Below are positions 1 through 64,000 of a stretch of DNA of 64,000 bases, one piece after another. How positions within the stretch are numbered: the first letter of the stretch is position 1; the number at the start of each line of letters is the position of its first letter. Both the position numbers and the translations under genes were made by a program. This DNA comes from a virus: IMG/VR virus record IMGVR_UViG_3300050160_000070. The stretch is one strand, 5' to 3'. A model generated the notes under the pieces. It was not told the origin of the DNA and did no database searches. It saw nothing but the letters and a program-made list of their open reading frames with translations.

Positions 1-10
1 GAATTTTGCG

Positions 11-475
11 TTGAAGGCTGGCCAAGAAATCGGCCAGCAGTTCGGCTACGAGTTCGTGGAACCACTTCAACTGCCACGTCTGATGATCGAGCTCCATACC
101 GTCAACCTGCCGACCGTTCCCAAGACGGTCAAGGCAACGTACGACATCGGTCTGAAGTTCACTCACGCGATGGCATGGCTGCTCGGCATGTCACGCAAGG
201 CAAACGACCTGGACACGTACATCGTGATGCGTTCGCTGATGAAGTACTTGACCAAGAAGGGCATCTTCCGCAGCAATGTGTTTGATGCGAGCCGCGTGTT
301 CGTTGGCGGCCAAACGGCTGCTGACGTGCCCGTGAAGTCTCTGGTTGACATGATGAAAAATGTCGACCAACTGCGTCCCAACCTGTCCGTGTTCCTTGCA
401 GAAGCACGCCGTAACGGCAAGGGCGGTGCCACTAACATCCAAAACGTTGGTGGCCTGCTGAATGAGGAAGAATGA
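11..475 (+). CDS. hypothetical protein, probably 5'-truncated by window edge
   Basis: Frame is open back to the window start; stop overlaps next start at 472. Confidence 0.6.
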   Translation: MKAGQEIGQQFGYEFVEPLQLPRLMIELHTVNLPTVPKTVKATYDIGLKFTHAMAWLLGMSRKANDLDTYIVMRSLMKYLTKKGIFRSNVFDASRVFVGGQTAADVPVKSLVDMMKNVDQLRPNLSVFLAEARRNGKGGATNIQNVGGLLNEEE

Positions 476-1002
476 TGAAATTTCCTGAAGTCAAATATGA
501 TGTGCTGCCATCTGGGCAGCGATCATACTATCCACCCATGCGATTCGATATCGTACATGGTGCTGAACGGCTGTACATGTGGCCCGAGGATGTCACCGTG
601 CCATTTGATACCAAAGAAATCGCGGAGCAATGGATCATTGATCGCGTGGACGAAAACAAGCGTGGTGAATACACTGTACTTGAGATCCCCAATAACGTTG
701 AGCCGATGTGGTATGTCGAGCTCCGCAATGAGGTTAAGCCGGGTGTGTTTGTTGAGAACTGCTCGTGCCAGGTTGTCGAAGTGATCTCCGTTGACTACGA
801 CAGTGGACACATGCATTGTGTGTCTGCTCATAACGGTCAACGGAGCGATTGCGATCTGTACCACTGCGGCATTGTGGTATTGTCGCCGGAAGAAGTAGAG
901 CGGAAGAAAGCCATTTATGTCAACGCCGGTGGTGGTGAAGCTGGTCTGAGGGCTCTTGGCGAAGATTGGGTTGCCCGTTGTTGTGAACAGGAGGAAACCT
1001 GA
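472..1002 (+). CDS. hypothetical protein
   Basis: 176-aa ORF, overlapping start/stop junction with upstream ORF. Confidence 0.75.
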   Translation: MMKFPEVKYDVLPSGQRSYYPPMRFDIVHGAERLYMWPEDVTVPFDTKEIAEQWIIDRVDENKRGEYTVLEIPNNVEPMWYVELRNEVKPGVFVENCSCQVVEVISVDYDSGHMHCVSAHNGQRSDCDLYHCGIVVLSPEEVERKKAIYVNAGGGEAGLRALGEDWVARCCEQEET

Positions 1003-1026
1003 AAGCGTGTGATGTAAATATGCTTG

Positions 1027-1061
1027 TTGACTTCTCATCGTGTTCATGATATGATGCGAAG
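1027..1061 (+). promoter_or_regulatory. sigma70-type promoter with imperfect hairpin
   Basis: TTGACT(1027)-17-TATGAT(1050); arms CTTCTCATC/GATGCGAAG pair 8/9. Confidence 0.7.
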
Positions 1062-1143
1062 CATTGGGGAACGCAGTTTCGCGAACTTCAATGTAGTTCA
1101 ACACTCTCTCAACTAAATGTCTGCGGACAGATAGGATACAAAA

Positions 1144-2220
1144 ATGACTCAAGAATTCACCCTCCTGCGTGGTGCACACGTCGACGTTCGTGGCATCGTC
1201 AACGCCAAGAAGCAACACGAAGCCGAGATCATCATTGACGGCAAGTTCTCCCACCGCTTCAGCCCCAAGTCGCGTGTCTCCAAGCACCTCGACGTGATGA
1301 CTCCGAAGGATCTCGCTGAACGCCTCACCGGTGGCTCGTACTTCCTCATTGACGACAAACTCGTCGACTTCCGTGACGGCTCGTACAACGGCTTCATCCA
1401 CACTGACCAATCGGTCGGCAAGTTCATGGACATCCTGGGTTTCCAGGAACGCAGCCAACTCGGCGCCCTGCACCGCCGCAAGCGCCCTGCTGACGACGAC
1501 GTCGGCGGTGACTACGTCCTGCGCAAGGTGTGGTCTGACCACGGCATCAAGGTTCCTGGCTATGATGAAGGTGGCGACTTCACGTCGCAACTGTCGTTCG
1601 TGTGGAATCCGTACGTCAGGACGATCAACAGCGCCTACGACCTTGTGCGCCTGATCTGCACGAACGGTGCGATCGGCCTGACCAGCTTCCTGAACAGCAA
1701 GATCCCGTTGGTCAACCGCTGGGAGGAACACTTGGACATCGCTTCGCGTCAGATCCAGAACAAGGTGTCCAGCGTCGTGATCGACCGCGTGCAAGCGATG
1801 GGCACGGAACGTGCTTCGGTTGGCGACTGCCTGCTGCTGGAACAGCACGTGTTCGACCGGTTGCACAGCGCTGGTACCAAGTCACAGAACGAGCGTGAAA
1901 TGTTGCTGAACCTGCTGGCTGTCGTGTCCCCGAAGGCCCATCTGAACGGCGTGTACAAGGACGGCGTGTTTGGCGACAAGACCCTGGCTGCCCAACTGCC
2001 CTCTCACCTGACCGCATTTGATGCGTACAACATCGCCACGGAAGTGCGTACGCACAGCGCCGACTCGAAGAAGAGCTCGGACAACGCTCTCGACCGGTTC
2101 GCCAACGGACTGTTGTTCGATCGTGAGGACAACTTCGGTGCAGCCGCTGCTCGTCTGTCCGCGCCCAAGCTGAGCGCGTTCTCCGACCCCAACGCCGCGT
2201 TTTTTGGGCACATCAGCTGA
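1144..2220 (+). CDS. DUF932-like phage protein
   Basis: 358 aa; RLICTNGAIG matches the RLxCxNG signature of DUF932/DUF945 proteins. Confidence 0.65.
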   Translation: MTQEFTLLRGAHVDVRGIVNAKKQHEAEIIIDGKFSHRFSPKSRVSKHLDVMTPKDLAERLTGGSYFLIDDKLVDFRDGSYNGFIHTDQSVGKFMDILGFQERSQLGALHRRKRPADDDVGGDYVLRKVWSDHGIKVPGYDEGGDFTSQLSFVWNPYVRTINSAYDLVRLICTNGAIGLTSFLNSKIPLVNRWEEHLDIASRQIQNKVSSVVIDRVQAMGTERASVGDCLLLEQHVFDRLHSAGTKSQNEREMLLNLLAVVSPKAHLNGVYKDGVFGDKTLAAQLPSHLTAFDAYNIATEVRTHSADSKKSSDNALDRFANGLLFDREDNFGAAAARLSAPKLSAFSDPNAAFFGHIS

Positions 2221-2244
2221 AAAGAGCCCTTCGGGGCTCTTTTT
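2221..2244 (+). terminator. intrinsic terminator
   Basis: AAAGAGCCC-TTCG-GGGCTCTTT plus T-run directly after the stop codon. Confidence 0.9.
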
Positions 2245-2251
2245 GTTCCTG

Positions 2252-2279
2252 TTGCTTTTTTAGGGTTTTGCGGTATGAT
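2252..2279 (+). promoter_or_regulatory. sigma70-type promoter
   Basis: TTGCTT-16-TATGAT upstream of GAGGAG SD and ATG 2310. Confidence 0.55.
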
Positions 2280-2309
2280 TACAGCATTCCCTATCTTGAG
2301 GAGATATCC

Positions 2310-2654
2310 ATGATCGAACGTCGCATTTCCGCTACACCCCACGATCCAACTGCGCTTGAAAAGCGTGGTCTGCAGCTTCTGGCAGTGATCGAATCCACTG
2401 CGATGACGGATGATATCAACAGTTTCCTGAAGTTCTTGCTGAAGCAAGCACAGATCGCCCGGTCCAACGCTGCATTTGGTGGTGCGATGCATGACGGAGG
2501 TGCCAGTCAGCTGGAAGACCAAGTTGAAGTTTACTTGGCAGGCATCCGATTGTCCATCCCGGAGCAATGGACCAGCCGCAAGCAGAAGCACATGCGCGAA
2601 ACCGATCCCGACTACGCTGTGTTCCTGAAGCTCAAAGAAAAATTTGGAGAGTGA
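2310..2654 (+). CDS. hypothetical protein
   Basis: Start reassigned to ATG after GAGGAG. Confidence 0.75.
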   Translation: MIERRISATPHDPTALEKRGLQLLAVIESTAMTDDINSFLKFLLKQAQIARSNAAFGGAMHDGGASQLEDQVEVYLAGIRLSIPEQWTSRKQKHMRETDPDYAVFLKLKEKFGE

Positions 2655-2656
2655 GT

Positions 2657-2914
2657 ATGAGTAGCACCACAACGCTCAAACTTGGGCACCACATCTGGTT
2701 TGTGGTGCATCATACCGGCTCTACTATTACTGGGCTGGAGGAACACGATTTCCGCGAAGGTGGAGGGTTGCTCCTCCACCCTGGTAGCACGTGGGAGCAG
2801 ATGTTCTTGTCTCACGTGGAAGCGCGTTGCGCTGAGGGGAAGGCATCACCGTTCTATGAGCAGGCTGTGCAACTTCTCGTGAGCATCGCCGACCAGGAAT
2901 CTGTTGGAGAGTAA
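2657..2914 (+). CDS. hypothetical protein
   Basis: ATG after GGAG, 2 nt past previous stop. Confidence 0.65.
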   Translation: MSSTTTLKLGHHIWFVVHHTGSTITGLEEHDFREGGGLLLHPGSTWEQMFLSHVEARCAEGKASPFYEQAVQLLVSIADQESVGE

Positions 2915-2916
2915 CT

Positions 2917-3255
2917 GTGGTATTCGATGACCTGGACGACTTTGACATTGATGGGTATAATAGTGCTGGTGTGCACAGCTCCCACTATTACAACCGCAAT
3001 GGAACGCGTCGGGACAACGACTACGACGACAACTACTGCTACGAACCGTCTCCGCCGGTCGTACCCAAGCCCGTTGCCCCTGCAGTACAACCTCAGTACG
3101 TATTCATGAACAAATGGGAGCTGATCACCTCCACAGAAGTTCAGCATGCAATTTGCATGGCTCTGGCTGCCAAAGATCGGCAGATTCGTGAATACCAAGA
3201 TGAAATCCTTCAACTGCACGAGAAGATCAATCGTGCTCAAACCGCACTGGAGTGA
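2917..3255 (+). CDS. hypothetical protein (C-terminal coiled coil)
   Basis: GTG after GGAG; operon packing. Confidence 0.7.
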   Translation: MVFDDLDDFDIDGYNSAGVHSSHYYNRNGTRRDNDYDDNYCYEPSPPVVPKPVAPAVQPQYVFMNKWELITSTEVQHAICMALAAKDRQIREYQDEILQLHEKINRAQTALE

Positions 3256-4196
3256 CTCAAATGCAAGTAAAGCGAGTTGATTCGTCTGATGAGAATGTCA
3301 GCAAGTATGTGTACGATTTCGGCAACGCTGTTGCCGAATCGGTACTGTACAAATATCCGACGTACGAAGAACGTACGGTGATCTGTTGTTCCACACAAAG
3401 CGGCTGTCCGGTTGGCTGCCGATTCTGCGGAGCAGGCGACAATTTCGTTCGCAGCCTCACTGCTGACGAAATTGTGGCTCAGGTGCAGTATCTGTTCACC
3501 GATCGCAACATCGACCCTGCCCAAGTGAAGAAGGGTCAGATCATGTTCATGAGCATGGGCGAGCCGATGCTGAACAAGAATGGTCTGGAGGGTGCTCTGC
3601 GCAAGTTGCATCAGCTGTATCCGAATTTTGCGTTGCTGATCAGCACCAGCGGTCCTGCTGTTTCGTACTCGTGGCTGATCGAACTGTCGCAAGAGATCCC
3701 CACGATCGGCTTGCAGTTCTCTGTTCACGAGAGCACTGATGAGGCTCGCAACAAACTGATTCCGTTTGAGAACAAGTTGTCGCTGAAACAACTGTCCACA
3801 GTGGGTACGGTGTGGTCGACCAACGTTGGTCGACAAGCATTCTTCAACTACTGCGCTCACGAAGGGAATACCAGCGAGGCTGATGCAGATCGACTGCTTG
3901 AGCTGTTCGATCCGCGTTGGTGGCAAGCCACGGTCAGCGTGATCTGTGAACGCGACGAAAGCATCGCCGCTGCCAATCGCCGCCAGCGCGAACTCGCAAC
4001 CAACTTCATGTCCCTCTTGCTGGAACGTGGTTTCAGTGTGCGGTGTTTTGACCCTGCTGGTCAAGACGACATTGGTGGTGGCTGTGGCCAGCTGTGGTAT
4101 GTCCAGGATTGGATGAAGAACCATTCTGATCTGGCTCGTCCGAGCATTGGCCGCCTCAGTGGCATCCCGGTTGTGCATGCTCCCAGGGAAGGATGA
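3252..4196 (+). CDS. rlmN: RlmN-like radical-SAM RNA methyltransferase (lacks N-terminal domain)
   Basis: VICCSTQSGCPVGCRFC (CX3CX2C plus upstream Cys), FMSMGEPMLN and C-terminal DIGGGCGQL: both catalytic cysteines of RlmN/Cfr appear present. Confidence 0.85.
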   Translation: MTQMQVKRVDSSDENVSKYVYDFGNAVAESVLYKYPTYEERTVICCSTQSGCPVGCRFCGAGDNFVRSLTADEIVAQVQYLFTDRNIDPAQVKKGQIMFMSMGEPMLNKNGLEGALRKLHQLYPNFALLISTSGPAVSYSWLIELSQEIPTIGLQFSVHESTDEARNKLIPFENKLSLKQLSTVGTVWSTNVGRQAFFNYCAHEGNTSEADADRLLELFDPRWWQATVSVICERDESIAAANRRQRELATNFMSLLLERGFSVRCFDPAGQDDIGGGCGQLWYVQDWMKNHSDLARPSIGRLSGIPVVHAPREG

Positions 4197-4197
4197 T

Positions 4198-4422
4198 ATG
4201 AAGGTTTCGGAACTGGACTACGAAGACGTGTTGCCTGGAACGCACGTCGTCTCAGACGCTACTGGCGTGTGGGGTGTAGTGAGTGGTAAGCAATGCACGC
4301 ACTGGGATCGACACGGAAATCCTGACCCTGATAAAATGTTCGTGTTCATCGATTGGGATAGTGGGTCCAAGTCCGTCCAACCGATTAACCTATTGGATAG
4401 AGTAACAATCAGAAATACGTAA
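4198..4422 (+). CDS. hypothetical protein
   Basis: ATG after GGAAGGA immediately following rlmN. Confidence 0.65.
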   Translation: MKVSELDYEDVLPGTHVVSDATGVWGVVSGKQCTHWDRHGNPDPDKMFVFIDWDSGSKSVQPINLLDRVTIRNT

Positions 4423-4586
4423 AGTCTACCCGTGCACATAAGGATGCTTTAGCAACATCCTCAACATTGGAGACCGGGTTGCTTTCATGAACCTGATTGC
4501 TTGCGGCGGATACGCTTCAAACTATGTAGGAGCTGTGATTCTACGCGTGCCTACCAAGATCGTTAAGACCTTCAACCAAGATTGAT

Positions 4587-4907
4587 ATGCAAATCATTCC
4601 TCCAGAGTTCGTTCCGATCAAGTATCCTGGATACTACTGGAACACGCGCACCGAGACACTGTTCTCGTTGAAGTACGGTGTGTTGCGTCAAATGCAGCTG
4701 ATAAAACCAAACTGCTGGAATAAGTGGAATGGCCCGGGCTACCGCATCAGCCACGAAGGCAAGAAGCGGGCTGTCCTGCTGCCAGCTCTGAAGGCTGGCA
4801 AATGGAACGCTAAGTCTACTGTGTTTCCGATTGAATGGAAAACGGGCTGTCAGTTTCCCATTGATCCAAAGTCTGTACCACCCGGCCGCACCGTCCGCAT
4901 TTGCTGA
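4587..4907 (+). CDS. hypothetical protein
   Basis: 106-aa ORF; PGYYW segment loosely recalls NUMOD4-type N-termini. Confidence 0.65.
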   Translation: MQIIPPEFVPIKYPGYYWNTRTETLFSLKYGVLRQMQLIKPNCWNKWNGPGYRISHEGKKRAVLLPALKAGKWNAKSTVFPIEWKTGCQFPIDPKSVPPGRTVRIC

Positions 4908-4916
4908 AAAACCGAC

Positions 4917-5126
4917 ATGATTCCCAAGAAGCTGCTAACTCAACTAGCCCCACACGATCCAATTACGGACGATGATTATGGCTCATGCGTGCACTGTCGT
5001 CGTGTGCTGAGCGGTCGGTTTGCAGATCGATATCTGGAAGATCATACGTCGGCGTGTCCGTGGGTCAAGGCTCGGCGACTGTTGGGCGACAAGCTTCCTA
5101 AGAGCCGAGTTATGTTGCCCGGTTGA
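4917..5126 (+). CDS. small hypothetical protein (CxxC, HxxxC)
   Basis: 69-aa ORF with possible Zn ligands. Confidence 0.6.
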   Translation: MIPKKLLTQLAPHDPITDDDYGSCVHCRRVLSGRFADRYLEDHTSACPWVKARRLLGDKLPKSRVMLPG

Positions 5127-5252
5127 TCTTCAACGCGATCTCAACGACAGTATCCTCGTGCCGTTAGTTTAACAAGCACAGCGCGGAAACAAAGAGCCGC
5201 TAACTGTGGGTAAAACACGAAGCAGCAAACTCACACGGAGTATAGGGCAGTA

Positions 5253-5375
5253 GTGCTGGTGCGATTGGTCTCGCATCACCACGAAGTCGGGGCAAAGACC
5301 ACCCCGCTAGACTGGAATCCGAACGTGTGATCAGGTTGAATGAGTTTCGGGGTTCGAATCCTCGCCGGCGCACCA
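5253..5375 (+). ncRNA. tRNA-like RNA with canonical T-arm and CCA but expanded anticodon domain
   Basis: Acceptor GTGCTGG/CCGGCGC + ACCA; D-arm GCGA-TTGGTC-TCGC; T-arm CGGGG-TTCGAAT-CCTCG; helix ATCAC-C-ACG/CGTGTGAT encloses ~40 nt in place of a 7-nt loop. Confidence 0.7.
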
Positions 5376-5404
5376 AATCCTCAATTTTGACATAGGTATA
5401 CAAC

Positions 5405-7699
5405 ATGCTCGTTGCACAAGACGACATCCATCTGGAACGCGGAAACACTGGCGCAGAAGCTGGTTTCACGATCAAGGCCACTGCAAAGGCGTTTGACATT
5501 CTGTCGAGTGGTCTATATGCCAACAAGATCCTGGCGATCATCCGTGAGCTGTCGTGCAACGCCCATGACAGCCACGTTGCTGCAGGCACCACTCAGCCGA
5601 TTGAAATTCGTCTGCCGACCACGCTCGATCCCACGTTCTACGTCAAAGACTTTGGCACTGGCCTGAGTGACTTCGACGTGCGTGGCTATTGGTTGCGCGA
5701 TGACGGCACCAAAGTGTCCCTGGAAGAAGGTGCCGAGCAAAGTCTGATCTCCGGCATGGGTGGCTGGGAGAAGAAGGGTGGCATCTACAACACGTACTTC
5801 GAGTCGACCAAAACCTCAAGTAACGACTTCATCGGCCAACTGGGTCTCGGTAGCAAGTCTCCGTTCAGCTACACCACGTCGTTCATGGTTGAGTCGCGTC
5901 ACCAAGGGATCCGATCTCTCTACACGTGCTTCAAGAACGAACAAGGAATGCCGAGCGTTGCCCTGATGGGCACTGAGCCGACGGAAGATCCGAACGGCGT
6001 CACCGTTTCCCTTTCCGTTCGTCCGTCCGATTCCGACAAGTTTGTTGATGCAGCGCGGAAAGCGCTGATGTACTTCGATCCGAAACCGGTGGTGATCGGC
6101 CCGTACGGATTCTCTCCATACTCGCTGGTTCATACTGTGACGGGCGATTCGTGGCGCATTCGCTCCACTGACTACTATGCGGACATGAATGGCCCGCACG
6201 TGGTGCAGGGCTTTGTGTCGTATCCTATCGACACCTACCAACTGCAGCAGTATGGTCTCAAAGATGAAGCTGCCCTGCTGGCAAATACCGACCTCGATCT
6301 GTATGTGCCAATCGGCAAGGTTGAGGTTGCTGCATCCCGTGAATCGCTGTCGTACGTGCCAGCAACGGTGACCAACCTGATCAACCACCTGCAGCAGGCC
6401 GCCCAAGAAATGCGTTCGTCGTTCCAGTCCGAATTTGACAAATGCAAGAATATGTGGGAGGCGATGATGCTGCGTCAGCAGTATACATTCCGCAAAGGCA
6501 CCTTCTCCGACATCTTCAAAAAGATGCAGGATACTGCCCCGTTTCAGTACAACGACCGCGTGGTTCCTGATGAACTGACTCTGGACCTCAGCAAATTGAC
6601 TGAAGTCCGTCTTGTGCGGATGGGCCTCGAGCGTACACGTAGAAGTGGCTACAAACAACACACTCTGGGTGTTTGGGATCCGAGCAATCTCACCAAAAAG
6701 ATGGAGTTCAGTGTTCACGCCAACCTGCATCTGATCGTCGACGATGTTGGCTCTGGCAACGTGTCCAAGCGCGTTACTGAGTATCTGATCAAGCAGGGCG
6801 AGGTGAATGGCAAGCGTGCACAAGCACTGCTGATCGGTTCACACACCAAGCGTGGCCCTGTAGATGACAAGCAAGCCCAACTTGTTGTTGACCAATTTGA
6901 AGGGATCGATCTCACCTACGTTTCCGAACTGCCTCAAGTTGTGACGGTTCGTAGTAGCCGTACGTACACCAAGCGTGAGCCAGGCGAAGTGTACGTGTGG
7001 ACTGGGTTCACCAAGAAGCACAACTACTACGGCCGTGAGACTGGTCTCCATCGCAAGTTCAGTCGCAATACGTGGGACACGGAAGTGATCGACTTCGAAG
7101 ACGGTGGCATTTATGTACCGATTGTTCGGTACGCTGCTCAGAAGGATGGTTATGAGTTCAACGGTATCCATGAGTTGTGGGAATCTGCACGGGCTCTCGG
7201 TCTAGTCTCAGTCGACCAAAAGTTGTATGGACTCAACGACAAAGACCTGAAGAAGATTCAAGATGATGCAGAGTGGGTAGACGTGTATACGTACGTCCGA
7301 GATGCATTTGACGACGCCAACGTTGACGATCGGCTGTTCGCTAAGAACATCGTGGACTCTGTTTCTGACCAACTTGGTCGCCCTCTGATCAACTACATGG
7401 TCAAGAACTGGGACAGTCTGAGCACAGGGTTGCAAGATGGTCCGTTCAAAGAACTCATGGCTGAGATTGTTCAGCTTGCTGGCGACGCGACTGTCAATCA
7501 CCCCGCTGAGCACATTCGCCAAGTGATTGCACAGTTGAGGATTGCAGATGGTGATCGTGTGATGCGTCACGTCACCCTAACCAGTAAGTGGCAGAGCGTG
7601 GTTGACCACTATCCAATGCTCACGTTCGTCAACTTCAAATATGCTGACGATATGCAGATCCGGAAGATCATCAAGTACGTTAACGCGATTGACGGTTGA
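5405..7699 (+). CDS. rIIA: rIIA-like protein (N-terminal GHKL/HATPase domain)
   Basis: AFDILSSGLYANKILAIIRELSCNAHDSH, DFGTGLS and GQLGLGSKSPFSY motifs; 764 aa; directly upstream of rIIB. Confidence 0.9.
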   Translation: MLVAQDDIHLERGNTGAEAGFTIKATAKAFDILSSGLYANKILAIIRELSCNAHDSHVAAGTTQPIEIRLPTTLDPTFYVKDFGTGLSDFDVRGYWLRDDGTKVSLEEGAEQSLISGMGGWEKKGGIYNTYFESTKTSSNDFIGQLGLGSKSPFSYTTSFMVESRHQGIRSLYTCFKNEQGMPSVALMGTEPTEDPNGVTVSLSVRPSDSDKFVDAARKALMYFDPKPVVIGPYGFSPYSLVHTVTGDSWRIRSTDYYADMNGPHVVQGFVSYPIDTYQLQQYGLKDEAALLANTDLDLYVPIGKVEVAASRESLSYVPATVTNLINHLQQAAQEMRSSFQSEFDKCKNMWEAMMLRQQYTFRKGTFSDIFKKMQDTAPFQYNDRVVPDELTLDLSKLTEVRLVRMGLERTRRSGYKQHTLGVWDPSNLTKKMEFSVHANLHLIVDDVGSGNVSKRVTEYLIKQGEVNGKRAQALLIGSHTKRGPVDDKQAQLVVDQFEGIDLTYVSELPQVVTVRSSRTYTKREPGEVYVWTGFTKKHNYYGRETGLHRKFSRNTWDTEVIDFEDGGIYVPIVRYAAQKDGYEFNGIHELWESARALGLVSVDQKLYGLNDKDLKKIQDDAEWVDVYTYVRDAFDDANVDDRLFAKNIVDSVSDQLGRPLINYMVKNWDSLSTGLQDGPFKELMAEIVQLAGDATVNHPAEHIRQVIAQLRIADGDRVMRHVTLTSKWQSVVDHYPMLTFVNFKYADDMQIRKIIKYVNAIDG

Positions 7700-7758
7700 T
7701 CGATCATGGGTAAGTGGATATACTTACCCCATTCATTTTTGAAAAAGGTAACGACATA

Positions 7759-9003
7759 ATGAACAGTTACATTCTGACTCGTGACGGGGCTGCCCTGGTG
7801 ATCAACGGCAAGCAGTTCACACTGAACGATCAACATCCGAACTTCGCATTGGTGCTGGACAAGGTCCGCGCCAAGCAATGGGCAGACATCCCTGACCTAA
7901 TCAACGTGTCCTTGGCACTCTCCAAGATGGCCAACGGTCTGATCACTGTGGACACGGAAGCTGCTGCTGTCTACTTCCGTGGTCAGCCGATCCACAACAC
8001 CGCCGTCGATCACATGATCGCAATGATGCGTGACGGCTTCGATGTGGAACCAATGTCGAACTTCCTGGGCAACCTGTACCAGAATCCGAACCCGAAGACG
8101 ATTCAGGCGGTGTATGGTTGGATGCAAGCGAACAACGTCACGATCACAGAAGATGGCTGCCTGATCGCATACAAACGCGTCCGCAGCGATTACCTGTCGT
8201 TCTACGATGGAGCAACCAAACATGCGATCGGTCAAGTTACGTCGATTGCCCGGGAGCAGTGTGACCAAGCCAACGAGAACACGTGTTCGTCTGGTCTGCA
8301 CTTCTGTTCGCACGCCTACCTGCCCCACTACTACAACGGCGAGGGCCGTGTGCTGATCCTGAAGATCAACCCCGCACACATCACTGCAATTCCGACTGAC
8401 TACAACTTCGCCAAGGGCCGTACCTGCTCGTATGAGGTGATTGGTGAGCTGGACGGTGAAGCGCGCCAACTGATCGAACGTGAAGCTGTGATTACCACTC
8501 CGGTGATGACCGAACAAACGAACGCAAGTGCCACTCAAGCGTTCAAGACCGGCTACCAAGCTGGTTACAAGGATGGTCGTGGCAAGCAGGCGTTCGGTAA
8601 GTCGGTGAATGCAGACTTGTGGGCTGATTCTGAAGAGTACAAACAAGGTTACCGCGAAGGTCGCGACGATGGTCGCAAGAAGCTGCCGAAAAAGTACGGT
8701 GACGGCACTGGTACTCCGGATATTCAACTAGGCACTGCTCCTGCTGCGAACAACATCATTCCCACTCCGCTCTTGGATCGTGCACGCTTCATCACCAGCG
8801 ACATGATGGGTGTTCCCGTTAGCCAAATCAATGAAGCCACTGCGTTCGTGGCTGACCTCGGCGCAGATTCTCTCGATCTGGTTGAACTGGTGATGTACTT
8901 CGAGGACGATTTCGGCATCGAAATCTCTGACGAAGATGCTGAACGCTGTGTGACTGTTGGTGATGTGTGTCAAATGCTGCTCAGCCGCGGCATTGGAGGC
9001 TAA
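7759..9003 (+). CDS. rIIB: rIIB-like protein with C-terminal acyl carrier protein domain
   Basis: [46 protein letters not shown] (rIIB); in-frame [30 protein letters not shown] (ACP, Ppant Ser at 8869-8871). Confidence 0.88.
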
Positions 9004-9004
9004 A

Positions 9005-9202
9005 GTGGAAGAGAAGCTGACTGAAGACACGAAAGTGTTCGGAGAGAATGTTTGGGTGTACTGCAATCAGCATCTCCGCCCACACTTGACTGGCTGGTGT
9101 ACTGTCAGCTTGCACAACAAGGTGCAATTGGACGCAACCAATGTTGATCAAGCATTTGAAGAGTGCAAATTGAAAGGGTTCAAGCTATATGGAGAACCCT
9201 GA
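9005..9202 (+). CDS. small hypothetical protein
   Basis: GTG after GGAGG. Confidence 0.6.
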   Translation: MEEKLTEDTKVFGENVWVYCNQHLRPHLTGWCTVSLHNKVQLDATNVDQAFEECKLKGFKLYGEP

Positions 9203-9383
9203 TCTGAAAATGCTTGTCTTTGTAGCGCTTGACAACGCAAAAGAAAACGGCTATGATGCGCTCATCAAGTCCGAAGCCGCTGTGGTGGCAGACGACATGA
9301 TTGAGTATGACGCCGCATTGGCGGATTACACACCTAACGAGCTGATCCCATACATTGAAATTTGGCAAAGGACTACCAAATGA
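9189..9383 (+). CDS. small hypothetical protein
   Basis: 64-aa ORF, overlapping packing. Confidence 0.6.
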   Translation: MENPDLKMLVFVALDNAKENGYDALIKSEAAVVADDMIEYDAALADYTPNELIPYIEIWQRTTK

Positions 9384-9997
9384 ACATCCGCAACATCCTG
9401 ACGTCTCTCATCCTGGTCACAGCAAGCCTCACGGCGATCGCCGGAGGCCTCGATTCAGACGCTGTTCGTCAAGCTGGCTTCAGCAAACTGTCAGAGGCTG
9501 AAAAGGCTGAAGTGCTGAAGGCCGTCGCGGACAAAGCATCCGTTAAGGATGCTGGCGCGCTTCAAATCGTGGCTGAAGCCGCGGCCAGCGAGCAAAATGC
9601 CAAGAAAGCGGATGCTTGGTTGAATGTTGGTGAGCGGATCGGCAAGATGATCGGTGGTGCAGCCAAGGAAGTTGGGGTTGCTGTCAACGACTTTGTGAAG
9701 ACTCCTGTGGGTATGGTGGCAATGGCTCTGATCGTGTGGAACTACATGGGTGGCGTCATTGTTCACGTGTTTGGTAGTCTGCTCGTTCTGGCTATTGGTC
9801 TCGGATTCGTCCGTTACTTTGCCGCGCGCTATACCGGCACCGTCATCAAATACGATTCGGAAAAGCGTGACATCTTCGGTCGTTCCGTGAAGATCAGCGA
9901 AACACACAATTCGTGGGATGGTGGCGACATCGCTTGGTTCATGATTGCCATCGCTCTTGTCATTATCGCATCTTTGATCACTATGTTCACGTACTAA
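9380..9997 (+). CDS. membrane protein with signal peptide and about 3 TM helices
   Basis: Hydrophobic N-terminus plus three hydrophobic segments; AAGGA SD. Confidence 0.75.
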   Translation: MNIRNILTSLILVTASLTAIAGGLDSDAVRQAGFSKLSEAEKAEVLKAVADKASVKDAGALQIVAEAAASEQNAKKADAWLNVGERIGKMIGGAAKEVGVAVNDFVKTPVGMVAMALIVWNYMGGVIVHVFGSLLVLAIGLGFVRYFAARYTGTVIKYDSEKRDIFGRSVKISETHNSWDGGDIAWFMIAIALVIIASLITMFTY

Positions 9998-10020
9998 GAG
10001 GTGCCCCAGGGGCACCTCTT
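9996..10020 (+). terminator. hairpin after stop (terminator-like, short U-tract)
   Basis: AAGAGGTGCCC-CAG-GGGCACCTCTT. Confidence 0.55.
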
Positions 10021-10043
10021 AGCGTCAACTCAAGAGGATCAAG

Positions 10044-10457
10044 ATGAATACATCGAAGGTAGTCGTCAAACGATCAAAGATTCACGGTCGTGGATTGTTT
10101 GCTGTCGCAGACATCAATCGTGGCAATGTGATCGGATACTACACAGGGCCGCTGTTGACACAACAACAAGTCGCACACTCTTCAAGTGACTGTGTGTATC
10201 TGTGGCAGCTGTCCAATGGGCTGTACATCGATGGGAAGAATGACCTGCGGTACTGCAACCATTCGTGCGATCCTAACGCACACAGCGAAGAAGTGACGCG
10301 TGGCGGTCAGTTGGCAATCATCTTTCGTGCCAGACGACAAATTCTGGCTGGAGAAGAGGTGTACATCGAGTACAACTTGCTGAATGCGGAGCCTGGTGAT
10401 TTGCAGTTGTGTCATTGCGGATCTCCCAAATGTCGCGGGACGATGTTGGCTGAGTAG
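10044..10457 (+). CDS. SET-domain protein lysine methyltransferase with post-SET
   Basis: SKIHGRGLFA, RYCNHSCDPN, GEEVYIEY, CHCGSPKCRG. Confidence 0.9.
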   Translation: MNTSKVVVKRSKIHGRGLFAVADINRGNVIGYYTGPLLTQQQVAHSSSDCVYLWQLSNGLYIDGKNDLRYCNHSCDPNAHSEEVTRGGQLAIIFRARRQILAGEEVYIEYNLLNAEPGDLQLCHCGSPKCRGTMLAE

Positions 10458-10497
10458 AAAAAGGGGTGTTGATCAACACCCCTTTTTCGTTTATAAT
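10458..10497 (+). terminator. 30-bp palindromic bidirectional terminator overlapping a sigma70 promoter
   Basis: AAAAAGGGGTGTTGATCAACACCCCTTTTT (10458-10487); TTGATC(10469)-17-TATAAT(10492). Confidence 0.8.
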
Positions 10498-10526
10498 CAC
10501 CGCATGTTCATTACTACAAAGGCTGT

Positions 10527-11426
10527 ATGAGTTCTTCTATCAAGGCTGCCCTAACTGCCAATGCTTCGATTGCAGTTGCCAAAACGATCGGGGCGTTCTT
10601 CACTGGTTCTGCGTCAATGGCCGCTGAAGCCATTCACAGTGCTGCTGACTGTGGCAACCAACTGTTGCTGATGTGGGGCTTCAAGTCGTCTGACCGCGAT
10701 GCTGACACCAATCACCCACTTGGTTACGGCAAAAATGCCTACTTCTGGTCATTCATCGTGGCTCTCGTGCTGTTCACGCTTGGTGGCGTGTACTCAGCAT
10801 ATGAGGGACTGCACAAGATGGCGCACCCCGAACCTCTGAAGTTCGTGGGTTGGGCGGTGGCGATCCTGGCATTCGGCTTTGTGATGGAGCTGCGCTCATT
10901 CCGCATCTGCGTTGCAGAGATTCGTGAGCGACATCCTGGCAAGTCGCTGTGGTGGTGTTTCCGAGAAACGCGTGAGCCTGAACTGTTGATCATCTTCGGT
11001 GAAGACCTGGCAGCTCTGATTGGCCTTGGTCTTGCTGCTGTGTTCCTGCTGATTGCGGCTGCAACCGGGAACCCTTGGTGGGATGCACTCGGCTCCGTTG
11101 TTGTTGGTGTTCTCCTGATGGTTGTTGCAGGTTTCCTGTTCATGGAAACGAAGGCGTTGTTGATCGGCCAAAGTGTCGATCCTCAAACTCGCCGAACGCT
11201 TCGCCAGCTGTTGGTGGACAGTGATCTGATTGAGCATACCTATCAGATGATCACAATGCAAATGGGTCGCGATGCTGTTCTGTTGTTGCGCGTTCGAATG
11301 CGAGAACGTGACCACGTCGAACAACTGCTGGCTGACATCAATGAGCTCGAACGCCAAATCATCACTGAACTGCCTCAGTTCACAGAGATTTTCATCGAGC
11401 CGGACAACCAATTCGTCGACTTTTAA
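10527..11426 (+). CDS. cation diffusion facilitator (CDF) family transporter
   Basis: SASMAAEAIHSAADCGNQ, GYGKNAYFWS, EDLAAL, DALGS; about 6 TM segments plus cytoplasmic C-terminal domain. Confidence 0.88.
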   Translation: MSSSIKAALTANASIAVAKTIGAFFTGSASMAAEAIHSAADCGNQLLLMWGFKSSDRDADTNHPLGYGKNAYFWSFIVALVLFTLGGVYSAYEGLHKMAHPEPLKFVGWAVAILAFGFVMELRSFRICVAEIRERHPGKSLWWCFRETREPELLIIFGEDLAALIGLGLAAVFLLIAAATGNPWWDALGSVVVGVLLMVVAGFLFMETKALLIGQSVDPQTRRTLRQLLVDSDLIEHTYQMITMQMGRDAVLLLRVRMRERDHVEQLLADINELERQIITELPQFTEIFIEPDNQFVDF

Positions 11427-11431
11427 CCCTG

Positions 11432-11465
11432 TTGACGATCAACCGGTGATGAGATATCGTCACCG
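11432..11465 (+). promoter_or_regulatory. sigma70-type promoter in hairpin
   Basis: TTGACG-17-TATCGT; arms CGGTGATGA/TCGTCACCG. Confidence 0.55.
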
Positions 11466-11521
11466 TATTGATTTCTAACGACCCATCCCGCGGTTGATCC
11501 GCAACTAGACAAAGGATTGCA

Positions 11522-12604
11522 ATGACCAAGTTCGTGCGCGACAATGAGAATTTCTACGTTTCGTCGCAATCTCCAGAGAATCTGCTGGATCGCCTGCCTG
11601 CTGGCAACTACACCATCGGCAAGAACCCGATGACTGGTCAGCTGTTCCTGCAACGAGTCGACTCGTTCAAGCAACCCGGCAAGCTGTACGGCAATGTGAT
11701 GGCTCGCGCACAGCGGATCATGAACACGTTCGACGATCGTCCTGGCACCACTGGCGTGCTGCTGAACGGCGAGAAGGGCAGTGGCAAGACCCAACTGGCT
11801 CGCGTGATCAGCCTGGAAGCTGAAAAGATCGGCATGCCGACCATCATCATCAACGGCCCGTGGACCGGCGATGCGTTCAACGCCCTGCTGCAGTCGATCG
11901 ACCAGCCGTGCGTCGTGTTCCTGGACGAGTTCGAAAAGGTGTACGACAACGACGACCAAGAGGCTGTGCTGACGCTGCTGGACGGCACGTTCACCAGCAA
12001 GAAGCTGTTCCTGTTCACCGTGAACGACAAGTACAAGGTCAACCAGCACATGCGCAACCGCCCTGGCCGCATCTTCTACATGCTGGACTTCTATGGCCTG
12101 TCGACCGACTTCATCGTCGAGTACTGCAACGACACGCTCAACAACAAGGACCACATCACCGCGATCACCCGCGTTGCGATGCTGTTTGAACAGTTTAACT
12201 TCGACATGCTGAAGGCGCTGGTGGAGGAACTGAACCGCTACGGTGAGGATCCGTACACCGCTCTGGAGATGCTGAACGCCAAGCCGACCAACCGTGACGG
12301 CGGTACGTACGACATCAAGCTGAAGCACGAAGGCAAGGACATCGAGTCGTTCTACCCGGACCACTGGGATTCCAGCCCGCTGACCCATCGTCAGCCGACC
12401 TTCAGCCTGACTCATTACATCTCCAATCCGGATCCGGATGTGGACGACGAAGAGAAGCACGCTGAATTCAAGCTGACCGATCTGAAGAAGATCGACGCTG
12501 ACGCTGGCACGTACGAATTCGTCAACGAACGCGGTGACGTGGCTGTGTTCACTCGCCGCAAGGTGAAGGAATTCAGCTACCGCGACCTGGACTACGCGTT
12601 CTGA
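11522..12604 (+). CDS. AAA+ ATPase
   Basis: Walker A GEKGSGKT, Walker B VVFLDEFEK, RPGR arginine-finger region. Confidence 0.9.
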   Translation: MTKFVRDNENFYVSSQSPENLLDRLPAGNYTIGKNPMTGQLFLQRVDSFKQPGKLYGNVMARAQRIMNTFDDRPGTTGVLLNGEKGSGKTQLARVISLEAEKIGMPTIIINGPWTGDAFNALLQSIDQPCVVFLDEFEKVYDNDDQEAVLTLLDGTFTSKKLFLFTVNDKYKVNQHMRNRPGRIFYMLDFYGLSTDFIVEYCNDTLNNKDHITAITRVAMLFEQFNFDMLKALVEELNRYGEDPYTALEMLNAKPTNRDGGTYDIKLKHEGKDIESFYPDHWDSSPLTHRQPTFSLTHYISNPDPDVDDEEKHAEFKLTDLKKIDADAGTYEFVNERGDVAVFTRRKVKEFSYRDLDYAF

Positions 12605-12608
12605 TAAT

Positions 12609-12632
12609 CAGGAGGGCCTTCGGGCCCTCCTG
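12609..12632 (+). terminator. UUCG hairpin after stop
   Basis: CAGGAGGGCC-TTCG-GGCCCTCCTG; no U-tract. Confidence 0.6.
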
Positions 12633-12648
12633 TACAGGGAGATCCACA

Positions 12649-12867
12649 ATGGACATTCATCAACTCGAACGACTAATGCGACAGACTGGTACGGTTGGTA
12701 ACGCAGCCGATCTGTTACCGCTAGCTACAGAGGTTGAGGCTTCCGTGCGCAATGAACTGTGCATCAAGCTAGCCAACGCCTTCGAGGGCCTAGCCACTCG
12801 CTTCACCCGCTACGACCCTGCTGTTGGTGCGTTACTGTGGCAAGCTGTGGCTGATCTGAGGAAGTAA
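12649..12867 (+). CDS. hypothetical protein
   Basis: GGGAG SD. Confidence 0.65.
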   Translation: MDIHQLERLMRQTGTVGNAADLLPLATEVEASVRNELCIKLANAFEGLATRFTRYDPAVGALLWQAVADLRK

Positions 12868-12869
12868 CT

Positions 12870-13106
12870 ATGACCTTGGCTATCAAAGACATCAAGGAAG
12901 GCGACACATTCTACGAATGTGAGTACGGCGCCAACGATGAGTACATCGCCCTCGAAAACGCCAGTCGAATTGACGACGACACAATGGTTGGCTGGCAGGT
13001 GATGGGTAAGCATACAGAAACTGGTGCGGAAGTCCAGTTCTTTGCGTCTGACCTGTACGGTGGCGCTTACGGACCCAAGCTGTACTGGCAACCTGCATAT
13101 TACTAA
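12870..13106 (+). CDS. hypothetical protein
   Basis: GAGGA SD. Confidence 0.7.
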   Translation: MTLAIKDIKEGDTFYECEYGANDEYIALENASRIDDDTMVGWQVMGKHTETGAEVQFFASDLYGGAYGPKLYWQPAYY

Positions 13107-13115
13107 GGACCGAGA

Positions 13116-13571
13116 ATGCTGAGCGTTGAATATACGCAGTATTGCACCCACGATTACCACTCCGGCAACCGGTTTGGTGATTGGGAGACACGCTACCAAT
13201 TTAGCGTGACTGGGGTTGTTGCTGGTTATACTCCCAAAATCAATGAACAATTTGCGCTTGGCATCGATGTCCAGCCCGGAGAAATCGTTCATGTGTTGTC
13301 AATGGAGTGGTCTGACGGTGACTCGTTTGGCCGTGCGTACGGCAAAGGAGAGGTGATGTGGGTGTTCCGAGACATCGAGCTCGGCATGGCCGCTAGGCAA
13401 AGCATTGAGACTGCTTGCCGTCATAATAATGGCTCACACACATTCTCCTTCACTTCTGACGATGGGCGAACCATTCAGCTGAATAATCCGGCGTATGGCT
13501 ATTTTGAACATCTTGAGTGTGTGTCACTACAGCCGTTCATCGTCCGAGCCGGATCTGACCCGTTGAATTAA
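13116..13571 (+). CDS. hypothetical protein
   Basis: AAGGA SD; 151 aa. Confidence 0.75.
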   Translation: MLSVEYTQYCTHDYHSGNRFGDWETRYQFSVTGVVAGYTPKINEQFALGIDVQPGEIVHVLSMEWSDGDSFGRAYGKGEVMWVFRDIELGMAARQSIETACRHNNGSHTFSFTSDDGRTIQLNNPAYGYFEHLECVSLQPFIVRAGSDPLN

Positions 13572-13591
13572 ATAGGGGAAGAGATTATAGT
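13563..13591 (+). promoter_or_regulatory. promoter for the large ncRNA (sigma70 type, with nested TAAATA late box)
   Basis: TTGAAT(13563)-17-TATAGT(13586); TAAATA at 13569-13574. Confidence 0.7.
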
Positions 13592-13597
13592 GGAGTT

Positions 13598-14125
13598 GTT
13601 GTTGATTTGCTGACGTCGAAAGACGCTTCCGGGCGTAGAAGCAACCAGAGTTATGACTGGTTGTGGAGTTTGGATTCTAAGCAGATCATCAAAAGTGGAG
13701 AAAGCGTGTAGGTACCGTTTGATACGGGCTCGAAATCCGTCCAATGGCCATAACGAAGAGTGCTGGCAGGTAGCTTAACGGTAAAAGCAATAACGATACC
13801 AATCGCGTTAGAGTGTGGTAGTGGTGAATTGACGGATCGCCCCCGTCCGTATTGCTGAGCGGTATATCCCGCGTCGGTGGACGTTTAAGAATCTGGTCGC
13901 ACCAGGCCACAACACACACCAGTATCCATAGGTAGCCGTGAAATCTTGAAATCACGGAGGTCCAATACACAACAGTTGTGAGCTCTTGTTGTGGTGTTAA
14001 GGGCAAGCCAAAACTCTCTAGACGCTGCGTGAATGCCCATGCATGCGAGACGGACTAAATCTGGACGGCACTTGTCCGACCTTAGTGCTGGAGAGCACTC
14101 GCAGGCTGGAGCGCGACTTTTGATA
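13598..14125 (+). ncRNA. large structured ncRNA, ROOL-like, domains possibly circularly permuted
   Basis: Own promoter and terminator, no credible + strand ORF, at least 10 hairpins. Motifs GACTGGTTG, TACCGTTTGATACGGGCTCGAAATCCGT, CATAACGAA, GTAGTGGTGAATT, GCGGTATA, GTGGACGT and TTAAGGGCAAGCCAA match my recollection of ROOL sequences (not computed). Confidence 0.7.
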
Positions 14126-14166
14126 GGAAACCCGGGATTACACGCCAATCCCGGGTTTCCTTGTTT
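14126..14166 (+). terminator. strong intrinsic terminator closing the ncRNA
   Basis: GGAAACCCGGGATT-ACACGCC-AATCCCGGGTTTCC (14 bp perfect) followed by TTGTTT. Confidence 0.8.
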
Positions 14167-14311
14167 GCTGATCTTTGATCGCAGCACCACACTCTTCGCA
14201 ATGTTTGATGTGACGCTCGTGGTTACAAATAGCAATTCGTCCAGTTATCAATAACAGGAGCCATACAATCATGGCTCCCCAAAGAACAGCGAGTGAAACA
14301 CCAATAGCCAT
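14138..14311 (-). CDS. 57-aa single-TM protein with His/Cys-rich tail (below ORF-track cutoff)
   Basis: MAIGVSLAVLWGAMIVWLLLLITGRIAICNHERHIKHCEECGAAIKDQQTRKPGIGV; GGAGG SD. Confidence 0.65.
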   Translation of the reverse strand: MAIGVSLAVLWGAMIVWLLLLITGRIAICNHERHIKHCEECGAAIKDQQTRKPGIGV

Positions 14312-14339
14312 GACGTCTCTCCTCCCGGTGGTTTCGTAT

Positions 14340-15029
14340 TTACTGCTTAACCGGACCGACAGACTTATTCAGCTGTTCTTGGTACACGTCATTAGCTAGT
14401 TTAACCGTTTCCAAACGAACAGCATCTGTCATTTCAGTGGAGAGCTGTTTGTCGGTAAATATAATCACGTATCCGCGGAAGTCACCGTAATATGGAGGTA
14501 ATCCAACTAGGCAGAACGTTTTCAAATGAGACGTCAGGGCTGGAACAACTCGAGCCATTAACGTGTCTGACATAGCACCACACCCAAACTCGCCGTTGAT
14601 CACGCTTACCATTCTTGCGTTGTTCGCAACATTGCTGGAGAAGATTGTTTGTGAAGACCCAAGTTGTTTTCGAACTTCCTCTAACAACTGGGTAACGGCG
14701 GGAGTCTTGCTGTAGTAGAACACAGGAAACCGCTGATTCGTCCGAAGATCAGCAGAAATTACACCCGTTACTACAATATCTGTGGATTGGTCAGTCATTT
14801 CTTTTATTCGCTGCTTCATCTTATCAGAAACAGTTACCGCTGACACAACTGGGCCAGCGTCTGTTTTAACGAATAGTTCGAACACAGTGCTCCGGTGCTC
14901 AAATAACGTAATCCCCGCAGTGCCAAGCACAGCAGCGGAAAAGACTGTAACCACTCTTTTGAAGCTAACCCAGTCAAGCAGCTTTGGTACAATGGTGGTA
15001 ATCTTCGACAATTCCATACAATTCCTCAT
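14340..15029 (-). CDS. N-terminally anchored membrane protein, paralog of 15026-15763 (T4 holin T-like architecture)
   Basis: One TM near the N-terminus then a soluble domain; shares ..SVINGEFGC..CLVGLPPYYGDFRG.. with its neighbour. Confidence 0.7.
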   Translation of the reverse strand: MRNCMELSKITTIVPKLLDWVSFKRVVTVFSAAVLGTAGITLFEHRSTVFELFVKTDAGPVVSAVTVSDKMKQRIKEMTDQSTDIVVTGVISADLRTNQRFPVFYYSKTPAVTQLLEEVRKQLGSSQTIFSSNVANNARMVSVINGEFGCGAMSDTLMARVVPALTSHLKTFCLVGLPPYYGDFRGYVIIFTDKQLSTEMTDAVRLETVKLANDVYQEQLNKSVGPVKQ

Positions 15030-15763
15030 TTAGTTTTATGCAACACATCACGCAGATACATTTCCACAGCAATGCGTGACGCTTCGATTCTTAAAGCATC
15101 GACTTCAGATTTGGTTGGATTGGTGGTAAGCCCGAACGTCAACATACCAACAAACCGTCCGTAAAACGGCGGAATAGCAATCCGACAAACAACCGGATAT
15201 TTCTCACTTAATGACGGAAAAAGACGATTGTACAAAGTGTCTTGATACCTTGTACAATCAAACTCGTTGTTTAGTACGGCAACCATCTGTTGTGTGTTTT
15301 TTGGGTCATAGTCAAACATGGCCTGCGGGAGAACGGATGACAATTGTTGCGAGATTTCAGACGATGTTGTTTCGTCGTCAATGTACCAGTACCTGGGGGT
15401 TTTCTTGTTCCGCTTGAGATCAACTTCAGACACTATGGCTATACCAACCAGATTGTTCTGGCGAATGAAATCATTGATAGTCTTTTTAGACTCAGCAGAC
15501 ACGGACCATGGTGCGATTTCGTCTGGCTGTGAGATGGTACTAATAGCAGCGTCAAACAACCGATCTCGGTTTTCAAACGCGACTAACGCAACAGACAATA
15601 GAACACCAAACAACACAACTGTTAGCATGCGTTGCAGAGTCAATTTGTCCGTAATGTATTGAAGATATTCAAACCAATCAAGTAAAGATTTTGGTTCGTT
15701 CGGAACGCTTCCTTTAGTTGGTTCAGTATCGTCAGCAATAAGGGTTTTGTTGGGATGAAACAT
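15026..15763 (-). CDS. N-terminally anchored membrane protein, paralog of 14340-15029 (T4 holin T-like architecture)
   Basis: TM helix then ..AVLNNEFDC..CRIAIPPFYGRFVG..; the holin assignment is inference. Confidence 0.7.
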   Translation of the reverse strand: MFHPNKTLIADDTEPTKGSVPNEPKSLLDWFEYLQYITDKLTLQRMLTVVLFGVLLSVALVAFENRDRLFDAAISTISQPDEIAPWSVSAESKKTINDFIRQNNLVGIAIVSEVDLKRNKKTPRYWYIDDETTSSEISQQLSSVLPQAMFDYDPKNTQQMVAVLNNEFDCTRYQDTLYNRLFPSLSEKYPVVCRIAIPPFYGRFVGMLTFGLTTNPTKSEVDALRIEASRIAVEMYLRDVLHKTK

Positions 15764-15773
15764 TGGAGGTACT

Positions 15774-16646
15774 TCACTTGTTGAGAGTCACCTCTGCCCA
15801 CTTCGGATGGCCCCACTGTTGTAGAGTCTTTTGATTCGATTGCACGCATGTTAAGAGACTGTCTACTGCTGGTTTGGGAACATCGCCGGCAGCGATGATG
15901 GAGGATTGTACATTTCTGATTATGATGTGCTGTTCCAACCATGGGTACGTACCAGCGGAGATTGTAGCAGATTGATATTCTGTGTCTAAGCGTTTGTCGT
16001 TAAGTGGGAGCAGCTCTGCGTATTGTTTCACAACCGTCCCAAGTTCGGTGAGTATGGGTATGGGGGCACCACCAACAATCACCACGCCGTCAATATTTCC
16101 GGCCAGAACAGCTATAATTGATTCTTCTGTGGGTCGCTCAACACTTAGCCACCTAGCGTTGATCAGCGTATCAATTCGGTGTGCGGTGTGCCACACACCT
16201 GCACCTGGCACGCCAATTGAAATACGTTTACCCTTAAGGTCTTTTAGAGAACGAATGTTTGATCGTTTATTGACCAGCAAGTACACATCGTCGTGATACA
16301 ACGGCGCAACTGTTTGCACTAACCCTGCTAGTCCTCTGCCCTTAAAAGCATATGCCATTGTATCGTTTTGCACAAAGGCAAAACGATACCCAGTCAATAA
16401 CACTGGGGGTTGAACCAATTGCGTGATGTTGTCAAAAGAGCCCTGAGTCGGTATAATTTGAATATCTAGGTGTGAACATGCCCTTTGGATATCCTCACCG
16501 ATGCGCGTATTTGTATTTTTCAGTGAACCAGTAAAAATCGTGTACTTTGGTCGAGCCTGCACCGATCCAACACCACTGGCTGCTGCAGTAGTGGCAATAC
16601 ACAGACATGCAACGGCGACTTTGGAAATAAACGATATTAATGACAT
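15774..16646 (-). CDS. TAXI-family TRAP transporter solute-binding protein
   Basis: Signal peptide; TQGSFDNI, FAFVQND, LYHDDVYLLV, SLKDLKGKRISIGVPGAG. Confidence 0.85.
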   Translation of the reverse strand: MSLISFISKVAVACLCIATTAAASGVGSVQARPKYTIFTGSLKNTNTRIGEDIQRACSHLDIQIIPTQGSFDNITQLVQPPVLLTGYRFAFVQNDTMAYAFKGRGLAGLVQTVAPLYHDDVYLLVNKRSNIRSLKDLKGKRISIGVPGAGVWHTAHRIDTLINARWLSVERPTEESIIAVLAGNIDGVVIVGGAPIPILTELGTVVKQYAELLPLNDKRLDTEYQSATISAGTYPWLEQHIIIRNVQSSIIAAGDVPKPAVDSLLTCVQSNQKTLQQWGHPKWAEVTLNK

Positions 16647-16678
16647 ATTTGTGTTATTGGGAAGCTAACAAGCTCCCC

Positions 16679-16684
16679 TATTTA
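16679..16684 (-). promoter_or_regulatory. T4-late-like TAAATA box
   Basis: Minus-strand TAAATA about 33 nt upstream of the TAXI start. Confidence 0.5.
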
Positions 16685-16700
16685 CGAAAGAGGTGGCAAA

Positions 16701-17537
16701 ATGCCCCTGCAAACAACAAAATTAAAGGTACAACACCTCCCCGCAAACACTGAAGGCCGCGACTTTGTTGTCGGTGACTTACATGGGTGCCTGGAGGATC
16801 TGCTAATTGCTCTCAAGGCCGTTGATTTCAATGAGGAAATCGACCGGCTGTTTGCGGTTGGTGACTTGATTGATCGCGGCCCTTATAGCAAGGAATGTGC
16901 TCAGCTGATCTATCAGACGTGGTTCTATTCTGTTCGCGGCAACCACGAACAGATGATGATTGATTGCCTTCTGCATGACCAGGATCCACAGATGTGGATG
17001 ATAAATGGCGGATTGTGGTACTATAACGAAGATCCCAGCGCCATGAAGTCACTGGCTTATGAGCTCGATCACCTACCAATCGTGATCGTTGTCGGTGAGG
17101 GGACCGATCGCTTCAACATCGTTCATGCTGAATTCGCCTCTGTGAACTTCCAAACTGGTCGAAAGATCAAGATGACGGACACAATGATCAGCCACGGTGC
17201 CTACTCAGACTATGATGTCAACCAAATGCTATGGGGACGCACTCTGATTAGCAACGGCCGTGAAAAGATTGAAGACGTTCGTCCTGATGAATTGTGGCAC
17301 GATCTCGACAAAATGTCTCTGACGTTCTGCGGCCATACTCCTGTTCGGTACCCAGTGCAGTGTCAACAGCAAATGTACCTCGACAACGGCGCTGTCTATC
17401 ACCACACAAGTGCAAACAAGAGCGAGGCAAACCAGCTCGTTCTCGCCTGCCCAACAACAAAGCAGGTGTATGCGTACAACATGCTGTGGAAGACGATGTC
17501 AACAATTCCTTTTGATCAGCTGCAGAAGATGGGATAA
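16701..17537 (+). CDS. Ser/Thr protein phosphatase-like metallophosphoesterase (lambda NinI/PphA-like)
   Basis: GDLHG, GDLIDRG, RGNHE, GHT motifs. Confidence 0.9.
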   Translation: MPLQTTKLKVQHLPANTEGRDFVVGDLHGCLEDLLIALKAVDFNEEIDRLFAVGDLIDRGPYSKECAQLIYQTWFYSVRGNHEQMMIDCLLHDQDPQMWMINGGLWYYNEDPSAMKSLAYELDHLPIVIVVGEGTDRFNIVHAEFASVNFQTGRKIKMTDTMISHGAYSDYDVNQMLWGRTLISNGREKIEDVRPDELWHDLDKMSLTFCGHTPVRYPVQCQQQMYLDNGAVYHHTSANKSEANQLVLACPTTKQVYAYNMLWKTMSTIPFDQLQKMG

Positions 17538-17540
17538 ATA

Positions 17541-17756
17541 GTGGCTATGATAACACAGCCAATCAATCATCCTCTATCTGTTGGGCAACTTGTTCGTGCA
17601 AACCGGCCAAGTTGCCCATGTAAAGCTGCAAAACTGATCCCCGTATTTGGCCGGATCGGCAAAGTGATAAGCAACAACAGCGGTCATTGGTACTACCTGT
17701 CTGATGCTGGAGTCACTGTCAAGGGCGAATGGATTACGGAAGTGGTCCCCGGTTGA
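17541..17756 (+). CDS. small hypothetical protein
   Basis: Follows TAAATA at 17535. Confidence 0.6.
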   Translation: MAMITQPINHPLSVGQLVRANRPSCPCKAAKLIPVFGRIGKVISNNSGHWYYLSDAGVTVKGEWITEVVPG

Positions 17757-17816
17757 CGTCTAATACGTTTTGCGGATATACTACGCTTCATCCGCAAACT
17801 ATAAAGGGATCACATC

Positions 17817-18404
17817 ATGGAAATGCTGAAGTTTTTGGTTGGTGGCGCTCTCGTCGGCACGATCGGTGTGCCGCTGATCCATGCAATCATCCTCAGCCAA
17901 CAAGTCGCCAAGACAAAGGTGCTGCTGCAAGGCTCTGACCAGATCAAGCTGGACGGCAGCACCGAAGCCCTGAAGATCATCACCGCGCGCACCGCAGAAA
18001 CCGCTTCGAAGCTGCCCACGTGGTTCCTCTTTGCTGGGGCTGCAATCATTGCCAGCGTGATCGCAATCGCAATGATGGAAGAAATCGACAACAACCACGT
18101 CGTCGCCACCGCATACTCCGCCGTCATGGCCTTCCTGCTCGTCCGCGTCTGGACCCCTGCAGGCAACCTCCCCTGGCAAGTGATCACCAACTGCAGTATT
18201 GCTGCCTGGCATTTGCAACATCTGGTCAACCTCAGCATTACCGAAATCGAGAACATGCAACATGAGGTTGAAGCACTCAACGACATCCAGAAGATGATCG
18301 AACTGGTTGAGCGCGCCGCCAAACTCGCTGATCATGTCACACGAGCTCGGCAGCAAATCGCTCAACTGAACACTACCGCACAAGCGACAGCTCGATACTT
18401 GTGA
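17817..18404 (+). CDS. multi-TM membrane protein with C-terminal coiled coil
   Basis: Several hydrophobic segments. Confidence 0.7.
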   Translation: MEMLKFLVGGALVGTIGVPLIHAIILSQQVAKTKVLLQGSDQIKLDGSTEALKIITARTAETASKLPTWFLFAGAAIIASVIAIAMMEEIDNNHVVATAYSAVMAFLLVRVWTPAGNLPWQVITNCSIAAWHLQHLVNLSITEIENMQHEVEALNDIQKMIELVERAAKLADHVTRARQQIAQLNTTAQATARYL

Positions 18405-18627
18405 TCTTGTTGTAGGGGACGACAACAATCGTCTCCTTCTCTCGCAACCACAGCTGGAACTCACCGACCGACTCCGCATCAGCAATGTTCTGCTGAATTG
18501 CAGCAAGAGCTGCAACGGGAGCGGTTGCACTCCATGTCACCTCTCCCGCCCGGACTGTAACTACCAAATGCTTCGCCGGCTCTGTGCATGCCTTATCGAA
18601 GCTCTCAAAGTCCTCAAAGTACCGCAT
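18373..18627 (-). CDS. hypothetical protein
   Basis: Start reassigned to MRYFEDF after GGAG. Confidence 0.6.
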   Translation of the reverse strand: MRYFEDFESFDKACTEPAKHLVVTVRAGEVTWSATAPVAALAAIQQNIADAESVGEFQLWLREKETIVVVPYNKITSIELSLVR

Positions 18628-19078
18628 CGCCACTCTCCCGAACAACAACGGTATTCCAGTTCTGCTCTGTGAACAAGAATACGTAGTGGCACTTCCCCAC
18701 CGAATCAATACATTGATCAATCCACACAGGAAGGTCAGGCGGATACGAAACAACCTCACAGAAGTCAACGTCGTGGAGAACAAACCCGTAAAGGTTCTGG
18801 TCTCCAATCAATCCGTTGCTACTTCCTGGCATGCAATAGAACAAAAGCTCCACTCGGCCAGATCTACCAACAAAGCAACGAGAAGGCAAACGACCTCCGT
18901 GCTGCTCGCTACCGATCTTGACAATACGGACCTTCTGCTCACTTCCTCGCTTAGCAACAACCACCTGACGAACCGACTTGTCATCGGACGTAAACAATTG
19001 CTGCCGACGGATCTCACACTTAGGTAGTTGCTCAACAACTTCTTTGTGTGCTTTCAGCATGCTAACAACTTCACCCAT
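18614..19078 (-). CDS. hypothetical protein
   Basis: Start reassigned to MGEVVS after GAGAGG. Confidence 0.65.
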   Translation of the reverse strand: MGEVVSMLKAHKEVVEQLPKCEIRRQQLFTSDDKSVRQVVVAKRGSEQKVRIVKIGSEQHGGRLPSRCFVGRSGRVELLFYCMPGSSNGLIGDQNLYGFVLHDVDFCEVVSYPPDLPVWIDQCIDSVGKCHYVFLFTEQNWNTVVVRESGDAVL

Positions 19079-19583
19079 AGTACTAACCTCTCTTTTTTGT
19101 TCTTGGTTTATGGTATGTAGGGGTACATCGGAAGATAGGTGCAGGAGGGGGTGCCCTAAGTGATGTACCGGAACCCCCGGATGCGGAGGTAGGCTACCCA
19201 TAGTAGCAAAAACGTGAGGGGAAGACAACTGGACCCGTAGAAAGGGGGACTGCCAAATTGGAGACGATAAGGCAGAGCAGAGGGCAGCGAAGAAGCACCA
19301 ATGTTTACTAGTAGACATACCGGCAGGATGACGGTGTTTCCCCTGCAGAAAGCACAATGTTTACTAGTGGACAAATGCGTAGTAGAGAGCGGCAGGAAGT
19401 GTGGCGAAAACTGCTCGCAGGACAGTGCTGGGGGTCACTGACGGAGGGAGGGCTGAACAACCACTTCCGTATATCCCCAGTAAAACTACCAATTATTATC
19501 ACGAAAAGTGAAAACACAATTGGTAGCCCCCTGCGAGACTACCAATCATGCTATGGTCTGTTCACACTTTTCGTTATGTCACA

Positions 19584-19790
19584 TCAGTATGCATTAGCTG
19601 AGTAGATGTCGACGGTGTGGCGGTTGCTAACAAGCATTGTGCGCACTGTCTTCCACACATTGTCGCATTGTACAGTGAACGTGATGCGGAGGTGATGCTC
19701 TCCTGCAGGATCAATGTAGTAATCGGATGCATTGACAGCCTGTACGTACTGGTTGCTATCGGAGGTAATGAGTACGGTGTAAGTGGTCAT
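19584..19790 (-). CDS. small hypothetical protein
   Basis: 68-aa ORF. Confidence 0.55.
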   Translation of the reverse strand: MTTYTVLITSDSNQYVQAVNASDYYIDPAGEHHLRITFTVQCDNVWKTVRTMLVSNRHTVDIYSANAY

Positions 19791-20115
19791 TTTCGTCTTG
19801 GTTACGTTGGCAGCTCGAGTACCAGACTGTTCCGCTCCGGTATCCTACCATGCAGAATGTGCCTGTACCACAGTCGGACATCAGCTTGCCCGGTTGATCG
19901 CTCATCATAGCGCGAAATCAAAGTTGTCTGCAACGGTTCCAAAAAACGTCAACGGGGGCAAACTAAAATAGTGGGACAATTTTTGCCGCAACCTTCCATT
20001 GTACATCATACGGCCGCTGTTGATCAACGGGGCGAGCTTGCACAGTGGTTCTTGCCCCGTTGACAGTATGTGCGGGCAGACGTATACTGTCTCCAATGTA
20101 TGAAAGGGATGTAAA

Positions 20116-20556
20116 GTGAAGGAGCGACCTCTTGCTGAGCGGATGCAAAACTATGCGGCGGTCGGCGAATGTTGGATGTGGCTGGGAACCGTGGCGAGCA
20201 ACGGCTACGGTAAGATCGGGATTGGTGGCAAGTCTCTATCCGCCCACCGCGTGGCTTATGAACAGACCAACGGTCCAATACCGCGTGGTGCTCTAGTATG
20301 TCATACGTGTGATAACCGAAGGTGCATTAATCCCGCCCACCTATATGCGGGATCCTATCAGACAAACGCTGCAGATAGACAACAGCGCAACCGGCTACCC
20401 CCTGCCAAGGGTCTCCTAAACGGAATGTCCAAACTGACGCCCGAACAGGTGACTGCGATCAGGGCCAGCACCAAATCGTATCAAACCATCGCAGATGAGT
20501 ACGGGGTGCACAAATCCACGATTGGGGCGATCCGAAAAGGAACCACGTGGCGTTGA
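20116..20556 (+). CDS. free-standing HNH homing endonuclease with C-terminal HTH
   Basis: CWMWLG..GYG..AHRVAY..VCHTCDNRRCINPAHL; C-terminal SYQTIADEYGVHKSTI. Confidence 0.9.
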   Translation: MKERPLAERMQNYAAVGECWMWLGTVASNGYGKIGIGGKSLSAHRVAYEQTNGPIPRGALVCHTCDNRRCINPAHLYAGSYQTNAADRQQRNRLPPAKGLLNGMSKLTPEQVTAIRASTKSYQTIADEYGVHKSTIGAIRKGTTWR

Positions 20557-20596
20557 TGGTGCGAGCACACTTTTCGTGATAATAGAAAACGGCGGA

Positions 20597-20749
20597 GCGC
20601 CCTTGCCGTCCACCCCAGCAGTCGGCTTTCGAATCGATGTGTGTATTATCCTGCTGATTATCAGATCCGTCTAGTGGGCGAAGTTAAACAGTCATCCGCT
20701 CTTGCCGTCCACCCCGCTTGCGTTGCTTCGATCCGTTGAGTGTATTATC
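20597..20749 (+). repeat. degenerate direct repeat with 99-bp period (third copy near 36813)
   Basis: CTTGCCGTCCACCCC at 20602 and 20701; GTGTATTATC at 20641 and 20740. Confidence 0.8.
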
Positions 20750-20825
20750 TCGCGTTTTTGTATGTTGTTGCAACTGCACTACGTCTGCTATACTAGACGG
20801 ATCTTAGCTAGAGGAGATTCTCTAT

Positions 20826-21044
20826 ATGAAACGCACTCTGATTTTCAGTCGCCAGTACGAAGTCATCGTCGATTTCCCGGACGGCTGCAGCGACGAGATG
20901 TACGATGCGCTGGCTGATAAGGCTCGCGATCTGGTGATCGACGGCGATCCGAGCATCAATGTCGGTGAGCTGCAGTACGGCGGCGAATCGGAAGAAGATC
21001 CGGGTGAAGACGCTGAGGCAGCGGTGTCGGGAGCTGATCTGTGA
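20826..21044 (+). CDS. acidic small hypothetical protein
   Basis: GAGGAG SD. Confidence 0.75.
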   Translation: MKRTLIFSRQYEVIVDFPDGCSDEMYDALADKARDLVIDGDPSINVGELQYGGESEEDPGEDAEAAVSGADL

Positions 21045-21123
21045 ACAACTCCCTGCTTGTCCTGTTGTTCTCTTCCGGGAATCAGAAGATCATCGACTTC
21101 ATCATCACTTGAAGGAAATCAGC

Positions 21124-21390
21124 GTGAACACCGCTTACACGATCTTCGGCCACGACAGCAACCTGAACCAGGACTTCTGCCTGCACGTTGACATGCCGCG
21201 TGCAACCCAGCAGGAGGTGTGGATGCACGTGCTGCGGCACTGCGGGCACTACAGCGGGCTGAAGGATCTCCGCTTGGAGGACGTCGACAGCGCCAAGGAA
21301 GAACTCGGTGACGACTTGATGGACTACAACATCACCGCCGTCCTCCCCGGGATCCACACGTGCATCTACGCTGAACTGCCGGAAGGGTGA
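21124..21390 (+). CDS. hypothetical protein
   Basis: GTG after AAGGA. Confidence 0.7.
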   Translation: MNTAYTIFGHDSNLNQDFCLHVDMPRATQQEVWMHVLRHCGHYSGLKDLRLEDVDSAKEELGDDLMDYNITAVLPGIHTCIYAELPEG

Positions 21391-21394
21391 GACA

Positions 21395-21598
21395 ATGCTG
21401 AAGAAGGACAGTGAGGCGTGGAGGTTGGCGAAGGCCATCGCCCGCCGCAAGGGCGTCATGTGGCGTCCCGTTTCTGTTCACGGAGACGGTGGTCCGGGTG
21501 ACTTCGTCTACGTGGAGTCGTTGATCACCGGCAATGGTTGGACGAAGACGATCAGTCAACTTCGGGCACTGTTTGCCAACAAGGAGCACAACAGATGA
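21395..21598 (+). CDS. hypothetical protein
   Basis: Operon packing. Confidence 0.65.
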   Translation: MLKKDSEAWRLAKAIARRKGVMWRPVSVHGDGGPGDFVYVESLITGNGWTKTISQLRALFANKEHNR

Positions 21599-21789
21599 TC
21601 AAGCACGAAGACGGCAGCGTGACGCTGACGAAGGACGAAGCATCCATGATGGCGCTGTTCATCGACAACCGCCTGGATGCAATGTGGGATCAGCACACCA
21701 ACATCTACATCACCGACATGCCGCTGGAAGACGGCCGTCGCCGCATGCATCACGGAGCGTACGACCTTCTGCAGGAGCTGCAGAAGTGA
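21595..21789 (+). CDS. hypothetical protein
   Basis: AAGGAG SD. Confidence 0.7.
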   Translation: MIKHEDGSVTLTKDEASMMALFIDNRLDAMWDQHTNIYITDMPLEDGRRRMHHGAYDLLQELQK

Positions 21790-21927
21790 GCTGGCGGTGG
21801 GGTCGGGTCGTCTGCTGTCGCTGCGGCTGGGAAGGACACCTCAGCAAGGACTGCAAGTGGCCGCTGTTGCCTCCTCCGCAGGATCCAGAGGATACTCCGT
21901 CTACCGATTCTGATCAAGGAGATCAAG

Positions 21928-22380
21928 ATGATTGACACGACCAAGCCCGTCACCGTTCAACGCAGCGGCGGCGATGTGATGTCGCAGGGCGACTCGCCAC
22001 TGCAGCTGTTCTCATTCGGCAAGATCCTGCTCGTGCGCGATGATCACGTGATCGTGCTGGTCAGCAGCACCGGCAAGAAGGAGAGGCTGGAGCGCACGTT
22101 CCCTCAGCAGTGGAACGGCGTGACGCTGCACTACGACATGCCGGAAGGACACGACCTGCCGCCGGCTCAAACCGCTGAAGAAGCGGGTGAGAATGCGGCA
22201 GAACCGCCGAAGAAGCGCGGCCGGCAGATGGAAGGCGAGACGAAGATGCAGAAGTGCCGCCGCATCTTCGCTGAAATGAACGGCAAGCCGAAGGCCGACA
22301 TCGTCGCCCGCTTCATCAGCGATGCCGGTTGCACTGCGGGCGGTGCCAACACGTACTACTGCACACTCGTCAAGGAGTGA
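21928..22380 (+). CDS. protein with C-terminal HTH-like repeat-family domain
   Basis: KCRRIFAEMNGKPKADIVARFISDAGCTAGGANTYY. Confidence 0.8.
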   Translation: MIDTTKPVTVQRSGGDVMSQGDSPLQLFSFGKILLVRDDHVIVLVSSTGKKERLERTFPQQWNGVTLHYDMPEGHDLPPAQTAEEAGENAAEPPKKRGRQMEGETKMQKCRRIFAEMNGKPKADIVARFISDAGCTAGGANTYYCTLVKE

Positions 22381-22462
22381 TCGAACGGGGGCGGTGGCTG
22401 CCCCCGTTGCCTTATCGTCCGGTTTGGCAGATGATCTCCTCACCGACTCAAAGGAGATCATC

Positions 22463-23110
22463 ATGATCACTGTCACGGAACGCGCCGCGGTGGCGCTCGG
22501 ATTCTCTTTCGGCAGCCCGCTCGGCGCTGTCCAAATCGTTCGCCAGATCGTCATGGACGATGAGTTCACCAAGGTGCTGGCCGGCCGGGGCGTTGACCTG
22601 ATCAACAAACTGCTCGGCACGTCGATCACGTACGGCGACTTCATCGCGGGCATTGCTCCGAAGCTGCACGCCGACTGGGAGCTGATGGTGGCACAGGCCG
22701 TTGCGGAAGCGGTCGTTCGCGCAGAAGGTGAAGCGGTTGACGAGGTGTTGCTGCTGGAAGCGGCGAAGACCCGCGTGCTGAAGCTGATGAACTCACCGCA
22801 ACACAGCTGGATGTTCGCCAAGCCGGACGTCACCGCCGCATCGGGCGAAGGCGTCAAGGTGATCGAAGACGTCAACGTCACGGTTGAGGTGAAGGCGAAC
22901 GGCAAGCTGAAGAAGGGCGGTGCAGGTGCACTCGCTGAAGAACTCTACCGCGTTCGTGTGCTGAACAGCAACGAGCCGGTGACCAACGGTGCGTTCATTG
23001 ACATGTTGGTCAACGAGGTCGGCATGACCAAGAGCGGCGCCACGACGTACGCCTACAACATCGACAAGAAGCTCGGCCCGAAGCTGGTCAAGAAACAGCG
23101 CGGAGCGTAA
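22463..23110 (+). CDS. protein with C-terminal HTH-like repeat-family domain
   Basis: NGAFIDMLVNEVGMTKSGATTYAYN; AAGGAG SD. Confidence 0.8.
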   Translation: MITVTERAAVALGFSFGSPLGAVQIVRQIVMDDEFTKVLAGRGVDLINKLLGTSITYGDFIAGIAPKLHADWELMVAQAVAEAVVRAEGEAVDEVLLLEAAKTRVLKLMNSPQHSWMFAKPDVTAASGEGVKVIEDVNVTVEVKANGKLKKGGAGALAEELYRVRVLNSNEPVTNGAFIDMLVNEVGMTKSGATTYAYNIDKKLGPKLVKKQRGA

Positions 23111-23179
23111 GCTCTTTGGTGTAGCGGATGTGATACTCCGCTACAATAGGGCCTTCTCAATTCGCAAGAGGTATACACC

Positions 23180-23527
23180 GTGGTTGAAGTTCAGGTCAAA
23201 GGCATCGAAGGTTTTAACATGACCGCGATCACTGTGAACGGGCAGCTGTTCATCCCCGCGGGGCGGCCTGCCAAGCGTCCGGAGGACGGCCCTGCGGTCT
23301 TGAAACTGTACAACATGGCGGTGGGGGATCCGGTTGACCGTTGGCATCCCTACTACAACGACCTGTCGGGCGATAAAATGCGGCGGCGCATTAAGGTGAT
23401 GGGTGACGCCTCTTCCACGCAGCTCACACGTTTCAATGAACTCTGCAAGGAGTACTTCGGCGATCGGTTCATCAAAACCGGCCTGTCGAAGGATGGCGAC
23501 GCGTTCGTTCGTCTGAAGACCTGTTGA
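23180..23527 (+). CDS. hypothetical protein
   Basis: GTG after GAGG. Confidence 0.7.
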   Translation: MVEVQVKGIEGFNMTAITVNGQLFIPAGRPAKRPEDGPAVLKLYNMAVGDPVDRWHPYYNDLSGDKMRRRIKVMGDASSTQLTRFNELCKEYFGDRFIKTGLSKDGDAFVRLKTC

Positions 23528-23597
23528 CAAAACGGTGTGAGGAGATGTACTATCTCCTCACTGATTCACACAACCGCTCACCGAAAGGAGCACACCC

Positions 23598-23806
23598 ATG
23601 TCCAAGTTCTGCGCAAGCCGATCGATCAGCTGGACAAGGCCGCAATCGCCGCCCAAGAGCTCGTCGCCAACGGCCTGCAGGATCGAGGCATCACCGCCGA
23701 CATGCTCGCCGACCTCATGCTGATGGGCGACGACTCGCTCTTCGGCGAACCGGACGGCTGCGACGGCAAGTGCGACACGTGCACCCTGCACGGCACGGTG
23801 CACTGA
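23598..23806 (+). pseudogene. small protein with apparent 1-nt frameshift after codon 4
   Basis: GGAG SD + ATG TCC AAG TTC, but the codon-biased body (LRKPIDQL...) is in another frame; one extra C would restore MSKFLRKP. Confidence 0.6.
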
Positions 23807-23808
23807 TC

Positions 23809-24090
23809 ATGCGCCACCACCCACAAAACGGGTGGTTTTGCTGTAGCGAGTTCATCCGAGCCGCTACGGCAATCCACAAGGCCGCGATGACTGAGCACAC
23901 CCGCTGGCTGGGTGAGCCGGCCTGCAAGTACGTTCAGCTGTACATCGACCAGCGCACCGGCGACTTCATCATCCGTGACATGCGCGGCTCGAAGCTAACG
24001 CATGAGCAGGTGTACGCGATGTTCCCGGAGCTTGAGGCGGATGTGCCGGTCCTGGAGCATTCGGTTGCTGTCGGCTGGACGGAGCCCTGA
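23809..24090 (+). CDS. hypothetical protein
   Basis: ATG 2 nt after previous stop. Confidence 0.7.
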   Translation: MRHHPQNGWFCCSEFIRAATAIHKAAMTEHTRWLGEPACKYVQLYIDQRTGDFIIRDMRGSKLTHEQVYAMFPELEADVPVLEHSVAVGWTEP

Positions 24091-24093
24091 GCG

Positions 24094-24366
24094 ATGGCAT
24101 ACTACCCGTTCCTTGCATTGCACCCGACTGAAGACGGGGTGGCTGTCAGCATCACGAACATCAGCACTGTTAATTGTTTTGATGGTGCTTGGAGCGTCGC
24201 TCCCAACAAGGCACATGCTGAATTCGGTTGGGATTCACCGCTCCACACCAACAAGAGCGGTGGTTACGGCATCAGAAGCTTGAAGAGCATTCACTGCTGT
24301 CAAGTCATTAGCATGCAGATGAGCGAATACATTGAGCTCGTCATGCAACACGCTGGGAAGCGTTGA
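24094..24366 (+). CDS. hypothetical protein
   Basis: Operon packing. Confidence 0.65.
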   Translation: MAYYPFLALHPTEDGVAVSITNISTVNCFDGAWSVAPNKAHAEFGWDSPLHTNKSGGYGIRSLKSIHCCQVISMQMSEYIELVMQHAGKR

Positions 24367-24443
24367 GCGCTGCACACAACTGTGTTGACCCGAACGCTCG
24401 GTTGTGAGATAGTATCCGTACTGTCAACCAACCGAGCACAACC

Positions 24444-25277
24444 ATGCTTGTTACCACTGAAGTCAAGAGCCGAGTCGAAGCGAAACTGAAGGCAGGTATC
24501 GCCCTGGCCGAGGCCAAGTACGGCCAGAAGTTCGCCTACCCGAAGGTCACTTACGACCTGAGCGGCACCACAGCCGGCACTGCCGACTACGTGCACTGGC
24601 ACATCAAGCTGAACGCCGGCCTGCTGATGCGCAACGTCGATACGTTCATCGAGCGCACCGTGCCACACGAACTCGCCCACCTGATCACTGACCGTGTCTA
24701 CCCGGAAGCGCATCGAGGCCGTGGCTTCACCTTGACCTCCCGGGGCTACAAACGCGAAAAGCGCGAAGTTCACGGCCCAAAGTGGCAGTCGGTCTGCTAT
24801 GTGCTCGGCATGACTGACGTCACCCGCTGCCACAGCTACGACACGACCGAGGCGGGCCGCAAGAAAGCCCGCTACGAATGGCAGTGCACCGGCTGCCAGA
24901 AGGTGATCCAGCTCGGCCCGAAGCACAACAAGGCGCAAGAGCTGTACGGCTCCGTTCACCACAAGGGTTGCAGTGGCCACAAGCTGGTCAAGCCGGGCAC
25001 AGCTGCTCCCGCTGCAACCCCGGCTTCGCTGCCGCCTCTGCCGCCTCTGCCGAAGCCGGTTGTTGACCACTGGGTCAACACGCTGCGCCAGGCAACCCCG
25101 GCTCCGGCTGCACCTGTCGCTGCCCCGAAGACGTACGGCTCGAAGCTCGAGCACTGCCGTGCGATCTACGCAGCGAACCGCTCTCAGGGCCGGGCTGCCG
25201 TGATCAAGCTGTTCATCAGCCAAGCGGGTTGCACGCAGGCGGGTGCTTCCACGTACTACCACACCTGCAATAAGTAA
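24444..25277 (+). CDS. sprT: SprT-family zinc metalloprotease fused to C-terminal HTH-like domain
   Basis: TVPHELAHL (HExxH), VHGPKW, RCHSY, YEWQCTGC; Pro/Ala linker; SKLEHCRAIY...AGCTQAGASTYY. Confidence 0.85.
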   Translation: MLVTTEVKSRVEAKLKAGIALAEAKYGQKFAYPKVTYDLSGTTAGTADYVHWHIKLNAGLLMRNVDTFIERTVPHELAHLITDRVYPEAHRGRGFTLTSRGYKREKREVHGPKWQSVCYVLGMTDVTRCHSYDTTEAGRKKARYEWQCTGCQKVIQLGPKHNKAQELYGSVHHKGCSGHKLVKPGTAAPAATPASLPPLPPLPKPVVDHWVNTLRQATPAPAAPVAAPKTYGSKLEHCRAIYAANRSQGRAAVIKLFISQAGCTQAGASTYYHTCNK

Positions 25278-25352
25278 TCTGCCCCGTTGAGTGTACGGTG
25301 GAGTGATGGGATAGTCACTCCACCATAACAACTGCATCACAAGGAGATGCCA

Positions 25353-25853
25353 ATGTTGAGCAAGAAACAACGCATCCTGACCATGCTGCGCCAGATCGGC
25401 ACAGACGTCAAGCGCGAGGTCTGTACGATCAACCACGGCGGCTGCTGTGTGTATGCAGCAGAGATTGCACGATCGCTGGAATCGATCAAGGGCGTCTCGG
25501 TTGAAGTTGTGGCTGGTGGTGATGCGTGCTTGACGGATTTGCGCCACCAGTTCGGCACGCTGCAAATCCCGATGCGGGAACTGGAACGCAACGGGGTGTC
25601 GTTCTGGCACGTTGGTGTGCGGTTCAAGTACCGGAACCAGCTGTTCACGCACGACACAGATGCCACCATCATCGGCGGTGACGTTGTTGGTGATGACCTG
25701 CGGTTCCAACCGCTGAACAGTGGTTTCACCGTCGCTGAAGCCCAGCACCTGGCCACTCACGGCAACTGGAACGATACGTTCAATCGCAAGCACATTCCGA
25801 AGATGGCCAAGATCATCAAGAAGCATTTCGCTCAGTTTCACGCTGTTGCCTGA
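25353..25853 (+). CDS. hypothetical protein
   Basis: AAGGAG SD. Confidence 0.75.
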   Translation: MLSKKQRILTMLRQIGTDVKREVCTINHGGCCVYAAEIARSLESIKGVSVEVVAGGDACLTDLRHQFGTLQIPMRELERNGVSFWHVGVRFKYRNQLFTHDTDATIIGGDVVGDDLRFQPLNSGFTVAEAQHLATHGNWNDTFNRKHIPKMAKIIKKHFAQFHAVA

Positions 25854-25905
25854 TCGCTAAGCATCAGAGATAGTCTCTACATCAACAAACAACGGAGTAC
25901 GCAAA

Positions 25906-26055
25906 GTGTCCGACGATCTGACCCGCACTCAACGCCAGCAACCGGCCAAGAGGACCCGCCAAGCTGATCGCTTCGACAGCAAGGCCCGCCGTGCTGCCCG
26001 CAACGAGCGCCAGCGCGCGCTGGAGCACGTGCGCATCCGCGAAGCCCAGGAGTAA
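25906..26055 (+). CDS. 49-aa Arg-rich peptide
   Basis: GTG after CGGAG; follows TTGCCT-17-GATAGT promoter. Confidence 0.6.
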   Translation: MSDDLTRTQRQQPAKRTRQADRFDSKARRAARNERQRALEHVRIREAQE

Positions 26056-26301
26056 GGCGCCCGCTGTTGACATGAACGCGAGTTCATAAGATAGTGAGCA
26101 CACTGAACAACGAGAGGAATTTGATAGTGCTGAGCTGACAGGGCTACGATGCAACAAGTGCCCGCCTAAAAGTTGCCCTCGGTAATCTGAGACTGGATTA
26201 TTAGAGGTTGCCCACGCAAAAGTGGCCCGGTTGACCGGACTCACGAAAAAGGGTAAAGTCTACCAAGACGAATCAGATCAACGAAGTGCAAGGAGCACCG
26301 A

Positions 26302-26493
26302 ATGTCCCGAAACAACAAGACCGTCCGCAACCTGGCGATCGCCAAGAAGTTCAGCGAACTGCGCAAGAACGGCGGCGGCGGCCCGGCCAAGACCCAGCCG
26401 CAACACGGCAAGAAGAGCGCCTGGTGGCAGAAGTTCCCCAGCTACGCCGCCTACCTGGCCGGCGCCAAGCGTGCCGCCAAGCAGGACTCCTGA
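26302..26493 (+). CDS. small basic protein
   Basis: AAGGAG SD; Lys-rich 63 aa. Confidence 0.75.
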   Translation: MSRNNKTVRNLAIAKKFSELRKNGGGGPAKTQPQHGKKSAWWQKFPSYAAYLAGAKRAAKQDS

Positions 26494-26652
26494 GTCCCGT
26501 TGACGTCATCGAGTCTTTGTGTTTCACTTGATGGCTGAAATCGCCCAGTTGACGTAACGTCAGAGATCAACGATAGTTACGTCACTGGTTAAGCAAACAC
26601 GAACGCAACCAGTAGTTTTTCAAACCTCAACTCTCCCGAAAGGAGCTGCACC

Positions 26653-27321
26653 ATGTCCAAGACCACCAACGCCTCGATCCTGTCCACCGCCGTCGCTGCC
26701 GCCATGGGCGCCATCGTGATCCAGAAGCAGGGCGAAGTCGAAACCCGCTACAAGGTCGCCGGTTTCGCCGAAGACCGCAACGGCACCATGAAGGACGCCA
26801 GCAAGTCGGCCTACGTCGTGCTGAAGGGCGAATCCGACGAAGCGATCGTCATCAACGTCCACCCGACCGCCGCCCAACGCCTGCTGAAGCGTGGCACCGA
26901 CGGCGGCGAGCTGTCCCTGGCCGTCCTGCCGGAGAAGAAGGCCAAGGTCGAAAAGGCCCGCACCCCGCGCTCCGAGTCGAAGAAGGCCAAGGCCCTGAAG
27001 CTGGTGCTGACCGGGCAGCAGGTCGACGGCTGGTCGCGCAAGGCGATCCTCGAGAAGATGCAGGCTGACCTGGGCATCTCGGCCTCGTGCGCCAACACCT
27101 ACTACCAGAACATCAATTCGGGCAAGTGGGCGATGACCGAAGAAGAGATGACCGCCGCTGGCATCGCCTTCGAAGCCGACGCCGCCGCCGACGCGGGCAC
27201 CGACGAACAGGCCGCTGCCGCCGAAGGCGATGCCAGCGCCGAAGGTCAACCGGCCGCTGAGGCCAACGACGAGCCGGCCGCCGTTGCTCCGAGCGCCGAC
27301 CAGGCTCCGAGCGCCGAGTAA
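26653..27321 (+). CDS. HTH-like repeat-family protein, paralog of 43246-43794, acidic tail
   Basis: GTMKDASKSAYVVL..VHPTAAQRLLKRG and SKKAKAL..LGISASCANTYYQN. Confidence 0.85.
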   Translation: MSKTTNASILSTAVAAAMGAIVIQKQGEVETRYKVAGFAEDRNGTMKDASKSAYVVLKGESDEAIVINVHPTAAQRLLKRGTDGGELSLAVLPEKKAKVEKARTPRSESKKAKALKLVLTGQQVDGWSRKAILEKMQADLGISASCANTYYQNINSGKWAMTEEEMTAAGIAFEADAAADAGTDEQAAAAEGDASAEGQPAAEANDEPAAVAPSADQAPSAE

Positions 27322-27332
27322 TTCGGCCCAGC

Positions 27333-27359
27333 GAAGAGAGGCGGGCAACCGCCCTCTTC
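27333..27359 (+). terminator. GCAA-tetraloop hairpin after stop
   Basis: GAAGAG-A-GGCGG-GCAA-CCGCC-CTCTTC. Confidence 0.55.
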
Positions 27360-27416
27360 CACTATCCTGCTGAATGTGGGATAGTGGAAGAGTCATATCC
27401 ACAACGGAGCTTTGTG

Positions 27417-27833
27417 ATGGTCGAAATCAAAGTGTTCACCGGTAAAGAGGCCGCTACCGCCGCCTCCTTGGCGATTGAGCATCACCTGTTCGTGTCTGAA
27501 CACGGGTGGGAGTTGTGCGACCGCTTGCGGTGGGTTGAGTCGTTGTGCTCCGGAGGAACGATCGCCCTGGCGTTCGACGGAAACAAGCCGATTGGGGTTG
27601 GTTTGATCCGACACCACGCCGACGACTACGCAACGTACGTCAAGCCCGATCATCGCCGAAAAAAGATCGGCTCTCAGATGCTTCAGAAGCTGCGAGAAGA
27701 CGGTTTCTTCGTCAATCAGTGTGTCGGCACCGGTGCTGTCGGATCAAACGCTTTCTGGCGTGTTAACGAAGTCCGTCGCTTCGAGATGTACTCCGAGACG
27801 GACGAGGAGACTGGTTGCTTTATTGACGGATGA
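27417..27833 (+). CDS. GNAT-family acetyltransferase
   Basis: LAFDGNKPIG..YVKPDHRRKKIGSQML (motif A) ..SNAFW. Confidence 0.8.
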   Translation: MVEIKVFTGKEAATAASLAIEHHLFVSEHGWELCDRLRWVESLCSGGTIALAFDGNKPIGVGLIRHHADDYATYVKPDHRRKKIGSQMLQKLREDGFFVNQCVGTGAVGSNAFWRVNEVRRFEMYSETDEETGCFIDG

Positions 27834-27869
27834 GGTGTATAGTCACCCCACCGCAACCGAGGACACAAC

Positions 27870-28235
27870 ATGTCTGCAATCGTCACCAAGCAATCACTCG
27901 AGCAGATGCTCGAAGCAGCCGACACGGAAACCAAGGGCCGCATCATCGGTCGCGCGTTGGTTGGCCTGCTTCGACGCCAGACCGCTGAAGAGCAGGCGTC
28001 GAACGAGACGACGGTGAACAATAACGTCGGCTTCGCCGGCTGCGACGCCAAGAGCGGCAGCATCACCGCGAAGTACTTCCTCTCGCACGGCCGGCTCGAG
28101 CAGTGGCAGATCGATCGCTGGATGAAGCCTTCGTGCGGCTATCCGCGTATCTGCAAGTACGATCGCCAGCTGAACGAGATCGCGCAGGCCAAAGCAGCTC
28201 GTCGTGCCCAACAACCGCAACTGGAGCTGCAATGA
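27870..28235 (+). CDS. hypothetical protein
   Basis: GAGGA SD. Confidence 0.75.
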   Translation: MSAIVTKQSLEQMLEAADTETKGRIIGRALVGLLRRQTAEEQASNETTVNNNVGFAGCDAKSGSITAKYFLSHGRLEQWQIDRWMKPSCGYPRICKYDRQLNEIAQAKAARRAQQPQLELQ

Positions 28236-28411
28236 AGCTGAACGAAGACACGCCTGCTGTCCCGGCAATCGAGACGTTGCGTGACCAGCAGGCGTTCTTC
28301 ACCACACCGAAGGACGGTCCGACGCTGCAACCTGACTTTGAACGCTGGTTCTGGTGCGGTATTCCGATCCAGAACTGCGACGAAGCCAGCATCTGCTGCA
28401 TGGGCCACTGA
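28232..28411 (+). CDS. small hypothetical protein
   Basis: ATGA overlap with previous stop. Confidence 0.6.
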   Translation: MKLNEDTPAVPAIETLRDQQAFFTTPKDGPTLQPDFERWFWCGIPIQNCDEASICCMGH

Positions 28412-28491
28412 TCTGACCGCTTGACAATTCCTGTGTCTCACAGGATAGTCCCTATACCGTCAACCAACCGCTCTTGAAAGGAGCAACTGAA

Positions 28492-28902
28492 ATGAGTCTC
28501 TACAGCAAGCAAGACTACCGCGATGCGGGTCACGGCGTGATGTTCTGGGCGTTCGTCGTCGGGCTGATCATCCTGGCCGGCATTGTGATCAAGCTGGTCT
28601 TCTTCCCCGCGGAGCTGATCAGCAAGACGTTCGACGCCGACCGCGCGATCCGCAAGTACGAGTGGTTCCACGAAGCCGCCGCCCAGATCGACGCCAAGCG
28701 CAACGACATCTCCGCCCACACCGCCCTGGTCGCGCAGTCGTTCGGCACCGAGAAGAACCGCCTGATGATCGAGAAGGCCGGCATGCAGCAAGCGTGTCGC
28801 GACCTCGTCGCTCGCTACAACGCCGAGTCGACCAAGGTCAACTCCGTGATCTTCAAGGGCATGTCCGCCCCGAATTCGTTCTCCCTCACCACCTGCGACT
28901 AA
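28492..28902 (+). CDS. single-TM membrane protein
   Basis: AAGGAG SD; hydrophobic residues ~14-36. Confidence 0.8.
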   Translation: MSLYSKQDYRDAGHGVMFWAFVVGLIILAGIVIKLVFFPAELISKTFDADRAIRKYEWFHEAAAQIDAKRNDISAHTALVAQSFGTEKNRLMIEKAGMQQACRDLVARYNAESTKVNSVIFKGMSAPNSFSLTTCD

Positions 28903-28915
28903 GGAGCAGCACACC

Positions 28916-29422
28916 ATGAAGCGCATCTTCTCCACCATCTTCCTGATCCTGACCGCGTTCGTCCTGACCGCCTGCCTCAGCGACGAGGACCAGACCAAGC
29001 GCCAGCAACACAAGGCCGCTGCGGACGCCGCGAGCTCGCTGAACTTCACTGACAACGCCGAGATCGACAACATCAAGCGCCGCCTCGAGCTGACCAGCAA
29101 GCCGGGCCTGATGGGCTACATCGTGCTGATGAACGACGCCGGCCAACCGGTGTTCTACGGCACGATCAAGGGCAAGGTGACGTCCGGCAGCAAGCGCCTC
29201 ACCCGCCCGCGCTGGGTCGACAGCTTCGGCTCGACCGGCTCGGTGATCACCGATGCCCCGAGTGACGAAGGCACGTACGGTGGCAGCACGCCCTACATCT
29301 TCTTCTGGACGACGTCGGGTGCATACATGCAGTGGAGCGGCCAGTACCTGTACAGCGACAAGCCGATCCGCCTGAGCGTGCAACCGCTGGCTGTCAGCAT
29401 CGAGGCGCCGGCCCAGCAGTAA
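28916..29422 (+). CDS. putative lipoprotein
   Basis: Signal peptide with lipobox LTAC. Confidence 0.8.
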   Translation: MKRIFSTIFLILTAFVLTACLSDEDQTKRQQHKAAADAASSLNFTDNAEIDNIKRRLELTSKPGLMGYIVLMNDAGQPVFYGTIKGKVTSGSKRLTRPRWVDSFGSTGSVITDAPSDEGTYGGSTPYIFFWTTSGAYMQWSGQYLYSDKPIRLSVQPLAVSIEAPAQQ

Positions 29423-29469
29423 GCTGATCCACTAGTAGAGAAACCTTACGCTTCGTAAGCTCTCTACTA

Positions 29470-29512
29470 GATTAACGATAGGATTTCAGTTATAGTAATC
29501 CTATCGTTAATC
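29470..29512 (+). promoter_or_regulatory. -10 box in loop of a perfect 16-bp hairpin
   Basis: GATTAACGATAGGATT-TCAGTTATAGT-AATCCTATCGTTAATC; preceded by a second hairpin CTAGTAGAGA/TCTCTACTAG. Confidence 0.75.
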
Positions 29513-29527
29513 ACTAGTAAACAAATC

Positions 29528-29815
29528 ATGCACTTCACCACAATGGACGAGCTCGCCGATCTGCTGTACGACAAGCTGATCAACCACGACAAGGAGTTGA
29601 TGCGGGCGATGGCGAAGATGGCGATGGAGCGGATGGCCTCCTCGATCGACCTGGAGCCGAACCAGCCAGCGCCTGACGCGAACGACATCGCTTGTCAAGC
29701 CGGCGAGTTCACCAAGGACATGCTGGCCGATGCCGCGAAAGGGATCAAGGCTCACTTGAGTGAGCTGGCAGCGACCGCTCAGGTGAGCACCGTTACCACC
29801 CTCACCTGGAAGTAA
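29528..29815 (+). CDS. hypothetical protein
   Basis: 95-aa ORF, GC3-biased. Confidence 0.7.
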   Translation: MHFTTMDELADLLYDKLINHDKELMRAMAKMAMERMASSIDLEPNQPAPDANDIACQAGEFTKDMLADAAKGIKAHLSELAATAQVSTVTTLTWK

Positions 29816-29826
29816 GGAGAAGCACC

Positions 29827-29997
29827 ATGGTTTCCTATTTGGTCGTCACTCTCATCATCGGCGTGTTCCTGTCCTACTTGTGGAGCACGAATGGTTGGCT
29901 CAACCTCGCCTTGAAGGTGATGATCAGCAGCTGGACGGTGTGGACTCTGCTGAAGCTGATCGGTGCCGTCTACCCAGAACTGGCCGGCCGCCTCTGA
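29827..29997 (+). CDS. 56-aa two-TM membrane protein
   Basis: AAGGAG SD; hydrophobic. Confidence 0.65.
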   Translation: MVSYLVVTLIIGVFLSYLWSTNGWLNLALKVMISSWTVWTLLKLIGAVYPELAGRL

Positions 29998-30098
29998 CCG
30001 ATGCAGCCTCCCGGCTGCCCGCAGATACCTGGATCTCAATCGCGGTGACGCAACTGTCACCGCACCACTTCGAAATTTTCAACGGAGCAACTACAAGC

Positions 30099-30287
30099 AT
30101 GTACCAAGACGACAACGCCCCCGCTTTCAAGCCCCAGCTGCCGACCGACCTGGCGAACCTCAGCGTGCCGTTGGTGGCGATGGTGACGCAGCTGACGATG
30201 CCTACCCAGCACAACGCGCTGATGCAGAAGGCGGTCCTCAGCGTCAACGAGCAGTGCAAGGTGAACGTCGCCCGCATCGGCAAGTAA
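30099..30287 (+). CDS. small hypothetical protein
   Basis: CGGAG SD. Confidence 0.65.
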   Translation: MYQDDNAPAFKPQLPTDLANLSVPLVAMVTQLTMPTQHNALMQKAVLSVNEQCKVNVARIGK

Positions 30288-30363
30288 TTGCCAGTCTACC
30301 GGAGATCAACAACGAACGCATACGGTTGATCTTCAACACAGTCGGTAGGATACTCTCCTCATC

Positions 30364-30457
30364 GACTGCTGATCTCGCTTGTAGCATACAAGCGAATGCA
30401 GGTGTAGTGCACGCACCAACGCTAGGGCACCAGACTAGCCAAGCGAGATCAGCAGTC
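30364..30457 (+). ncRNA. structured 5' leader closed by an 18-bp perfect stem
   Basis: GACTGCTGATCTCGCTTG / CAAGCGAGATCAGCAGTC enclosing two hairpins. Confidence 0.55.
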
Positions 30458-30475
30458 TCAACCGGAGCTACGCAA

Positions 30476-30916
30476 GTGGAACATTTCTTTCAAGGTCTCG
30501 AGGACTGCCAGCAGTCCTTCGCTGGTGACATCACACCAATGCTGCGAGCGCAGATCGCCAGGACTCCGGTCACGGTGATGCTCCGCCATGAGACCGGCGA
30601 GCTGCGAGTGTCGTTCACCACCGCGTGGGATGAGCAGATCATCGTCGACTACGTGCCGGTTCAGTACGTGTCGAATGCGTTGCACGGCCGCTACGGCTTG
30701 CAGTTCGTCGTTGAGCTGCAGACGGAGGAGATCGACCGCGACAACGCCGTGTTCAACCCGGACGGTCTGGCCGCCCTGATGGCTGACGCAATTGACAACA
30801 TGCTGCGCCAGCGCCAGCGCCAGCGTCCGGTGAAGGGCGTGAGGAACCCACTGCTCGTCAGGATGACGGTCGGCGAGGTGAAGTACGAGACCGAGTACAT
30901 TCTGCCGGAAGTATGA
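30476..30916 (+). CDS. hypothetical protein
   Basis: GTG after CGGAG. Confidence 0.7.
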   Translation: MEHFFQGLEDCQQSFAGDITPMLRAQIARTPVTVMLRHETGELRVSFTTAWDEQIIVDYVPVQYVSNALHGRYGLQFVVELQTEEIDRDNAVFNPDGLAALMADAIDNMLRQRQRQRPVKGVRNPLLVRMTVGEVKYETEYILPEV

Positions 30917-30920
30917 GCTG

Positions 30921-30961
30921 TTGACGGCGAAGCGTAGATGAGATAAGATACGCTTCGCCGT
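30921..30961 (+). promoter_or_regulatory. hairpin promoter driving the RNA cluster
   Basis: TTGACG-17-TAAGAT; 13-bp perfect arms ACGGCGAAGCGTA/TACGCTTCGCCGT. Confidence 0.85.
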
Positions 30962-31056
30962 GTGAAGGTAGTGAAGTCTGGGGGCTGGCGTGAGAGCGCT
31001 AAGCCAGCTGGAGGTGGCGTCGGGTGTGGGCCTGCCAGCATCGTTCTTTGAAAATT

Positions 31057-31202
31057 AGTATCCTATGATCATCGCCGTCGGCGGCTGCATGTGGGCGGCA
31101 TCGCCGGCCGGTACGGATAGCACCTGATTCCATAAATGGATAGGGTGTGATTCTTGAAAGCATGTGTGGCTGTTGTCGAACGGCGATGATCATAGGATAC
31201 TA
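31057..31202 (+). ncRNA. structured RNA closed by a 23-bp perfect stem
   Basis: TAGTATCCTATGATCATCGCCGT / ACGGCGATGATCATAGGATACTA; stem extends with wobble pairs to a branched head. Confidence 0.6.
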
Positions 31203-31211
31203 GACGTAACG

Positions 31212-31401
31212 AAGATAGATTGAGTGGCACAGGATGCTTGGTTGCAACCACAATCAGGCGGATCTACGGCTAGGAAGACGGGCCCGTCAACCCAGCTGAG
31301 TCAGAGGACAAACCAACAGGCCTGGTAGCACGGAGTGGTATCCGAATATTCCAGGTGAGGTTTGGCGGCAGGCGACCGCGTTGTGCCACTCAATCTATCT
31401 T
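31212..31401 (+). ncRNA. structured RNA closed by a 20-bp perfect stem
   Basis: AAGATAGATTGAGTGGCACA / TGTGCCACTCAATCTATCTT enclosing several hairpins. Confidence 0.6.
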
Positions 31402-31411
31402 TTGAATCAGT

Positions 31412-31487
31412 GCCGGCTTAGCTCAGTTGGTAGAGCAACGCTCTTGTAAAGCGTAGGTCATCTGTTCGAGTCAGATAGCCGGCACCA
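31412..31487 (+). tRNA. trnT: tRNA-Thr (anticodon TGT)
   Basis: 76-nt cloverleaf GCCGGCT..AGCCGGC-ACCA; anticodon arm ACGCT-CTTGTAA-AGCGT. Confidence 0.97.
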
Positions 31488-31500
31488 CAGAATGCAAGAT

Positions 31501-31584
31501 CACGTCACACCGGAAAGGTCCGCCGGGGTGTGGTTCACAGGCTGGGGGCACTCAGCTGGGAGGTTCGAATCCTCTTGTGGCGTG
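31501..31584 (+). ncRNA. tRNA-like RNA with aberrant anticodon arm, no encoded CCA
   Basis: Acceptor CACGTCACA/TGTGGCGTG; D-arm CGGA-AAGG-TCCG; elongated arm with 3-nt loop GTT; T-arm GGAGG-TTCGAAT-CCTCT. Confidence 0.65.
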
Positions 31585-31691
31585 TGGCGTGTGATGGGAA
31601 ACGGTGCGCTGGAGTTTGTGCGCTCAAAGTGACGTAGTGGCAGGCGGCCGCCTGGAACCACCTCCGCCGTTCTTATTGCTTTACTGTTTAT

Positions 31692-31829
31692 GAAGGTGCC
31701 ATTGTTCGGTTCCCCGCGGTGCGTCGACGCAAAGCGGTGCAGGGCGTTGGAGTGGAGTAGTGCGCCGGAAGGCCGCCTACTTTGGCCAACTAAACAAGGC
31801 AAGTGCAAATCCTCCTGGTGGCACCTTCT
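31692..31829 (+). ncRNA. multibranch structured RNA, loosely tRNA-like
   Basis: 11-bp closing stem GAAGGTGCCAT/GTGGCACCTTC; GGAA tetraloop hairpin; T-loop-like TGCAAAT before the 3' strand. Confidence 0.45.
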
Positions 31830-31877
31830 TTTCTTTGATGTATACTCCCCTCATCGCAACTGTTCGGAGCAACCGAA

Positions 31878-32180
31878 ATGAGCCACATCCTCTCGTACAC
31901 CGAGACTCGCAGCCGCCTGATGGACCGCGTGCAGTGGGAGAAGATCGAATCGGTGATGAAGCACCTCAACTGGACGTGGGTCTTCACGAATTATGAAGTG
32001 CCGACGATCGACCAGATGAAGAGCTGTGTCGACCGCTTGTTCGACACTGTCTGGGAGAAGATGCACTCGGAAGGCAACACGGACGAGTGGTACTCGTCCT
32101 CCACTGGCGGCTTCGAAGTGCGCGCTTTCACGTTCGCCACCGGCGAAGTGGTGTACGAAGCGATCTTCAAGGTCATGTGA
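31878..32180 (+). CDS. hypothetical protein
   Basis: CGGAG SD. Confidence 0.75.
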   Translation: MSHILSYTETRSRLMDRVQWEKIESVMKHLNWTWVFTNYEVPTIDQMKSCVDRLFDTVWEKMHSEGNTDEWYSSSTGGFEVRAFTFATGEVVYEAIFKVM

Positions 32181-32251
32181 CCGCCCAGTTGACGTTTGTG
32201 AGGAGATATCGTATTATCTCCTCACTGACACAAGCAACCGGAGTAATCCAA

Positions 32252-32671
32252 ATGAGCCAGTTCAACCTCGCTGAAATGCTGAAGCTCGCCGCTGAAGATG
32301 GCCAGGACGGCGTTCGCTTCCGCGGCGATTACAGCGGCCGCGGCATGTGCGGACGTAAGTGCGTCGGCCTCGTCGGCCACCGCCGCTCCGTGATGGAGTG
32401 CGTCGGCGCCGTTCTGAAGGACCTGATGGCGGCGGTGCACGAAGCCGCCATCGACGCTGAGTCGGAAGAGGAAATGCGTGCCGCTCACCAAGCGCGCTCT
32501 GACGCCGAACGTGCCGTTGACCAGCTGATGGATATCAGCGAAGATTCGATGGGCTGGGACACGATCGTCTACTGGGACGACATCCAGCTGGTCGTCGAAA
32601 ATCACGACGACCTCTACAACACGGATCTGGAGCCGGATGACGACATCGGCGACGACGAACGGGACGAATGA
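32252..32671 (+). CDS. hypothetical protein, acidic tail
   Basis: CGGAG SD after hairpin promoter. Confidence 0.8.
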   Translation: MSQFNLAEMLKLAAEDGQDGVRFRGDYSGRGMCGRKCVGLVGHRRSVMECVGAVLKDLMAAVHEAAIDAESEEEMRAAHQARSDAERAVDQLMDISEDSMGWDTIVYWDDIQLVVENHDDLYNTDLEPDDDIGDDERDE

Positions 32672-32847
32672 TGACGCTGCTCGAACGCCTCGAAGAGATC
32701 GCACGCAAGCACTGCTTCGTGCCGCAACTGACACCCCGCAACAGCGACCGGCTCGACTTTCACGATGTCGGCTGCGTCAGCCTGGCTGATGCGCTGGCCG
32801 CTGCCTACCGCATGGGCCGCGTTGATGAGAAGGCGGGAGTCAAGTAA
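32668..32847 (+). CDS. DUF6900-like small protein
   Basis: LTPRNSDRLDFHDV..ALAAAYRMG matches the RNSDxLDFxDV motif. Confidence 0.7.
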   Translation: MMTLLERLEEIARKHCFVPQLTPRNSDRLDFHDVGCVSLADALAAAYRMGRVDEKAGVK

Positions 32848-32997
32848 ATGGCGCTGACACCGAAGACCACCCGAGTCACGGTGTATGTGGATGGGGAGGT
32901 GCTCCACGAGCACCACTTCCCCATTTTCCTGCTGCCGTTCATGCGCTGGCTGTGCCGCATGCTGGGTGCGACGATGCACACGCCCTGGTACAGTTGA
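32848..32997 (+). CDS. 49-aa hypothetical protein
   Basis: Abuts previous stop; its TGA lies within the next -35. Confidence 0.55.
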   Translation: MALTPKTTRVTVYVDGEVLHEHHFPIFLLPFMRWLCRMLGATMHTPWYS

Positions 32998-33052
32998 CAA
33001 GATAGGTGGTTGGTAGTATTATCTCGTTACTGTCAACCAAACGAGGAATGCA

Positions 33053-33691
33053 ATGTCTGACATGAAGCTGTTCGAGATCGATACGACCCACCCGTATCGC
33101 ATCACGATTTCCGCTGAGATCGCCCCCGAAGACGTGATCGGTGATGCGTTCACTCTCGAAGAAATCCAGGAACTGACGGGTGTTTCGCATCTCTACGGCG
33201 GAAACCGCACGATCCTGCGTGAAACGGTTGTCAAGGACGCTCTGATCGCGCTGAAACAGCAAGCAGTCGCTGCGGGCAAGAAGACGATCGTCATCAAAGA
33301 TGCCCAGCTTCTCGATGCGATCAAGGGCGGATACAACGTTTCGTCGTTCGTGCAAGGGATGCGCCGCGTCGGTGACCGCTTGTTTGTCGAGCATGTTGAC
33401 AAGAAGAAGGAACTGGTGCTGAAGAAGACACATGCCCGCGATCTGATCAACAAGGGCATGGTCCTGATTCGTGCCCGATTCGATCTCAAGTCCCACCAAC
33501 TTGACCCCAAGTACGTCAACGAGAACTACGAAGGTTTCGTCAAGTTCATCCAGGCCCTGTTGACTTGGGACGAACTGTCGGCAACTTTGTCTGACGAAGA
33601 GCGCCCGTTCATCAAGCAGGTGTGGGACAATCCTGCGATCTTCAGCAAAGACAAGTCGGAAGAAAAGACCGACGAAAACGATCAGGAATAA
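33053..33691 (+). CDS. hypothetical protein
   Basis: GAGGA SD; 212 aa. Confidence 0.8.
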   Translation: MSDMKLFEIDTTHPYRITISAEIAPEDVIGDAFTLEEIQELTGVSHLYGGNRTILRETVVKDALIALKQQAVAAGKKTIVIKDAQLLDAIKGGYNVSSFVQGMRRVGDRLFVEHVDKKKELVLKKTHARDLINKGMVLIRARFDLKSHQLDPKYVNENYEGFVKFIQALLTWDELSATLSDEERPFIKQVWDNPAIFSKDKSEEKTDENDQE

Positions 33692-33784
33692 CCACTCCTG
33701 TTGCGAAAAGACGGCAGCAGAGGTATTATCTCTCTGTCGTCGAACAAACGACATCAACCGCAAACAACTGCAAGGAACTGCACC

Positions 33785-34366
33785 ATGACCGCAATCGCCA
33801 AGCCCTTCATCGCCCCCGTCACCGCCTCTGTCGGCATGAACGAAGTCGTGTCGGTGTTCGTCGCGAAGTACGAAACGGCCCTGATCGAGAAGCGTGACCG
33901 TCTGCAACAACTGGTCAAGTCGCTGAAGAGCCAACTGGCCGCTCTCGACAAGGCGCTGATCGACGGCGTCAACAAGGCGGCCTACGAGGTGAACGTGCCC
34001 ACCCTGAACGTCAAGTTCGAGGTCGAGTCGGTCACCGTCAACTGGACGAAGGAACAGGCGAAGTCGTTCGTCAGCGTCAACACCAAGCTGAAGGACAACG
34101 ACAAGGGCGAAGATCGCTACGGTTACGGCTTCCAGAAGTCGTTCAAGATCAACGTCAACAGCATCGACTTCGACGACAAGGTTCGTCTCGACGGCGAACT
34201 GGAAGCGGCCAACACCGAACTGCTCGCAGCGATCGGCCAACTGAAGGACGTCGGTCGCAAGGAACGTCAAGTGCGGGCAACGATCGCTGAACAGCAACTG
34301 GAACAAGCGGGCATGTCGGATCTGCTCGGCAACACCGACCTGCAGAAGTTGATCGCAGTCAACTGA
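33785..34366 (+). CDS. coiled-coil hypothetical protein
   Basis: AAGGA SD. Confidence 0.8.
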   Translation: MTAIAKPFIAPVTASVGMNEVVSVFVAKYETALIEKRDRLQQLVKSLKSQLAALDKALIDGVNKAAYEVNVPTLNVKFEVESVTVNWTKEQAKSFVSVNTKLKDNDKGEDRYGYGFQKSFKINVNSIDFDDKVRLDGELEAANTELLAAIGQLKDVGRKERQVRATIAEQQLEQAGMSDLLGNTDLQKLIAVN

Positions 34367-34453
34367 TCAAGCTGAGAGTCTACAAAGACTCTCGTTGACA
34401 ACTGAATGGGGAGGTCTTATGATCTCCCCATTCGCTATTTCCAAATCGCAAAC

Positions 34454-34705
34454 ATGTCCGGCTACACTGGCAATCCTGATGCAGAAGCAGAACACGCGCT
34501 TATCCTCGCTGAAAACGCGATTAGAGCGTCGCAATCGCTGATCGACGGTCCTCAGCTCGACGACTGTCTTGATTGCGGTGAATCGATCAATCCTCTGCGT
34601 GTAGCGGCGATGAAGAAGATCGGCATGCGTTGCATGTACTGCATCACCTGCCAACCGAAGCACGACAAGGCTGGTGGCATCAGGATGCTTGACAGGATCC
34701 TGTAA
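34454..34705 (+). CDS. TraR/DksA C4-type zinc-finger protein
   Basis: CLDCGESINPLRVAAM....CMYCITCQ. Confidence 0.8.
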   Translation: MSGYTGNPDAEAEHALILAENAIRASQSLIDGPQLDDCLDCGESINPLRVAAMKKIGMRCMYCITCQPKHDKAGGIRMLDRIL

Positions 34706-34724
34706 AGACAGGATAATGATCTCC

Positions 34725-35099
34725 ATGAACACCGCACACACCTCCGAAGACGAGCTCAACGAAGCTGCGTCCTTCTACAGCGATCTCCACAAGGACTTCT
34801 ACGGCTTCCGGCCGCGGAACGACTTCAGCAACTGGACGGTCGCTGACTACGACGCTGCCGCGAAGCAGATCACTGATCAGATCGAACGCCGCAAGGAGAC
34901 GTTCGAGGGTCGCGAGCAGCTGCGTGCTGAAGGCTGGATCGCTGACGAGGTGCTGCCGGACCTGATGCAATCCGCGATCATCGCTGCGGAGAGCCGTGAC
35001 GCTGCTCTGAAGGCTTCCTACGGTGACGACTGGCGGCTGTACGGCGAGGAGAGCATGCTGGAGGCTCCGAAGCTGCGCAAGCGCTGGGGTGTTGCCTGA
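34725..35099 (+). CDS. hypothetical phage early protein (SDLHKDFYGFRPR motif), possibly leaderless
   Basis: ATG 7 nt after the GATAAT -10 box. Confidence 0.75.
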   Translation: MNTAHTSEDELNEAASFYSDLHKDFYGFRPRNDFSNWTVADYDAAAKQITDQIERRKETFEGREQLRAEGWIADEVLPDLMQSAIIAAESRDAALKASYGDDWRLYGEESMLEAPKLRKRWGVA

Positions 35100-35148
35100 T
35101 CCGCTAGCCGGAGCTATACTCTACTCATCGTAATGCGGAGGCAACATC

Positions 35149-35562
35149 ATGCAGATCTCTCAAGCCAAACTCAGAAAGATGCGCAGTGGCCAGACTGTGT
35201 GGCGTGTGCTGGCACATATCGATGCCCATGGCCTCACCGTCGGCGTGCAGCCGGTGCACTTCACCGGCAAGAAGGTGCGCAAGCCGATCGGTGTTGGCAG
35301 TAGCTGGCGGCCCGTGCAATTCAATTGGGCTGCGTACAACCGCTTGTACGAGCAAGGCGGCAACTACCGGTGGCTGACCAACCACTACAAGTTCGCCAAT
35401 GATGCGTTCGGTCACGGTGCGTTCACCAGCCGCAACTCTGCCGAGCGGTTCGCGCAGGAGATCCGCGATGGCCTGCATCCTGACCTCATCATGCGTCTGC
35501 GGGACAACTTCGAGATGGACCAGTACCTCACGTATGACTACGGCCATCCGGAAGAGGACTGA
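35149..35562 (+). CDS. hypothetical protein
   Basis: GGAGG SD. Confidence 0.75.
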   Translation: MQISQAKLRKMRSGQTVWRVLAHIDAHGLTVGVQPVHFTGKKVRKPIGVGSSWRPVQFNWAAYNRLYEQGGNYRWLTNHYKFANDAFGHGAFTSRNSAERFAQEIRDGLHPDLIMRLRDNFEMDQYLTYDYGHPEED

Positions 35563-35567
35563 ACGAC

Positions 35568-35867
35568 ATGAAGTACTTTGACATCGGCGAAGAACGCTAC
35601 CACCTCCGCCACCACAACGATGATGACAGCCGCACCGTTGTGCGCTGCGAGGACTTCTCATTCGCCGTGCTGCTGAAGTTCGACAGCAACCTCAACATCT
35701 TCAACGAAGAAGGCAAGCGCTGCGGCCGTCTGAAGGGCTACACCGGCAAATGGGTGTTGGTGATGGAGGATGGCGAAGAGCGCGATCTCAATGTCAGCTC
35801 CTTCGACTACGACTGGCAGGCGTTGGTGAAGGCCGAAGTGGAAGCAGCGAAGGTCCTCCTCAGCTAA
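35568..35867 (+). CDS. hypothetical protein
   Basis: GAGGA SD. Confidence 0.75.
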   Translation: MKYFDIGEERYHLRHHNDDDSRTVVRCEDFSFAVLLKFDSNLNIFNEEGKRCGRLKGYTGKWVLVMEDGEERDLNVSSFDYDWQALVKAEVEAAKVLLS

Positions 35868-35879
35868 GGAACATACAAG

Positions 35880-36029
35880 ATGATCACGTTCGAGATTCAG
35901 TGCGCCGTCAAGGCCGGCCAACAAATCGCAGGGAAGCAAGGCGTCCGCGCTGGCGCTGACTACATGGCAGCGAACGGCGTGCCGATGAAGCTCGCCCTGG
36001 CTGCCCTCGTGTTCTACATGCGCAAGTGA
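35880..36029 (+). CDS. 49-aa hypothetical protein
   Basis: AAGGA SD. Confidence 0.55.
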   Translation: MITFEIQCAVKAGQQIAGKQGVRAGADYMAANGVPMKLALAALVFYMRK

Positions 36030-36036
36030 TCGCAGC

Positions 36037-36115
36037 GGGCCGGAAGCTTAAGCCCGGTATAAGCGCCCGACTCATAATCGGAGGATAGTGGGTTCGAATC
36101 CCACCCGGCCTACCA
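36037..36115 (+). tRNA. tRNA with CAT anticodon, most like tRNA-Ile2 (lysidine type); Met not excluded
   Basis: GGGCCGG/CCGGCCT-ACCA; arm CCCGA-CTCATAA-TCGGA; C4-G69, C5-G68 and C29-G41 fit E. coli TilS determinants; A rather than U at position 8. Confidence 0.9.
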
Positions 36116-36213
36116 CAATCCACTAGTAAACGCGCAGTTGTTGCGTGAAGTGTAGACATTATGCGAATAACATCGTATAGTATCTCCCACTAGTAAACAT
36201 TCTGGAGAAAGCA

Positions 36214-36546
36214 ATGGGCTTCCGTACTGTTGTTGTGCTGATGAACGACCGAGCGAGTGAGTGGGAGAACGATCCCGCGCTCGGCAAACGGATCATGCTC
36301 TCTGCCTCAATGAAGAGCACGGGTCAGGTGACCGGTGCACGACATGAACTGCCGTACGGCGAAGTGGCGGAGCAGGTGCACGGTGATACGCAGTCGCTGA
36401 TCATCGCCGACGGCTACTCCGCCCGCCCTGTCGCCCACAGCAATTGGCGGCGTGGTGATACGCACGAAGTTGTGGAGATGCGGCTGCTGCGTGAGCTCGC
36501 CGACAAGCACGGCTTCGACCTGCACAAGAAGCGGAGCAAGAAGTGA
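36214..36546 (+). CDS. hypothetical protein
   Basis: GGAG SD. Confidence 0.75.
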   Translation: MGFRTVVVLMNDRASEWENDPALGKRIMLSASMKSTGQVTGARHELPYGEVAEQVHGDTQSLIIADGYSARPVAHSNWRRGDTHEVVEMRLLRELADKHGFDLHKKRSKK

Positions 36547-36737
36547 TCTCGCCGCAAGACACCCCGGAAGGGGCGAGTGCCGTCTGCGTCGATGCCTCAG
36601 GCGTCAACGGAGAGCTGACGGAGGGGCGCACGTACGTCGTGCAGTACTGGGATGGTTGCTGCATCTCCGTCCGAGGAGATGATGGAATCGGCGTCACAGT
36701 CAATCGTGCCCGCTTTGTTCCGTCAGTGCTGAACTGA
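36543..36737 (+). CDS. small hypothetical protein
   Basis: GTGA overlap. Confidence 0.65.
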   Translation: MISPQDTPEGASAVCVDASGVNGELTEGRTYVVQYWDGCCISVRGDDGIGVTVNRARFVPSVLN

Positions 36738-36939
36738 GACACATCGTAGGCGGAGTTAGGTGACCAAGTCAACGCGGTCACCTTTCGTGCCGCTCAGGTA
36801 TTATTCACTCGCCCGCTCTCGCCGTCCATCCCCGGCGTTGCCCGTTCGATCGCATGAATGCATTATACTACCAAACATTGCTGTTGTGCTACTGCGTGTG
36901 TTGTGGTATTATATGCGTACTGAAACAAAGGAGCACGCG

Positions 36940-37233
36940 ATGGCGAACTACAAAGCACCTCTGATCAAGTCGCTCGGTGAGGCCAACTACGCCACGAGTA
37001 GTTGGGGCGGCAAGCGCATCACCTTCACTCACGCTCGCAAGGACGGCACGCGGCGCGTCAAGCTGTGGCTCGCGAACGATGTGTTCCGATCGGATCGCGC
37101 ACAACAACTGAAGCTCGAGGCGGCACTGAAGCGCAACTACGGTGACAAGTACCTCGGTGGCTACTTCATCGCTGGTGCTCGAAGTGGCCTGGGCGGCTCG
37201 CGCAGTTTCTGCGTCGTGATCAAGAACGACTGA
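36940..37233 (+). CDS. basic hypothetical protein
   Basis: AAGGAG SD. Confidence 0.75.
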   Translation: MANYKAPLIKSLGEANYATSSWGGKRITFTHARKDGTRRVKLWLANDVFRSDRAQQLKLEAALKRNYGDKYLGGYFIAGARSGLGGSRSFCVVIKND

Positions 37234-37244
37234 AAGGCAACACC

Positions 37245-37550
37245 ATGAAGCGCTGGTCATACGCCAGCGCCGCATCATCTCATCACGGGACGATGCGGTG
37301 CAACTGCTGTGGCAAGGCGGTCGAGGGCGAATACCGCTACCGCGAAGGTCGAAGCGGCTACGTAGTCGAACGCCGTGTGTGCTCAGCGGGCGATGCGGAG
37401 TGGGCTCGGCGCGATGCACAGGTCGAGGCCGCCCGCATCCGGACCAAGGAGCAACTGGAAGCGTACAAGGCGTTCCGCGACAAGTGGGATGAAGATGCCT
37501 TGGACGAGGCGATCGCTTTCCTGGAGAAGCACCTCCGGTATCTCGGTTGA
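37245..37550 (+). CDS. hypothetical protein with CxxC/C zinc motif
   Basis: CNCCGK..VCS; its TGA lies within the next -35. Confidence 0.7.
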   Translation: MKRWSYASAASSHHGTMRCNCCGKAVEGEYRYREGRSGYVVERRVCSAGDAEWARRDAQVEAARIRTKEQLEAYKAFRDKWDEDALDEAIAFLEKHLRYLG

Positions 37551-37603
37551 CGTTGTGGTGAGGATATGAGATACTATCCTCACCGTAACGCATTGGAGCA
37601 CAC

Positions 37604-37921
37604 GTGACCGTCAAGCACATCATCGACCAGTTGGTTGATCGCGCTACCGAGCTTGGTTGACGACAAGCTCGGTACCAATTTCCTGGCATCACTGACGACT
37701 TGTATGAGGCGGCTGACGGCATGACGGACAAGGAGACCAAAGCGCTCCTTGAGGGCACGCCTATCCTCGCTCGGCGCAACATCCTTCGCCTGATTTCTGA
37801 AGCCCCTGTTGAAACTTGGTACTGTGATGATGGCTGGGTGGATTATGTGGCTGAATATGTGTGCAGGAATCGCAAGTCGCTCGGTAAGCTGATTACGCAC
37901 ATCAAGCAATTGGCCAGTTGA
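37604..37921 (+). pseudogene. gene interrupted by in-frame TGA (37658-37660)
   Basis: Hairpin promoter + GGAG SD + GTG; reads VTVKHIIDQLVDRATELG*RQARYQFPG... and continues 87 codons in the same frame to the TGA at 37919-37921. Confidence 0.65.
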
Positions 37922-37976
37922 CGTTGTGGCAAGGTTGCGTTATAGTATCTTCACTGTAACGCAATCGGGAACTGAA

Positions 37977-38456
37977 ATGTCCACCTGCTACATCCTTCCT
38001 CGTGGTACTCAGATCAATCGTCAGCAAGTGCTGGCCAAGTTCGCGACGTACCTCAGCGACGAGGACATGAAGGATACTGAGATCACCCTCGAGAACGCAG
38101 AGTCGGTCGGCATTAATGCTGGTGGCTCGTACTGCTGGGTCTCGTTCAACAACGATCTCGTCGGCTGCGTCTCGACGTATGGCTCTGGCAACGACGACGC
38201 TGTTGAGCACTTCGAGCAGACGTTCGGCACGCGTCTGATCAGCGAGCACGACGACGATTTCTCCTACCACGACTTCCCTGTTGACGTCCGCGATCCGAAC
38301 GTCAAGCCGATTGCTGAGAAGGATGGCTGGGAAGTGTTCGAGGACGATGGCTGGTGCTATCTGTACAACAGGCCCAACAATTCGTTCTACACGCATGTGC
38401 AGTGTGAGCGTGAAGAGATGAACATCGACAACATGATCGCCGACGCTGACGAGTGA
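37977..38456 (+). CDS. acidic hypothetical protein
   Basis: GGGA SD after promoter 37918. Confidence 0.75.
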   Translation: MSTCYILPRGTQINRQQVLAKFATYLSDEDMKDTEITLENAESVGINAGGSYCWVSFNNDLVGCVSTYGSGNDDAVEHFEQTFGTRLISEHDDDFSYHDFPVDVRDPNVKPIAEKDGWEVFEDDGWCYLYNRPNNSFYTHVQCEREEMNIDNMIADADE

Positions 38457-38527
38457 TCAGTTGACGCTGCGGTGGGATGATGTTACAATCATCCCACCAG
38501 TTAGTAACAGCCACATGAGGTTTCAGC

Positions 38528-38797
38528 ATGGCTAAGGTCTTCGTTCTCTCCGTCAACGGCGGCGAAGTTGAATCACATCTCGGCGTCTACCGCTCGATGG
38601 AATCGGTGATGAAAATGATCACCGAAGAGCGCGACGGCGGCGGCTTCACGCAAGACAACGGGTATGACACCGTATCGCCCGCGCGTGAGCCTGAAGATGC
38701 AGCAACCGTGACGCTGGTGTATGTGTACGAGCAGGGTCGTGAGTTCTACGACTGGTCGCTGCTGTTCACGATCCGAGAATGTGAAGTGCAAGACTGA
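38528..38797 (+). CDS. hypothetical protein
   Basis: GAGG SD. Confidence 0.75.
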   Translation: MAKVFVLSVNGGEVESHLGVYRSMESVMKMITEERDGGGFTQDNGYDTVSPAREPEDAATVTLVYVYEQGREFYDWSLLFTIRECEVQD

Positions 38798-38868
38798 CTT
38801 CGGTTGACGCGGCTGCGGGATGGGGTTACAATCATCCCACTAGTAAACATTCTGCTCTGAGGCACATC

Positions 38869-39126
38869 ATGAGTCAATTCTGTATCCTCTCCACCAACGG
38901 CAGCTGGGCCAACGCGTTGGGTTTGGTTGGCGTGTGCGCCGCTGACCTGCACGCGTTTCGCTCGTTCGTCTACGAGCACTCCGAAGGTGACGATATGACG
39001 GTGATGAGCACCTCGGAAGAGATCACCGCGCTGCTGGATAAGGAGGAGCTCGACGTGATCTCGGACGGTGAAGCACGCTACGCCGTCACGATCAACGACC
39101 ACGTGTACGTTGCGGTGGAGTTCTGA
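38869..39126 (+). CDS. hypothetical protein
   Basis: GAGG SD. Confidence 0.75.
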   Translation: MSQFCILSTNGSWANALGLVGVCAADLHAFRSFVYEHSEGDDMTVMSTSEEITALLDKEELDVISDGEARYAVTINDHVYVAVEF

Positions 39127-39137
39127 GGAGACCGACC

Positions 39138-39386
39138 GTGCTGATGTACGATCTGATCAAAGACCGGCTGCCGCAGCTGATCGACGTCAGCGACGAAGCA
39201 GCAGTGCGGCGCATCGCAGAAGACCTGGCTGAGAAGCGGTGGTTGCAGCATGAGATCGCACGCTACCTGCGCTGGACGGAGTACTACGAGGTGACTGTCA
39301 GCGAAGAACGCTGTCTCACTCGCATGAAGGTTGTCAGTGATCAGGTGAATGAGCGGTTGAGCAAAGCGTATACGCTCAGCATCTAA
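39138..39386 (+). CDS. hypothetical protein
   Basis: GAGGAG SD. Confidence 0.7.
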   Translation: MLMYDLIKDRLPQLIDVSDEAAVRRIAEDLAEKRWLQHEIARYLRWTEYYEVTVSEERCLTRMKVVSDQVNERLSKAYTLSI

Positions 39387-39458
39387 GAAGTCAACGGTTG
39401 CCGTCTTGGTGAGGATGCGTTATAGTATCCTCACCGTAACGCATTGGAGCAACGTAAT

Positions 39459-39773
39459 ATGCTGACCAAGATCAAAATCGAATATCAGGCCAATTACAAC
39501 GGCTGTTCCGTCCTCTGCTACTTCAACGGCGAAGAGGACGGTTTCGATGACTTCGACGTGCAACGGAAGGATCCTGACCTCCACGTCAAGGTGGAAGCTC
39601 TGCAGGATGCCGTGATCGACAAGGCGTACGAAGACGTGATCAAGGAAGGGCGCCATCAGGGTGAGTTCAACGGCGACACGGACGACCTCAAGGAATTCGC
39701 TGTCAACAGGGCGAAGGAAGTGTTCGGTGAGGGGGTGGAGATCGTGTTCGAAGTGGATGATTCGTCCACCTGA
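39459..39773 (+). CDS. acidic hypothetical protein
   Basis: GGAG SD. Confidence 0.75.
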   Translation: MLTKIKIEYQANYNGCSVLCYFNGEEDGFDDFDVQRKDPDLHVKVEALQDAVIDKAYEDVIKEGRHQGEFNGDTDDLKEFAVNRAKEVFGEGVEIVFEVDDSST

Positions 39774-39924
39774 CCACGTTGCCATCTGAGTGGGATGATT
39801 GTTACAATAATCCCACTAGTAAACATTCTCGGTACACATCATGATCTATCTCAAGGTTGCCCTGTTGTTCTCTCCCGTCATTGCGATGATGATTGCAATC
39901 ATCGTGAAGAGGGAGTGGTGAATC

Positions 39925-40407
39925 GTGGGTTGGTGGGGTGAAGGTGTGATGGAGGGCGATACGCCGTGTGACGTCGAACTGACTATGGAGGAGGCGATTC
40001 TCGGTCAGCTCCTCCATGACATCTACGACAACGACGGAAAGAAGGCAGCGAACAAGGCTGTAAAGCTGTACGCTGAACGCCTGAAGGATCCCGTCTACGT
40101 GCAGAAGGCGATCGCGGCGATCGACACGGAGGACGAGATCGAAGTGCAGGCTCTCGGCTACGTCATCATGGCGTATGGTGGCACAATCGAGCCGATTCGC
40201 GCTGAACTGCTGCAGGCGATCGCCAGTGATGACTCGTCATCGTGGCGTAATGCGTCTGCACGTCAACGTGCTATGACGAACTTTCGTCGTCGTGTCAATC
40301 GCTATACGGGCAACCGTCGAAGTCAAGCACGCATTCAACGTGGACTGCTTCAAGCGATCGGTGAAGCACTGTCAACTGAGACGAGCGGTCTTGTCAACTG
40401 TCGATGA
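39925..40407 (+). CDS. hypothetical protein
   Basis: 160 aa; MGWWG N-terminus. Confidence 0.7.
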   Translation: MGWWGEGVMEGDTPCDVELTMEEAILGQLLHDIYDNDGKKAANKAVKLYAERLKDPVYVQKAIAAIDTEDEIEVQALGYVIMAYGGTIEPIRAELLQAIASDDSSSWRNASARQRAMTNFRRRVNRYTGNRRSQARIQRGLLQAIGEALSTETSGLVNCR

Positions 40408-40500
40408 CTGAAATGGGCGGACAATTCCGCCCACGTTGACCAAGCAGCCGGTTTCTGTTATACTGGCTTCACTGTCAAACAACACACGCAAGGAACCGAA

Positions 40501-41007
40501 ATGTCCAAGCAAATCCGCGATCTGTTCAGCAACGTCAACGGCGCCAACTTCATCAGCATCGACACGGAAACGATTCCGAAGCTGACTGGCGGCAAGAAGA
40601 ACCCGATGCAGGGTGCGATCCGCAAGGTGACGATCGGCAGCAACGTGATGGTGTTCTCGAACAAGTCGGGCAGCGCCTACGGTGCGATGGTGGAACGTCG
40701 TCTGCGTCAAGAGGGCAAGGATCCTGCATCGTTCCAACTGAGCGAACGTGCATGGGGCACTCGCGTCGAAGGCACGCCGATCATCGAGCACCACGGTGAA
40801 ACGTACATTGAAGTGATCTTCCTGAAGTCGGGCAAGACTCACTACCTGCACGGCGTGCGTCCGATCAACAAGGCGGAAATCGAAGGCATGCCTGCTGATC
40901 ACGGAGAAAGTGAACAGGGCGGACTGGAAAACAAGGTGATCATTCGCACGATCAAGGCAGACAGCATCAAGCGTGTGGTGATCGACGGGCAAGTCCACAC
41001 GTTCTAA
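40501..41007 (+). CDS. hypothetical phage protein
   Basis: AAGGA SD; strong GC3 bias. Confidence 0.8.
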   Translation: MSKQIRDLFSNVNGANFISIDTETIPKLTGGKKNPMQGAIRKVTIGSNVMVFSNKSGSAYGAMVERRLRQEGKDPASFQLSERAWGTRVEGTPIIEHHGETYIEVIFLKSGKTHYLHGVRPINKAEIEGMPADHGESEQGGLENKVIIRTIKADSIKRVVIDGQVHTF

Positions 41008-41070
41008 GCTGACCAGTTGACAAAGTGAGGAGAGTAGACGATACTCTCCTCACTGACGAGAAAGAGCACC

Positions 41071-41256
41071 ATGCCTACCGAACAACATCTCCCGTCCGTC
41101 ATCACCACAACTGATGCGGCGCGCGTTGGCCGTGAGGTGTTTGGATGCACGAGACTCAGTCCATCTCAACTTGAGTTTGCTTTCGCAATTGAGCGTGTTG
41201 TCATTGAACGCTTGATCGCAGAGAATCTCATCCGTCACGCCAACATTCAGGAGTAA
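41071..41256 (+). CDS. small hypothetical protein
   Basis: Follows 13-bp hairpin promoter. Confidence 0.6.
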   Translation: MPTEQHLPSVITTTDAARVGREVFGCTRLSPSQLEFAFAIERVVIERLIAENLIRHANIQE

Positions 41257-41555
41257 TGATGCAATCGATCGTGGTGTACCGCAATCCGCTCGAAGCGGCG
41301 ATCTGGGAAGGTCTGATGGGCGGTGGTTGGATGTTCATCGTCGTCCTCATCGTCGCCACACTCGCTGGTGTGTGGGTGTATACGGCGATTGAAGCGTCGT
41401 ATCGCCGTCATCGCCACACCTACACGTTCAGCTCCAAGAAAACGCCGAATACGTGGTTCTACACGGTCTACCGCCACAACGGCAAGATCGCGACCGCGGT
41501 GACGATCGGCCTGCTGATCCTTGCCCATGTCGCCAACATGCGTGGGTGGTGGTGA
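41256..41555 (+). CDS. two-TM membrane protein
   Basis: CAGGAG SD; hydrophobic segments. Confidence 0.75.
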   Translation: MMQSIVVYRNPLEAAIWEGLMGGGWMFIVVLIVATLAGVWVYTAIEASYRRHRHTYTFSSKKTPNTWFYTVYRHNGKIATAVTIGLLILAHVANMRGWW

Positions 41556-41618
41556 CCAGTTGACCAAGAGCCAGTATTATGAGATACTGGCTTCACTGTC
41601 AACCAACTGGGACCAACC

Positions 41619-41768
41619 ATGATGGAACAATTTGTTGTTAAGTACTTCCGTGACAGGAAGAACTCAGGTCAGACGGGCATGTGGCTGTGTGAACATGTCT
41701 GTTGTGCTGGATACTGGCATTATCAACAGTTGTCTTTCTTGGGCAAGAAGGATGAGTACTACAGTTGA
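41619..41768 (+). CDS. 49-aa hypothetical protein
   Basis: Single ORF between two near-identical promoter modules. Confidence 0.55.
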   Translation: MMEQFVVKYFRDRKNSGQTGMWLCEHVCCAGYWHYQQLSFLGKKDEYYS

Positions 41769-41846
41769 ACTTTGCGGGCAACTGATCCGTTGACCAACAG
41801 CCAGTATTGTGAGATACTGGCTTCACTGTCAACCAGAGGAACGAAA

Positions 41847-42026
41847 ATGCAAACCTTCTCCGCAACCACCCTTCGTCAACTGCGTGACCATCTGAACTTG
41901 TTGTCTGACGACGCGTTGGACACTGAGATCAAGTGCGTCACGTGTTCGGATGATGTGGAGGATGCTGTTGAAGTGACGATCAGCGACGAGGGCGTCGACA
42001 TCATCGGTCCTGTTGATTGGCTCTGA
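41847..42026 (+). CDS. small acidic protein
   Basis: GAGGA SD. Confidence 0.7.
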   Translation: MQTFSATTLRQLRDHLNLLSDDALDTEIKCVTCSDDVEDAVEVTISDEGVDIIGPVDWL

Positions 42027-42091
42027 CCACTGTTGACCAACGGTGAAGCCTGTGGGATACTGGCTTCACTGTCAACCAACGGAGATCCGAA

Positions 42092-42391
42092 GTGTCCTAC
42101 GTCATCTACAACACCGAAACGCTGCAACGGATGAAGTCGCCGAGCAGTGGCCAGCAGACGTTCGAGACGGAGCGCGTCGCCAAAACGATCCGCACGAAGG
42201 TGCTGAAGAAGGTGGATGCGTCGGAGTCGGAAGCTGCTGAGTGGGTGGTCGCCGAGTACAGCGCGTGGCAGACAGCCGACGTGATGATCACGGTGAAGAG
42301 CCTGATGAACGGCGCTGATGTGCAGATCCGCAAGTCGCAACGGGGCAGCCGCGCCTCCGATCCGAGCATGGAGGGCTACTGGACGATGTGA
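42092..42391 (+). CDS. hypothetical protein
   Basis: GTG after CGGAG. Confidence 0.75.
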   Translation: MSYVIYNTETLQRMKSPSSGQQTFETERVAKTIRTKVLKKVDASESEAAEWVVAEYSAWQTADVMITVKSLMNGADVQIRKSQRGSRASDPSMEGYWTM

Positions 42392-42493
42392 CCAGTTGAC
42401 CATCTGAGTGGGCAGGTTAATACCTGCCCACTTGTCGTGTTTGGTCAATTGTGTTATTATCTCTTTGTCGTTAAACAACTGTAGGAGATCCAA

Positions 42494-42661
42494 ATGATCA
42501 TCACTCTCACGATTCCCGACGAACTGATCAAGAAGACAGCCGAACAACAGGACATGACTGAACAACAAGTGCAGGAGGCGATTCTCAAGCACTACCAAGC
42601 TTATGACAACCAGAAAAACGGTTTGTTGGAAGAGCATGTGAACGACATGCTGAACTTCTGA
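42494..42661 (+). CDS. 55-aa hypothetical protein
   Basis: AGGAG SD. Confidence 0.65.
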   Translation: MIITLTIPDELIKKTAEQQDMTEQQVQEAILKHYQAYDNQKNGLLEEHVNDMLNF

Positions 42662-42665
42662 CCAG

Positions 42666-42712
42666 TTGACCAGCAGTTGATGTGGTGCTATGATGTACCA
42701 CATCAACTGCTG
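42666..42712 (+). promoter_or_regulatory. hairpin promoter, 16-bp perfect arms
   Basis: TTGACC-17-TATGAT; CAGCAGTTGATGTGGT/ACCACATCAACTGCTG, -10 in loop. Confidence 0.9.
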
Positions 42713-42718
42713 AGGAGC

Positions 42719-42916
42719 ATGCACATGGACAAATTCGACAGCTCGGAAGAAGCGACCGCTTTCGTTGACGAACTGGAAGCGATGCTGAACGATCCGCGCC
42801 TACTGGAGTGGGCAAAGTCAACGGATCAGAACTTCGGCACGAATGCACACTCGCATCTGATCCATGCTCGTCGCGCTGTTGACGAGTTCGTCTCGCAGTT
42901 GGACGAAGCGAACTAA
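42719..42916 (+). CDS. small hypothetical protein
   Basis: GAGGAG SD. Confidence 0.7.
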   Translation: MHMDKFDSSEEATAFVDELEAMLNDPRLLEWAKSTDQNFGTNAHSHLIHARRAVDEFVSQLDEAN

Positions 42917-42980
42917 CCTGTTGACCAAATATGAGGAGAGTGGTATTATCTCCTCACTGATTCAACAACAGGAGCTAAGC

Positions 42981-43151
42981 ATGAGCATGAACAAGTTCAT
43001 CATCCGCAACGACGTCACTCACCACTCGTGGGAAGCGTCTGCTAGCGAAGCCCGCCTCTACGCGATCGGCGGCGCCTGGGACGTCGGCACCTACTCGGTG
43101 TTCCGTTCCGACTGCCCGAGCATCTGCCTCTCCGCATTCGACTTCGCCTGA
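42981..43151 (+). CDS. small hypothetical protein
   Basis: CAGGAG SD. Confidence 0.65.
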   Translation: MSMNKFIIRNDVTHHSWEASASEARLYAIGGAWDVGTYSVFRSDCPSICLSAFDFA

Positions 43152-43245
43152 CAACGGTTGAGCCTTACAGTCAACCGCGTTGACCAAATGTGAGGCTGGT
43201 GGGATACTGGCTTCACTGTCAAACAACCAAGCAAGGACACACATC

Positions 43246-43794
43246 ATGTCGCAACTGCAAGCTCTGTTCGCCCCCCTGAAGGATCGTCTCGTTGAAGTGC
43301 GTCAGCGCGACGAGTCGGTCAAGGTGTTCCGCCTCTACGCGCTCAGCGACAAGCAGGGCGTGATGAAGGACTCGAGCAAGGAGCCGTACGTGATCCTGAT
43401 GGAGCAGGGCGGCGCGGTGACGATGTCGATCCACCCGCAGCACGCCTCCCGCCTGATGAAGAAGGGCGAAGACAGCGGCATGAAGCTCCTGGAAGCCGTT
43501 TGCCAAGCGGAGACGGCTGAGGACACCAGTGAGCCTGTGATCGTCGATTCTACGCCGGTTTTGACGGCTTCTCAGCCGGCTGTCGAACCCAAGGCCGCTC
43601 CCGCCGTCGAGCCTGCCGTCGCCGAAGCGCCCGTCAAGGCCGCATCGAAGAAGGATCGCGCGGTGGCGATCTACAAGACGATGGCGGGCAAGCCGCGCAA
43701 GGAGATCGTCGCAGCGTTCATGAGTCAACTGGGCCTCTCCGCCCCCGGTGCTTCGACGTACCACCAGAACTGCAAGTCGGGTCTGTGGTCCTGA
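43246..43794 (+). CDS. HTH-like repeat-family protein, paralog of 26653-27321
   Basis: GVMKDSSKEPYVIL..IHPQHASRLMKKG and SKKDRAVAIY..LGLSAPGASTYHQN. Confidence 0.85.
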   Translation: MSQLQALFAPLKDRLVEVRQRDESVKVFRLYALSDKQGVMKDSSKEPYVILMEQGGAVTMSIHPQHASRLMKKGEDSGMKLLEAVCQAETAEDTSEPVIVDSTPVLTASQPAVEPKAAPAVEPAVAEAPVKAASKKDRAVAIYKTMAGKPRKEIVAAFMSQLGLSAPGASTYHQNCKSGLWS

Positions 43795-43800
43795 CAACAG

Positions 43801-43842
43801 TTGACCAAACGACAAGGAGATGAGACACTCTCCTTGTCGTTT
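43801..43842 (+). promoter_or_regulatory. hairpin promoter, 14-bp perfect arms
   Basis: TTGACC-17-GACACT; AAACGACAAGGAGA/TCTCCTTGTCGTTT. Confidence 0.8.
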
Positions 43843-43860
43843 ATCAATTGGAGAACAGAA

Positions 43861-44091
43861 ATGTTCATCGTGGTCACTGGAAACATCGTCAATTGTGGAG
43901 AACAGACTCCGTCCGACACGATCGGTGATGTTGACAAGTTCCTCTCTCGGGAGGAAGCTCTCTCCTTCATCAAGGAGGGGTTTGAGGAGGAGGAGTGGGA
44001 GTTCTACGAAACTCCGAATGGTTTCTTCCTTCCTGTCAACGAGGATGAGTTGACAGATGGTTACTTTTTCTACCGGTTGATTGTGGTCTAA
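43861..44091 (+). CDS. small acidic protein
   Basis: GGAG SD. Confidence 0.7.
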   Translation: MFIVVTGNIVNCGEQTPSDTIGDVDKFLSREEALSFIKEGFEEEEWEFYETPNGFFLPVNEDELTDGYFFYRLIVV

Positions 44092-44157
44092 CCAGTTGAC
44101 CAAAGTGGGGAGATGTGGTATTATCTCCCCACTGAATCAACAACGGAGCGCATCCAA

Positions 44158-44433
44158 ATGATTTCTGTTTTCGTGTTCGAAGGTGGTGAGGGTGTCGGTG
44201 ATGACAACACCGTCAGTGTCACTGAGTGGTCGGAAGCGGAGCTGATCCGCGTGATCAGCGAATACGTTGGTGAATGCGACGGCGTCGCATGGAAGGATCA
44301 AACGATCGAATTGGCTGATGACAACGGCCCCAAGATCCTCGGCGATACGTTCGAGATTGTCAACGGCAATCTCGCACAAGCTGCCAAGTGCGGCGTTGAT
44401 GGTGGTCAGATCTACGTCGTTCGCTGTATCTGA
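44158..44433 (+). CDS. small acidic protein
   Basis: CGGAG SD. Confidence 0.7.
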   Translation: MISVFVFEGGEGVGDDNTVSVTEWSEAELIRVISEYVGECDGVAWKDQTIELADDNGPKILGDTFEIVNGNLAQAAKCGVDGGQIYVVRCI

Positions 44434-44498
44434 CCAGTTGTCCAAAGCGAGGAGATGTGTTATTATCTCCTCACTGAATCAACAACCGGACACGAACC

Positions 44499-44738
44499 AT
44501 GTACGACAAGCTGATGGCCCGCTTCCCGAAAGTTGAAGCTCTGATCACGGACCTGATCTGTGAAGGCGCTCACCTGACGACCGACGCTGCTGTTGAGGCG
44601 ATTCGTGAAGTGTATGACCGCGAAGGTCCGTACGAATACGCTAAGCGTTTCGGCCTGCTGGTCGACGGCAGCGGCGAAGAGTTCGCGATCGAGTGGATGT
44701 CGTTCTACAACGAATACGCTGGTCGCTCGGTGTATTGA
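44499..44738 (+). CDS. small hypothetical protein
   Basis: Single-gene cassette. Confidence 0.7.
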   Translation: MYDKLMARFPKVEALITDLICEGAHLTTDAAVEAIREVYDREGPYEYAKRFGLLVDGSGEEFAIEWMSFYNEYAGRSVY

Positions 44739-44802
44739 GCGTTGACCAAGATGAGGGGACGAGGTATCATCTCCTCACCTAATCAACAACCGGAGAGCTG
44801 AG

Positions 44803-45102
44803 ATGGCTACCCTCACGATGCACCCGTATGACGCCAGCCGCGTCAGCTGGAACATGGTCGACAAGAGGGCTTCGGCGTTCGCCAGCGACCTCGGGCTTCG
44901 GCCAGGCCACCGCTTCGAGAGCATCTACGACGATGCGTGTGACGACGGGATCTGCATCGTCAACCACAATACCGGACGGGCTGTTGTGTGGGCGCTGCGT
45001 GCGGACGCCACCAGTGAAGCGTTCCGGTTCGTGCCGGCCACCGAGTCCATCCACAAGTACCCGCACATGCAGGGGTGGGAGCTGACGATCTACAACACGT
45101 GA
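44803..45102 (+). CDS. hypothetical protein
   Basis: GGAG SD; single-gene cassette. Confidence 0.75.
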   Translation: MATLTMHPYDASRVSWNMVDKRASAFASDLGLRPGHRFESIYDDACDDGICIVNHNTGRAVVWALRADATSEAFRFVPATESIHKYPHMQGWELTIYNT

Positions 45103-45168
45103 CCAGTTGACCAAACACGAGGAGGGTGGGATACTCTCCTCATTGGTTAAGCAATCAGGAGTCGCAAG

Positions 45169-45351
45169 ATGCACACGTTCGCAAACATGATCCACTTCAT
45201 CAGCACCGCCTACACCGGCGGCGGCCTGAAGAGCATCATTCGCTACATGGGTCTGCAGCACCCCGACCGCGTCACGGACATGTACCTGCGTGGCGAGCCG
45301 GCCAACTACATCGCAGCCGCAACGCTCGCCGTCAATCAGATCGGTGCTTGA
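45169..45351 (+). CDS. small hypothetical protein
   Basis: CAGGAG SD. Confidence 0.7.
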   Translation: MHTFANMIHFISTAYTGGGLKSIIRYMGLQHPDRVTDMYLRGEPANYIAAATLAVNQIGA

Positions 45352-45411
45352 TAGCGTTGACCTAGTAGTGGGGGTGAGGTATTATCCCCTCATAGCAACC
45401 AAGGAGCACAC

Positions 45412-45645
45412 ATGAGCCAGCCCGTCTTTGTCGGCACCGCCTTCACCGGTCAGCCCGTCACCGCTGATGAGAAGGTGGAGTGTCCCGGCTGTGGTGAGTT
45501 GTGCGGACTGCGCAGCACTGGCTGGTTCGATCAGTACCGCGAAGAGAGCAAGGCGTCGCCTGCAGGCGGGGTGTATGTGCACTTCGGTTGCCTGTCACAG
45601 CGCCGGTTCGAAGAGGTCAACGAAGTTCACGCTGTCGCGGGTTGA
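45412..45645 (+). CDS. small zinc-finger-like protein
   Basis: CPGCGELC..HFGC; AAGGAG SD. Confidence 0.7.
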   Translation: MSQPVFVGTAFTGQPVTADEKVECPGCGELCGLRSTGWFDQYREESKASPAGGVYVHFGCLSQRRFEEVNEVHAVAG

Positions 45646-45732
45646 GGGCCAGCACAATGCAGAAGAGCAAGGTTGACTGGTTGGCTGAGCTGAAGTATAC
45701 TTCGGTCAAGGTCAAACAAGGAGAGAAGCAAC

Positions 45733-45987
45733 ATGGACATCAGCGAGCTGATCAAGCAAGTGCGGCGGTGGGTGCTGGGCGCCTGCACCGAGTGGAACGA
45801 GCAGGTGAAACAGTTCGCCGACCTGAACGGCGTTGAGTTCCGCGCGTTTGTTGAGCGCACAGCCAATGTGGTGATCCGCTACATCCGCGGGCAGCAGACG
45901 CTGGACGGCTCGTGCAGTGACCTGGAGTGCACGCTCGCCATCGAGGCACGGCACGTGTTCGGGTGGCATTCGACTTCGGTTGACTGA
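45733..45987 (+). CDS. hypothetical protein
   Basis: AAGGAG SD; promoter TTGACT(45673)-17-TATACT. Confidence 0.7.
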   Translation: MDISELIKQVRRWVLGACTEWNEQVKQFADLNGVEFRAFVERTANVVIRYIRGQQTLDGSCSDLECTLAIEARHVFGWHSTSVD

Positions 45988-46037
45988 ACGAAGGGGGAGG
46001 TGTTATCATCCCCCCTTTTTACCTCAGGAGTTCGTAT

Positions 46038-46406
46038 ATGAACAAGCTGATCGCTTCCCTTATGCTCGCCCTGGCTGGCTTCGCGCAAGCTGCCACGACG
46101 AGCTCGTCAACCAAAGTCGAAGTACTGTCCGCTCAGACAAGTGCTGTGGTTGACTACGGCGCCATGCCACGCATGATGATGTTCCACTCGGAACGCAATG
46201 CGATATCGGTAGACGGCATGATCCTAGTCTGCCTTCGCGAATTCCGCGCGAAGGAGGGTGATTGCACTCACCCAACGACGGGCGAAAACGCTTGGCGTGA
46301 ACTAGGCTCCATCGCTCCAAGCGGCTGGAAGGTTGTTGCGTATGATGTCCGGTTTGTTGGTTCTGGTTACCGATACGTGATCGTGTACTTTGCACGTGTG
46401 AAGTGA
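46038..46406 (+). CDS. secreted protein (signal peptide)
   Basis: MNKLIASLMLALAGFAQA; CAGGAG SD. Confidence 0.75.
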   Translation: MNKLIASLMLALAGFAQAATTSSSTKVEVLSAQTSAVVDYGAMPRMMMFHSERNAISVDGMILVCLREFRAKEGDCTHPTTGENAWRELGSIAPSGWKVVAYDVRFVGSGYRYVIVYFARVK

Positions 46407-46417
46407 TCTCCGGTGAC

Positions 46418-46438
46418 TATCCCGTAAATAGCGGGATA
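46418..46438 (+). promoter_or_regulatory. T4-late-like TAAATA box in a hairpin loop
   Basis: TATCCCG-TAAATAG-CGGGATA upstream of the MKVADLFE gene. Confidence 0.6.
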
Positions 46439-46458
46439 CAGTCAAGGAGACCACTTCA

Positions 46459-46719
46459 ATGAAAGTAGCAGACCTGTTCGAAGGCGCAATGAAGCGCAGT
46501 GACCCGTACGTTAGCGGCGATCGGGAGGGAGCCCCAGCCCCCGCGGCTCCTAAGAAGCGTAAGGTTGATAGGTTCGAGACGATGGCTCGCAAGGCTGGTG
46601 TCAGCGTCGCCGCTGTTCGTAGTGCATGGCACGCCGCTAAGAAGGAAGTCGACATGTCCCGCACCAATGCGTATGCGATTGTACAGCGAAAGGTGATGGA
46701 CCAGCTAGCGGCACGCTGA
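46459..46719 (+). CDS. probable late small basic protein (MKVADLFE N-terminus)
   Basis: AAGGAG SD; TAAATA upstream. Confidence 0.75.
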   Translation: MKVADLFEGAMKRSDPYVSGDREGAPAPAAPKKRKVDRFETMARKAGVSVAAVRSAWHAAKKEVDMSRTNAYAIVQRKVMDQLAAR

Positions 46720-46802
46720 GCCTGCTGATCGCTGCGCACAACTGCGTTGACCACCGGTGAGGGTTGATGTATCATCCCCTCATTGATTCAATAAGGACGC
46801 AA

Positions 46803-47021
46803 GTGATGACTCTCCTCGAGCAGATCAACCAGCAACAACAGGTTGTGCATGCTGCTGAAGATGCCCGCCGTGAGGCGGCCGTGCAGCTGAACAAGCTCCT
46901 TGACCAACGCATGGACTGCGACCATGACTTCAGCAAGCCGTTGAAGGGATACGAACACGAAGGTGGTCATTGCGTCAAGTGTGGCATCAACGAAGTGTTC
47001 TGGGCTTGCACCAAGCGTTGA
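46803..47021 (+). CDS. small protein with C-terminal Cys/His cluster
   Basis: CDH..HCVKCG; single ORF between near-identical promoters. Confidence 0.7.
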   Translation: MMTLLEQINQQQQVVHAAEDARREAAVQLNKLLDQRMDCDHDFSKPLKGYEHEGGHCVKCGINEVFWACTKR

Positions 47022-47098
47022 TCGTGCGATGACCTAAGTTGACCATTGGTGAGGGTTGATGTATCATCCCCTCATTGATTCAACTGGAGAACAATCAC

Positions 47099-47335
47099 AT
47101 GACCAACGAAGACCAAGTCCGCTCTCTCGTCAAAGGCACTACTGTTGCAAAGGCGGTTGAAGTGCTGGAGCGGCTAAAGAAGCTCGCCGCATTGAAGATC
47201 GCCTCTGACAATGAAGACTTCAACGCGTGCGACTACAGCGGCGGCAACTACGACGATGCCTTCGACATTGGTGAGTGGTGCGGTAAAGTGCAGGCAGCTC
47301 GTGACCTGCTGGATGAGCTCGGGATCGAGTACTGA
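47099..47335 (+). CDS. small hypothetical protein
   Basis: GGAG SD. Confidence 0.7.
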   Translation: MTNEDQVRSLVKGTTVAKAVEVLERLKKLAALKIASDNEDFNACDYSGGNYDDAFDIGEWCGKVQAARDLLDELGIEY

Positions 47336-47340
47336 GCTGT

Positions 47341-47556
47341 ATGAGTGAACAAACAAATGCGTACGGTGAGCGTTGGTTGGTGTGTCCGGAGTGCAGTAGC
47401 CGAGACGTTGCCGTTACCGCTGAGCAAATGCTGATGGTGAACACCGGCGACCATTACTGCCATAGCGTCAAGGCGCATGACGATGATGCAAAAGCTAGGT
47501 GCCTGGATTGTGGCTGGGCTGGTGCGCGCAGCGACCTCAGCACTGAAAGCGACTGA
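47341..47556 (+). CDS. small zinc-ribbon protein
   Basis: CPEC..CLDC. Confidence 0.7.
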   Translation: MSEQTNAYGERWLVCPECSSRDVAVTAEQMLMVNTGDHYCHSVKAHDDDAKARCLDCGWAGARSDLSTESD

Positions 47557-47625
47557 ACCAGACCGCGTTGACCTACGATAGGGGGATGAGAGATCATCCC
47601 CCTATTCTATTATAGGAGTCGAATA

Positions 47626-48186
47626 ATGGCAACACAAAAGAAGAAGGCTGTGAAGGTGCAGCCTCAGAAGCCTGTGACGAACCAAGTGTCCGCCTACCAG
47701 GCTGCGCTCGCCGTGTTCGCCAAGGGCGGTCTCAACTACTCGATGATCGTGCTGGCTCTTGCCCAGAAGCACCCGTCACTGTTCCTGGAGCTGGCTGCAG
47801 AGGGATCGCGACCCGCGCCAACCAATGATGAACCAGAGTCAATGCTACAAGCGATCCGTGAGCGCAAGCAACAAGCTGATGTCAAGGTGGCTTACACCAA
47901 TGGAGGCCAGCAAGTGGCCAGGGGCAACCGGGATACGCTGACTAAGGTGCTGCAGGCACTCCGCAGCAAGGCTCCGATCCCTGCGATCAAGCTGCTCCGG
48001 GAGCGGTTCGGCTACGGCCTGAGGGATGCGAAGGACATCGTTGACGCCGTCCGGTTGACGATGTGGCAGCGCGATCAGCTGCCGGGGGATAAGCCCATGT
48101 TCTCCGGCCGTACGTTGGAGCTCCAGCACCAACACGTAGTGCATGCTCTGCTGATGATCGCCGAAGAAGACCATCCCGCTCGTTGA
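47626..48186 (+). CDS. protein with ribosomal L7/L12 C-terminal-like domain
   Basis: APIPAIKLLRERFGYGLRDAKDIVD resembles K(I/V)xAIKxxRxxxGLGLKEAKxxV. Confidence 0.65.
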   Translation: MATQKKKAVKVQPQKPVTNQVSAYQAALAVFAKGGLNYSMIVLALAQKHPSLFLELAAEGSRPAPTNDEPESMLQAIRERKQQADVKVAYTNGGQQVARGNRDTLTKVLQALRSKAPIPAIKLLRERFGYGLRDAKDIVDAVRLTMWQRDQLPGDKPMFSGRTLELQHQHVVHALLMIAEEDHPAR

Positions 48187-48207
48187 GCCTACGGTAGGAG
48201 TTAGTGT

Positions 48208-48810
48208 ATGCTTACGGAAGAGGAACGCGCTGATGTGTGGCTTCGTGCCCGTGTTAATGGACAGTTCGCTCCAAGCACAAAGTATCCAGGTCGGTATGAT
48301 GTGAACGGAAACTTTACACTTCAACCAACAGATACCGAGATTGAAGTACCGATCGGGATCGTCAGTGGCTCGTTCTTCGTCGGGGTGATGTTTGACGACG
48401 ATCAGCGCATGTGCTGCAGGCTGGAGTCTCTGCATAACGGGCCGGTTGAAGTGGCGAGGAACTTCAACCTGGCTCGAGCGCCCATTAAATCGCTCGAGTA
48501 CGGACCTCAAGTTGTTGGTGGGGACTATTCGGCCGCAAAGACGAAGGTGGCTTCACTTGAACACATTGCGCCCGTGATCGGGGGTTGTCTCAACGTCTCC
48601 AGGACCCCGTTCAGTGACCAAGCTGCTAAGTATCTGCTGTGGCCGTTTGCGATGAAGAGCTCGTTTACCTCAGTCAGCTTCTTTAAGACTGAGCTTGCGG
48701 TAGAGAACATTATCAACAAGCACCTGGCTGAAGGCGACATGCTGACGTGCCAGGAGGAGTTGATTGATGCGGGGTTTGCTCAGTGCGCCCGGTTGCCACC
48801 GAAAGGGTAA
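48208..48810 (+). CDS. leucine-rich-repeat-like jumbo-phage protein
   Basis: Repeats IKSLEYGPQVVGG / VASLEHIAPVIGG; C-terminal CQEELIDAG. Confidence 0.65.
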   Translation: MLTEEERADVWLRARVNGQFAPSTKYPGRYDVNGNFTLQPTDTEIEVPIGIVSGSFFVGVMFDDDQRMCCRLESLHNGPVEVARNFNLARAPIKSLEYGPQVVGGDYSAAKTKVASLEHIAPVIGGCLNVSRTPFSDQAAKYLLWPFAMKSSFTSVSFFKTELAVENIINKHLAEGDMLTCQEELIDAGFAQCARLPPKG

Positions 48811-48857
48811 TCAAGCTATAGTCTCCCCTATTGTAACACATACAGAGGAGCACGCAC

Positions 48858-49175
48858 ATGATCGAACTACACGACAATCCGGAAGCATTGTTCGAGGCGG
48901 ACAACCAAGACCGCTTTCTGCTAGGTGGCCGAGAGGTGGTGCTCTGTGAGTGTTGGCTGGGTGGTCACTCGATCTACATCAGCGCTGCTGACAGTCCCGG
49001 CTACCACAACCCCGCGCTCGCTAAGGAGCTGGAAGAGTCGGATAACCTTTTTAGTGACGGCCCCAACTACAGCGACGTGTGGTGGCATGTGCGGCCTAGC
49101 GCTGACGGAGCTGCGGTGCATACCGTCCAGCAGATGGTTGACATGATCAAGAATCGCCTGTACGCTATTGGCTAA
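48858..49175 (+). CDS. hypothetical protein
   Basis: GAGGAG SD. Confidence 0.7.
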   Translation: MIELHDNPEALFEADNQDRFLLGGREVVLCECWLGGHSIYISAADSPGYHNPALAKELEESDNLFSDGPNYSDVWWHVRPSADGAAVHTVQQMVDMIKNRLYAIG

Positions 49176-49308
49176 TGAGAGCACACGGAGCAAGACGCAC
49201 CTATGCCAAGTGCAGGGTGGTGAGAGCAGGGTTCGGCAAGAAGATCGTCGTTCGACTGCACGTAAAGAACCACAAGACTGATAGGCAGAAGCCTGTTGGT
49301 GAGGAAAC

Positions 49309-49566
49309 ATGATGGCAACAAAGAAAGTACAGACGAAGGTGACAAGGCCACCCACTGCAAGGATAACCCACAAGCCGCTTGAGTGCTTCACCATTCGTGA
49401 GCCGGTGGAAGAGGTGGAGGTGGTCGTTAACGGCAAGAAGCAGAAGGTGTGGCGGTTCCAGGAGTACCATTATACCACCGATGAACGTCCTGTGACACAC
49501 AACGGTGTGCAGTACATTCCTGTGCAGTCGTTCCATCCGTCACTGATGGTGAAGGAGACCGTATGA
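49309..49566 (+). CDS. hypothetical protein
   Basis: GAGGA SD. Confidence 0.7.
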   Translation: MMATKKVQTKVTRPPTARITHKPLECFTIREPVEEVEVVVNGKKQKVWRFQEYHYTTDERPVTHNGVQYIPVQSFHPSLMVKETV

Positions 49567-49766
49567 TCGGTTCTATTGCTTGGATGACTGCGGCGATCGT
49601 TGCGGTGCTCATTGTCCTGCTATACCTCCCGCTGGTCTTGTTAGTTGTTGGGAGCTTTGTGGGACTATTCGCGTTAATGTGGGCTCTCGGCGTACCGATT
49701 GTGGTGACCAAGAACGGAAAGAAGATTGGCTACTACAAGTGGCTGACATTCTACCGCAATGAGTAA
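49563..49766 (+). CDS. small membrane protein
   Basis: Long hydrophobic stretch. Confidence 0.7.
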   Translation: MIGSIAWMTAAIVAVLIVLLYLPLVLLVVGSFVGLFALMWALGVPIVVTKNGKKIGYYKWLTFYRNE

Positions 49767-49782
49767 GCGTTGAGGTGCACAC

Positions 49783-50232
49783 ATGCTGATTCTAGAGAAC
49801 CGTAAGGCCCGCTTTGATTATCACATCGGTGATGTGATCCAAGTCGGCATAGTGTTGGAGGGGTGGGAGGTCAAGTCGATCCGTGACCACCGGTTGACAA
49901 TGCCGGCTGGGTATGTGATCATCCGCGACGGAGAGTTGTGGTTGACGGGGTTGACAATCACTCCGCTCAACTCTGCCAGCACCCACGTCACCGCTGTGAA
50001 GGACCGCACGCGCAAGTTGTTAGCAAAGCGTAAGGAGATTGACAGACTGATTGGGTCGATTGATCAGAAGGGGTACACAATTGTCCCCGTTTCTTTGGTC
50101 TGGCACAACGGAGTCGTCAAGGTCAACATTGCACTTGCAAAGGGCAAATCTCATAGCGACAAGCGTCACTCCGAACACGACAAAGATGTTGCTCGAGAGA
50201 TTGATCGGATGTTGAAAAACAAAGGAAGGTAA
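49783..50232 (+). CDS. smpB: SsrA-binding protein SmpB
   Basis: ENRKARFDY, GIVLEGWEVKSIR, RTRKLL, GYTIVP, KVNIALAKGK..DKR tail. Confidence 0.95.
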   Translation: MLILENRKARFDYHIGDVIQVGIVLEGWEVKSIRDHRLTMPAGYVIIRDGELWLTGLTITPLNSASTHVTAVKDRTRKLLAKRKEIDRLIGSIDQKGYTIVPVSLVWHNGVVKVNIALAKGKSHSDKRHSEHDKDVAREIDRMLKNKGR

Positions 50233-50238
50233 CAGACA

Positions 50239-50634
50239 ATGAGCACGTTGAAGGAACTAATCAACAAGGCGATCTCGGACATCGACCTATACAAGCATCC
50301 TGATATTGACGAGGCGAAGGCTCGACTGGACGAGTTGCTCGTCGCCGCAGGGTTAGGGACAATCAAGGGCGACTACTTGTCTGACCTGGATATGTACAAC
50401 AACAAGCTGCACATCCGTACGGAGTGGAGTGCTCGTGGTTGTGCCAATCACAGCGATTATGAACTGCCGATCAGTATCCTCGAAGCAGAGGATCCAATCA
50501 AGGCTGCAACTGTGTGGGGCCTGCAGCAAAAGATCGATCAAGAGACGGCACAGATCAGGACGTACCAAGCGTACGTTGATAGCGCCACCACTCGGGTCAT
50601 CGATCTGCTCCAGCGGTTAGGAGAGGTGCAGTGA
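50239..50634 (+). CDS. hypothetical protein
   Basis: GGAAGG SD. Confidence 0.75.
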   Translation: MSTLKELINKAISDIDLYKHPDIDEAKARLDELLVAAGLGTIKGDYLSDLDMYNNKLHIRTEWSARGCANHSDYELPISILEAEDPIKAATVWGLQQKIDQETAQIRTYQAYVDSATTRVIDLLQRLGEVQ

Positions 50635-50825
50635 TTGTACTATACATTGCGGTGATGATCATCACTGCAGGTATGATTGGTGGAGTGCGAGACGGGATGG
50701 AGGGAGTCCTCGACCTAGCAACAATCATCTTCTGGCCTGTAGCTCTTGCATTTTGGACACTCTACTGGATAATCAAGTCGCTGTACCGTTTTGGGCAGTG
50801 GCTGGGGAAGGGACTTGATGGCTAA
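50631..50825 (+). CDS. small membrane protein
   Basis: Two hydrophobic segments. Confidence 0.65.
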   Translation: MIVLYIAVMIITAGMIGGVRDGMEGVLDLATIIFWPVALAFWTLYWIIKSLYRFGQWLGKGLDG

Positions 50826-51012
50826 GCAGACTTGGGGTCTACAAATTCCGGGGTATAGTAGCCCCAGTGTAGCACAGCAGAAGCGGTTCGCCAAGATGTA
50901 TCCTGAGGAGCTTGCTTGGCATCAGCTTGACCAGGAGTTGGATGAACGCGACCGCATGATTGAGCAGCTTCGGAAGAAGCGTCTTGCTGACAACACACAG
51001 ACGGCTAAATAG
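50818..51012 (+). CDS. small hypothetical protein
   Basis: Overlapping packing. Confidence 0.6.
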   Translation: MAKQTWGLQIPGYSSPSVAQQKRFAKMYPEELAWHQLDQELDERDRMIEQLRKKRLADNTQTAK

Positions 51013-51039
51013 GACAACTGTTTGTGAGGAGATGATAGC

Positions 51040-51390
51040 ATGCTATTGAACGAAGTAACCCAACCGCCTAAGAAAAAGAAGTGGACGATGCCTGATGGCA
51101 AGACGCGGTCCGCTGCTGAAGGTCCGTGGATCGCTTCTGACGATATCAGGCCGTTCCTCGCATGGTTGACCACTCAAGGGATTGAGTGGCGCGAGCACCC
51201 GGGACTGATGAGTAACGGTTATCAAGTGCGCCATGACGGACACTGGATGGGTCTGTTGTGGAATAAGAACTGGCGGCGCTATACTGCTGACCGCCGTCTC
51301 ACATTGATTGTGCAAAGCTTCGCGGCTGAAAAAGCGCAGGCCGTTGAGAGGATGCAGCAGCCCCGTCCTACCCTTTCTCTCAAGCGTTGA
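51040..51390 (+). CDS. probable late protein (MLLNEV N-terminus)
   Basis: TAAATA at 51006; GAGGAG SD. Confidence 0.75.
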   Translation: MLLNEVTQPPKKKKWTMPDGKTRSAAEGPWIASDDIRPFLAWLTTQGIEWREHPGLMSNGYQVRHDGHWMGLLWNKNWRRYTADRRLTLIVQSFAAEKAQAVERMQQPRPTLSLKR

Positions 51391-51447
51391 TCACTTTTAG
51401 GGGTTAACGTTATAGTGTCCTCTAACACATCCCCTTGAGGACACATA

Positions 51448-51747
51448 ATGAACAAGCTCAGTATATTGGTAGCAGTTGTAATGTCTGCTACTGCCGTTGG
51501 GTGTACCCAAAGCAACCAACCAACCTCGCTTCCAACTGAAGTGGAGCAAGCGATCACACTGGTCAATAGCAAAACGCTCAGCGACTGCCTGTATGAGCGG
51601 ATCATGATGCCAGTCTCAGGCGTCATCGGTAGCCATCTTGTCACAATGCACGTAATTCGCTGCCCGAACAGCTCTGTCACGACGAAGACGGAAGGGAAGT
51701 ACCCCGTGTCCACCACCTCCGTTGACCAGCGCGGAAGTGGCAAGTAA
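51448..51747 (+). CDS. putative lipoprotein
   Basis: Lipobox AVGC; GAGGA SD. Confidence 0.7.
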   Translation: MNKLSILVAVVMSATAVGCTQSNQPTSLPTEVEQAITLVNSKTLSDCLYERIMMPVSGVIGSHLVTMHVIRCPNSSVTTKTEGKYPVSTTSVDQRGSGK

Positions 51748-51968
51748 TGTCCCCCAACCAGATCAATAGAGAGCACGGCAAGCCTGTGTGGAAGTGCTGG
51801 CACTGCAGGGCAGAGTCGGGGCTGCATTGGTGGAACGGCCTATCAGTGGCGGTGTGTGACAATAAGGAATGTTCTGATGCATGCACCCAGTTCATCAACG
51901 ATGAAGCTGAGCGGGAGCAAGCATATCAGGACTATGTTCGTGAAACATACGGGGGAGATTTTGAATGA
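51747..51968 (+). CDS. small zinc-finger-like protein
   Basis: CWHC..CxxxxCxxxC. Confidence 0.65.
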   Translation: MSPNQINREHGKPVWKCWHCRAESGLHWWNGLSVAVCDNKECSDACTQFINDEAEREQAYQDYVRETYGGDFE

Positions 51969-52225
51969 CCAATACGCTATACGTTTTGCAGCATTCTCCC
52001 ACGGGTCTGTGGGTTAGCAGCACAGGTTATGCCACGCTTGATCGGTTTGATAAGGTGACGGTGTTTAAGTCTGAGAAGGCAGCATTGCGTGGCCGTACAG
52101 CGTTTCTTAATTTTGTACAACGTGCTAGTCGCTACCACGATAGCAGCACAATGGAAACTCGCACCGTTGCGGATGCATGTAGTGTTACTCTTAATGTTGT
52201 TCCTTTTACGATGAAGGATCTATAA
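51965..52225 (+). CDS. hypothetical protein
   Basis: ATGA overlap. Confidence 0.65.
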   Translation: MTNTLYVLQHSPTGLWVSSTGYATLDRFDKVTVFKSEKAALRGRTAFLNFVQRASRYHDSSTMETRTVADACSVTLNVVPFTMKDL

Positions 52226-53166
52226 TGACCAAGCTATCTGAATGGAAGAAAAAGTACTACCCCGTTGGTGCTTCCACTATCGCTCGCAAGAAGGGCGTCA
52301 CCGATCTTGAACTGCTTGATCATAGCATCTTGAAGTGGGAAGGTCTGCAGCAGGCGGCACTGAAGAATATGGGCGGTCATTTGGCGATGGGCACGACAGG
52401 GATTGTGTTTAAGGGCAACCCGTTTACAAATGAGCAGACAGCCATCATGCCGATCTCCAGCAAGAACTGTGCTCTTTGCCAGAAGTATGATCCTCCAAGA
52501 CGGGGCGATAGTTCATGCACCAAGTGCCCATTGGCAATCAGCCGGGGTGGGGTGCAGTGCTTCAGTCGTGCAGGGTCGGAGATGCGGTCACCGTGGAACA
52601 AGTTCAGTAGCGACAACGATCCAGTCCCAATGTTGCGTGCTCTGAAGAAGGCGCGCGCTAAGCTAATTGCGAAGCAGAGCGAGCAGGAGGTGCAGGTGAT
52701 TATCCCCGATACGTCGTGCAGCAAATGTGGACAGCCTTGGGATGAGCATGAGTTCGGTGTACCTGCTCCGTTCTGTCCTCCCGCCGTCAAGAAGCCTGCA
52801 CTGGATGTTCACATTGTTACTGCTCCAACGATCACCGTCCGCCTGGATGTGGCAACGGGTAGAGGGCTGCATGTGATGCTGAATGCTGTGTTGCACAAGG
52901 AGATTGAGCGGCAGCCGAACTGTCAGTACATCTTGGTGCACACTACTGCCGATCTTGTAGAGCAAGGTGCACAAACAATCAAACACCCAACCATTAAACA
53001 CATGAGCTGGCAGGGAGCAATCAAGGCTCGGCAGGCTACGGCACGGTGGCCCAGTAACACAACGGTTGTGTTTGTTGGTTGTAAATTGCCCAAGACGCTG
53101 ATGGACCGAATTGCATACGGTGCCACAGAAATTTGGGTGGTTGGGCGCAATGTCAGCCAAAGTTGA
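52225..53166 (+). CDS. multi-domain hypothetical protein with Cys clusters
   Basis: CALCQKY..CTKCPL..C; CSKCG..EH. Confidence 0.75.
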   Translation: MTKLSEWKKKYYPVGASTIARKKGVTDLELLDHSILKWEGLQQAALKNMGGHLAMGTTGIVFKGNPFTNEQTAIMPISSKNCALCQKYDPPRRGDSSCTKCPLAISRGGVQCFSRAGSEMRSPWNKFSSDNDPVPMLRALKKARAKLIAKQSEQEVQVIIPDTSCSKCGQPWDEHEFGVPAPFCPPAVKKPALDVHIVTAPTITVRLDVATGRGLHVMLNAVLHKEIERQPNCQYILVHTTADLVEQGAQTIKHPTIKHMSWQGAIKARQATARWPSNTTVVFVGCKLPKTLMDRIAYGATEIWVVGRNVSQS

Positions 53167-53220
53167 TCACCCTCCGGGTTGTCAGCTATACTTCCGATTA
53201 CATAATAGGATATAAGCATC

Positions 53221-53454
53221 ATGATGCTACGAGAGACTCGCTACTCTGTGATCAAGATCACAGACGGATTAGCATACCTAACACACGAGCAGTGCAACAA
53301 GTTGGATGAGCTGCTTGGCATCGTTGCGGCCGGAAGGGCGCGGGACGGTAAGCGGCCGCTGAAGTGTGTCATTGTTGAAGATGACTGGCCTGAATATGAG
53401 CAGGTGTGGCAACTGATCGAAGACCGTGTTGAGGGCGGTGTGAACTATGAGTAA
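53221..53454 (+). CDS. hypothetical phage protein
   Basis: VIVEDDWPEYEQVW motif. Confidence 0.75.
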   Translation: MMLRETRYSVIKITDGLAYLTHEQCNKLDELLGIVAAGRARDGKRPLKCVIVEDDWPEYEQVWQLIEDRVEGGVNYE

Positions 53455-53641
53455 TCTGGTCAAGCTGCACGGCCCAGATGCTGTACACGGACTCAACGTC
53501 TCGCTCCCTCGCATTCCTGTTGTTGGCGACAAGATCACTGACCGCTTGGTTACGTACCGAGTGGTTGAGGTGGATTTCAGGCGCGCAGCGGACGGAATCA
53601 ACTTCACCACATTTGTTGAGCTGGAGGAGGATCTACCATGA
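53447..53641 (+). CDS. small hypothetical protein
   Basis: Overlapping packing. Confidence 0.65.
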   Translation: MSNLVKLHGPDAVHGLNVSLPRIPVVGDKITDRLVTYRVVEVDFRRAADGINFTTFVELEEDLP

Positions 53642-53898
53642 CCAATACTTGCCACTACTGCAGCGTCTCTACGGTTGCCAGGGAGTTGCGGCCCTATGGC
53701 CCAAACGGCTCAATGGTCTGTTTTGATTGTGCAATGAGCACTGACCAACGAAGACGTGAAACTGAGGCTAACCTTAGGACCCAGTTGAACGTAGCTGGGC
53801 CAGTGATTATGTTGGATGATAGCGGTGTCGGTCCTTATCCAGCTGAGTTTCATCCGGCCATTGCGACTTTGATTGGCTCCAACAAAGACAAGCACTAA
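53638..53898 (+). CDS. small zinc-finger-like protein
   Basis: CHYC..CFDC; GGAGG SD. Confidence 0.7.
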   Translation: MTNTCHYCSVSTVARELRPYGPNGSMVCFDCAMSTDQRRRETEANLRTQLNVAGPVIMLDDSGVGPYPAEFHPAIATLIGSNKDKH

Positions 53899-53929
53899 AC
53901 TAGAATCACGCTGTTACTACATTGCATTA

Positions 53930-54250
53930 TCGGTCTGTGAAATACCAGGCACCTAACGGTACGGGGAGGTTTGCTAACGGCAAATACACCCTTCTCCAAG
54001 CGACTTTGTAGCGCTGCCAGGAGAAAAACGGCTAACGGATAAAGACGTCACAGTCTCCGTTAGCTGAACCCATATTTGTGACTAACCTTGTGAACAAGGC
54101 GGCGGGAACGGGAGACTGCTAGTGACCCGGGTGTACCTAACGTCGTACGATAACTTTGTACCCGGCTTATCCCCGGGTGAGGCCCTTCATCCCCGATGTA
54201 GAACTAATTGCTCTGAGCGGTGAGATACTGTTAAGTAAGGCTCATTGTAG
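53930..54250 (+). ncRNA. candidate structured ncRNA of unknown class
   Basis: About 390-nt gap with no ORF of 60 aa or more in any frame; stacked hairpins (GGCTAACGGA/TCCGTTAGCT, CCTTG-TGAA-CAAGG, CCGGGT-GTAC/GTAC-CCGG); CTAACG recurs four times. Confidence 0.5.
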
Positions 54251-54309
54251 CTGTTGTTTTGGTAAAGGGTGAACCTGTATAGTGGTGGCTAATTGGAAGG
54301 GAATCTCAG

Positions 54310-54690
54310 ATGCGAAAAGATGAACTGATTAGGCAATTGCAGCAAATTGAAGGAAATCCTGAAATTGTGTTGTGGAACGGCCACGTTGGTGATTACATGC
54401 ATATTGGCAAGCTGGCGGACGGGGACCTCGTAAAGACGACTGTTGCTCATTACCTCGAGATGTGCCAAGTGCAAGATCAGGTGGACCGCCAGGATTGGTC
54501 TTACAAAATGCCAGCCGATGAGGCTGAGCAGTTGAAGAAACGCCATAGGAAATTCCCTTGGGAGATCAACTCGTTTGTTTCGCTTGAAGATATTCAAGCA
54601 GGTCGCTATAAAAAGAAGCGCGTCGTTTATATCGAGCCGAAGAAGCGCGGAGAGACGCATTACGACCGACTTGGTTCGGTGGAGTACTAA
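54310..54690 (+). CDS. hypothetical protein
   Basis: 126 aa; promoter-like TTGTTT-18-TATAGT upstream. Confidence 0.75.
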   Translation: MRKDELIRQLQQIEGNPEIVLWNGHVGDYMHIGKLADGDLVKTTVAHYLEMCQVQDQVDRQDWSYKMPADEAEQLKKRHRKFPWEINSFVSLEDIQAGRYKKKRVVYIEPKKRGETHYDRLGSVEY

Positions 54691-54691
54691 A

Positions 54692-55003
54692 ATGATCACT
54701 ATTACTGTGGATAATGTGCGAGGACTAGCAGTGCCGGAAGGGCTGATTGAGGCCACAGTTGAGCACCTCATCACCTGCCTCTGCAACAACATTCCTATCG
54801 CTGCAATCGGTCAGGTTGAGTTGATTGACGGAATCCGCCTTGCCGTCCGTAGGGGTGTACTATCTGATGTCCAGTTCAGTTTCAACGGAACCATTTACCC
54901 GATTGAGTCAACTGGGAAACTCAAGGTTTGGCCAGCTGGCTTCCCTGGGGATGTGATGAATCGTCAATTAATCGGCTTACTGTCAACTCATGAACGCAAA
55001 TGA
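54692..55003 (+). CDS. hypothetical protein
   Basis: GGAG SD. Confidence 0.7.
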   Translation: MITITVDNVRGLAVPEGLIEATVEHLITCLCNNIPIAAIGQVELIDGIRLAVRRGVLSDVQFSFNGTIYPIESTGKLKVWPAGFPGDVMNRQLIGLLSTHERK

Positions 55004-55265
55004 TGTTTATCAGACGGTGAGGGATGTAATTGCTCTCGCTCGAGAGAATAGACTCGACCTACGCAATGACAACCGCGCAATTATACAAACTGAAGAAGAC
55101 ATCGCTCGAGCAGTCACAATTCTTCGCAGTTCGTATGCTTTCAAAGACCGTGTGCCAGGATGGTATCAATTCCGTGACCGTGTAGTCAAGACGTGGCCGA
55201 AAGATGCTCGCAACATGAAGCGAGAGATGCACGGTCTGCTAACAGCAAAACGAGGAGAGTGGTAA
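54990..55265 (+). CDS. hypothetical protein
   Basis: Overlapping packing. Confidence 0.65.
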   Translation: MNANDVYQTVRDVIALARENRLDLRNDNRAIIQTEEDIARAVTILRSSYAFKDRVPGWYQFRDRVVKTWPKDARNMKREMHGLLTAKRGEW

Positions 55266-55609
55266 TGAAATTTAACATCCCGTCGGTTGGATACAAGTTC
55301 CTGGTTAAGCAGGACTGGGCAATTGCCCTGTACGATGAATACCGCAATAGTGTAGCCCACAAGTGGCTTGGTGTTAAACCATTGGTGGGTTCAAACGGCT
55401 ACCGTATTATCAATTCGTCGGTTCCGGTTGTGATTCCGGAAGGCACTCTGCTCAGCGTGGACAGAATTTATATCCGCAAAGGCAAGGATGATTACGATAG
55501 CATCACATTTCGTGTGCTCGGCGTCAAAGGCTACGGAGTGGTACGGTTTTGGGTCAAGCTAGATGAGTTGAACAATCTTGAATATACACCGTGGGAGGAA
55601 CAAGAATGA
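55265..55609 (+). CDS. hypothetical protein
   Basis: GAGGAG SD. Confidence 0.75.
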   Translation: MKFNIPSVGYKFLVKQDWAIALYDEYRNSVAHKWLGVKPLVGSNGYRIINSSVPVVIPEGTLLSVDRIYIRKGKDDYDSITFRVLGVKGYGVVRFWVKLDELNNLEYTPWEEQE

Positions 55610-55773
55610 AGTGGTTTAATACATCAATCATCAGCCTAAATGCATTGGGTTGGGTGGTGTTCACGCCTGTTCCGCTGATTATCGCTGTGGTGATTGGTTT
55701 GATTGCAGCCGGAATTGCTGCAGTGGGACTCGAATTGTACAACAACGCGGTTGAGGCGTACTACAAATGGTGA
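55606..55773 (+). CDS. small membrane protein
   Basis: GGAGG SD; hydrophobic. Confidence 0.65.
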   Translation: MKWFNTSIISLNALGWVVFTPVPLIIAVVIGLIAAGIAAVGLELYNNAVEAYYKW

Positions 55774-55958
55774 AACTTATTTCGGCACTAGGCTCGGTGG
55801 TCACAATTGCCTTTTGGGGTTGGGTGATCTACGCCAGCACAACAGAACCTCCCGTTCAGCAACTACCACAGCGTTGTCACACTATCATTAACATGATTGA
55901 CAACAGTTTGCTGAAGTCGCTGCTGTGCGTCAAAGACGATACGTCCGAAGACAAATAA
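55767..55958 (+). CDS. small membrane protein
   Basis: N-terminal TM. Confidence 0.6.
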   Translation: MVKLISALGSVVTIAFWGWVIYASTTEPPVQQLPQRCHTIINMIDNSLLKSLLCVKDDTSEDK

Positions 55959-55981
55959 CTTAACCACAAGGAAAAAGCAAA

Positions 55982-56533
55982 ATGACACCAATGTTCGAAA
56001 TCGTCGCCGCCGCTGTTGTGCTCTTCGGTGCAGGATATTACGTGAGTAATCGGAGGAGCCGTAAGCGTGAGGCGCTACTAGAGAAGCAACGTCAAGAGGC
56101 TCACTGACGTCGTCAGCAGGAGATTGACGATGAGCAGAGGCGTGCTGCGCGACGCGCAGAGATCGCTCGTCAAATACGGCGTGACTCAACCATCTCAACT
56201 ACAACTGCCCCGGTCGCCCAACGATCAAACCCAGTCAGTCGTAGCTCAAGCGTCTCCAAGTCTCACTCATACGAGCGGCGTTCATCTACAATGAATGACG
56301 GGGATGATACTGCTACTGGTATTGTCTGGGCAGGTAGTAGCATTGCACAGATGAGCGACGACACTCCGTCTCGCAGCAGCTCAGATTGTAGCCACTCTTC
56401 ATACTCGTCGCATTCATCACACGACTCGTCGTACTCATCGTCCTGCGATAGTTCATCATCGTACTCATCGTCATCCGACTATAGGAAAAGGGCCATTTGT
56501 GGCCCTTTTCCTATTGCTGTTGCTGATCTTTAG
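55982..56533 (+). pseudogene. membrane-anchored Ser-rich protein interrupted by in-frame TGA (56105-56107)
   Basis: AAGGA SD; MTPMFEIVAAAVVLFGAGYYV...QEAH*RRQQEIDD...SSSYSSSSDY; the frame also runs through the downstream terminator hairpin. Confidence 0.65.
56481..56514 (+). terminator. 15-bp hairpin terminator
   Basis: ATAGGAAAAGGGCCA-TTTG-TGGCCCTTTTCCTAT. Confidence 0.75.
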
Positions 56534-56584
56534 GGTTATAGCTATAGTGAGCTTCATGTTAAACCTTCACACGGAGTAATCACC

Positions 56585-57058
56585 ATGAAGACCGTTCTGA
56601 CCCTAATCGCCGCTGCCGCTGTTCTCACCGCTTGTGGTCCGTCGCCGCAGCCTGTGTATCAACAGCCGCCACAAGTTGTTTACCAACAACCCGCTCCTGT
56701 TCCGATGCAATATCCGCAGCAAGCTCCGGTTGTGGTTCATGATGGTGTTGGCACCGGTGCAGCTCTGGCGGGCGCGGCCGCTGCAGGTGCTCTCGGCTAC
56801 ATGGCTGGGAAGAACAACACCCAACAGCCCGTTGCCCCGACTGTGATCAAGGAAAAGACCGTGATCATCAAGGAGGTCCCCGCCAAGCAGGTTGCCGCTC
56901 CTGTTGCCGCTCCTGTTGCCGCTCCTGTTGCCGCTCCTGTTGCCAAGCCGACCCCCGCCCCCGCCCCTGTGGTGCAACCCGCCAAGGTCGTCGCTCCGAA
57001 GCCCGTGGCTGCTCCCAAGCCCACCCCTGCTCCGATCTCGCTGAGCAAGAAGAAGTAA
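56585..57058 (+). CDS. Pro/Ala-rich lipoprotein
   Basis: Lipobox LTAC; CGGAG SD. Confidence 0.8.
   Translation: MKTVLTLIAAAAVLTACGPSPQPVYQQPPQVVYQQPAPVPMQYPQQAPVVVHDGVGTGAALAGAAAAGALGYMAGKNNTQQPVAPTVIKEKTVIIKEVPAKQVAAPVAAPVAAPVAAPVAKPTPAPAPVVQPAKVVAPKPVAAPKPTPAPISLSKKK
56891..56944 (+). repeat. coding tandem repeat GTTGCCGCTCCT x4.5 (VAAP)
   Basis: 12-bp in-frame units within the lipoprotein gene. Confidence 0.9.
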
Positions 57059-57060
57059 GC

Positions 57061-57231
57061 ATGCTGTACTGGCCATTAATGGCTGTGCGAGCGGTTGTGA
57101 TAGCGCCGCTCGCTCTACTGCTTGATGCTGTACCTCCGGGCAAACTCCGCACTCAAATTGCCAGAGCGGCAATGTGGGCGTTCACAACGTTGCCAGAGCC
57201 GGCGAATTACAGAAAGAGACCACCGAAATGA
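57061..57231 (+). CDS. 56-aa hydrophobic protein
   Basis: Fills the gap between flanking genes in register. Confidence 0.5.
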   Translation: MLYWPLMAVRAVVIAPLALLLDAVPPGKLRTQIARAAMWAFTTLPEPANYRKRPPK

Positions 57232-57527
57232 ACTTCCAGCGTGAAATCATCAAGCACCTCATGACTCTGGAAACAGAGGAGCAGAGGCAGCAGGCGATTG
57301 CGGAACTATCGCCTGAGCACAGGTTGATGCTCGTTCATCAACTACTCGATGATGTTTCAACCATGATTCAAGCGGTTGTTGAAAATGCTGATCAAATATG
57401 GGAAACTAAGCAGTTCCCCAAGGAAATTATGCCGTACAGCGATCCCTGCCCCAACTGCGGCAAGGAAAAGGTGCTGACGGATAGCGGATATGGACTGCAT
57501 TGTCCAAGCTGCTCCAACTGGAAGTAA
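57228..57527 (+). CDS. hypothetical protein with C-terminal zinc ribbon
   Basis: CPNC..CPSC. Confidence 0.7.
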   Translation: MNFQREIIKHLMTLETEEQRQQAIAELSPEHRLMLVHQLLDDVSTMIQAVVENADQIWETKQFPKEIMPYSDPCPNCGKEKVLTDSGYGLHCPSCSNWK

Positions 57528-57542
57528 CCAAAGGAATAGAAA

Positions 57543-57728
57543 ATGCTTGTTACCATATACCTAGTCATTGCTGCGCTCGCCGGATTGTTTGTTTCTCTGG
57601 TGTTTGGAGACCTAATTCATCGCGACCGCAATCATATGCTCTACAGTGGGGTTGCTGTAGTGGCTTGTTTGTTTTGGCCCATCAGTATTGTTGTGGTCAT
57701 AGCAATTTTCCGAAGGCTCCGGTTCTGA
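57543..57728 (+). CDS. small two-TM protein
   Basis: AAGGA SD; CLFWP motif. Confidence 0.7.
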
Positions 57729-57729
57729 T

Positions 57730-58185
57730 ATGAGCAACTACAAACAAGCTGTGTGCATTGCCCTCCCACTCGGCCTCAGTTGGGAGACTGTGGTTGCTGT
57801 CAGCCGCCGTAATGACCCAACGCGGTGGGGTTTGCCTGGTGGCAAAGTGGATCCTGGTGAAACCCTTGAGCAAGCCATCCGACGTGAGACAAAAGAAGAG
57901 CTGGGCATTGACCTGCCTGACACAGCTCTTGTCCCCATTCATGTGGGATATGATGGTGACTTTGAAGTCACCACTTACATGGTGGAAGATCGCCGATATG
58001 CTGTAAACGCGGCGTCGATTAGTCCCGAGGAGGGACTAACTGTAACAGCCATGACACAGAGTCAGCTATGCAATCCCCACAATACTCCGTGGCCAGAATA
58101 CAACACTGGGGTAATGCACGGCGTTCGTAATCTTCGTTGCCGTCTACCAATCAATGACATCATCACAACAGCCCCCACTGAATAA
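57730..58185 (+). CDS. Nudix hydrolase
   Basis: Nudix box [23 protein letters not shown]. Confidence 0.92.
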
Positions 58186-58186
58186 A

Positions 58187-58663
58187 ATGACGCAGTTGTA
58201 TGACATCACACACAGTATTGCAGATAATGATGCTAAAGGCACCAATGGGATTGGCACAATTCATCGCATTACTGTAAAAGGTAATGACGTAGACGAAAAA
58301 TTGGAATACGGCATCGTTGAACTGATCAACAAGTTAGTTGACCCACAACAGTTCATCCAGCAATACGTTGATCACAACAAGGCCATGGCTGTTGAACGAG
58401 CTGCTTTCGACGAAAAGATCAAAGCTGCAGCTAAACATGCTGACTTGGAAGCTCGCAGGCAACACAATGCAATTCCGGCGGAATTTGCCGCTATCATTGA
58501 TCAGATTATTGCCGCCAACGGTAAGGCTGTCGCTGAGTGGAAGTCTGGTAAAGAAAAAGCAATCAACGCGATTGTTGGCCAAGTGATCGGAGCGGGTCGT
58601 AAAAACCAGCTCCACGCTGATCCAATGATAATTCAAGAGGCTGTTATAAAATGCATTGGATGA
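58187..58663 (+). CDS. protein with GatB/YqeY C-terminal (tRNA-binding-type) domain
   Basis: IIDQIIAANGKAVAEWKSGKEKAINAIVGQV..ADP resembles the GatB tail. Confidence 0.7.
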   Translation: MTQLYDITHSIADNDAKGTNGIGTIHRITVKGNDVDEKLEYGIVELINKLVDPQQFIQQYVDHNKAMAVERAAFDEKIKAAAKHADLEARRQHNAIPAEFAAIIDQIIAANGKAVAEWKSGKEKAINAIVGQVIGAGRKNQLHADPMIIQEAVIKCIG

Positions 58664-59463
58664 TTCAAGAAAATTTATTCAAAGAATCGGAGTGGGAGAC
58701 GTTGGTCTCCACCCTTGACCGGTTCGCCATCCCGTACACCGTCGTCAAAGTTGTTCCGTTTGTTGGTGAAATCGTCCCCGAACCACCCGCAGACCTCAAG
58801 AATGTAATCTGCTTTGGCTCATACTCGATGCGGCATGCAGCCAAGAAATACGGCTGGACGCCGGGTGTATATGACCTCGAACCGTTTGACTTCACAAAGC
58901 AACTGGAGCGCTGGGGCGATCGCATGCTAAATGCGGACGCTCAAGTTGTACGCTTTGAAGATGTTGTGTTTGATGACATTGCATTCCTACGGCCAATTCT
59001 GGATAGTAAATCATTCGCGGGTAAAGTGTTTACGTGGGAAGAATTCTCTGATTGGCAACACAAAGTATGTGAGTTGGAGCACGACTACGGCAACAGCTTG
59101 ACCAAAGATACTCTGGTCCAAGTGTGTCATCCAAAAGTGATATACTCGGAGTATCGGTTCTGGATTGTTGATCGGCAAATTGTAACATATAGCCGGTACA
59201 AACGTGGTGATAAGATTTGGTATGACAGCCATGCAGATGAGCACGTCATTCGGTTCGCTCATGAATGTATTCTGAATGGTGATCTTACCCTTGGCGCGCG
59301 GACTGTGACCAAGCAGCCTCATGATGCGTATGTTCTCGATGTATGTGAAACGCCCGATGGCATGAAGATTGTTGAAGTCAACACAATTAACTGTGCTGGA
59401 TTTTATGCTGGAAATATGCCAGCTTTGATCCTAGCTCTTGAAGATATGGAGAACGCTAAATGA
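58651..59463 (+). CDS. ATP-grasp protein (DUF4343/R2K-like)
   Basis: FLRP..SKSFAGKV, EYRFWIV, YVLDVC..KIVEVNTINCAGFY. Confidence 0.75.
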   Translation: MHWMIQENLFKESEWETLVSTLDRFAIPYTVVKVVPFVGEIVPEPPADLKNVICFGSYSMRHAAKKYGWTPGVYDLEPFDFTKQLERWGDRMLNADAQVVRFEDVVFDDIAFLRPILDSKSFAGKVFTWEEFSDWQHKVCELEHDYGNSLTKDTLVQVCHPKVIYSEYRFWIVDRQIVTYSRYKRGDKIWYDSHADEHVIRFAHECILNGDLTLGARTVTKQPHDAYVLDVCETPDGMKIVEVNTINCAGFYAGNMPALILALEDMENAK

Positions 59464-59690
59464 TTGAAGGTATCTTGACGCTCGTTGTGTTTGCGGTACT
59501 TGGTTTTGTGGTTGGGGCTGTTGTCGCATTTACCTACTTCAAATCACGCGTGGAGCGAATGGCAACCAACGCCGCCGTAGCCGCTACCAATCATGTGAAA
59601 AACAAGGTTGTGGATCACGCGAAGAGTAAAGCATACGACGCATTGCGCACTCGATTCAAGAGAGGTAGTGGGTCCAACCCAGCTAAATAA
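59460..59690 (+). CDS. small single-TM protein
   Basis: N-terminal TM. Confidence 0.65.
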   Translation: MIEGILTLVVFAVLGFVVGAVVAFTYFKSRVERMATNAAVAATNHVKNKVVDHAKSKAYDALRTRFKRGSGSNPAK

Positions 59691-59712
59691 GGCACTAACA
59701 AAAAGGATCCTT

Positions 59713-60255
59713 ATGAAGCTCCACATGATATTCGAAATGGCTAAACCAGCCGCGACCTGCCCAAAGTGTGGCCGTGGCCCCATGTCCAAGACTCACTACT
59801 GGTACAAAGGCGCGTGGAAGTGCAAAGCCGCAGGTGATCAACCTACTGAGCCTGTGAGCCAAGCAGCTGCCCCAAAGCCAGCAGCAGTGGCACCTCCGCC
59901 GTCAAACGCCGCAATCTTAGCCGACGTCAAACAAATGCTCCCGCGGCAAAATGAGGATTCGCCACTATATTGGCAAGCGACAGAATGGAATGGTACGATC
60001 ACTGTGAGGTACGAATACACCTTTCGGCGCAGTACCGCTCTAGGTGCGTACATGGACAATCGTCGCATGTTCGATCAAGCTAATGCAACTCTACGCCAAA
60101 TTGCTGCGAAATATCCCGATATTGTGCAATCACAACGGTACGTTGATCGCGATAGTATTAACCGTGATATGGAGCGAGCTGAGTCAAATGGTGACAGTCC
60201 ATACTCCGAGCATGAACAATCAATTGGTGGCAGCGTCACGCTGAAAGCCGCCTAA
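59713..60255 (+). CDS. probable late protein (MKLHMIFE N-terminus)
   Basis: TAAATA at 59684; AAGGA SD. Confidence 0.75.
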   Translation: MKLHMIFEMAKPAATCPKCGRGPMSKTHYWYKGAWKCKAAGDQPTEPVSQAAAPKPAAVAPPPSNAAILADVKQMLPRQNEDSPLYWQATEWNGTITVRYEYTFRRSTALGAYMDNRRMFDQANATLRQIAAKYPDIVQSQRYVDRDSINRDMERAESNGDSPYSEHEQSIGGSVTLKAA

Positions 60256-60276
60256 ATGATTACCAGGTAATTTCTC

Positions 60277-60308
60277 AAAGGGGCGCGGTAGTCGCCCCTT
60301 TTCTTTTT
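60277..60308 (+). terminator. intrinsic terminator
   Basis: AAAGGGGCG-CGGTAGT-CGCCCCTTT plus T-run. Confidence 0.8.
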
Positions 60309-60366
60309 GTGAAGTTTGAGGTTACGAGCTGCGGCAGTATGCTGCTAGCTCGTCGTTGGAGAATAC

Positions 60367-60630
60367 ATGAAAGATAACTTTATTAGGAATAACTTGGAAT
60401 ACTTGTTGGGCGCCCTGTTAATAGCCCTGGCTATTTCAATTGGAGCTGTCGCATATTGGCATGATGAGCAGCTCCAGGAAGATCATCGAAAATTCGTTGA
60501 CGATGTTTCGGGATTGTTGGAAAGTATCCGAACAGCTTCAGAATTTTGTGAAGCTCATAACTCATATTTGGCCATCAGCGCAAACATGGTTGATGGTAAG
60601 TCTCAAGTTGAAGTGGAGTGCAGAAAATGA
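60367..60630 (+). CDS. single-TM protein
   Basis: GGAG SD. Confidence 0.7.
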   Translation: MKDNFIRNNLEYLLGALLIALAISIGAVAYWHDEQLQEDHRKFVDDVSGLLESIRTASEFCEAHNSYLAISANMVDGKSQVEVECRK

Positions 60631-61037
60631 TCGTAGCACCAAAGTCGCCAAGCTTTCAAGATAGGCTGGTTGCTGAGCGAGGCAATGCTGTGCAACGTCA
60701 AGCTTTCATTGACGCGCAGAACCGATTCAAGCGGTGTGGTAAGGCTGCCAGACTGCTTGATGACGCGGACAAACCTGACGACACCGTTACCTACGTTTTT
60801 GTTGTCATGGAAACGCCAACACAACCTGGCCCCGATTGGTATGGTCAAGCTGTAACCGCTCAGCGCCACCATATTCTAGATTGGGACCAACTAATGGATA
60901 ATGTGTGGGCTGATATCAACAGCTACAAGGAGCAAGACCTGAAGCCGGTTGAATATGTGCTGTATCTGTACGATATTAATGAGGATCTTTACACCCCGAG
61001 TTGTGTCTCATACACAGCTGTGTGTCGAGTTAAATAA
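60627..61037 (+). CDS. hypothetical protein
   Basis: ATGA overlap. Confidence 0.7.
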   Translation: MIVAPKSPSFQDRLVAERGNAVQRQAFIDAQNRFKRCGKAARLLDDADKPDDTVTYVFVVMETPTQPGPDWYGQAVTAQRHHILDWDQLMDNVWADINSYKEQDLKPVEYVLYLYDINEDLYTPSCVSYTAVCRVK

Positions 61038-61039
61038 TC

Positions 61040-61480
61040 ATGGGAAACTACACTAACGTGCCAATTCTCGCGGCCACAATGGCCACCTCACTGAATAATC
61101 GTCGAAGTGGTTTTCGGTACGTGAGTCCAAGTCACGATGACTTCAGAAGCTTGTGGATCCTTGCCCTCATTCTGGCAGCATTCTTTTGTGTCATCTTTGC
61201 AGAATCTGTGACCGCAGTAGATACCAAAACTGTCATCAGTGTCAAGGTGGTCTCAGCGGTTCACATCAAACCTTCCAAAAGCAGTCAGCGATACGTGCAA
61301 ATGACGCTGATGGATGCCAAGGGAAACCAGTGGGATAGTTCTGACACTATCAGGGTTGAATCTTGCCCAGCAGTCCGGTATAACGTTGTGAAGCCGGTTT
61401 GGCTTCATGCTCACACAGGATTCCTTGGCACTTCTCACCGCACCAGCGGTATGATCACTTTTTGTGAAGGCTCAAAATGA
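61040..61480 (+). CDS. single-TM protein
   Basis: Hydrophobic segment near residues 38-55. Confidence 0.7.
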   Translation: MGNYTNVPILAATMATSLNNRRSGFRYVSPSHDDFRSLWILALILAAFFCVIFAESVTAVDTKTVISVKVVSAVHIKPSKSSQRYVQMTLMDAKGNQWDSSDTIRVESCPAVRYNVVKPVWLHAHTGFLGTSHRTSGMITFCEGSK

Positions 61481-61677
61481 CTCTGATCTACGCTTTGATT
61501 GGTATTGTCTTGTATGTCTTGGTTGGATATACAATATTTGTTAACATTTCAGCCAAGAGCCGCCACTCAACAGACGTTTGGATGTCGGCTCTCTGGCCAG
61601 TTACTGTATGTGTTTTGATCGCGTTCGTGTTGTGCATTACAACATCTGACGGCGATGACTCATACGAGGATTACTGA
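61477..61677 (+). CDS. small two-TM protein
   Basis: Hydrophobic; ALWP motif. Confidence 0.65.
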   Translation: MTLIYALIGIVLYVLVGYTIFVNISAKSRHSTDVWMSALWPVTVCVLIAFVLCITTSDGDDSYEDY

Positions 61678-61738
61678 CCTGTTGATCCGCTGATCGTTTG
61701 CGGATAAGCTTCACTCAAGCTAATCAACGGAGCTCATC

Positions 61739-62041
61739 ATGTGGTTCACTATCATCGTCATTTTCTTCGCTGCAGTTGGACTGGTTGTTCTAACACGGGT
61801 GCGCCTAATAGGTGCTCTCATTTGGACGGTGGGCTGGTGGTTCGTCATGTTCGGTATCAGCGTATGGGCGATTGGTGATGTCAGCCACCCGTACGTCTTG
61901 TCGGGAATCATCGCTACCATTGTGGCGGGTTTCGTTGGCGGAGATATCACCGGCCGAATGCTGAACCGAGAAGCTGATGGTTGGGCTCAGGTCCAAGAAA
62001 ACAACAAACAGCGTGCTGCTGATCTTGCAAGGAAAATGTAA
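61739..62041 (+). CDS. three-TM membrane protein
   Basis: CGGAG SD. Confidence 0.75.
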   Translation: MWFTIIVIFFAAVGLVVLTRVRLIGALIWTVGWWFVMFGISVWAIGDVSHPYVLSGIIATIVAGFVGGDITGRMLNREADGWAQVQENNKQRAADLARKM

Positions 62042-62346
62042 TGAATCGACTCCCAGCTCAGGGCGATGTGATCAACATCGGTCGTAAAGAACTACTGGTG
62101 ATCCACGCCACTCGCAAGAATGTGGATGCGGATGGATCGGTGTATGTTATCGATACAGTGCCTCATGTTGAGCATCCGTCTGGAACCGGAACTGTGGTGG
62201 CAACTCCCGTGCAGTACTATTTCAGTCCGTATCTGTTCAGCCCCGACGAAAAGTTTGCACCAAACCTAAAGGACGTGCGCCTATCCGGAACGGTGAAGTT
62301 CAAACAGAAAGTCGCCATTGAAGTTACCAAGTTCAAGGAAGCATGA
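62041..62346 (+). CDS. hypothetical protein
   Basis: TAATG overlap. Confidence 0.7.
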   Translation: MNRLPAQGDVINIGRKELLVIHATRKNVDADGSVYVIDTVPHVEHPSGTGTVVATPVQYYFSPYLFSPDEKFAPNLKDVRLSGTVKFKQKVAIEVTKFKEA

Positions 62347-62347
62347 C

Positions 62348-62659
62348 GTGACTAATCAAACAATCAATGACATTGTGTCCAAGTGTGCAAGGGCTACCAA
62401 TAGCCGAATGACACATGACGGTGACCGGATTGATGAGTGGGGTGATACTATCCATCGAATCTGGGTGCATTTTTCAGACATGAACGACAACTACAACCAC
62501 ATCGATAAGTGGTTGAGGCAGAATCTGCAAGGTTATGTGCACACATACAGTGGCACTAATTTCATCCTACTTCGTAGGTCCGTTGAAGAAACTCCTCCAG
62601 ATTTTGCGGATACGGAAATCATGTGGCCTGAGATCGATGACTGGATTGAGTTGCCGTGA
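62348..62659 (+). CDS. hypothetical protein
   Basis: GTG after AAGGA. Confidence 0.65.
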   Translation: MTNQTINDIVSKCARATNSRMTHDGDRIDEWGDTIHRIWVHFSDMNDNYNHIDKWLRQNLQGYVHTYSGTNFILLRRSVEETPPDFADTEIMWPEIDDWIELP

Positions 62660-62779
62660 ATACGGTGGTCAAGATTATAGCACTGTATCCCCTCTTGTTA
62701 CAAAGGCGGTTGCGGGGTTGTATGTTGATTTCGAATAACTACGTCGTATAATATCCGCTTTACGGCTAGGAGTTGAAGT

Positions 62780-63331
62780 ATGGCACAAACGGTCCACCAA
62801 GGATTGCGTTCGTTGTATCCTGAGATTAAAAAGCGCCGCATGAGCTCGGGTGCGTTTTCTGAAGTGTTTCACGACCCTAACCACAATGATCGGGTGATCA
62901 AGGTAACTAACGATCCTGCGTACATGAAGTACATTCGTTGGTGTCAGAAACAAGTCGATAATCCGTTTGTGCCGAAGGTGTATGACGTTAAGCGTATCTA
63001 CGTTAATTGGGCTGGAGAAGATCGCTGGGTTCATGTGATCAGCCTCGAAAAGCTCCGCCATATTCCGTCAAATCGCGTGCATAAGTTGTGTCCTACCCTA
63101 CACAAAAATGGAGCAGAAAACCTATACACAGCGGAATATACGCATCCTGATGCGTTGTTTTTCAAGGATTGGAAGCGCCTGGCAAAGACGACCAAGGACC
63201 CCCATTTGAAAAAATTGCTGAAGTATATTACAGTTGTAAATGCTGAGATTGACCTTCACGAAGGCAACATCATGATTCGACCATCCACAAAACAATACGT
63301 GTTTACGGATCCCCTCGTTACCGATCTATAA
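62780..63331 (+). CDS. minimal protein-kinase-like / phosphotransferase protein
   Basis: Gly-loop SSGAFSEV, VIK lysine, VPKVY, catalytic DLHEGNIM, FTDP. Confidence 0.75.
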   Translation: MAQTVHQGLRSLYPEIKKRRMSSGAFSEVFHDPNHNDRVIKVTNDPAYMKYIRWCQKQVDNPFVPKVYDVKRIYVNWAGEDRWVHVISLEKLRHIPSNRVHKLCPTLHKNGAENLYTAEYTHPDALFFKDWKRLAKTTKDPHLKKLLKYITVVNAEIDLHEGNIMIRPSTKQYVFTDPLVTDL

Positions 63332-63339
63332 GGACCATT

Positions 63340-63855
63340 ATGACCGACGGCATTAACCTGACCCCCAGCGATTCCAAGCCGTTGTACGTTCCGAATTTGG
63401 AGCGTTACAGCAAGGACCCACAACACCCGGCCGTGGTTCGTGCTCTTGCGTATGACCGACTAACTGACCCGCACGGCTATCTCAGGGTTGGTGACTGGAT
63501 TCGTAGTCTGAACGCCGCTGATCTGTACCTACTTGGTCGCTTGGCGGAAATCGCTGCAAGCGAGGGGGAGGCTACGGCCACATATACCTACATCGGACTC
63601 ACTGTGATTCTGTCGTCTGGTGAGGGTATTGTGTTCGACAATGACGACCAGATTCAACAAGGTGTTCAACTGCTGATGTTGATTGTCACAATGGAAGCGC
63701 TAGCGCGCAAGGGCTTGATTGAGGTGTCGTATGACAACCTCTCCCTCGACCCCAGCGCTGATGCTGACTGGGCTAAGGTGGTTGATCATCACGGTCTTGA
63801 AAATCTTCGCGACCAATACCGCAAGGAAACTGGAAATGATCTTCCGGGGGAGTAA
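63340..63855 (+). CDS. hypothetical protein
   Basis: AAGGA SD; 171 aa. Confidence 0.75.
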   Translation: MTDGINLTPSDSKPLYVPNLERYSKDPQHPAVVRALAYDRLTDPHGYLRVGDWIRSLNAADLYLLGRLAEIAASEGEATATYTYIGLTVILSSGEGIVFDNDDQIQQGVQLLMLIVTMEALARKGLIEVSYDNLSLDPSADADWAKVVDHHGLENLRDQYRKETGNDLPGE

Positions 63856-63863
63856 ATACCCAC

Positions 63864-63959
63864 ATGAAGAAACATGACATCTGTCCAACCCTCATCGTAT
63901 CTGCTGTGACCGCAATCTCAGCAATTGCTGCATACATTGTGGCAACTATTCCAAAGTAA
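63864..63959 (+). CDS. 31-aa TM peptide
   Basis: After TAAATA at 63853. Confidence 0.4.
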   Translation: MKKHDICPTLIVSAVTAISAIAAYIVATIPK

Positions 63960-64000
63960 TAGGTGCCGCGTTGTCAACCGCTTGGGGTGATTGTATAATC

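Follow-up and report, generated by a model that had tools for sequence, protein, structure and literature searches.

The rIIA and rIIB genes are textbook genes: they make up the classic rII pair, with which phages overcome suicide defences of the host, and the rII/Rex problem is 70 years old. The partners of the acyl carrier protein (ACP), its modification chemistry and its interaction face have all been mapped. Current papers treat rIIA/rIIB as a counter to RexAB whose mechanism is unknown. RIIB is toxic in E. coli, and it triggers a CARD/gasdermin system of Lysobacter (bioRxiv 10.1101/2023.05.28.542683). Here we analyze a gene of an uncultured giant phage in which an rIIB protein ends in a complete, bacterial AcpP-type ACP domain. 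The first-pass annotation had proposed this fusion from the letters of the DNA and knew of no earlier description; our literature search found no paper on it either. In public collections the architecture is present in unannotated metagenome proteins, some of them automatically named ‘acyl carrier protein’. Judged by all features open to in silico testing, the protein belongs to both the rIIB and the ACP families; the observation is far beyond chance, and the architecture is new for rIIB. The recurring covalent tie to a host protein that is well understood offers a concrete, testable hypothesis for how rII acts.

The window (the whole stretch of DNA analyzed, 64,000 nucleotides) lies in an IMG/VR contig of 174,565 bp that CheckV estimates at ~50% of the genome. 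The rIIB-ACP gene occupies positions 7759..9003 on the + strand, a single open reading frame of 414 codons that runs without interruption to a TAA stop at 9001-9003. We place the start at the ATG at 7759 because the N-terminus that it gives, MNS(F/Y)I, is conserved among relatives. The 414-aa protein is composed, in order, of an rIIB core, a basic helical hairpin built from GY repeats, a disordered linker of ~20 aa and an AcpP-type ACP. Profiles, translation and structure prediction all confirm this order, which the first-pass annotation had given as an rIIB core, two GY repeats, a linker and an intact ACP with its DSL serine; the HMM domain scan that it had named as a check matched PHROG 609 (residues 4-236), PF00550 (346-407) and NF002148 (339-409). 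An AlphaFold2 model of the full chain, built on an alignment of 27 relatives, has a mean pLDDT of 87.9 and shows four parts: the core (1-240), two hairpin helices (260-274 and 285-306), a disordered stretch (317-331) and a helical bundle (336-409). Folded alone, core and hairpin reach pLDDT 94.6 and pTM 0.87; pTM falls to 0.66 for the full chain, so that the model does not place the ACP against the remainder of the protein with confidence. Such a predicted fold would fit an ACP that behaves as an independent, tethered domain.

The rIIB core (residues 1-240; 7759..8478, + strand) is predicted to be a mixed alpha/beta domain. Its match to PHROG 609 ‘RIIB’ has an E-value of 6.1e-62, four more rIIB PHROGs also match, and PF26926 (Phage_T4_rIIB) is precomputed, together with PF00550, on a 100%-identical fragment (P0002). 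Among relatives H26, C176, H181, C183 and C223 are invariant in the alignment. A Foldseek search with the core returned no PDB match at E <= 1e-3. An ADP-ribosyltransferase (ART) fold was considered as a candidate: the best VIA match of the core scores Z 5.5 (Arr 9iaf_A), and many ART-fold structures score Z 3.3-4.3 over residues ~100-240. The missing clear fold match is not evidence of a new fold. Upstream, in the same orientation, lies rIIA (5405..7699, + strand; 764 aa), which matches PHROG 612 ‘RIIA’ over its full length (E 7.4e-115) and ends 59 bp before rIIB-ACP. Between the two genes a consensus scan picks out a promoter-like site, TTGATC-17-TATACT (7696..7729, + strand), and the -10 box of this putative promoter sits in the loop of a 9-bp hairpin. 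A PADLOC scan of rIIA and rIIB-ACP returned no match.

Beyond the core, two GY repeats of 13 and 14 residues form a two-helix hairpin (residues 256-312; 8524..8694, + strand) with a net charge of +5; its helices are predicted at pLDDT >90. GY-type repeats are present in 125 of 258 rIIB tails, and ACP-less relatives have the same hairpin, their chain stopping directly after it at ‘PK(L/A)Y’. In the window’s protein the hairpin is followed by a flexible linker rich in Gly, Thr, Pro and Ala (residues 313-335; 8695..8763, + strand), with pLDDT <50 for residues 317-331 and low identity among relatives. The first-pass annotation had read this region as a Pro/Ala linker that passes into the ACP without a stop or obvious internal Shine-Dalgarno (SD) site, and this is borne out: read directly, the linker has neither an in-frame stop nor a purine-rich SD-plus-start from which a complete separate ACP could be made, and the first Met inside the ACP domain, M349, already falls within helix I.

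The AcpP-type ACP domain (residues 336-409; 8764..8985, + strand) has four helices and a net charge of -13. It scores 46.6 bits against PF00550 (PP-binding; cut-off 20.8) and 78.6 bits against NCBIfam NF002148 ‘acyl carrier protein’ (cut-off 71), and falls just under the cut-off of TIGR00517 (68.9 vs 70.45). Residues 339-406 match the phage ACP family PHROG 5934 (E 2.9e-18), and the domain is 52% identical to the Aquifex aeolicus ACP 2ehs (E 1.9e-17) and 41% identical to E. coli AcpP chains. AlphaFold2 predicts a four-helix bundle at pLDDT 92-97 over residues 340-409, which Foldseek superposes on solved ACPs with TM 0.87-0.92 and rmsd 0.7-1.2 A; a VIA alignment to 4ihf_G covers 76/76 residues (Z 13.8, rmsd 2.1). 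The phosphopantetheine-attachment serine placed by the first-pass annotation at 8869-8871 (+ strand) is there, as the TCT codon of Ser371 in the motif D370-S371-L372-D373, and it opens the helix 371-385. The hydrophobic interior, where AcpP harbours acyl chains, reads as intact. Pfam and NCBIfam scans of the window’s protein (P0001) returned no domain other than PP-binding, and with no KS, AT, A, C or TE in the chain the ACP lacks the setting of a megasynthase carrier domain of the type I FAS, PKS or NRPS kind. The G+C content of the ACP part (0.536) equals that of its surroundings (0.538 for the rest of the gene and the window mean), and the domain is therefore not a recent capture.

A fused gene in metagenomic DNA raises the question of whether two genes, an rIIB and a phage ACP, were joined by an error of assembly or sequencing, or whether the ACP is translated separately. 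Stand-alone ACP genes do occur in ~60 cultured phage records. Nevertheless, the exact 414-aa protein is found on 12 JGI contigs, the longest of 204,883 bp, and a relative 58% identical to it (P0003) on 8 contigs. The first-pass annotation had held that relatives with a stop or frameshift between two genes would undo its reading; instead, the architecture is found, with intact frames, in 23 full-length fused homologues of 33-58% identity. These include the protein of a 96-kb ENA contig (L082) that is syntenic with the window over ~20 kb, keeps the rIIA-rIIB order (rIIA 52%, rIIB-ACP 58% identical) and likewise has an uninterrupted rIIB-ACP frame. Together with the lack of an SD-plus-start for a complete separate ACP, these observations make an artefact extremely improbable. 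The 23 fused proteins have a mean pairwise identity of 60% for the core, 51% for the hairpin, 18% for the linker and 42% for the ACP; the difference between ACP and linker shows that the ACP is under purifying selection while the tether drifts freely. Comparison at the level of sequence thus confirms that the fusion is real rather than an assembly artefact, and indicates that it is under selection.

The first-pass annotation had suggested a survey of rIIB homologues for ACP fusions, and ours returned at least 31 fused proteins. A search without profiles, run exhaustively over 1.84 billion cluster representatives, yielded 1,795 rIIB relatives at E <= 1e-30, and the proteins fetched were scanned with an HMM of the fused ACP. 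The domain is present on 31 of the 257 rIIB cores sampled, a share in which ACP-bearing proteins are over-represented, since the ACP adds bits to the score of the listed matches; the count of independent events is unaffected. Five of the fusions found by the HMM keep the serine (P0132, P0142, P0146, P0173 and P0246), P0218 carries the motif DELD, and P0219 is degenerate. In one protein (P0259) the order is different: the ACP (143-216) precedes the rIIB core (249-489), Pro/Ala/Val linkers flank it, and an HTH-like N-terminus stands in front. No near-identical DNA was found among cultured phages. Among 2,786 cultured-phage records with an rIIB match none covers >= 80% of the query, and the fused form is therefore in none of them. 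A restricted homologue search with the ACP gave 128 candidates and no noteworthy new phage architecture.

The distribution of the domain over the rIIB family points to more than one evolutionary event. In a tree of the 257 rIIB cores, from which the ACP columns were left out, the 31 ACP-bearing rows require 16 parsimony changes, and at least 6 gains or losses are made necessary by the starred branches; in an IQ-TREE tree of 120 rows the figure is 8 changes, at least 5 of them forced. These trees do not separate gain from loss of the ACP, and by their topology the rIIB-ACP pairing recurs in several rIIB lineages. ACP-less proteins are nested among fused ones (P0024 beside P0009, and P0030) and end at ‘PK(L/A)Y’, where the tether starts. 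In the 150-kb record with the P0030 gene, PP-binding domains are absent altogether. Nothing we saw points to adjacent genes as the source of the fusion or as its decay product: six-frame ORFs searched with an HMM gave no ACP within 6-10 kb of the ACP-less rIIB in 160 loci and no split form there, and across 165 loci with 6-10 kb flanks ACPs appear only in the fused loci L001, L082 and L088 and at two distant giant-phage sites. Xanthomonas phage PhiXhv-15, considered as a cultured model of a split state, has its ACP flanked by unknown genes, not by rIIB. A tree of the ACP domains (43 sequences, 80 columns) has only 2 starred branches, too few to tell a single capture from several.

Conservation within the ACP is uneven. 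The serine is kept in 20/23 aligned fused proteins, and D370 and D373 in 23/23. Over all 32 fused domains examined, 27 keep the serine and four of the other five have an acidic residue instead (Glu in P0026, P0040 and P0218, Asp in P0032), with an intact acidic helix II in all four; the fifth is the degenerate P0219. D370, D373, E376, E382 and D383, which correspond to D35, D38, E41, E47 and E48 of E. coli AcpP, are all found in 23/23, and E384 and F385 are nearly invariant. To our knowledge, this acidic helix-II face is the one contacted by every known AcpP partner. In this alignment the putative partner-docking face varies less than the site of the cofactor, and acidic substitutions, which would keep a negative charge at the position of the phosphodiester, are tolerated at the serine. 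Alternatively, recognition by AcpS or FAS enzymes could be the sole reason why helix II is invariant.

These residues also bear on whether the domain can be modified. AcpS fails to modify E. coli ACP in vivo once the latter carries D35N, E41A or E47A/E48A; among type II ACPs whose helix II is conserved, most acquire the modification on expression in E. coli (bioRxiv 10.1101/2025.01.28.635281). The residues that AcpS requires are all present in the fused domain as D370, E376, E382 and D383, invariant in 23/23. Because the serine and every known AcpS-required residue are kept, the domain is probably a competent AcpS substrate, and host AcpS would make its holo form. The first-pass annotation had noted that the window holds no phosphopantetheinyl transferase (PPTase), and the same is true of the whole 174,565-bp contig, ~50% of the genome, in which PF01648 (AcpS- and Sfp-type PPTases) has no match. 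Nor does the contig match PF00109 (ketosynthase), PF01553 (PlsC-type acyltransferase) or PF00501 (adenylating enzymes), and the rIIB-ACP domain is its sole PP-binding domain. With no such enzyme on the contig, modification and use of the ACP would fall to the host or to the rest of the genome, the missing ~50%, which could hold a PPTase or an enzyme that uses ACP.

What might an ACP do at the end of rIIB? Our preferred reading, to which we assign a probability of roughly 0.45, is that the tethered domain is a look-alike of host AcpP, made holo by host AcpS, which docks rII onto a host protein that binds AcpP and does not serve as an acyl carrier for biosynthesis. The invariant acidic helix-II face would dock on a host protein, possibly a membrane complex, that normally binds AcpP, and docking would either bring the rIIA/rIIB machinery to that partner or occupy the partner’s ACP site. 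The alternative order in P0259, the recurrent pairing and the non-catalytic ACP subunits among our structural matches are in keeping with this, as is the invariance of five acidic residues next to a serine kept in 20/23. On the other side, the serine is kept in 27/32 fused domains, that of the window included, as a true carrier would show, and the acyl-housing hydrophobic core is intact; close relatives manage without an ACP, with P0030 inside the fused clade; and helix II could serve AcpS or FAS enzymes only. The serine and the intact core feed a doubtful but possible second reading, in which the domain is a true carrier: host AcpS makes the holo form, host type II FAS loads it, and the acyl-ACP state is what matters. 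The carrier could target rIIB to membrane-bound enzymes with acyl-ACP as substrate, signal the status of lipid synthesis or serve as an acyl donor. The full DSLD motif with Ser371, the invariant AcpS determinants, the 41-52% identity to housekeeping AcpPs, the rmsd of 0.7-1.2 A on acyl-ACP structures and a long, poorly conserved tether reminiscent of the swinging arms of carrier domains all count toward it, as does the fact that the T4 rII proteins are membrane-associated. However, at least four lineages with Asp or Glu in place of the serine still keep the domain, and there is no acyltransferase, ketosynthase or adenylating enzyme on the contig and no catalytic domain in cis. The first-pass annotation had inferred that rII is coupled to host lipid or acyl metabolism or else recruits host proteins that bind ACP. 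Its second option has partial support here: docking onto ACP-binding proteins is favoured over a metabolic carrier role because the face is invariant, the serine is replaced in several lineages and no ACP enzyme is found in cis or encoded on the phage contig. Our data give no support to SpoT or MukB, which the first-pass annotation had mentioned as ACP partners, as specific targets.

Two further readings were weighed. The rIIB C-terminus may be a fast-changing slot in an arms race, with the ACP as one of many interchangeable tails that might mask rIIB from host sensors or simply be tolerated, and would then have no particular tie to ACP biology. Tails beyond the core range from 1 to 377 aa (median 112), Pfam gave no further domain for the long tails examined, and most tails lack any recognisable domain. 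The ACP has been gained or lost at least 6 times, its ACP-less sisters keep rIIA collinear, and RIIB itself is sensed by the Lysobacter CARD/gasdermin system (bioRxiv 10.1101/2023.05.28.542683). We nonetheless find this reading unlikely: the ACP turns up in distant rIIB lineages and also with the domain order changed, and its docking residues stay invariant over 33-58% identity, which a mask or passenger would not need. Changes in rIIA that covary with the ACP were considered and rejected, the gene being collinear with rIIA of both the ACP-fused L082 (52%) and the ACP-less L002 (42%) and L004 (37%). A similarly low, slightly lower standing goes to an intramolecular lid, in which the acidic ACP (-13) folds back on the basic hairpin (+5) or on the core and is autoinhibitory or solubilising. 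The opposite net charges, a tether of sufficient length and the toxicity of RIIB expression in E. coli are compatible with such a lid, but ACP-less relatives have the same hairpin without one, and the fall in pTM from 0.87 for the core alone to 0.66 at full length leaves no confident ACP packing. With phylogeny taken into account, moreover, there is no position in core or hairpin by which ACP-bearing proteins can be told from ACP-less ones; candidates for such positions were rejected, and at the top-ranked candidate columns the window’s own protein shows the ACP-less state. When rIIB 1-315 and the ACP of the same protein (333-414) were put through complex prediction, ipSAE was 0.00 in each of two runs; made without controls, these runs speak neither for nor against docking in cis.

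The docking reading can be extended to rIIB at large. Since rIIB has been fused to AcpP-type domains more than once and not always in the same order, a ‘Rosetta stone’ argument would hold that rIIB in general, including T4 RIIB, works through host ACP or through a complex that contains or binds AcpP. We consider this generalization rather unlikely. If it is true, unfused rIIB would engage free host AcpP, and ACP would be the missing host link in the rII/Rex problem. Because so much of ACP is mapped, separation-of-function mutants suggest themselves, S371A on the one hand and charge reversals in helix II on the other.

Compared with its nearest relative among described proteins, T4 RIIB (PF26926; PHROG 609), the window’s protein is alike in its homologous core, in a gene directly downstream of rIIA and in its setting in a large, virulent-type phage; it differs in the C-terminal AcpP-type ACP that it carries on a flexible tether. 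With bacterial AcpP (E. coli 1acp and 1l0h; A. aeolicus 2ehs) it shares the four-helix fold, the DSLD motif, the acidic helix II and the AcpS determinants, but here the ACP is a domain of a 414-aa phage protein rather than a free 8-9 kDa protein, and the contig has no FAS genes. The stand-alone phage ACPs, such as those of Xanthomonas phage PhiXhv-15, Prochlorococcus phage P-HM2, Ralstonia phage phiRSL1 and Vi01-like phages, belong to the same PHROG 5934 and are up to 45-49% identical, but they are separate small genes; in the Vi01-like phage phiSH19 the ACP gene lies ~76 kb from rIIA/rIIB. A contact between a phage ACP and host FabZ has been predicted in one preprint. Serine-less ACP-like domains of phages have the same helix-II face and cannot be phosphopantetheinylated, whereas the window’s protein keeps the serine. 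Among relatives, a complete 350-kb genome has an ACP-less rIIB but also an unrelated protein of 252 aa that ends in an ACP-like domain with the motif TDELD (L163:1012-1767), and a 452-kb genome encodes a free 81-aa ACP with MDSLD. The rIIB-ACP protein joins a growing set of phage ACPs and ACP-like proteins whose role is unexplained.

The structural matches of the ACP domain include MukBEF (9gm6), NFS1-ISD11 (5wkp), complex I (6zk9, SDAP), MmpS5L5-AcpM (9rfu), EmbA-EmbB-AcpM2 (7bvc) and the Ycf2-FtsHi motor (8xqx), precedents for an AcpP-type protein that serves larger complexes as a non-catalytic docking or structural piece. Complex I, MmpS5L5, EmbA-EmbB and Ycf2-FtsHi are membrane complexes, and by analogy they hint at a suggestive link to membrane-associated rII. 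In MukBEF, NFS1-ISD11, complex I, MmpS5L5 and EmbA-EmbB the ACP is a separate chain that is bound non-covalently, whereas in the protein described here it is covalently tethered.

Folded alone and modelled with AF2, the rIIB core returned no clear match in the PDB by Foldseek (E ≤ 1e-3). By VIA, a second structure comparison, the same model was best matched by the rifampin ADP-ribosyltransferase Arr (Z 5.5), and PARP13, PARP10, PARP15, Scabin, TreX, RhsP2, pertussis S1, EcPltA and CNFy domain 4 scored between Z 3.3 and 4.3. ART folds are the common theme among the best of these matches, which fall on residues ~100-240 of rIIB (window 8056-8478). This resemblance weakly hints that rIIB could have arisen from an ART-like fold. 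Across the rIIB family, H26, C176, H181, C183 and C223 are invariant, and these residues could form a metal site.

Beyond the core, the GY-repeat hairpin (residues 256-312, window 8524-8694) faintly resembles ribosome modulation factor (RMF) in two independent comparisons: a weak match to the Pfam RMF family (E 0.62), and a weak VIA match to RMF as bound to the 70S ribosome (4v8g_AV; Z 4.1 over 49 residues). GY-type repeats are carried by about half of rIIB tails.

ACP-like domains also occur in other architectures. P0259, a metagenome rIIB homologue of 492 aa, runs from an HTH-like N-terminus through an Ala/Pro linker to an ACP with the serine motif DSLD, and then through a Pro/Val/Ala linker to the rIIB core, an order that places the ACP ahead of the core and not behind it. 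The complete 350-kb IMG/VR phage G002 has an rIIB without an ACP, and it encodes on its plus strand a 252-aa protein (L163:1012-1767) with an ACP-like C-terminal domain, in which glutamate replaces the ACP serine (TDELD), and an N-terminal part to which no identity is assigned.

Between rIIA and rIIB, which lie 59 bp apart, a consensus scan picks out a promoter-like site (TTGATC-17-TATACT, window 7696-7729), the -10 box of which sits within the loop of a 9-bp hairpin. As read from this sequence, rIIB-ACP may have a promoter of its own.

Upstream of rIIA lies a gene for a radical SAM protein (window 3252-4196; PF04055, E 7e-8), which is kept at 76% identity in the syntenic relative L082. A gene for a SET-domain protein (window 10044-10457; PF00856, E 2e-18) lies 1-1.5 kb downstream of rIIB, as does one for a cation-diffusion-facilitator transporter (window 10527-11426; PF01545, E 6.5e-37), and neither has a counterpart in L082. 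An AAA ATPase is also encoded downstream (window 11522-12604; PF00004, E 9e-9). The position of a phage cation efflux pump so close to rII is curious because the phenotype of T4 rII on Rex hosts varies with the ionic milieu.

Follow-up and report, generated by a model that had tools for sequence, protein, structure and literature searches.

To our knowledge, few large RNAs of bacteria or phages have complex, conserved folds, and those that have been studied—ribosomal RNA, RNase P, group I and group II introns, OLE, ROOL and GOLLD—have all displayed unusual biochemistry or unexpected architectures. RNAs of the ROOL family average 581 nt in length, are often situated near tRNA genes, occur in prophages or phages, and are represented at least once in each of three phyla (PMC5737381). 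ROOL and GOLLD both form RNA-only multimeric nanocages, and GOLLD, found in phages and prophages, combines a universally conserved part with a variable part (bioRxiv 10.1101/2024.12.08.627333). Bulk prediction in viral metagenomes has added ~10,000 further candidate structured RNAs (Fremin et al. 2023, PMC10690425).

The locus considered here lies in a 64,000-nt stretch of phage DNA (the window), itself taken from an IMG/VR virus record of 174,565 bp, ~50% complete by CheckV. Its + strand, from 13563 to 14170—promoter through terminator—very probably carries a previously unclassified, independently transcribed and highly structured non-coding RNA gene, and one that is not ROOL. The phage encodes rIIA and rIIB, and its DNA has been found in leaf-litter and freshwater samples. 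Its AAA ATPase finds its best match among named phages, at 49.6% identity, in Microbacterium phage Pumpernickel, which makes it distant from named phages, and no close relative was found in the IMG/VR copy searched. A 204.9-kb contig carries the neighbouring gene, too. As an aside, the rIIB ORF (7714–9003, + strand) ends in a phosphopantetheine-binding, acyl carrier domain (residues 361–422; PF00550, 46.5 bits; phrog_5934), and appears to be an in-frame rIIB-ACP fusion.

The RNA occupies a 566-nt ORF-free gap (13572–14137) between convergent genes: upstream, on the + strand, a gene for a 151-aa protein of no known family (13116–13571), and downstream, on the – strand, a membrane-type ORF of 57 aa (14138–14311). 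JGI gene calling on near-identical contigs left these 566 nt uncalled; the remaining intergenic gaps there are 3–96 nt. None of the frames of the gap matches a Pfam or PHROG family, and no reading frame is conserved between the window RNA and the homolog described below. Similarity between these two is seen in every one of the six frames, broken by stops and by switches from one frame to another, and the homologous blocks are therefore non-coding. A protein-coding or decayed gene was rejected on these grounds, in agreement with the preliminary description of this DNA, which had seen no credible ORF on the + strand. A spurious 105-aa ORF, used as a search handle on variant contigs, found nothing, and no meaningful internal repeats were found in the RNA region. 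The gap, the promoter, the terminator and the hairpins listed in that description are all present, and so the observation behind it is real. It had also called the DNA GC-rich, which is too strong for a region that, with its flanks, is ~44–60% GC.

A homolog of the RNA is present in L044, a 9.4-kb Logan contig reached by way of the holin-like neighbour (229 aa), via P0003 at 52% identity. L044 contains the same operon as the window (a TAXI/NMT1_3 protein, two paralogs and a small ORF), then, in the syntenic position, an uncalled gap of 387 nt, then a convergent AAA ATPase 56% identical to that of the window. Within the gap are two blocks homologous to window positions 13582–13713 (E 9e-9) and 13820–13947 (E 2e-12). 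At the level of DNA, window and L044 align only in the ATPase core, a metallophosphatase gene and the RNA blocks, these last at 73–82% identity.

The start of the RNA is marked by a sigma-70-type promoter on the + strand, TTGAAT-17-TATAGT (13563–13591; 9/12 matches). L044 has TTGACT-17-TATAAT (11/12 matches) on the RNA strand at the homologous position, so that the promoter proposed earlier is not only present but conserved in place. The 13 nt that follow, GGAGTTGTTGTTG, are identical in the two, and the predicted start of transcription, ~13598–13601, falls within them. The preliminary description also held that the RNA is expressed both early and late; this is unsupported, because the TAAATA nested in the window promoter is missing from that of L044. 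At its other end, the window RNA has an intrinsic terminator on the + strand (14125–14170, inverted repeat I1) with a perfect 15-bp stem—earlier counted as 14 bp—and a 7-nt loop (stem-loop 14125–14161), followed by a T-rich tail. No canonical terminator was found in L044. Over 6.4 kb, contig L041 differs from the window at a single base, T>G at 13563, the first base of the –35 element (TTGAAT to GTGAAT); the same change alters the upstream protein, leaving it 99% identical.

Between these ends the RNA is built from two conserved modules and two lineage-specific ones, all on the + strand. The first conserved module is a 5' domain (13599–13692; nhmmer match to L044, E 9e-9), a three-way junction in which P0 and P1 (13604–13611/13680–13687) enclose a GAAA-tetraloop hairpin (13614–13625) and a long arm. 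The arm is based on P3 (13628–13634/13668–13674), continues beyond it through an invariant internal loop, UAGAAGCAACC opposite GUGGAGU, and ends in an apical hairpin (13641–13648/13657–13664). Next comes an expansion of ~95–110 nt (13714–13808), an alignment gap with respect to L044, which when folded has a short GCAA-tetraloop hairpin in its place. The expansion includes a predicted T-loop-like hairpin, ACGGG-CUCGAAA-UCCGU, and part of it (13729–13789) is invariant among variants recovered from sequencing reads. The second conserved module is a four-way-junction core (13811–13920; nhmmer E 2e-12) whose closing helix (13811–13825/13906–13920) encloses P5 (13831–13835/13843–13847, loop AUCGCCC), P6 (13848–13883, apical GCGG-UAUAUC-CCGC) and P7 (13893–13905), with an invariant junction, GGACGUNUAAGAAUC. 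P5 reads GACGG-AUCGCCC-CCGUC in the window and GGUGG-UUCGCCC-CCAUC in L044. From the core, the alignment with L044 continues through a conserved strand, CCAGUA...UAGGUAGC, to hairpin P8 (together 13919–13958), which is CCGUGA/UCACGG in the window and CUGGGA/UCCAG in L044. A 3' extension of ~165 nt (13960–14124) then follows in the window and is missing from L044. The predicted RNA is thus ~540–570 nt in the window lineage versus ~320 nt in L044.

Every hairpin of the preliminary description (CGTC-GAAA-GACG, CAACCAG/CTGGTTG, ACGGG/TCCGT, CCGTGA/TCACGG, CACAACA/TGTTGTG and AGTGCT/AGCACT) is in the sequence, and the first, second and fourth of these fall in helices that L044 keeps or that covary. 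Its long-range pair between GAGTTTGG (~13666) and CCAAAACTC (~14008) did not hold up: GTTTGGA pairs locally, with TCCGGGC, to make P3, in which L044 shows three compensatory changes, and the region around 14008 is missing from L044. A search of the window and L044 found no other sites complementary to the invariant motifs.

The fold is supported by the manner in which the two sequences differ. RNAalifold, given window and L044 together, finds 28 consensus pairs in the 5' domain and 27 in the core, with 8 double-compensatory pairs in each. Because such a structure is fitted to both sequences, the window sequence was also folded alone and the fate of its predicted pairs counted in L044. In block 1, the 5' domain, 31 pairs were predicted: 16 are unchanged in L044, 3 changed on one side, 8 changed on both sides, 4 broken and 0 gapped. 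In block 2, the core, the 42 pairs divide into 19 unchanged, 4 changed on one side, 9 on both, 8 broken and 2 gapped. Pairing is thus kept at 27/31 and 32/42 positions, 59/73 altogether, and 17 of the pairs that are kept have changed on both sides. Sliding the partners by 1–3 columns gave 14–25 broken pairs per block and 0–7 double changes, and 0/2000 partner shuffles had as few broken pairs. Both versions of the RNA fold better than shuffled sequence (z –2.3 for the window, –3.2 for L044); local folding z-scores are by themselves unconvincing except at the 5' domain and the terminator.

The covariation is that of one pairwise comparison—two diverged lineages, plus partial read variants—and since only two such lineages are known, no R-scape-type statistic is possible. 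The read variants are in keeping with the fold. In variant X23, A>G at 13647 accompanies T>C at 13658, turning an A-U pair into G-C. Pairing is also preserved at 13684 (G>A), 13685 (A>G), 13856 (T>C) and 13872 (C>T), and several of the variant changes take G-U to A-U or G-C. The many G-U pairs, which would be A-C mismatches on the opposite strand, together with the orientation of the promoter and terminator, place the RNA on the + strand.

The RNA can also be found in natural communities. A 611-nt stretch was found in three freshwater RNA-seq runs from three separate studies, and when the contigs of these runs were placed on 12000–16000 at ≥80% likeness, those between 12268 and 16000 lay only inside the gap, at 13613–14020, the runs themselves having been found with the RNA sequence as query. 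One contig covers 13670–14020 (351 nt, 100% identity to the window), another 13769–13970 (201 nt, 5 differences and one gap) and a third 13613–13831 (221 nt, 18 differences and one gap); the 3' extension past 14020 lies outside this coverage. In a freshwater DNA run it is the flanking genes (14576–15855) that are covered, with identical sequence. That three RNA libraries recovered only the non-coding stretch indicates that the RNA is far more abundant than the neighbouring mRNAs, on the evidence of assembled contigs, from which strand, ends and abundance cannot be read directly. With covariation and RNA libraries added, the idea of a stand-alone, large, structured non-coding RNA gene, already put forward in the preliminary description, has gained in support.

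Two further features of these sequences deserve mention. GGAGUU at 13592–13597, just past the –10 box, is complementary to AACUCU at 14012–14017; the identical RNA-library contig stops at 14020, just past AACUCU, and the arrangement is comparable in L044, with AGCUC close to the 3' end. The two motifs could form a terminal closing helix and mark a processing site, even as the predicted transcription start would leave GGAGUU outside the RNA. In run X20 (freshwater DNA), the flanks are 100% identical to the window, yet the RNA-gene contig (13687–13913) departs from it by 7 substitutions and one deletion, a variant that RNA run X19 also contains. This sample may include a second lineage that has the RNA, or the RNA gene may be more variable than its flanks.

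The preliminary description took the RNA for a member of the ROOL family with circularly permuted domains. Length speaks for this, ~540–570 nt being close to the ROOL average of 581 nt (PMC5737381), as do its encoding by a phage and its many hairpins and multistem junctions. The comparison with L044 supports two conserved multistem junctions, in a conserved family core of ~320 nt known from two sequences. Nevertheless, the ROOL model, RF03087, whose gathering score of 99.1 bits was taken as the threshold of membership, finds no match in the region at that score, nor at E≤10 with permissive filters on both strands of 13450–14250, nor anywhere in the 174.5-kb record at E≤10. Because none of 14 control genomes was found to carry ROOL, a positive control was run on Ligilactobacillus salivarius pMP118, where the same tool scores ROOL at 130.4 bits (E 1e-29). 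In local mode, cmscan should score each half of a permuted ROOL, and no partial match was seen in the native order; when the candidate was duplicated in tandem and compared with genuine ROOL by blastn and nhmmer, chance 9-mers were all that matched. Covariance models built for the window and L044 RNA, R1 for the 5' domain and R2 for the core, are in turn silent on the genuine ROOL locus.

ROOL-like identity and the ROOL motifs proposed for the 13640–13890 core are therefore not borne out. The same is true of permutation, there being no ROOL match in either order, an outcome that the preliminary description had itself named as refuting it. The segments it took for a displaced ROOL 5' domain (13964–14010 and ~14064) sit in the 3' extension that L044 lacks. 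The setting is wrong as well: this is a large rIIA/rIIB phage of leaf litter and fresh water, and the nearest tRNA genes, at 31412 and 36037, are at least 17 kb from the RNA. We regard a ROOL assignment as extremely improbable, and since the RNA is not ROOL, the range of ROOL is not extended to such phages.

Other known families fared no better. At gathering scores, cmscan with Rfam 15 finds only two tRNAs in the window; on 13450–14250, the 4227 models give only chance-level matches, namely Thr_leader (18.8 bits, on the terminator), BSnc120 and SNORD31; and L044 has no Rfam match. GOLLD, OLE, HEARO, raiA, group I and II introns, RNase P, 6S and the other Rfam 15 families were rejected on this basis. 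So was tmRNA, permuted forms included, ARAGORN and the Rfam tmRNA models returning nothing and no tag frame being conserved.

As judged from sequence, the RNA belongs to a small, putatively new family, set apart from those of Rfam by covariance-model search. When membership is taken as R1, R2 and a promoter directly upstream, the window and L044 have all three: R1 scores 146.7 bits in the window and 142.1 bits in L044, R2 scores 158.3 and 150.3 bits, and neither has other members. Each model matches once in the 174.5-kb record, and so the gene is single-copy. No match to R1 or R2 was found in 21 related IMG/VR records, three of them complete genomes, or in two further lineages (among L052–L057) with the same downstream operon. 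Nor did nhmmer, blastn or either covariance model find the RNA in 29 IMG/VR loci identified by synteny of the ATPase, and no homolog was found in the more distant operon-bearing lineages (L052–L057, L045, L050). A blastn search of INPHARED phages had no match, no IMG/VR relatives of the TAXI protein were found, and of seven pattern scans five were empty and two gave chance matches only (L040, L049). Synteny by way of the upstream 151-aa gene led only to the near-identical contig L041 and to L002, which is without the RNA. Exact look-ups of neighbouring proteins returned at least 18 contigs, from many samples, with the RNA 100% identical in all. The putative family, as now known, is two diverged lineages and read variants at 92–97% identity.

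The position of the gene invites a different explanation: that the sequence acts in cis, or as antisense, at the convergent junction. It would then be a long 3' UTR or buffer, terminating both operons and controlling the TAXI/holin-like operon by way of the overlap between 3' ends. The RNA does have, in either lineage, the ATPase operon on one side and the TAXI/holin-like operon, by its 3' end, on the other, and in the window the convergent 57-aa ORF shares its last codons with the terminator stem. The conserved parts of the RNA are far from that overlap, however, and the sequence at the overlap itself is lineage-specific; the window phage and L044 have unrelated terminal small ORFs. Moreover, the RNA has its own conserved promoter, the RNA libraries cover the RNA and not the upstream gene, and two lineages have the same operon without the RNA. 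We consider a junction element improbable, and continue to favor an independent RNA gene.

The operon itself (14138–16646, – strand) is conserved in several phage lineages (L044, L052, L055). It comprises a TAXI/NMT1_3 solute-binding protein, two paralogs of ~230–245 aa (phrog_31287; public data include 299 cluster representatives) and a very small membrane ORF. The operons of L052 and L055 have tRNA clusters ahead of them and extend into a gene for saccharopine dehydrogenase. The uncalled gaps after the operon in these two (L052 4389–4748, L055 5323–5634) are 73% identical to each other and not homologous to the RNA; they contain a Cys-codon-rich stretch, possibly an uncalled small ORF, along with a TAAATAG motif and a GC-rich terminator hairpin.

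The phage also encodes a full-length SmpB (49783–50232, + strand; PF01668, 169 bits), and yet searches of the window and of the 174-kb record with ARAGORN and Rfam turned up no tmRNA, the sole RF00023 match (18.6 bits) being a tRNA-Pro. Could the RNA be a non-canonical partner of this SmpB, a very divergent tmRNA-like molecule? Three complete related phages are without SmpB, and the same three are without the RNA. P5 resembles the T-arm of tRNA, with a 5-bp stem and a 7-nt loop—though the equivalent of A58 is missing—and model R2 cross-matches tRNA T-arms in L052. On the other side, the RNA has no acceptor stem, no CCA, no tag-like frame conserved in both homologs, and no Rfam tmRNA match even at E≤10. 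The co-occurrence with SmpB comes from a single genome; with the record ~50% complete, a tmRNA could sit in the missing half, and the tmRNA of the host could serve. A partnership with SmpB seems to us very improbable.

Some phage and plasmid RNAs of this general kind are made to start replication. ColE1 RNA II and the T4 ori(uvsY) and ori(34) transcripts are the models for an origin primer that forms a persistent RNA-DNA hybrid, and ColE1 RNA II, at ~550 nt similar in size, needs a conserved secondary structure. The unit described here is likewise a promoter-driven, ORF-free, G-rich and structured transcript of ~550 nt. GC skew on its transcribed strand is strongly positive, +0.19 to +0.22 across 13450–13900, and cumulative skew peaks locally at the gap. 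The peak coincides with the switch in gene orientation, however, and that switch alone explains it. The conserved parts are multi-junction folds with invariant single strands rather than a hybrid-forming tract, and no AT-rich unwinding element, iterons or replication genes are adjacent. Complete relatives, too, do without the RNA. In contrast to the ColE1 and T4 transcripts, then, origin features are lacking here, and the multi-junction architecture and strong terminator point to an RNA that is folded and released. A primer transcript is accordingly a quite improbable reading.

What might a released RNA of this kind do? The stand-alone, early-type promoter, the multi-junction modules with long invariant strands, the toleration of peripheral insertions and the accumulation of the RNA are together typical of RNAs that function as folded objects. 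We imagine that host RNA polymerase would make the RNA early in infection, and that it would fold into a compact tertiary structure and act in trans, as a stable RNA. It would most likely be a scaffold or a decoy, its invariant junction strands and loops binding a host or phage protein; as a specific mechanism, we give this somewhat less than an even chance, the search for functional leads having found no partner protein, target complementarity or ligand context. An RNA-only assembly such as those of ROOL and GOLLD would be a less likely version of the same trans-acting idea. Bolder, and in our estimation unlikely, is that the RNA is the first known of a new class of large 'ornate' phage RNAs whose biochemical role is sophisticated—an RNA-only assembly, a ribozyme or a new RNP core—possibly tied to the translation-related genes of the phage: SmpB, an RlmN-like methylase and tRNAs.

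Whatever its role, the gene provides a new RNA target in two sizes, a minimal version of ~320 nt in L044 and an expanded one of ~550 nt, with defined modules, a structure supported by covariation, covariance models that work, and indications that it accumulates in natural communities. The family is narrow, two lineages only, and its minimal member is small enough for direct structural work.

Set beside what has been described before, the RNA is of the same kind as the candidates of Fremin et al.—conserved, covarying intergenic RNAs of uncultivated phages—with the comparison here being one of descriptions. Like ROOL, it is a large non-coding RNA that stands alone, is associated with phages and has several multistem junctions, no known function and, in the window, a length near 581 nt; it differs in matching RF03087 in no order, in its distance from tRNA genes, in a conserved part of only ~320 nt, and in host range and type of phage. 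GOLLD RNAs are often longer than 800 nt. The window RNA is much smaller, is not beside tRNA genes and has no Rfam match, but it resembles GOLLD in being a large, ornate phage RNA in which conserved modules are combined with large lineage-specific insertions.

Follow-up and report, generated by a model that had tools for sequence, protein, structure and literature searches.

An uncultured jumbo myovirus from leaf litter carries, between 23.5 and 47.6 kb of the window (the whole 64,000-nucleotide stretch of DNA analysed), about 40 + strand cassettes of the sigma70 type in which a hairpin with promoter-specific arms is built around the -10 box. This design is real and statistically solid. It has already been described as the PeSL (promoter-early stem-loop) cassettes of the T4-like phages RB49 and phi1, and the present phage, which by its tail sheath is closest, among cultured phages, to XacN1, RsoM2USA, and CM1, is a further PeSL case.

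Organization of the cassette array

The cassette region contains about 80 + strand genes, mostly encoding products shorter than 150 aa. A cassette opens with the stop codon that closes the preceding gene, 5–12 nt ahead of the -35 box or within TTGAC itself, and continues with the -35 box (G-TTGAC-N) and a 17-nt spacer containing the 5′ arm. The -10 box follows, either in the loop or in the first bases of the 3′ arm, which itself lies in the discriminator; downstream of this arm, which ends at the predicted start site, are an A/C-rich leader, GGAG, and ATG, the last two typically 26–44 nt past the -10 box. TTGAC is unchanged in 36 of 37 cassettes, and 34 of the 37 have a G at -1. There are 28 matches to GTTGAC-N15-19-TANNNT in the window (1.65 expected), and a consensus scan of 28–48 kb returns 52 promoter-like sites, compared with 7.8 +/- 2.9 in shuffles; as a class of sequence, the predicted promoters are real. 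The array and its members are as follows.

23524..47605, + strand: array of about 40 predicted single-gene early cassettes (sequence scan and folding)
23524..23561, + strand: cassette; 10-bp perfect arms 23537-23546 and 23552-23561; -10 TACTAT
24385..24437, + strand: cassette, hairpin shifted downstream; arms 24396-24414 and 24419-24437, 79% complementary; -10 GATAGT in 5′ arm
25287..25324, + strand: cassette, -35 TTGAGT; 10-bp perfect arms at 25297 and 25315; -10 GATAGT
27354..27392, + strand: 14-bp perfect hairpin; GATAGT in 3′ arm; weak -35; GC-rich hairpin just upstream
29470..29512, + strand: 16-bp perfect AT-rich hairpin; arms 29470/29497; TATAGT in loop; weak -35; second hairpin upstream
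30921..30961, + strand: cassette; 13-bp GC-rich perfect arms 30924/30949; -10 TAAGAT in loop
32189..32225, + strand: cassette; 11-bp arms GTGAGGAGATA and TATCTCCTCAC at 32198; -10 TATTAT
32994..33039, + strand: cassette; 12-pair helix with two G.U, shifted downstream of -10
33701..33741 (end approximate), + strand: cassette, -35 TTGCGA; helix around TATTAT
34395..34433, + strand: cassette; 10-bp perfect core at 34404, extending to 13-14 pairs; -10 TATGAT
37547..37590, + strand: cassette; 16-pair helix including two G.U; -10 GATACT
37918..37966, + strand: cassette; 12-14-pair helix, shifted downstream of -10 TATAGT
38461..38498, + strand: cassette; 11-bp arms GGTGGGATGAT and ATCATCCCACC at 38471; -10 TACAAT
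38804..38844, + strand: cassette; weaker helix GGGATG/CATCCC around TACAAT
39398..39442 (end approximate), + strand: cassette, -35 TTGCCG; helix GGTGAGGAT and ATCCTCACC around TATAGT
39779..39817, + strand: cassette, -35 TTGCCA; 14-nt arms, 93% complementary, around TACAAT
40436..40470, + strand: cassette; helix of only 4-7 pairs; spacer variable in runs X16 and X19
41017..41054, + strand: cassette; 13-bp perfect arms 41024/41042; -10 GATACT
41560..41593, + strand: cassette, GGCTTCACTG subfamily; 9-bp arms AGCCAGTAT and ATACTGGCT; -10 inside 3′ arm
41790..41822, + strand: near-copy of cassette 41560, preceding an unrelated gene
42033..42072, + strand: cassette, GGCTTCACTG subfamily; 13-pair helix
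42396..42432, + strand: cassette; 11-bp arms at 42407, 4-nt loop; the only cassette with a T-rich tail
42666..42712, + strand: cassette; 16-bp perfect arms 42671/42697; -10 TATGAT in loop; -30.7 kcal/mol
42921..42956, + strand: cassette; 8-bp arms TGAGGAGA and TCTCCTCA; -10 TATTAT
43180..43216, + strand: cassette; 11-12-pair helix, four G.U
43801..43842, + strand: cassette; 14-bp perfect arms 43807/43829; -10 GACACT
44096..44133, + strand: cassette; 11-bp arms AGTGGGGAGAT and ATCTCCCCACT at 44104; -10 TATTAT
44438..44475 (end approximate), + strand: cassette, -35 TTGTCC; helix GAGGAGAT and ATCTCCTC around TATTAT
44742..44780, + strand: cassette; 11-pair helix; a run X19 variant converts an A.C mismatch to a G-C pair
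45107..45141, + strand: cassette; 9-10-pair helix around GATACT
45357..45396, + strand: cassette; 11-pair helix, three G.U
45980..46018, + strand: cassette; helix then TTTTT, the single case resembling an intrinsic terminator
46747..46785, + strand: cassette; 13-pair helix
47039..47079, + strand: near-copy of cassette 46747, preceding an unrelated gene
47568..47605, + strand: cassette; 12-bp perfect arms ATAGGGGGATGA and TCATCCCCCTAT, 47578/47594; -10 GATCAT

The cassette at 30921..30961 stands at the head of a structured RNA region, devoid of genes, and of a tRNA-Thr, and a second promoter is present at 42432-42460, right after the cassette at 42396..42432.

Hairpin geometry

An earlier note on this DNA had described dozens of early promoters with the -10 hexamer in or at a hairpin loop, and the scan bears this out: a helix of at least five pairs, joining the spacer to the bases just past the -10 box, encloses that box in 32 of 37 promoters. 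Every arm pair listed in the note was found at its coordinates (the 10-bp entries at 25297, 34404, and 23537 are perfect cores), and the count of inverted repeats against randomised sequence that it called for is well above chance, with 16 perfect inverted repeats of at least 10 bp (loop 3–16 nt) in 25 kb versus a mean of 0.35 and a maximum of 3 in 200 Markov-1 simulations. Thirteen of these 16 sit directly behind TTGAC, and 15, read by eye, enclose a -10-like hexamer.

In 17 of the 32 cassettes the first base of the 3′ arm is the fourth of the -10 box, and in 16 the arm ends 13–16 nt past the start of the hexamer, which is where the start site is expected. Stems have 5–17 pairs and loops 3–12 nt, with varied sequence, and the spacing of the half-sites spans 3 to 15 nt; dyad centres are concentrated at the -10 box's upstream edge, the register of the hairpin shifts by several bases, and some helices are positioned entirely 3′ of the -10 box.

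This variability bears on two ideas raised in the earlier note. Palindromic operators, overlapping the -10 box and bound by dimeric regulators of the phage or its host, would fit an inverted-repeat geometry that overlaps the core promoter, and a C-terminal module is common to several early proteins; however, arm sequence changes greatly between sites without loss of pairing, and because both arm sequences and half-site spacing vary, one regulator could not read all of the sites. We therefore reject this reading as very improbable. N4 early promoters have a short stem and a 3-nt loop and lack sigma70 boxes, and promoters used by a phage-encoded RNA polymerase resembling N4 vRNAP would likewise have a hairpin at each one, but the full sigma70 -35/-10 consensus with 17-nt spacing and the diversity of stems and loops make the N4 precedent inapplicable, and its probability is, if anything, lower still.

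Promoter-specific complementarity

The native folding energy of the segment comprising the spacer, the -10 box, and 20 nt averages -15.3 kcal/mol, compared with -8.8 kcal/mol for chimeras that combine the 5′ half of one promoter with the 3′ half of another, and the native mean was reached in none of 10,000 permutations of promoter halves. Because swapping halves destroys folding, the arms of each promoter are matched to one another, beyond any fit to a family consensus. Counted from where the -10 box starts, positions +6 to +13 are paired in 22–27 of 27 cassettes, with three to six types of pair per position. A relative, L032, with 65% identity in one shared protein, has the same design with different arms, and its native energy of -14.0 versus -8.6 kcal/mol for chimeras (0 of 10,000 permutations) is an independent replication of promoter-specific complementarity. 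The permutations, the pair-type counts, and the relative thus agree with the covariation claim of the earlier note, that pairing is kept while arms change. Its description of arms that vary widely with complementarity kept is correct, but there is kinship among the arms: most 5′ arms are purine-rich and GTGAGGAG-like, and most 3′ arms are pyrimidine-rich and CTCCTCAC-like, which makes the cassettes a paralogous family with compensated changes.

A related jumbo phage contig, L011 (IMG/VR, 363 kb, 37% GC), has the same gene neighbourhood, with a homologue of the 168-aa protein encoded at window 40501-41007, and TTGACA-N17-TATAAT promoters with promoter-specific hairpins whose arms vary with pairing kept. 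Unlike those of our phage, the L011 hairpins have 6–8 bp and a 4-nt loop and are contained entirely in the spacer, immediately next to the -10 box, a layout that matches the other common RB49 subclass.

Complementarity could also be a mutational or recombinational by-product with no role in expression, either because intramolecular template switching (quasipalindrome correction) keeps the arms perfect, or because the hairpins are recombination hot spots through which cassettes spread and are exchanged. Near-identical cassettes do precede unrelated genes; only 12 window genes match L032, and the order around the shared genes is scrambled; in one low-depth contig from run X19, 42914 is fused to 42032, positions that each fall at the edge of a cassette, although one side has only 40 nt; and RB49 mini-circle crossovers are placed in or beside a stem-loop in passages of Arbiol et al. 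2010 (PMC2839356). The strain copies of the phage that were retrieved are all 99.98–100% identical. However, template switching predicts neither the constant placement of arms in two free promoter segments, seen in our phage, L032, and RB49, nor the excess of G.T over A.C mismatches described below, and the arms of most cassettes are too different to serve as homology for recombination. We thus consider a by-product of either type unlikely.

Relationship to known PeSL cassettes

The PeSL precedent cited in the earlier note is apt. RB49, scanned with the same script, has eight promoters whose hairpin loop contains the -10 box and whose 3′ arm falls within the discriminator, and the design in our phage thus belongs to a known PeSL kind; the RB49 layout agrees with passages of Arbiol et al. 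[quoted passage not shown] With the -10-overlapping subclass of RB49/phi1 our phage shares a near-consensus sigma70 early promoter with N17 spacing, a stop codon just before the -35 box and an SD and ATG after, a loop containing the -10 box between a purine-rich 5′ arm in the spacer and a pyrimidine-rich 3′ arm in the discriminator, an A/C-rich leader, and stems with G.T pairs and no U-tract. There is also one cassette per tiny ORFan, in a hyperplastic region where relatives differ in the genes present and in their order. The differences are that stems are longer (up to 16–17 bp versus 6–8 bp in the RB49 scan) and far more diverse in sequence, that there is no AT-rich block upstream of the -35 box (43.8% AT in the 25 nt upstream versus 42.9% regionally), and that the genome hosting the cassettes, at 55–60% GC, is not that of a Krischvirus. 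The PeSLs of T4/PST and KVP40/nt-1, as portrayed in passages of Comeau et al. 2014 (PMC4122927), are similarly modules of promoter and stem-loop between small early genes in hyperplastic regions, but with stem-loops just upstream of the promoter and not around the -10.

The hairpins as terminators

The cassettes share with canonical Rho-independent terminators a stable RNA hairpin shortly after a stop codon, but differ in having no U-tract and larger A/T-rich loops. The absence of a U-tract, remarked on in the earlier note, is confirmed by an average of 1.78 T in the 8-nt tails after the stems (22%, versus 19.5% background). Only one cassette hairpin conforms to the canonical terminator pattern, and there are 7 terminator-like sites versus 15.7 in shuffles; textbook terminators, with an A-tract, GC stem, tetraloop, and T-tract, are present elsewhere in the genome (for example at window 2220, 10457, and 56481). 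These terminators and the missing U-tract together make efficient intrinsic termination unlikely for most cassettes. The missing U-tract counts against simple intrinsic termination, and termination by the cassette hairpins is putative. The RB49 PeSL211/210 stem-loop cut lacZ read-through as much as rrnB T1, according to a passage of Arbiol et al. 2010 (PMC2839356), and in our scan no run of T follows the stem of the RB49 cassette that separates ORFs 210 and 211.

Strand asymmetry

Within the helices, G.T mismatches outnumber A.C mismatches by 17 to 4 (p = 0.007), which points to an RNA hairpin: G.U pairs are acceptable in RNA, but a cruciform would have A.C mismatches on its opposite strand. 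In 28 of 37 cassettes, folding is more favourable for the + strand RNA than for its - strand counterpart; about half of this energy difference comes from base composition, and chimeras favour the + strand too (-1.19 versus -2.10 kcal/mol).

The earlier note also suggested cruciforms. On such a reading the repeat would be a supercoil sensor that extrudes under negative supercoiling, nucleated at the A/T-rich -10 box, so that template topology switches the early promoters; extrusion would take the promoter out of its normal geometry. The 15 promoters in which perfect arms of 10–16 bp flank an A/T-rich centre, and the position of the dyad centre, are consistent with this, and Horwitz and Loeb reportedly provided an engineered precedent in 1988. 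However, the G.T excess makes the - strand hairpin worse than its + strand counterpart, loops of 8–12 nt, which hinder extrusion, are common, and the drift in register is not easily accommodated; we give the cruciform little weight.

A proposed role in read-through RNA

Among the three functions proposed in the earlier note, action on read-through RNA is favoured over cruciforms and operators, since the sequence predicts that the hairpin is excluded from the transcript of its own promoter and G.T pairs exceed A.C. Host sigma70 RNA polymerase would use the -35 and -10 boxes of each cassette, and the arms occupy those parts of the promoter that are free in sequence, the 5′ one in the 17-bp spacer and the 3′ one in the discriminator as far as the predicted start site, so that the A/T-rich -10 box remains between them to form the loop. 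With the 3′ arm stopping there, a message made from the promoter itself would start after the hairpin, with an unstructured leader. Both arms would be present only in RNA reading through from the upstream cassette, where the hairpin would form right after the upstream stop codon and insulate the units. A search for RNA runs containing the phage returned none. We suggest tentatively, by analogy with the one RB49 stem-loop, that it may blunt or stop read-through as an attenuator; somewhat less likely, it may protect the upstream message from exonucleases as a cap at its 3′ end. With a probability of roughly 0.6, such PeSL-type composite cassettes would turn each of the tiny early genes into an independent unit.

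An uncultured jumbo myovirus

The window corresponds to the reverse strand of bases 107327–171326 of a 174,565-bp IMG/VR virus record that is rated ~50% complete. It encodes rIIA and rIIB, together with a portal protein, a T4-type tail sheath and an SbcC-like nuclease; the sheath shares 50–59% identity with its counterparts in the jumbo phages XacN1, RsoM2USA, CM1/RAS14 and Xoo-sp13, and DNA of this phage is found in many leaf-litter metagenomes. From the encoded genes, the sheath identity and the occurrence in metagenomes we conclude that the source is an uncultured jumbo myovirus. Its DNA was found in leaf-litter metagenome contigs and one single-organism run (X16, in which ~60% of the sampled words of the region are present) but in no RNA run, and the GC content of the region of interest is 55–60%. 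A 6 kb megablast found nothing among cultured phages; queries with rIIA and with a 182-aa early protein recovered no close relatives in IMG/VR or metagenomes, and neither of two cassette DNA patterns matched any viral or metagenome contig exactly. Six strain copies from other samples are 99.98–100% identical and offer no orthologous compensatory changes to compare.

Several other features of the region were noted. The product of gene 49783–50232 matches SmpB (Pfam PF01668) in the precomputed annotation of an identical contig, L026. A C-terminal module of ~45 aa is common to four early proteins (21928–22380, 24444–25277, 26653–27321 and 43246–43794), with 30–44% identity and differing N-terminal parts. 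Within the early array there is a tRNA-Met (CAT) at 36037–36115, followed by a promoter-like site, TAGACA-17-TATAGT, at 36153.

Layout of the early cassettes

The context of the cassettes, which are plus-strand single-gene early units named here by start coordinate, is uniform across the array. The upstream gene's stop codon precedes G-TTGAC-N, which a 17-nt spacer separates from the −10 hexamer (TATTAT, TATGAT, TACAAT or GATACT); downstream come a pyrimidine-rich stretch and an A/C-rich leader (for example ACTGATTCAACAAC), then GGAG and ATG. There are 28 matches to the promoter consensus where 1.65 are expected, and 52 promoter-like sites compared with 7.8 ± 2.9 in shuffled sequence. With ACTGACAC or ACTGATTC behind it (for example at 32218–32240), the pyrimidine-rich discriminator is reminiscent of E. 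coli rrnB P1 in its discriminator and start region; should this likeness hold, the cassette promoters may form short-lived open complexes.

Promoter-specific pairing around the −10 box

The earlier note had described hairpins whose perfect arms bracket the −10 box, and every arm pair that it listed is present at its position. The observation is statistically strong: 25 kb contain 16 perfect inverted repeats of at least 10 bp with a loop of 3–16 nt, whereas first-order Markov simulations average 0.35 and never exceed 3. Thirteen of the 16 lie directly behind TTGAC and 15, by reading, enclose a −10-like hexamer; in 32 of 37 promoters the −10 box is surrounded by a helix of ≥5 pairs.

The cassettes are paralogues, many having arms that resemble GTGAGGAG on the 5′ side and CTCCTCAC on the 3′ side, and because such a shared consensus could mimic pairing we folded the spacer, −10 box and 20 nt of each promoter and then every chimera of one promoter's 5′ half with another's 3′ half. 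The mean fold energy is −15.3 kcal/mol for the native segments and −8.8 kcal/mol for the chimeras, and none of 10,000 random re-pairings reached the native mean. At +6 to +13 relative to the first −10 base, 22–27 of 27 cassettes pair to the spacer, with 3–6 different pair types per position. Given the difference between native and chimeric segments and the several pair types, the proposed natural covariation of the arms is real among paralogous cassettes.

Two further structured stretches lie in the region. At 22378–22465 a GC-rich hairpin follows a stop codon and precedes an 11-bp perfect helix (22430–22440 / 22452–22462), in which a CTCC-containing stretch is paired with GGAG and the nucleotides immediately preceding the next ATG; on account of this pairing the helix is possibly a translational lock and not a promoter hairpin. 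Promoter 30921 heads ~450 nt (30962–31411) without a credible gene, extending up to a tRNA-Thr (31412–31487); this stretch folds into two domains with long stems, the fold energy of the 619-nt gap is −277 kcal/mol, and an Rfam search of the gene-free stretch matched no family except tRNA.

Relation to intrinsic terminators

The stems are not followed by a U-tract, as had been pointed out for most of the hairpins: the 8 nt after them contain 1.78 T on average, and the T share is 22% against a background of 19.5%. A consensus terminator scan returned 7 sites, fewer than the 15.7 in shuffles, and only one of the 7 is a cassette hairpin. Among the cassette hairpins just two look canonical, 42396 and 45980, the latter with TTTTT behind it. 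Elsewhere the genome contains textbook terminators, built of A-tract, GC stem, tetraloop and T-tract.

Bidirectional-looking textbook terminators outside the early array
Window 2220: terminator
Window 10457: terminator
Window 12609: terminator
Window 56481: terminator
Genome positions beyond the window: further terminators

These contrast with the promoter hairpins and their lack of U-tracts. With no U-tract, a terminator scan below shuffles and textbook examples elsewhere, most cassette hairpins are, on sequence criteria, not canonical intrinsic terminators.

RNA hairpin or DNA cruciform

Dyad centres are concentrated at the upstream boundary of the −10 box: 18 of 37 cassettes have a paired-coordinate sum between −1 and +1, and 28 have one between −5 and +5. 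Two of four hand-added cassettes were mis-registered (25283 by 4 nt, its true −35 lying at 25287–25292, and 39779 by 1 nt), which shifts their dyad-centre values here and in the position-wise pairing count but leaves the fold energies unaffected. The 3′ arm starts at the fourth base of the −10 hexamer in 17 of 32 cassettes, and in 16 of 32 it ends 13–16 nt past the hexamer start, the expected start of sigma70 polymerase. A promoter's own transcript would thus lack the hairpin, and both arms would be present only in RNA coming from upstream. We infer that the arms fill the little-constrained segments of a sigma70 promoter, spacer and discriminator, leaving the A/T-rich −10 box unpaired.

From the premise that a hairpin without a U-tract, ending at the start site of the next promoter, is not a plain terminator, one could also arrive at a polymerase hand-over device or a cruciform switch for the early array, although we regard this as very improbable. 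In the former, an upstream polymerase would be stalled or released atop the overlapping promoter and re-initiate there, so that the chain of cassettes would recycle polymerase locally and even out the output per gene; in the latter, the repeats would extrude and the whole early array would be turned off upon a change in template supercoiling. With near-duplicate cassettes removed, the helices contain 17 G.T (G.U) and 4 A.C mismatches (binomial p = 0.007, the null being strand-symmetric mutation that yields equal counts); in a cruciform, the A.C mismatches would fall on the second hairpin. Loops of 8–12 nt, which are common, also speak against extrusion. As RNA, the plus strand folds better than the minus strand in 28 of 37 cassettes; about half of this difference is compositional, chimeras too favouring the plus strand, and we therefore rely on the mismatch count instead. 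The G.T excess, the plus-strand folding and the 8–12-nt loops speak for a hairpin formed by sense RNA and against a cruciform. Of the functions offered in the earlier note, the RNA-level reading is thus preferred and the cruciform disfavoured, while the palindromic operator is rejected; we likewise rejected an N4-type hairpin promoter.

Relatives and possible cassette swapping

The ENA contig L032 shares a 168-aa early protein at 65% identity and carries 19 plus-strand promoters with −10-straddling hairpins whose arms are different. Its native segments fold at −14.0 kcal/mol versus −8.6 kcal/mol for chimeras (0 of 10,000 re-pairings), again with no U-tract, and only 12 genes of the window have matches in L032, in a different order. 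In the more distant L011, a 363-kb IMG/VR contig of 37% GC, at least 9 of 21 early promoters at ~2300–8700 have a 6–8 bp hairpin (loop of 4 nt) confined to the −35/−10 spacer, its arms varying (GCGC, GCCC, GTGC) with pairing kept. XacN1 has ~240 sigma70-type promoters but −10-straddling hairpins in only a minority, 13 of a sample of 73 having fold energies of −10 kcal/mol or lower. RsoM2USA shows no excess of sigma70-type promoters at all, and no −10-straddling hairpins were found in the IMG/VR relatives L014 and L016–L022 or in L035.

Near-identical cassettes precede unrelated genes in the window (46747/47039 and 41560/41790/42033). Comparison of four sequencing runs with the window gave few variants and one weak joint. 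In a freshwater-metagenome contig of run X19, from a diverged relative, the end of gene 42719–42916 (at 42914) is joined to cassette 42033 (at 42032) with 10 other letters between, at a depth of 4.9 and with only 40 nt on one side, which suggests cassette swapping. At 40434–40450, the spacer of cassette 40436, whose hairpin is among the weakest, differs by four substitutions in runs X16 and X19, and X16 has one more just upstream of the −35 of this cassette.

Comparison with known PeSLs

Promoter-early stem-loops (PeSLs) were described in RB49 and phi1 (Arbiol et al. 2010, PMC2839356), where one stem-loop cut lacZ read-through as much as rrnB T1 (PMC2839356); T4/PST and KVP40/nt-1 have PeSLs with upstream stem-loops (Comeau et al. 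2014, PMC4122927). Scanning RB49 bases 114001–164000 with the same script as the window revealed two subclasses, eight promoters with a GGGGATC-type hairpin in the spacer and eight with arms such as GGGAGTA / TACTCCC flanking the −10 box, the latter having an A/C-rich leader behind them and lacking a U-tract. The PeSL precedent invoked earlier is therefore apt, and from their shared layout the present cassettes are assigned, at the sequence level, to the second subclass. Their stems are longer and more varied than in RB49, and they lack the AT-rich block upstream of the −35 of the RB49/phi1 PeSLs.

Possible function and significance

The covariation and the G.U asymmetry argue for a hairpin that would act at the RNA level, on read-through transcripts. 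We favour, with a probability of roughly 0.6, an RNA insulator acting on read-through transcripts and laid over the promoter by way of its sequence-free segments. Insulation might be achieved by attenuation of read-through or, with somewhat lower probability, by capping of 3′ ends.

The PeSL design, with the −10 box in a hairpin loop, is extended here beyond T4-like coliphages to a lineage of jumbo phages with high GC that occurs in leaf litter and other metagenomes, and its dozens of diversified arm pairs constitute unusually clean natural covariation. That the genome has textbook terminators elsewhere, yet cassette hairpins without U-tracts, sharpens the question of whether PeSLs terminate, pause or only protect 3′ ends.

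Follow-up and report, generated by a model that had tools for sequence, protein, structure and literature searches.

Known Stable RNA Operons and Phage RNAs

In bacterial rrn operons, boxA is the assembly site of Nus factors, while the sequences upstream and downstream of the RNA pair into a duplex that RNase III cuts (PMC8632103); a stem of 12 bp can suffice for this enzyme (PMC8708148). The gamma-proteobacterial boxA consensus is GYTCTTTAANA, with a critical C at position 4 (bioRxiv 10.1101/091223), while a G at position 8 is a Bacillus-type feature, the B. subtilis form (PMC13753749). Phages make structured RNAs of their own: the T4 tRNA cluster encodes rnaC (139 nt) and rnaD (119 nt), the function of which is still unexplained (PMC9697503), and GOLLD (RF02032) is a large structured phage RNA tied to tRNA genes. 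What stable RNAs without a known function do in phage tRNA clusters is an old question; the layout described here suggests how such RNAs are made.

The locus lies in a stretch of 64,000 nt (the window, to which positions refer unless another record is named) of the 174,565-base IMG/VR record IMGVR_UViG_3300050160_000070, which is about half complete and comes from an uncultured XacN1-like jumbo phage, with a major capsid protein that shares 62% identity with the one of Xanthomonas jumbo phage XacN1. A second record, G001, encodes an identical capsid protein and on this ground is regarded as covering the remaining half of this phage; it carries about 50 tRNAs, GOLLD, an RNase P RNA-like gene, and a permuted tmRNA. 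Genes for tmRNA, RNase P, GOLLD, and SmpB occur in the clade, and its member G004 also encodes Ro60 (a Ro60/TROVE gene at 63535-65250).

The locus resembles a bacterial rrn leader and spacer region: it has a promoter, an untranslated leader, a boxA-like word with C4, and a predicted leader/trailer duplex around an RNA cargo and a tRNA. Unlike an rrn operon, it is phage-encoded, its cargo consists of unknown RNAs of 150-190 nt instead of rRNA, it has no boxC at the rrn spacing, and each cargo RNA has its own stem of 20-23 bp within the outer stalk. With rnaC and rnaD it shares two adjacent small structured RNAs of similar size beside a tRNA gene in a T4-like phage, but the sequences (z below 0) and folds are not similar; the T4 RNAs lack a long helix that joins their ends, and rnaC finishes in a T arm, whereas the two domains described here are sealed by stems. 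GOLLD is present in the other half of the phage, but its model finds no match at the studied locus. A limited literature search did not find the combination of boxA and a stem-sealed RNA described in phages; the operon around the two domains appears to be a phage version, not described before, of a familiar design. A preliminary description of this DNA, made from the sequence, had noticed the two domains; the boxA-like word, the enclosing stalk, and the analogues in cultured phages, all missed there, are new.

A Gene-Free Stretch with a Promoter and a boxA-Like Word

The preliminary description placed the domains in a stretch of about 900 nt without a credible + strand gene, and this is borne out: independent assemblies call no gene in 30916-31878 (a gene-free stretch of 961 nt), + strand ORFs inside it reach at most 46 codons, and the flanking genes are small ORFs without known function. 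A sigma-70-type promoter (TTGACG, 17 nt, TAAGAT) is found on the + strand at 30921-30949, followed by a G-rich untranslated leader from the inferred start site at 30957 to 31055. In the relative L198, where the ORF upstream of the promoter is 71% identical, the two hexamers are conserved, as are the 20 bases at the start of the transcript, after which its contig stops. The promoter had been described as a “hairpin promoter”. The 13-bp inverted repeat that flanks it (30924-30936/30949-30961) has two mismatches in L198; most of it precedes the probable start of transcription, so that it is a feature of the DNA, one of many DNA hairpins that stand at promoters across this phage. Strand-asymmetric folding (see below), the absence of genes, and the conservation of the promoter and 5′ end in L198 together support the reading that non-coding RNAs are transcribed from the promoter at 30921.

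Searches with the neighboring proteins led to no genome other than this phage and a single relative from ENA, the contig of which stops 20 nt into the transcript; in G004, the closest complete relative, the syntenic site holds protein genes only and no such operon. Near-identical copies of the locus carry no variation, except for one short JGI contig (L010) that lacks 39 nt (31361-31399), which takes away the 3′ arm of the second stem. A short T-run is present at both ends of this gap, which may be a real deletion or an artefact of assembly or reverse transcription.

Directly 5′ of the first domain stands a boxA-like antitermination word, GTTCTTTGAAAA (31043-31054, + strand). It is the sole match in the window at no more than one mismatch, a setting at which 1.6 matches are expected by chance. 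The word agrees with the gamma-proteobacterial consensus GYTCTTTAANA at 10 of 11 positions, including the critical C4; at position 8 it carries the G of the B. subtilis form. Does such a word mark stable RNA genes elsewhere in these phages? Among uncultured relatives, four of seven matches to a relaxed pattern, tuned on this same set, lie no more than 450 nt upstream of tRNAs (0.19 expected; 0/8 in the control), and in a fresh set five of ten distinct matches head runs of tRNAs or non-coding RNAs. The word is predicted to be 0.64-0.76 unpaired before the 3′ arm of the stalk is made and to be covered afterwards (0.30).

Two Stem-Sealed Domains

Domain 1 (31056-31202, + strand, 147 nt) is predicted to fold as 23 perfect base pairs, a 4-nt bulge, a 15-bp wobble-rich helix, and a three-way head, much as proposed earlier, when wobble pairs were said to extend the stem to a branched head. 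The 23 pairs are all Watson-Crick (31056-31078/31180-31202), so that the perfect pairing claimed for this stem stands, with its 5′ arm starting one base to the left of the position first given (31057). Domain 2 (31212-31401, + strand, 190 nt) is closed by 20 perfect pairs, 22 with wobbles, around four arms; its all Watson-Crick stem (31212-31231/31382-31401) is exactly as first described, and the domain is predicted to form a five-way junction. The two stems are the longest and second-longest perfect inverted repeats of the 174,565-base record, with analytic chance expectations of 6e-7 (stem 1) and 4e-5 (stem 2) per genome, in line with the view that perfect stems of 20-23 bp are improbable by chance.

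Both domains fold far better than shuffled sequences (z -7.85 for domain 1 and -7.28 for domain 2; 0/200 shuffles as good in each case). With the perfect stems removed, the cores give z -2.59 on the + strand and -0.40 on the - strand for domain 1, and -2.16 and -1.25, respectively, for domain 2. The inner 15-bp helix of domain 1 includes seven wobble pairs and can form on the + strand only; this is a signature of RNA and fixes the strand as +. Domain 1 could also form a GA-N5-GAAA hairpin at 31146-31162, at a cost of about 9 kcal/mol (-72.7 vs. -81.5 for the lowest-energy fold); such a hairpin occurs anywhere in 0.55% of shuffles of the domain 1 core, for a pattern defined post hoc. In domain 2, GGTT-GC-AACC and GACGG-GC-CCGTC had been described as hairpins with 2-nt loops, a fold that is impossible; these are 12-nt self-complementary words, of which the one at 31239 is predicted within another helix (31236-31244/31251-31259) and the one at 31277 as 4 bp with a 4-nt loop.

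The domains do not stand alone. In the fold of the whole operon, an interrupted outer stalk of 33 bp (31010-31051/31624-31665) is predicted to surround domain 1, domain 2, a tRNA-Thr, and a tRNA mimic. Its 5′ arm (8+7+8+4+6 bp) has pair probabilities of 0.93-1.0 and a duplex energy of -53 kcal/mol; the 3′ arm, also on the + strand, was identified by fold, duplex, and shuffle tests and ranks first of 1864 windows as a non-self partner. A duplex shuffle test on the whole leader was uninformative (63/403), and a folding-gain test was used instead: 0/630 leader shuffles equal the stalk against a short trailer and 4/180 against a long one, figures that are optimistic because the arm was picked after the fold was seen. 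The tRNA-Thr(UGU), with CCA encoded, occupies 31412-31487 on the + strand, and the tRNA mimic follows on the same strand (31501-31584), with a 9-bp acceptor-like stem, an intact T arm, and no normal anticodon arm in the fold; its T-arm region matches a tRNA-like RNA of an operon in phage CM1 (z 9.6). Beyond the stalk lies a third structured domain (31692-31828, + strand; z -2.32), sealed by 11 bp, with a U-rich run after it; the operon probably ends here. An 11-nt stretch of the tRNA mimic, near 31550, has its complement near 31291 in domain 2, perhaps by chance.

Searches for Known Families and Homologs

An Rfam scan that included the 6S, Y/YrlA, and ribozyme models finds tRNA only, at the gathering score and up to E=10, and neither domain matches a family; the first description had likewise recognized none. 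Against 50,697 phage records, blastn returns tRNA or chance matches only, and exact patterns of the domains give no matches, or chance matches, in viral and metagenome contigs. Single-sequence covariance models run over 1.6 Mb and 29 related jumbo-phage records detect no homolog of either domain, their sole match being a tRNA-Asn with a long acceptor stem. Across phage, viral, metagenome, and prokaryote collections, blastn, nhmmer, patterns, and covariance models identify no homolog of domain 1 or 2; judged by sequence, both are orphan structured RNAs.

Of the roles suggested earlier, a promoter mimic of the 6S type finds no positive support: neither domain matches 6S in Rfam, and neither is a rod with a central bubble, domain 1 being a rod with a branched head and domain 2 a five-way junction. 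Nor does anything positive speak for a tRNA mimic in domains 1 and 2, neither of which has a T-loop, or for a protein sponge; a CsrA/RsmA sponge in particular is rejected on GGA counts (3 and 5) that are ordinary and mostly outside hairpin loops. Other candidates were tried and set aside: (i) Y RNA/YrlA, with no Rfam match to E=10 and no T-loop word in either domain (Ro60 is not found in the four incomplete records of this phage and is present in G004); (ii) a retron msr-msd, with no reverse transcriptase in the five records G000-G004 and only small ORFs of unknown function as neighbors; (iii) the self-cleaving ribozymes of Rfam, with no match to E=10 and no complete hammerhead core seen in the sequence; (iv) a MITE, the element being single-copy, with arms not repeated in GTDB and no target duplication at domain 2; and (v) a tmRNA-like tag frame, none having a tag-like end when inspected by eye, while the permuted tmRNA of the phage lies elsewhere. 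A search for antisense targets in the phage yielded chance 13-mers only.

Analogous RNAs in Related Phages

If the domains belong to no known family, do related phages have anything comparable? In three cultured phages, XacN1, Xoo-sp13, and CM1, a promoter, a short leader, a boxA, a stem-sealed RNA, and tRNA-like RNAs follow each other in this order, with a permuted tmRNA further along in two of the three. The first RNA (L217:1526-1722 in XacN1, L218:1532-1748 in Xoo-sp13, and L219:1538-1709 in CM1) is 170-215 nt long, begins directly after boxA, and is closed by a stem of 22-27 bp; it has no Rfam match in any of the three and no annotation in Xoo-sp13. In CM1, two sealed RNAs are adjacent, further ones being found at L219:1711-1877 and 2260-2439, and in XacN1 the leader pairs with downstream trailers. 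The closing stem covaries: over 22 pairs in three sequences, 61/66 cells are paired (17-29 in slid controls), with nine double changes, a result that concerns the stem of these three RNAs and not domains 1 and 2. The outer half of this stem is conserved in sequence. All three RNAs finish with a 3-bp hairpin carrying a GA-N-GAAA loop.

Domain 1 shares with these RNAs the clade, the position after boxA, the long closing stem, and the tRNA-like RNAs downstream; it alone of the two domains shows the layout of boxA, long stem, and GA-N-GAAA hairpin, a pattern defined post hoc. The hairpin is near the 3′ strand of the stem in the cultured phages, whereas that of domain 1 lies 17 nt from the perfect stem. 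A sequence-only profile built from the three members does not find domain 1 and shows no homology to domain 1 or 2, and the RNAs of the cultured phages count as analogues of domain 1, not as proven homologs. A wider search for leaders of this kind gave eight chance matches and one unrelated promoter-boxA-RNA unit. On an apparently unrelated viral contig (L231, near 8430), a promoter, the same boxA word, next bases of the XacN1 type, and a structured gene-free stretch occur together.

Long closing stems also recur outside this layout. G001 and G004 share a homologous RNA of 190-200 nt that lies 2-6 nt upstream of a tRNA (L143:2548-2745, - strand, in G001; L140:4010-4212, + strand, in G004) and is closed by a stem of 21-22 bp whose sequence differs between the two; its exact pattern is confined to these two in IMG/VR, and the G001 copy has no Rfam match. 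Words in its core recall what we take to be conserved regions of RNase P, in permuted order, and the core may hold a pseudoknot. Leader and trailer extend the acceptor stem of tRNA-Asn or tRNA-His to 17-28 bp in G001 (1950-2045, - strand), G004 (32929-33042 and 341911-342023, + strand), G013 (15506-15600, - strand), and G021 (352870-352963, - strand), and unannotated RNAs are closed by stems of 17-31 bp at G021 311530-311839, G009 173388-173566, G015 15871-16081, and G004 545-684. Together with the covarying stems of the cultured phages and of G001/G004, the extended tRNA stems indicate that long end-to-end helices are a recurring design, covarying in two families.

A Possible Nus-Dependent Operon with Processing Stalks

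How would such an operon be expressed? The reading favored here, to which we give an even chance, is that the locus is an rrn-style stable RNA operon antiterminated by Nus factors, in which the stems serve as RNase III-type processing stalks that release the RNAs. From the sequence, the folds, the gene-free context, the layout shared with other phages, and the stem covariation of the relatives, we infer transcription, Nus loading, and cleavage as follows. Host sigma-70 polymerase would start near 30957; the boxA word would load host NusB/NusE and other Nus factors, and the resulting complex would keep Rho away from 0.9 kb of RNA that is not translated. Each cargo RNA would fold onto its long closing helix, with the leader/trailer stalk closing the set. 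A host RNase III-type double-strand nuclease would then cut the stalk and the 20-23-bp stems, and RNase P would trim tRNA-Thr, freeing the cores on a shorter closing helix; after the cut, the wobble helix of domain 1 would remain, as would roughly half of the domain 2 stem. The enzyme would come from the host, since no RNase III gene was found in the phage records searched.

Release by RNase III had already been suggested for the two domains and is plausible; the layout of boxA and stalk strengthens it by analogy, and the predicted helices (23, 20, and, interrupted, 33 bp) reach the length of an RNase III substrate, at least about 12 bp. Several points count against the operon: neither domain has a homolog, the model built on the cultured phages misses domain 1, the syntenic site of G004 is without an operon, the G at position 8 of boxA is Bacillus-type, and the stalk was picked after the fold was seen. 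As to function, the released cores might, as a tentative guess, be protein-binding decoys or scaffolds that help the large tRNA/tmRNA/RNase P set of the phage survive in the host. A broader and somewhat more doubtful proposal is that XacN1-like jumbo phages have mini rRNA-style operons that use host Nus factors and RNase III to make undescribed stem-sealed RNAs, and that domain 1 and the RNA of XacN1, Xoo-sp13, and CM1 form one new class, with a conserved GA-N-GAAA and a distinct biochemical role in taking over the host or countering its defences. The layout and the covarying stem are shared by three cultured phages that have laboratory hosts, so that their transcription, need for Nus factors, processing, and function can be tested directly. 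For finding new phage RNAs, a boxA word with a long closing stem after it also offers a simple search rule.

But are the stems cut at all? The same operon could instead be processed at the A/U-rich single-stranded linkers on either side of the domains, by RNase E and RNase P as in tRNA clusters, leaving the long stems as mature ends; the perfect helices would then shield the RNAs from exonucleases or be their functional part, for example as a double-stranded RNA decoy. This possibility, which we rate at about half the probability of cut stems, has more in its favor than the linkers. The long acceptor-stem extensions of the tRNA-Asn/tRNA-His genes of the clade could be protective rather than cut, and the sequence conservation in the outer half of the stem in the cultured phages fits a helix that is bound and retained. 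Unbroken helices of 20-23 bp, however, are longer than RNase III needs at minimum and would likely be cleaved wherever the host has the enzyme.

It is unlikely that the 655 nt between 31010 and 31665 act as a single large RNA of several domains in which the tRNA is embedded, similar to GOLLD and possibly oligomerising through self-complementary words. The nested fold with its high pair probabilities would suit such an RNA, as would the GOLLD gene in the other half of the phage and the four self-complementary words of 8-12 nt in domain 2 (p ~0.007 vs. shuffles). However, no GOLLD or ROOL match appears to E=10, loop-loop complementarity of more than 4 nt is absent within domains 1 and 2, the RNAs of XacN1, Xoo-sp13, and CM1 are not enriched in self-complementary words outside the stem, and the cargo varies between phages, which suggests modules.

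Still less probable is an origin of the perfect repeats at the DNA level, whether as miniature transposon ends or as imperfect repeats that template switching made perfect, without selection for a function as RNA. Domain 1 starts and finishes with TA, both outer stems are purely Watson-Crick, the phage is rich in promoter DNA hairpins, and a similar 18-bp stem at 30364 is not retained in L198, all of which would fit a DNA element; yet the domains are single-copy in the record, no target duplication is found at domain 2, and among 185,579 prokaryote genomes (GTDB) the stem 1 arm is absent and the stem 2 arm has two unpartnered matches, the number that chance predicts. That the cores fold on the + strand only and that the analogous stems of relatives covary also argues against it. 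It is least probable, by a little, that one or both domains are strongly diverged versions of known RNAs (6S, Y/YrlA, retron msr-msd, self-cleaving ribozyme, or tmRNA fragment). The overlapping sizes of these classes would fit, as would the tmRNA, RNase P, GOLLD, and SmpB of the clade and the Ro60 of G004. Against this stand the lack of Rfam matches to E=10, of a reverse transcriptase in five records, of Ro60 in the records available for this phage, and of any T-loop, tag frame, or complete hammerhead core seen in the sequence.

The 18-bp repeat is the third-longest perfect inverted repeat of the record and lies 600 bases upstream of the domains; it seals a 94-nt cloverleaf (30364-30457; z -7.1) located between a promoter-like site and an ORF at 30476, and L198 retains parts of the cloverleaf interior but not the perfect stem.
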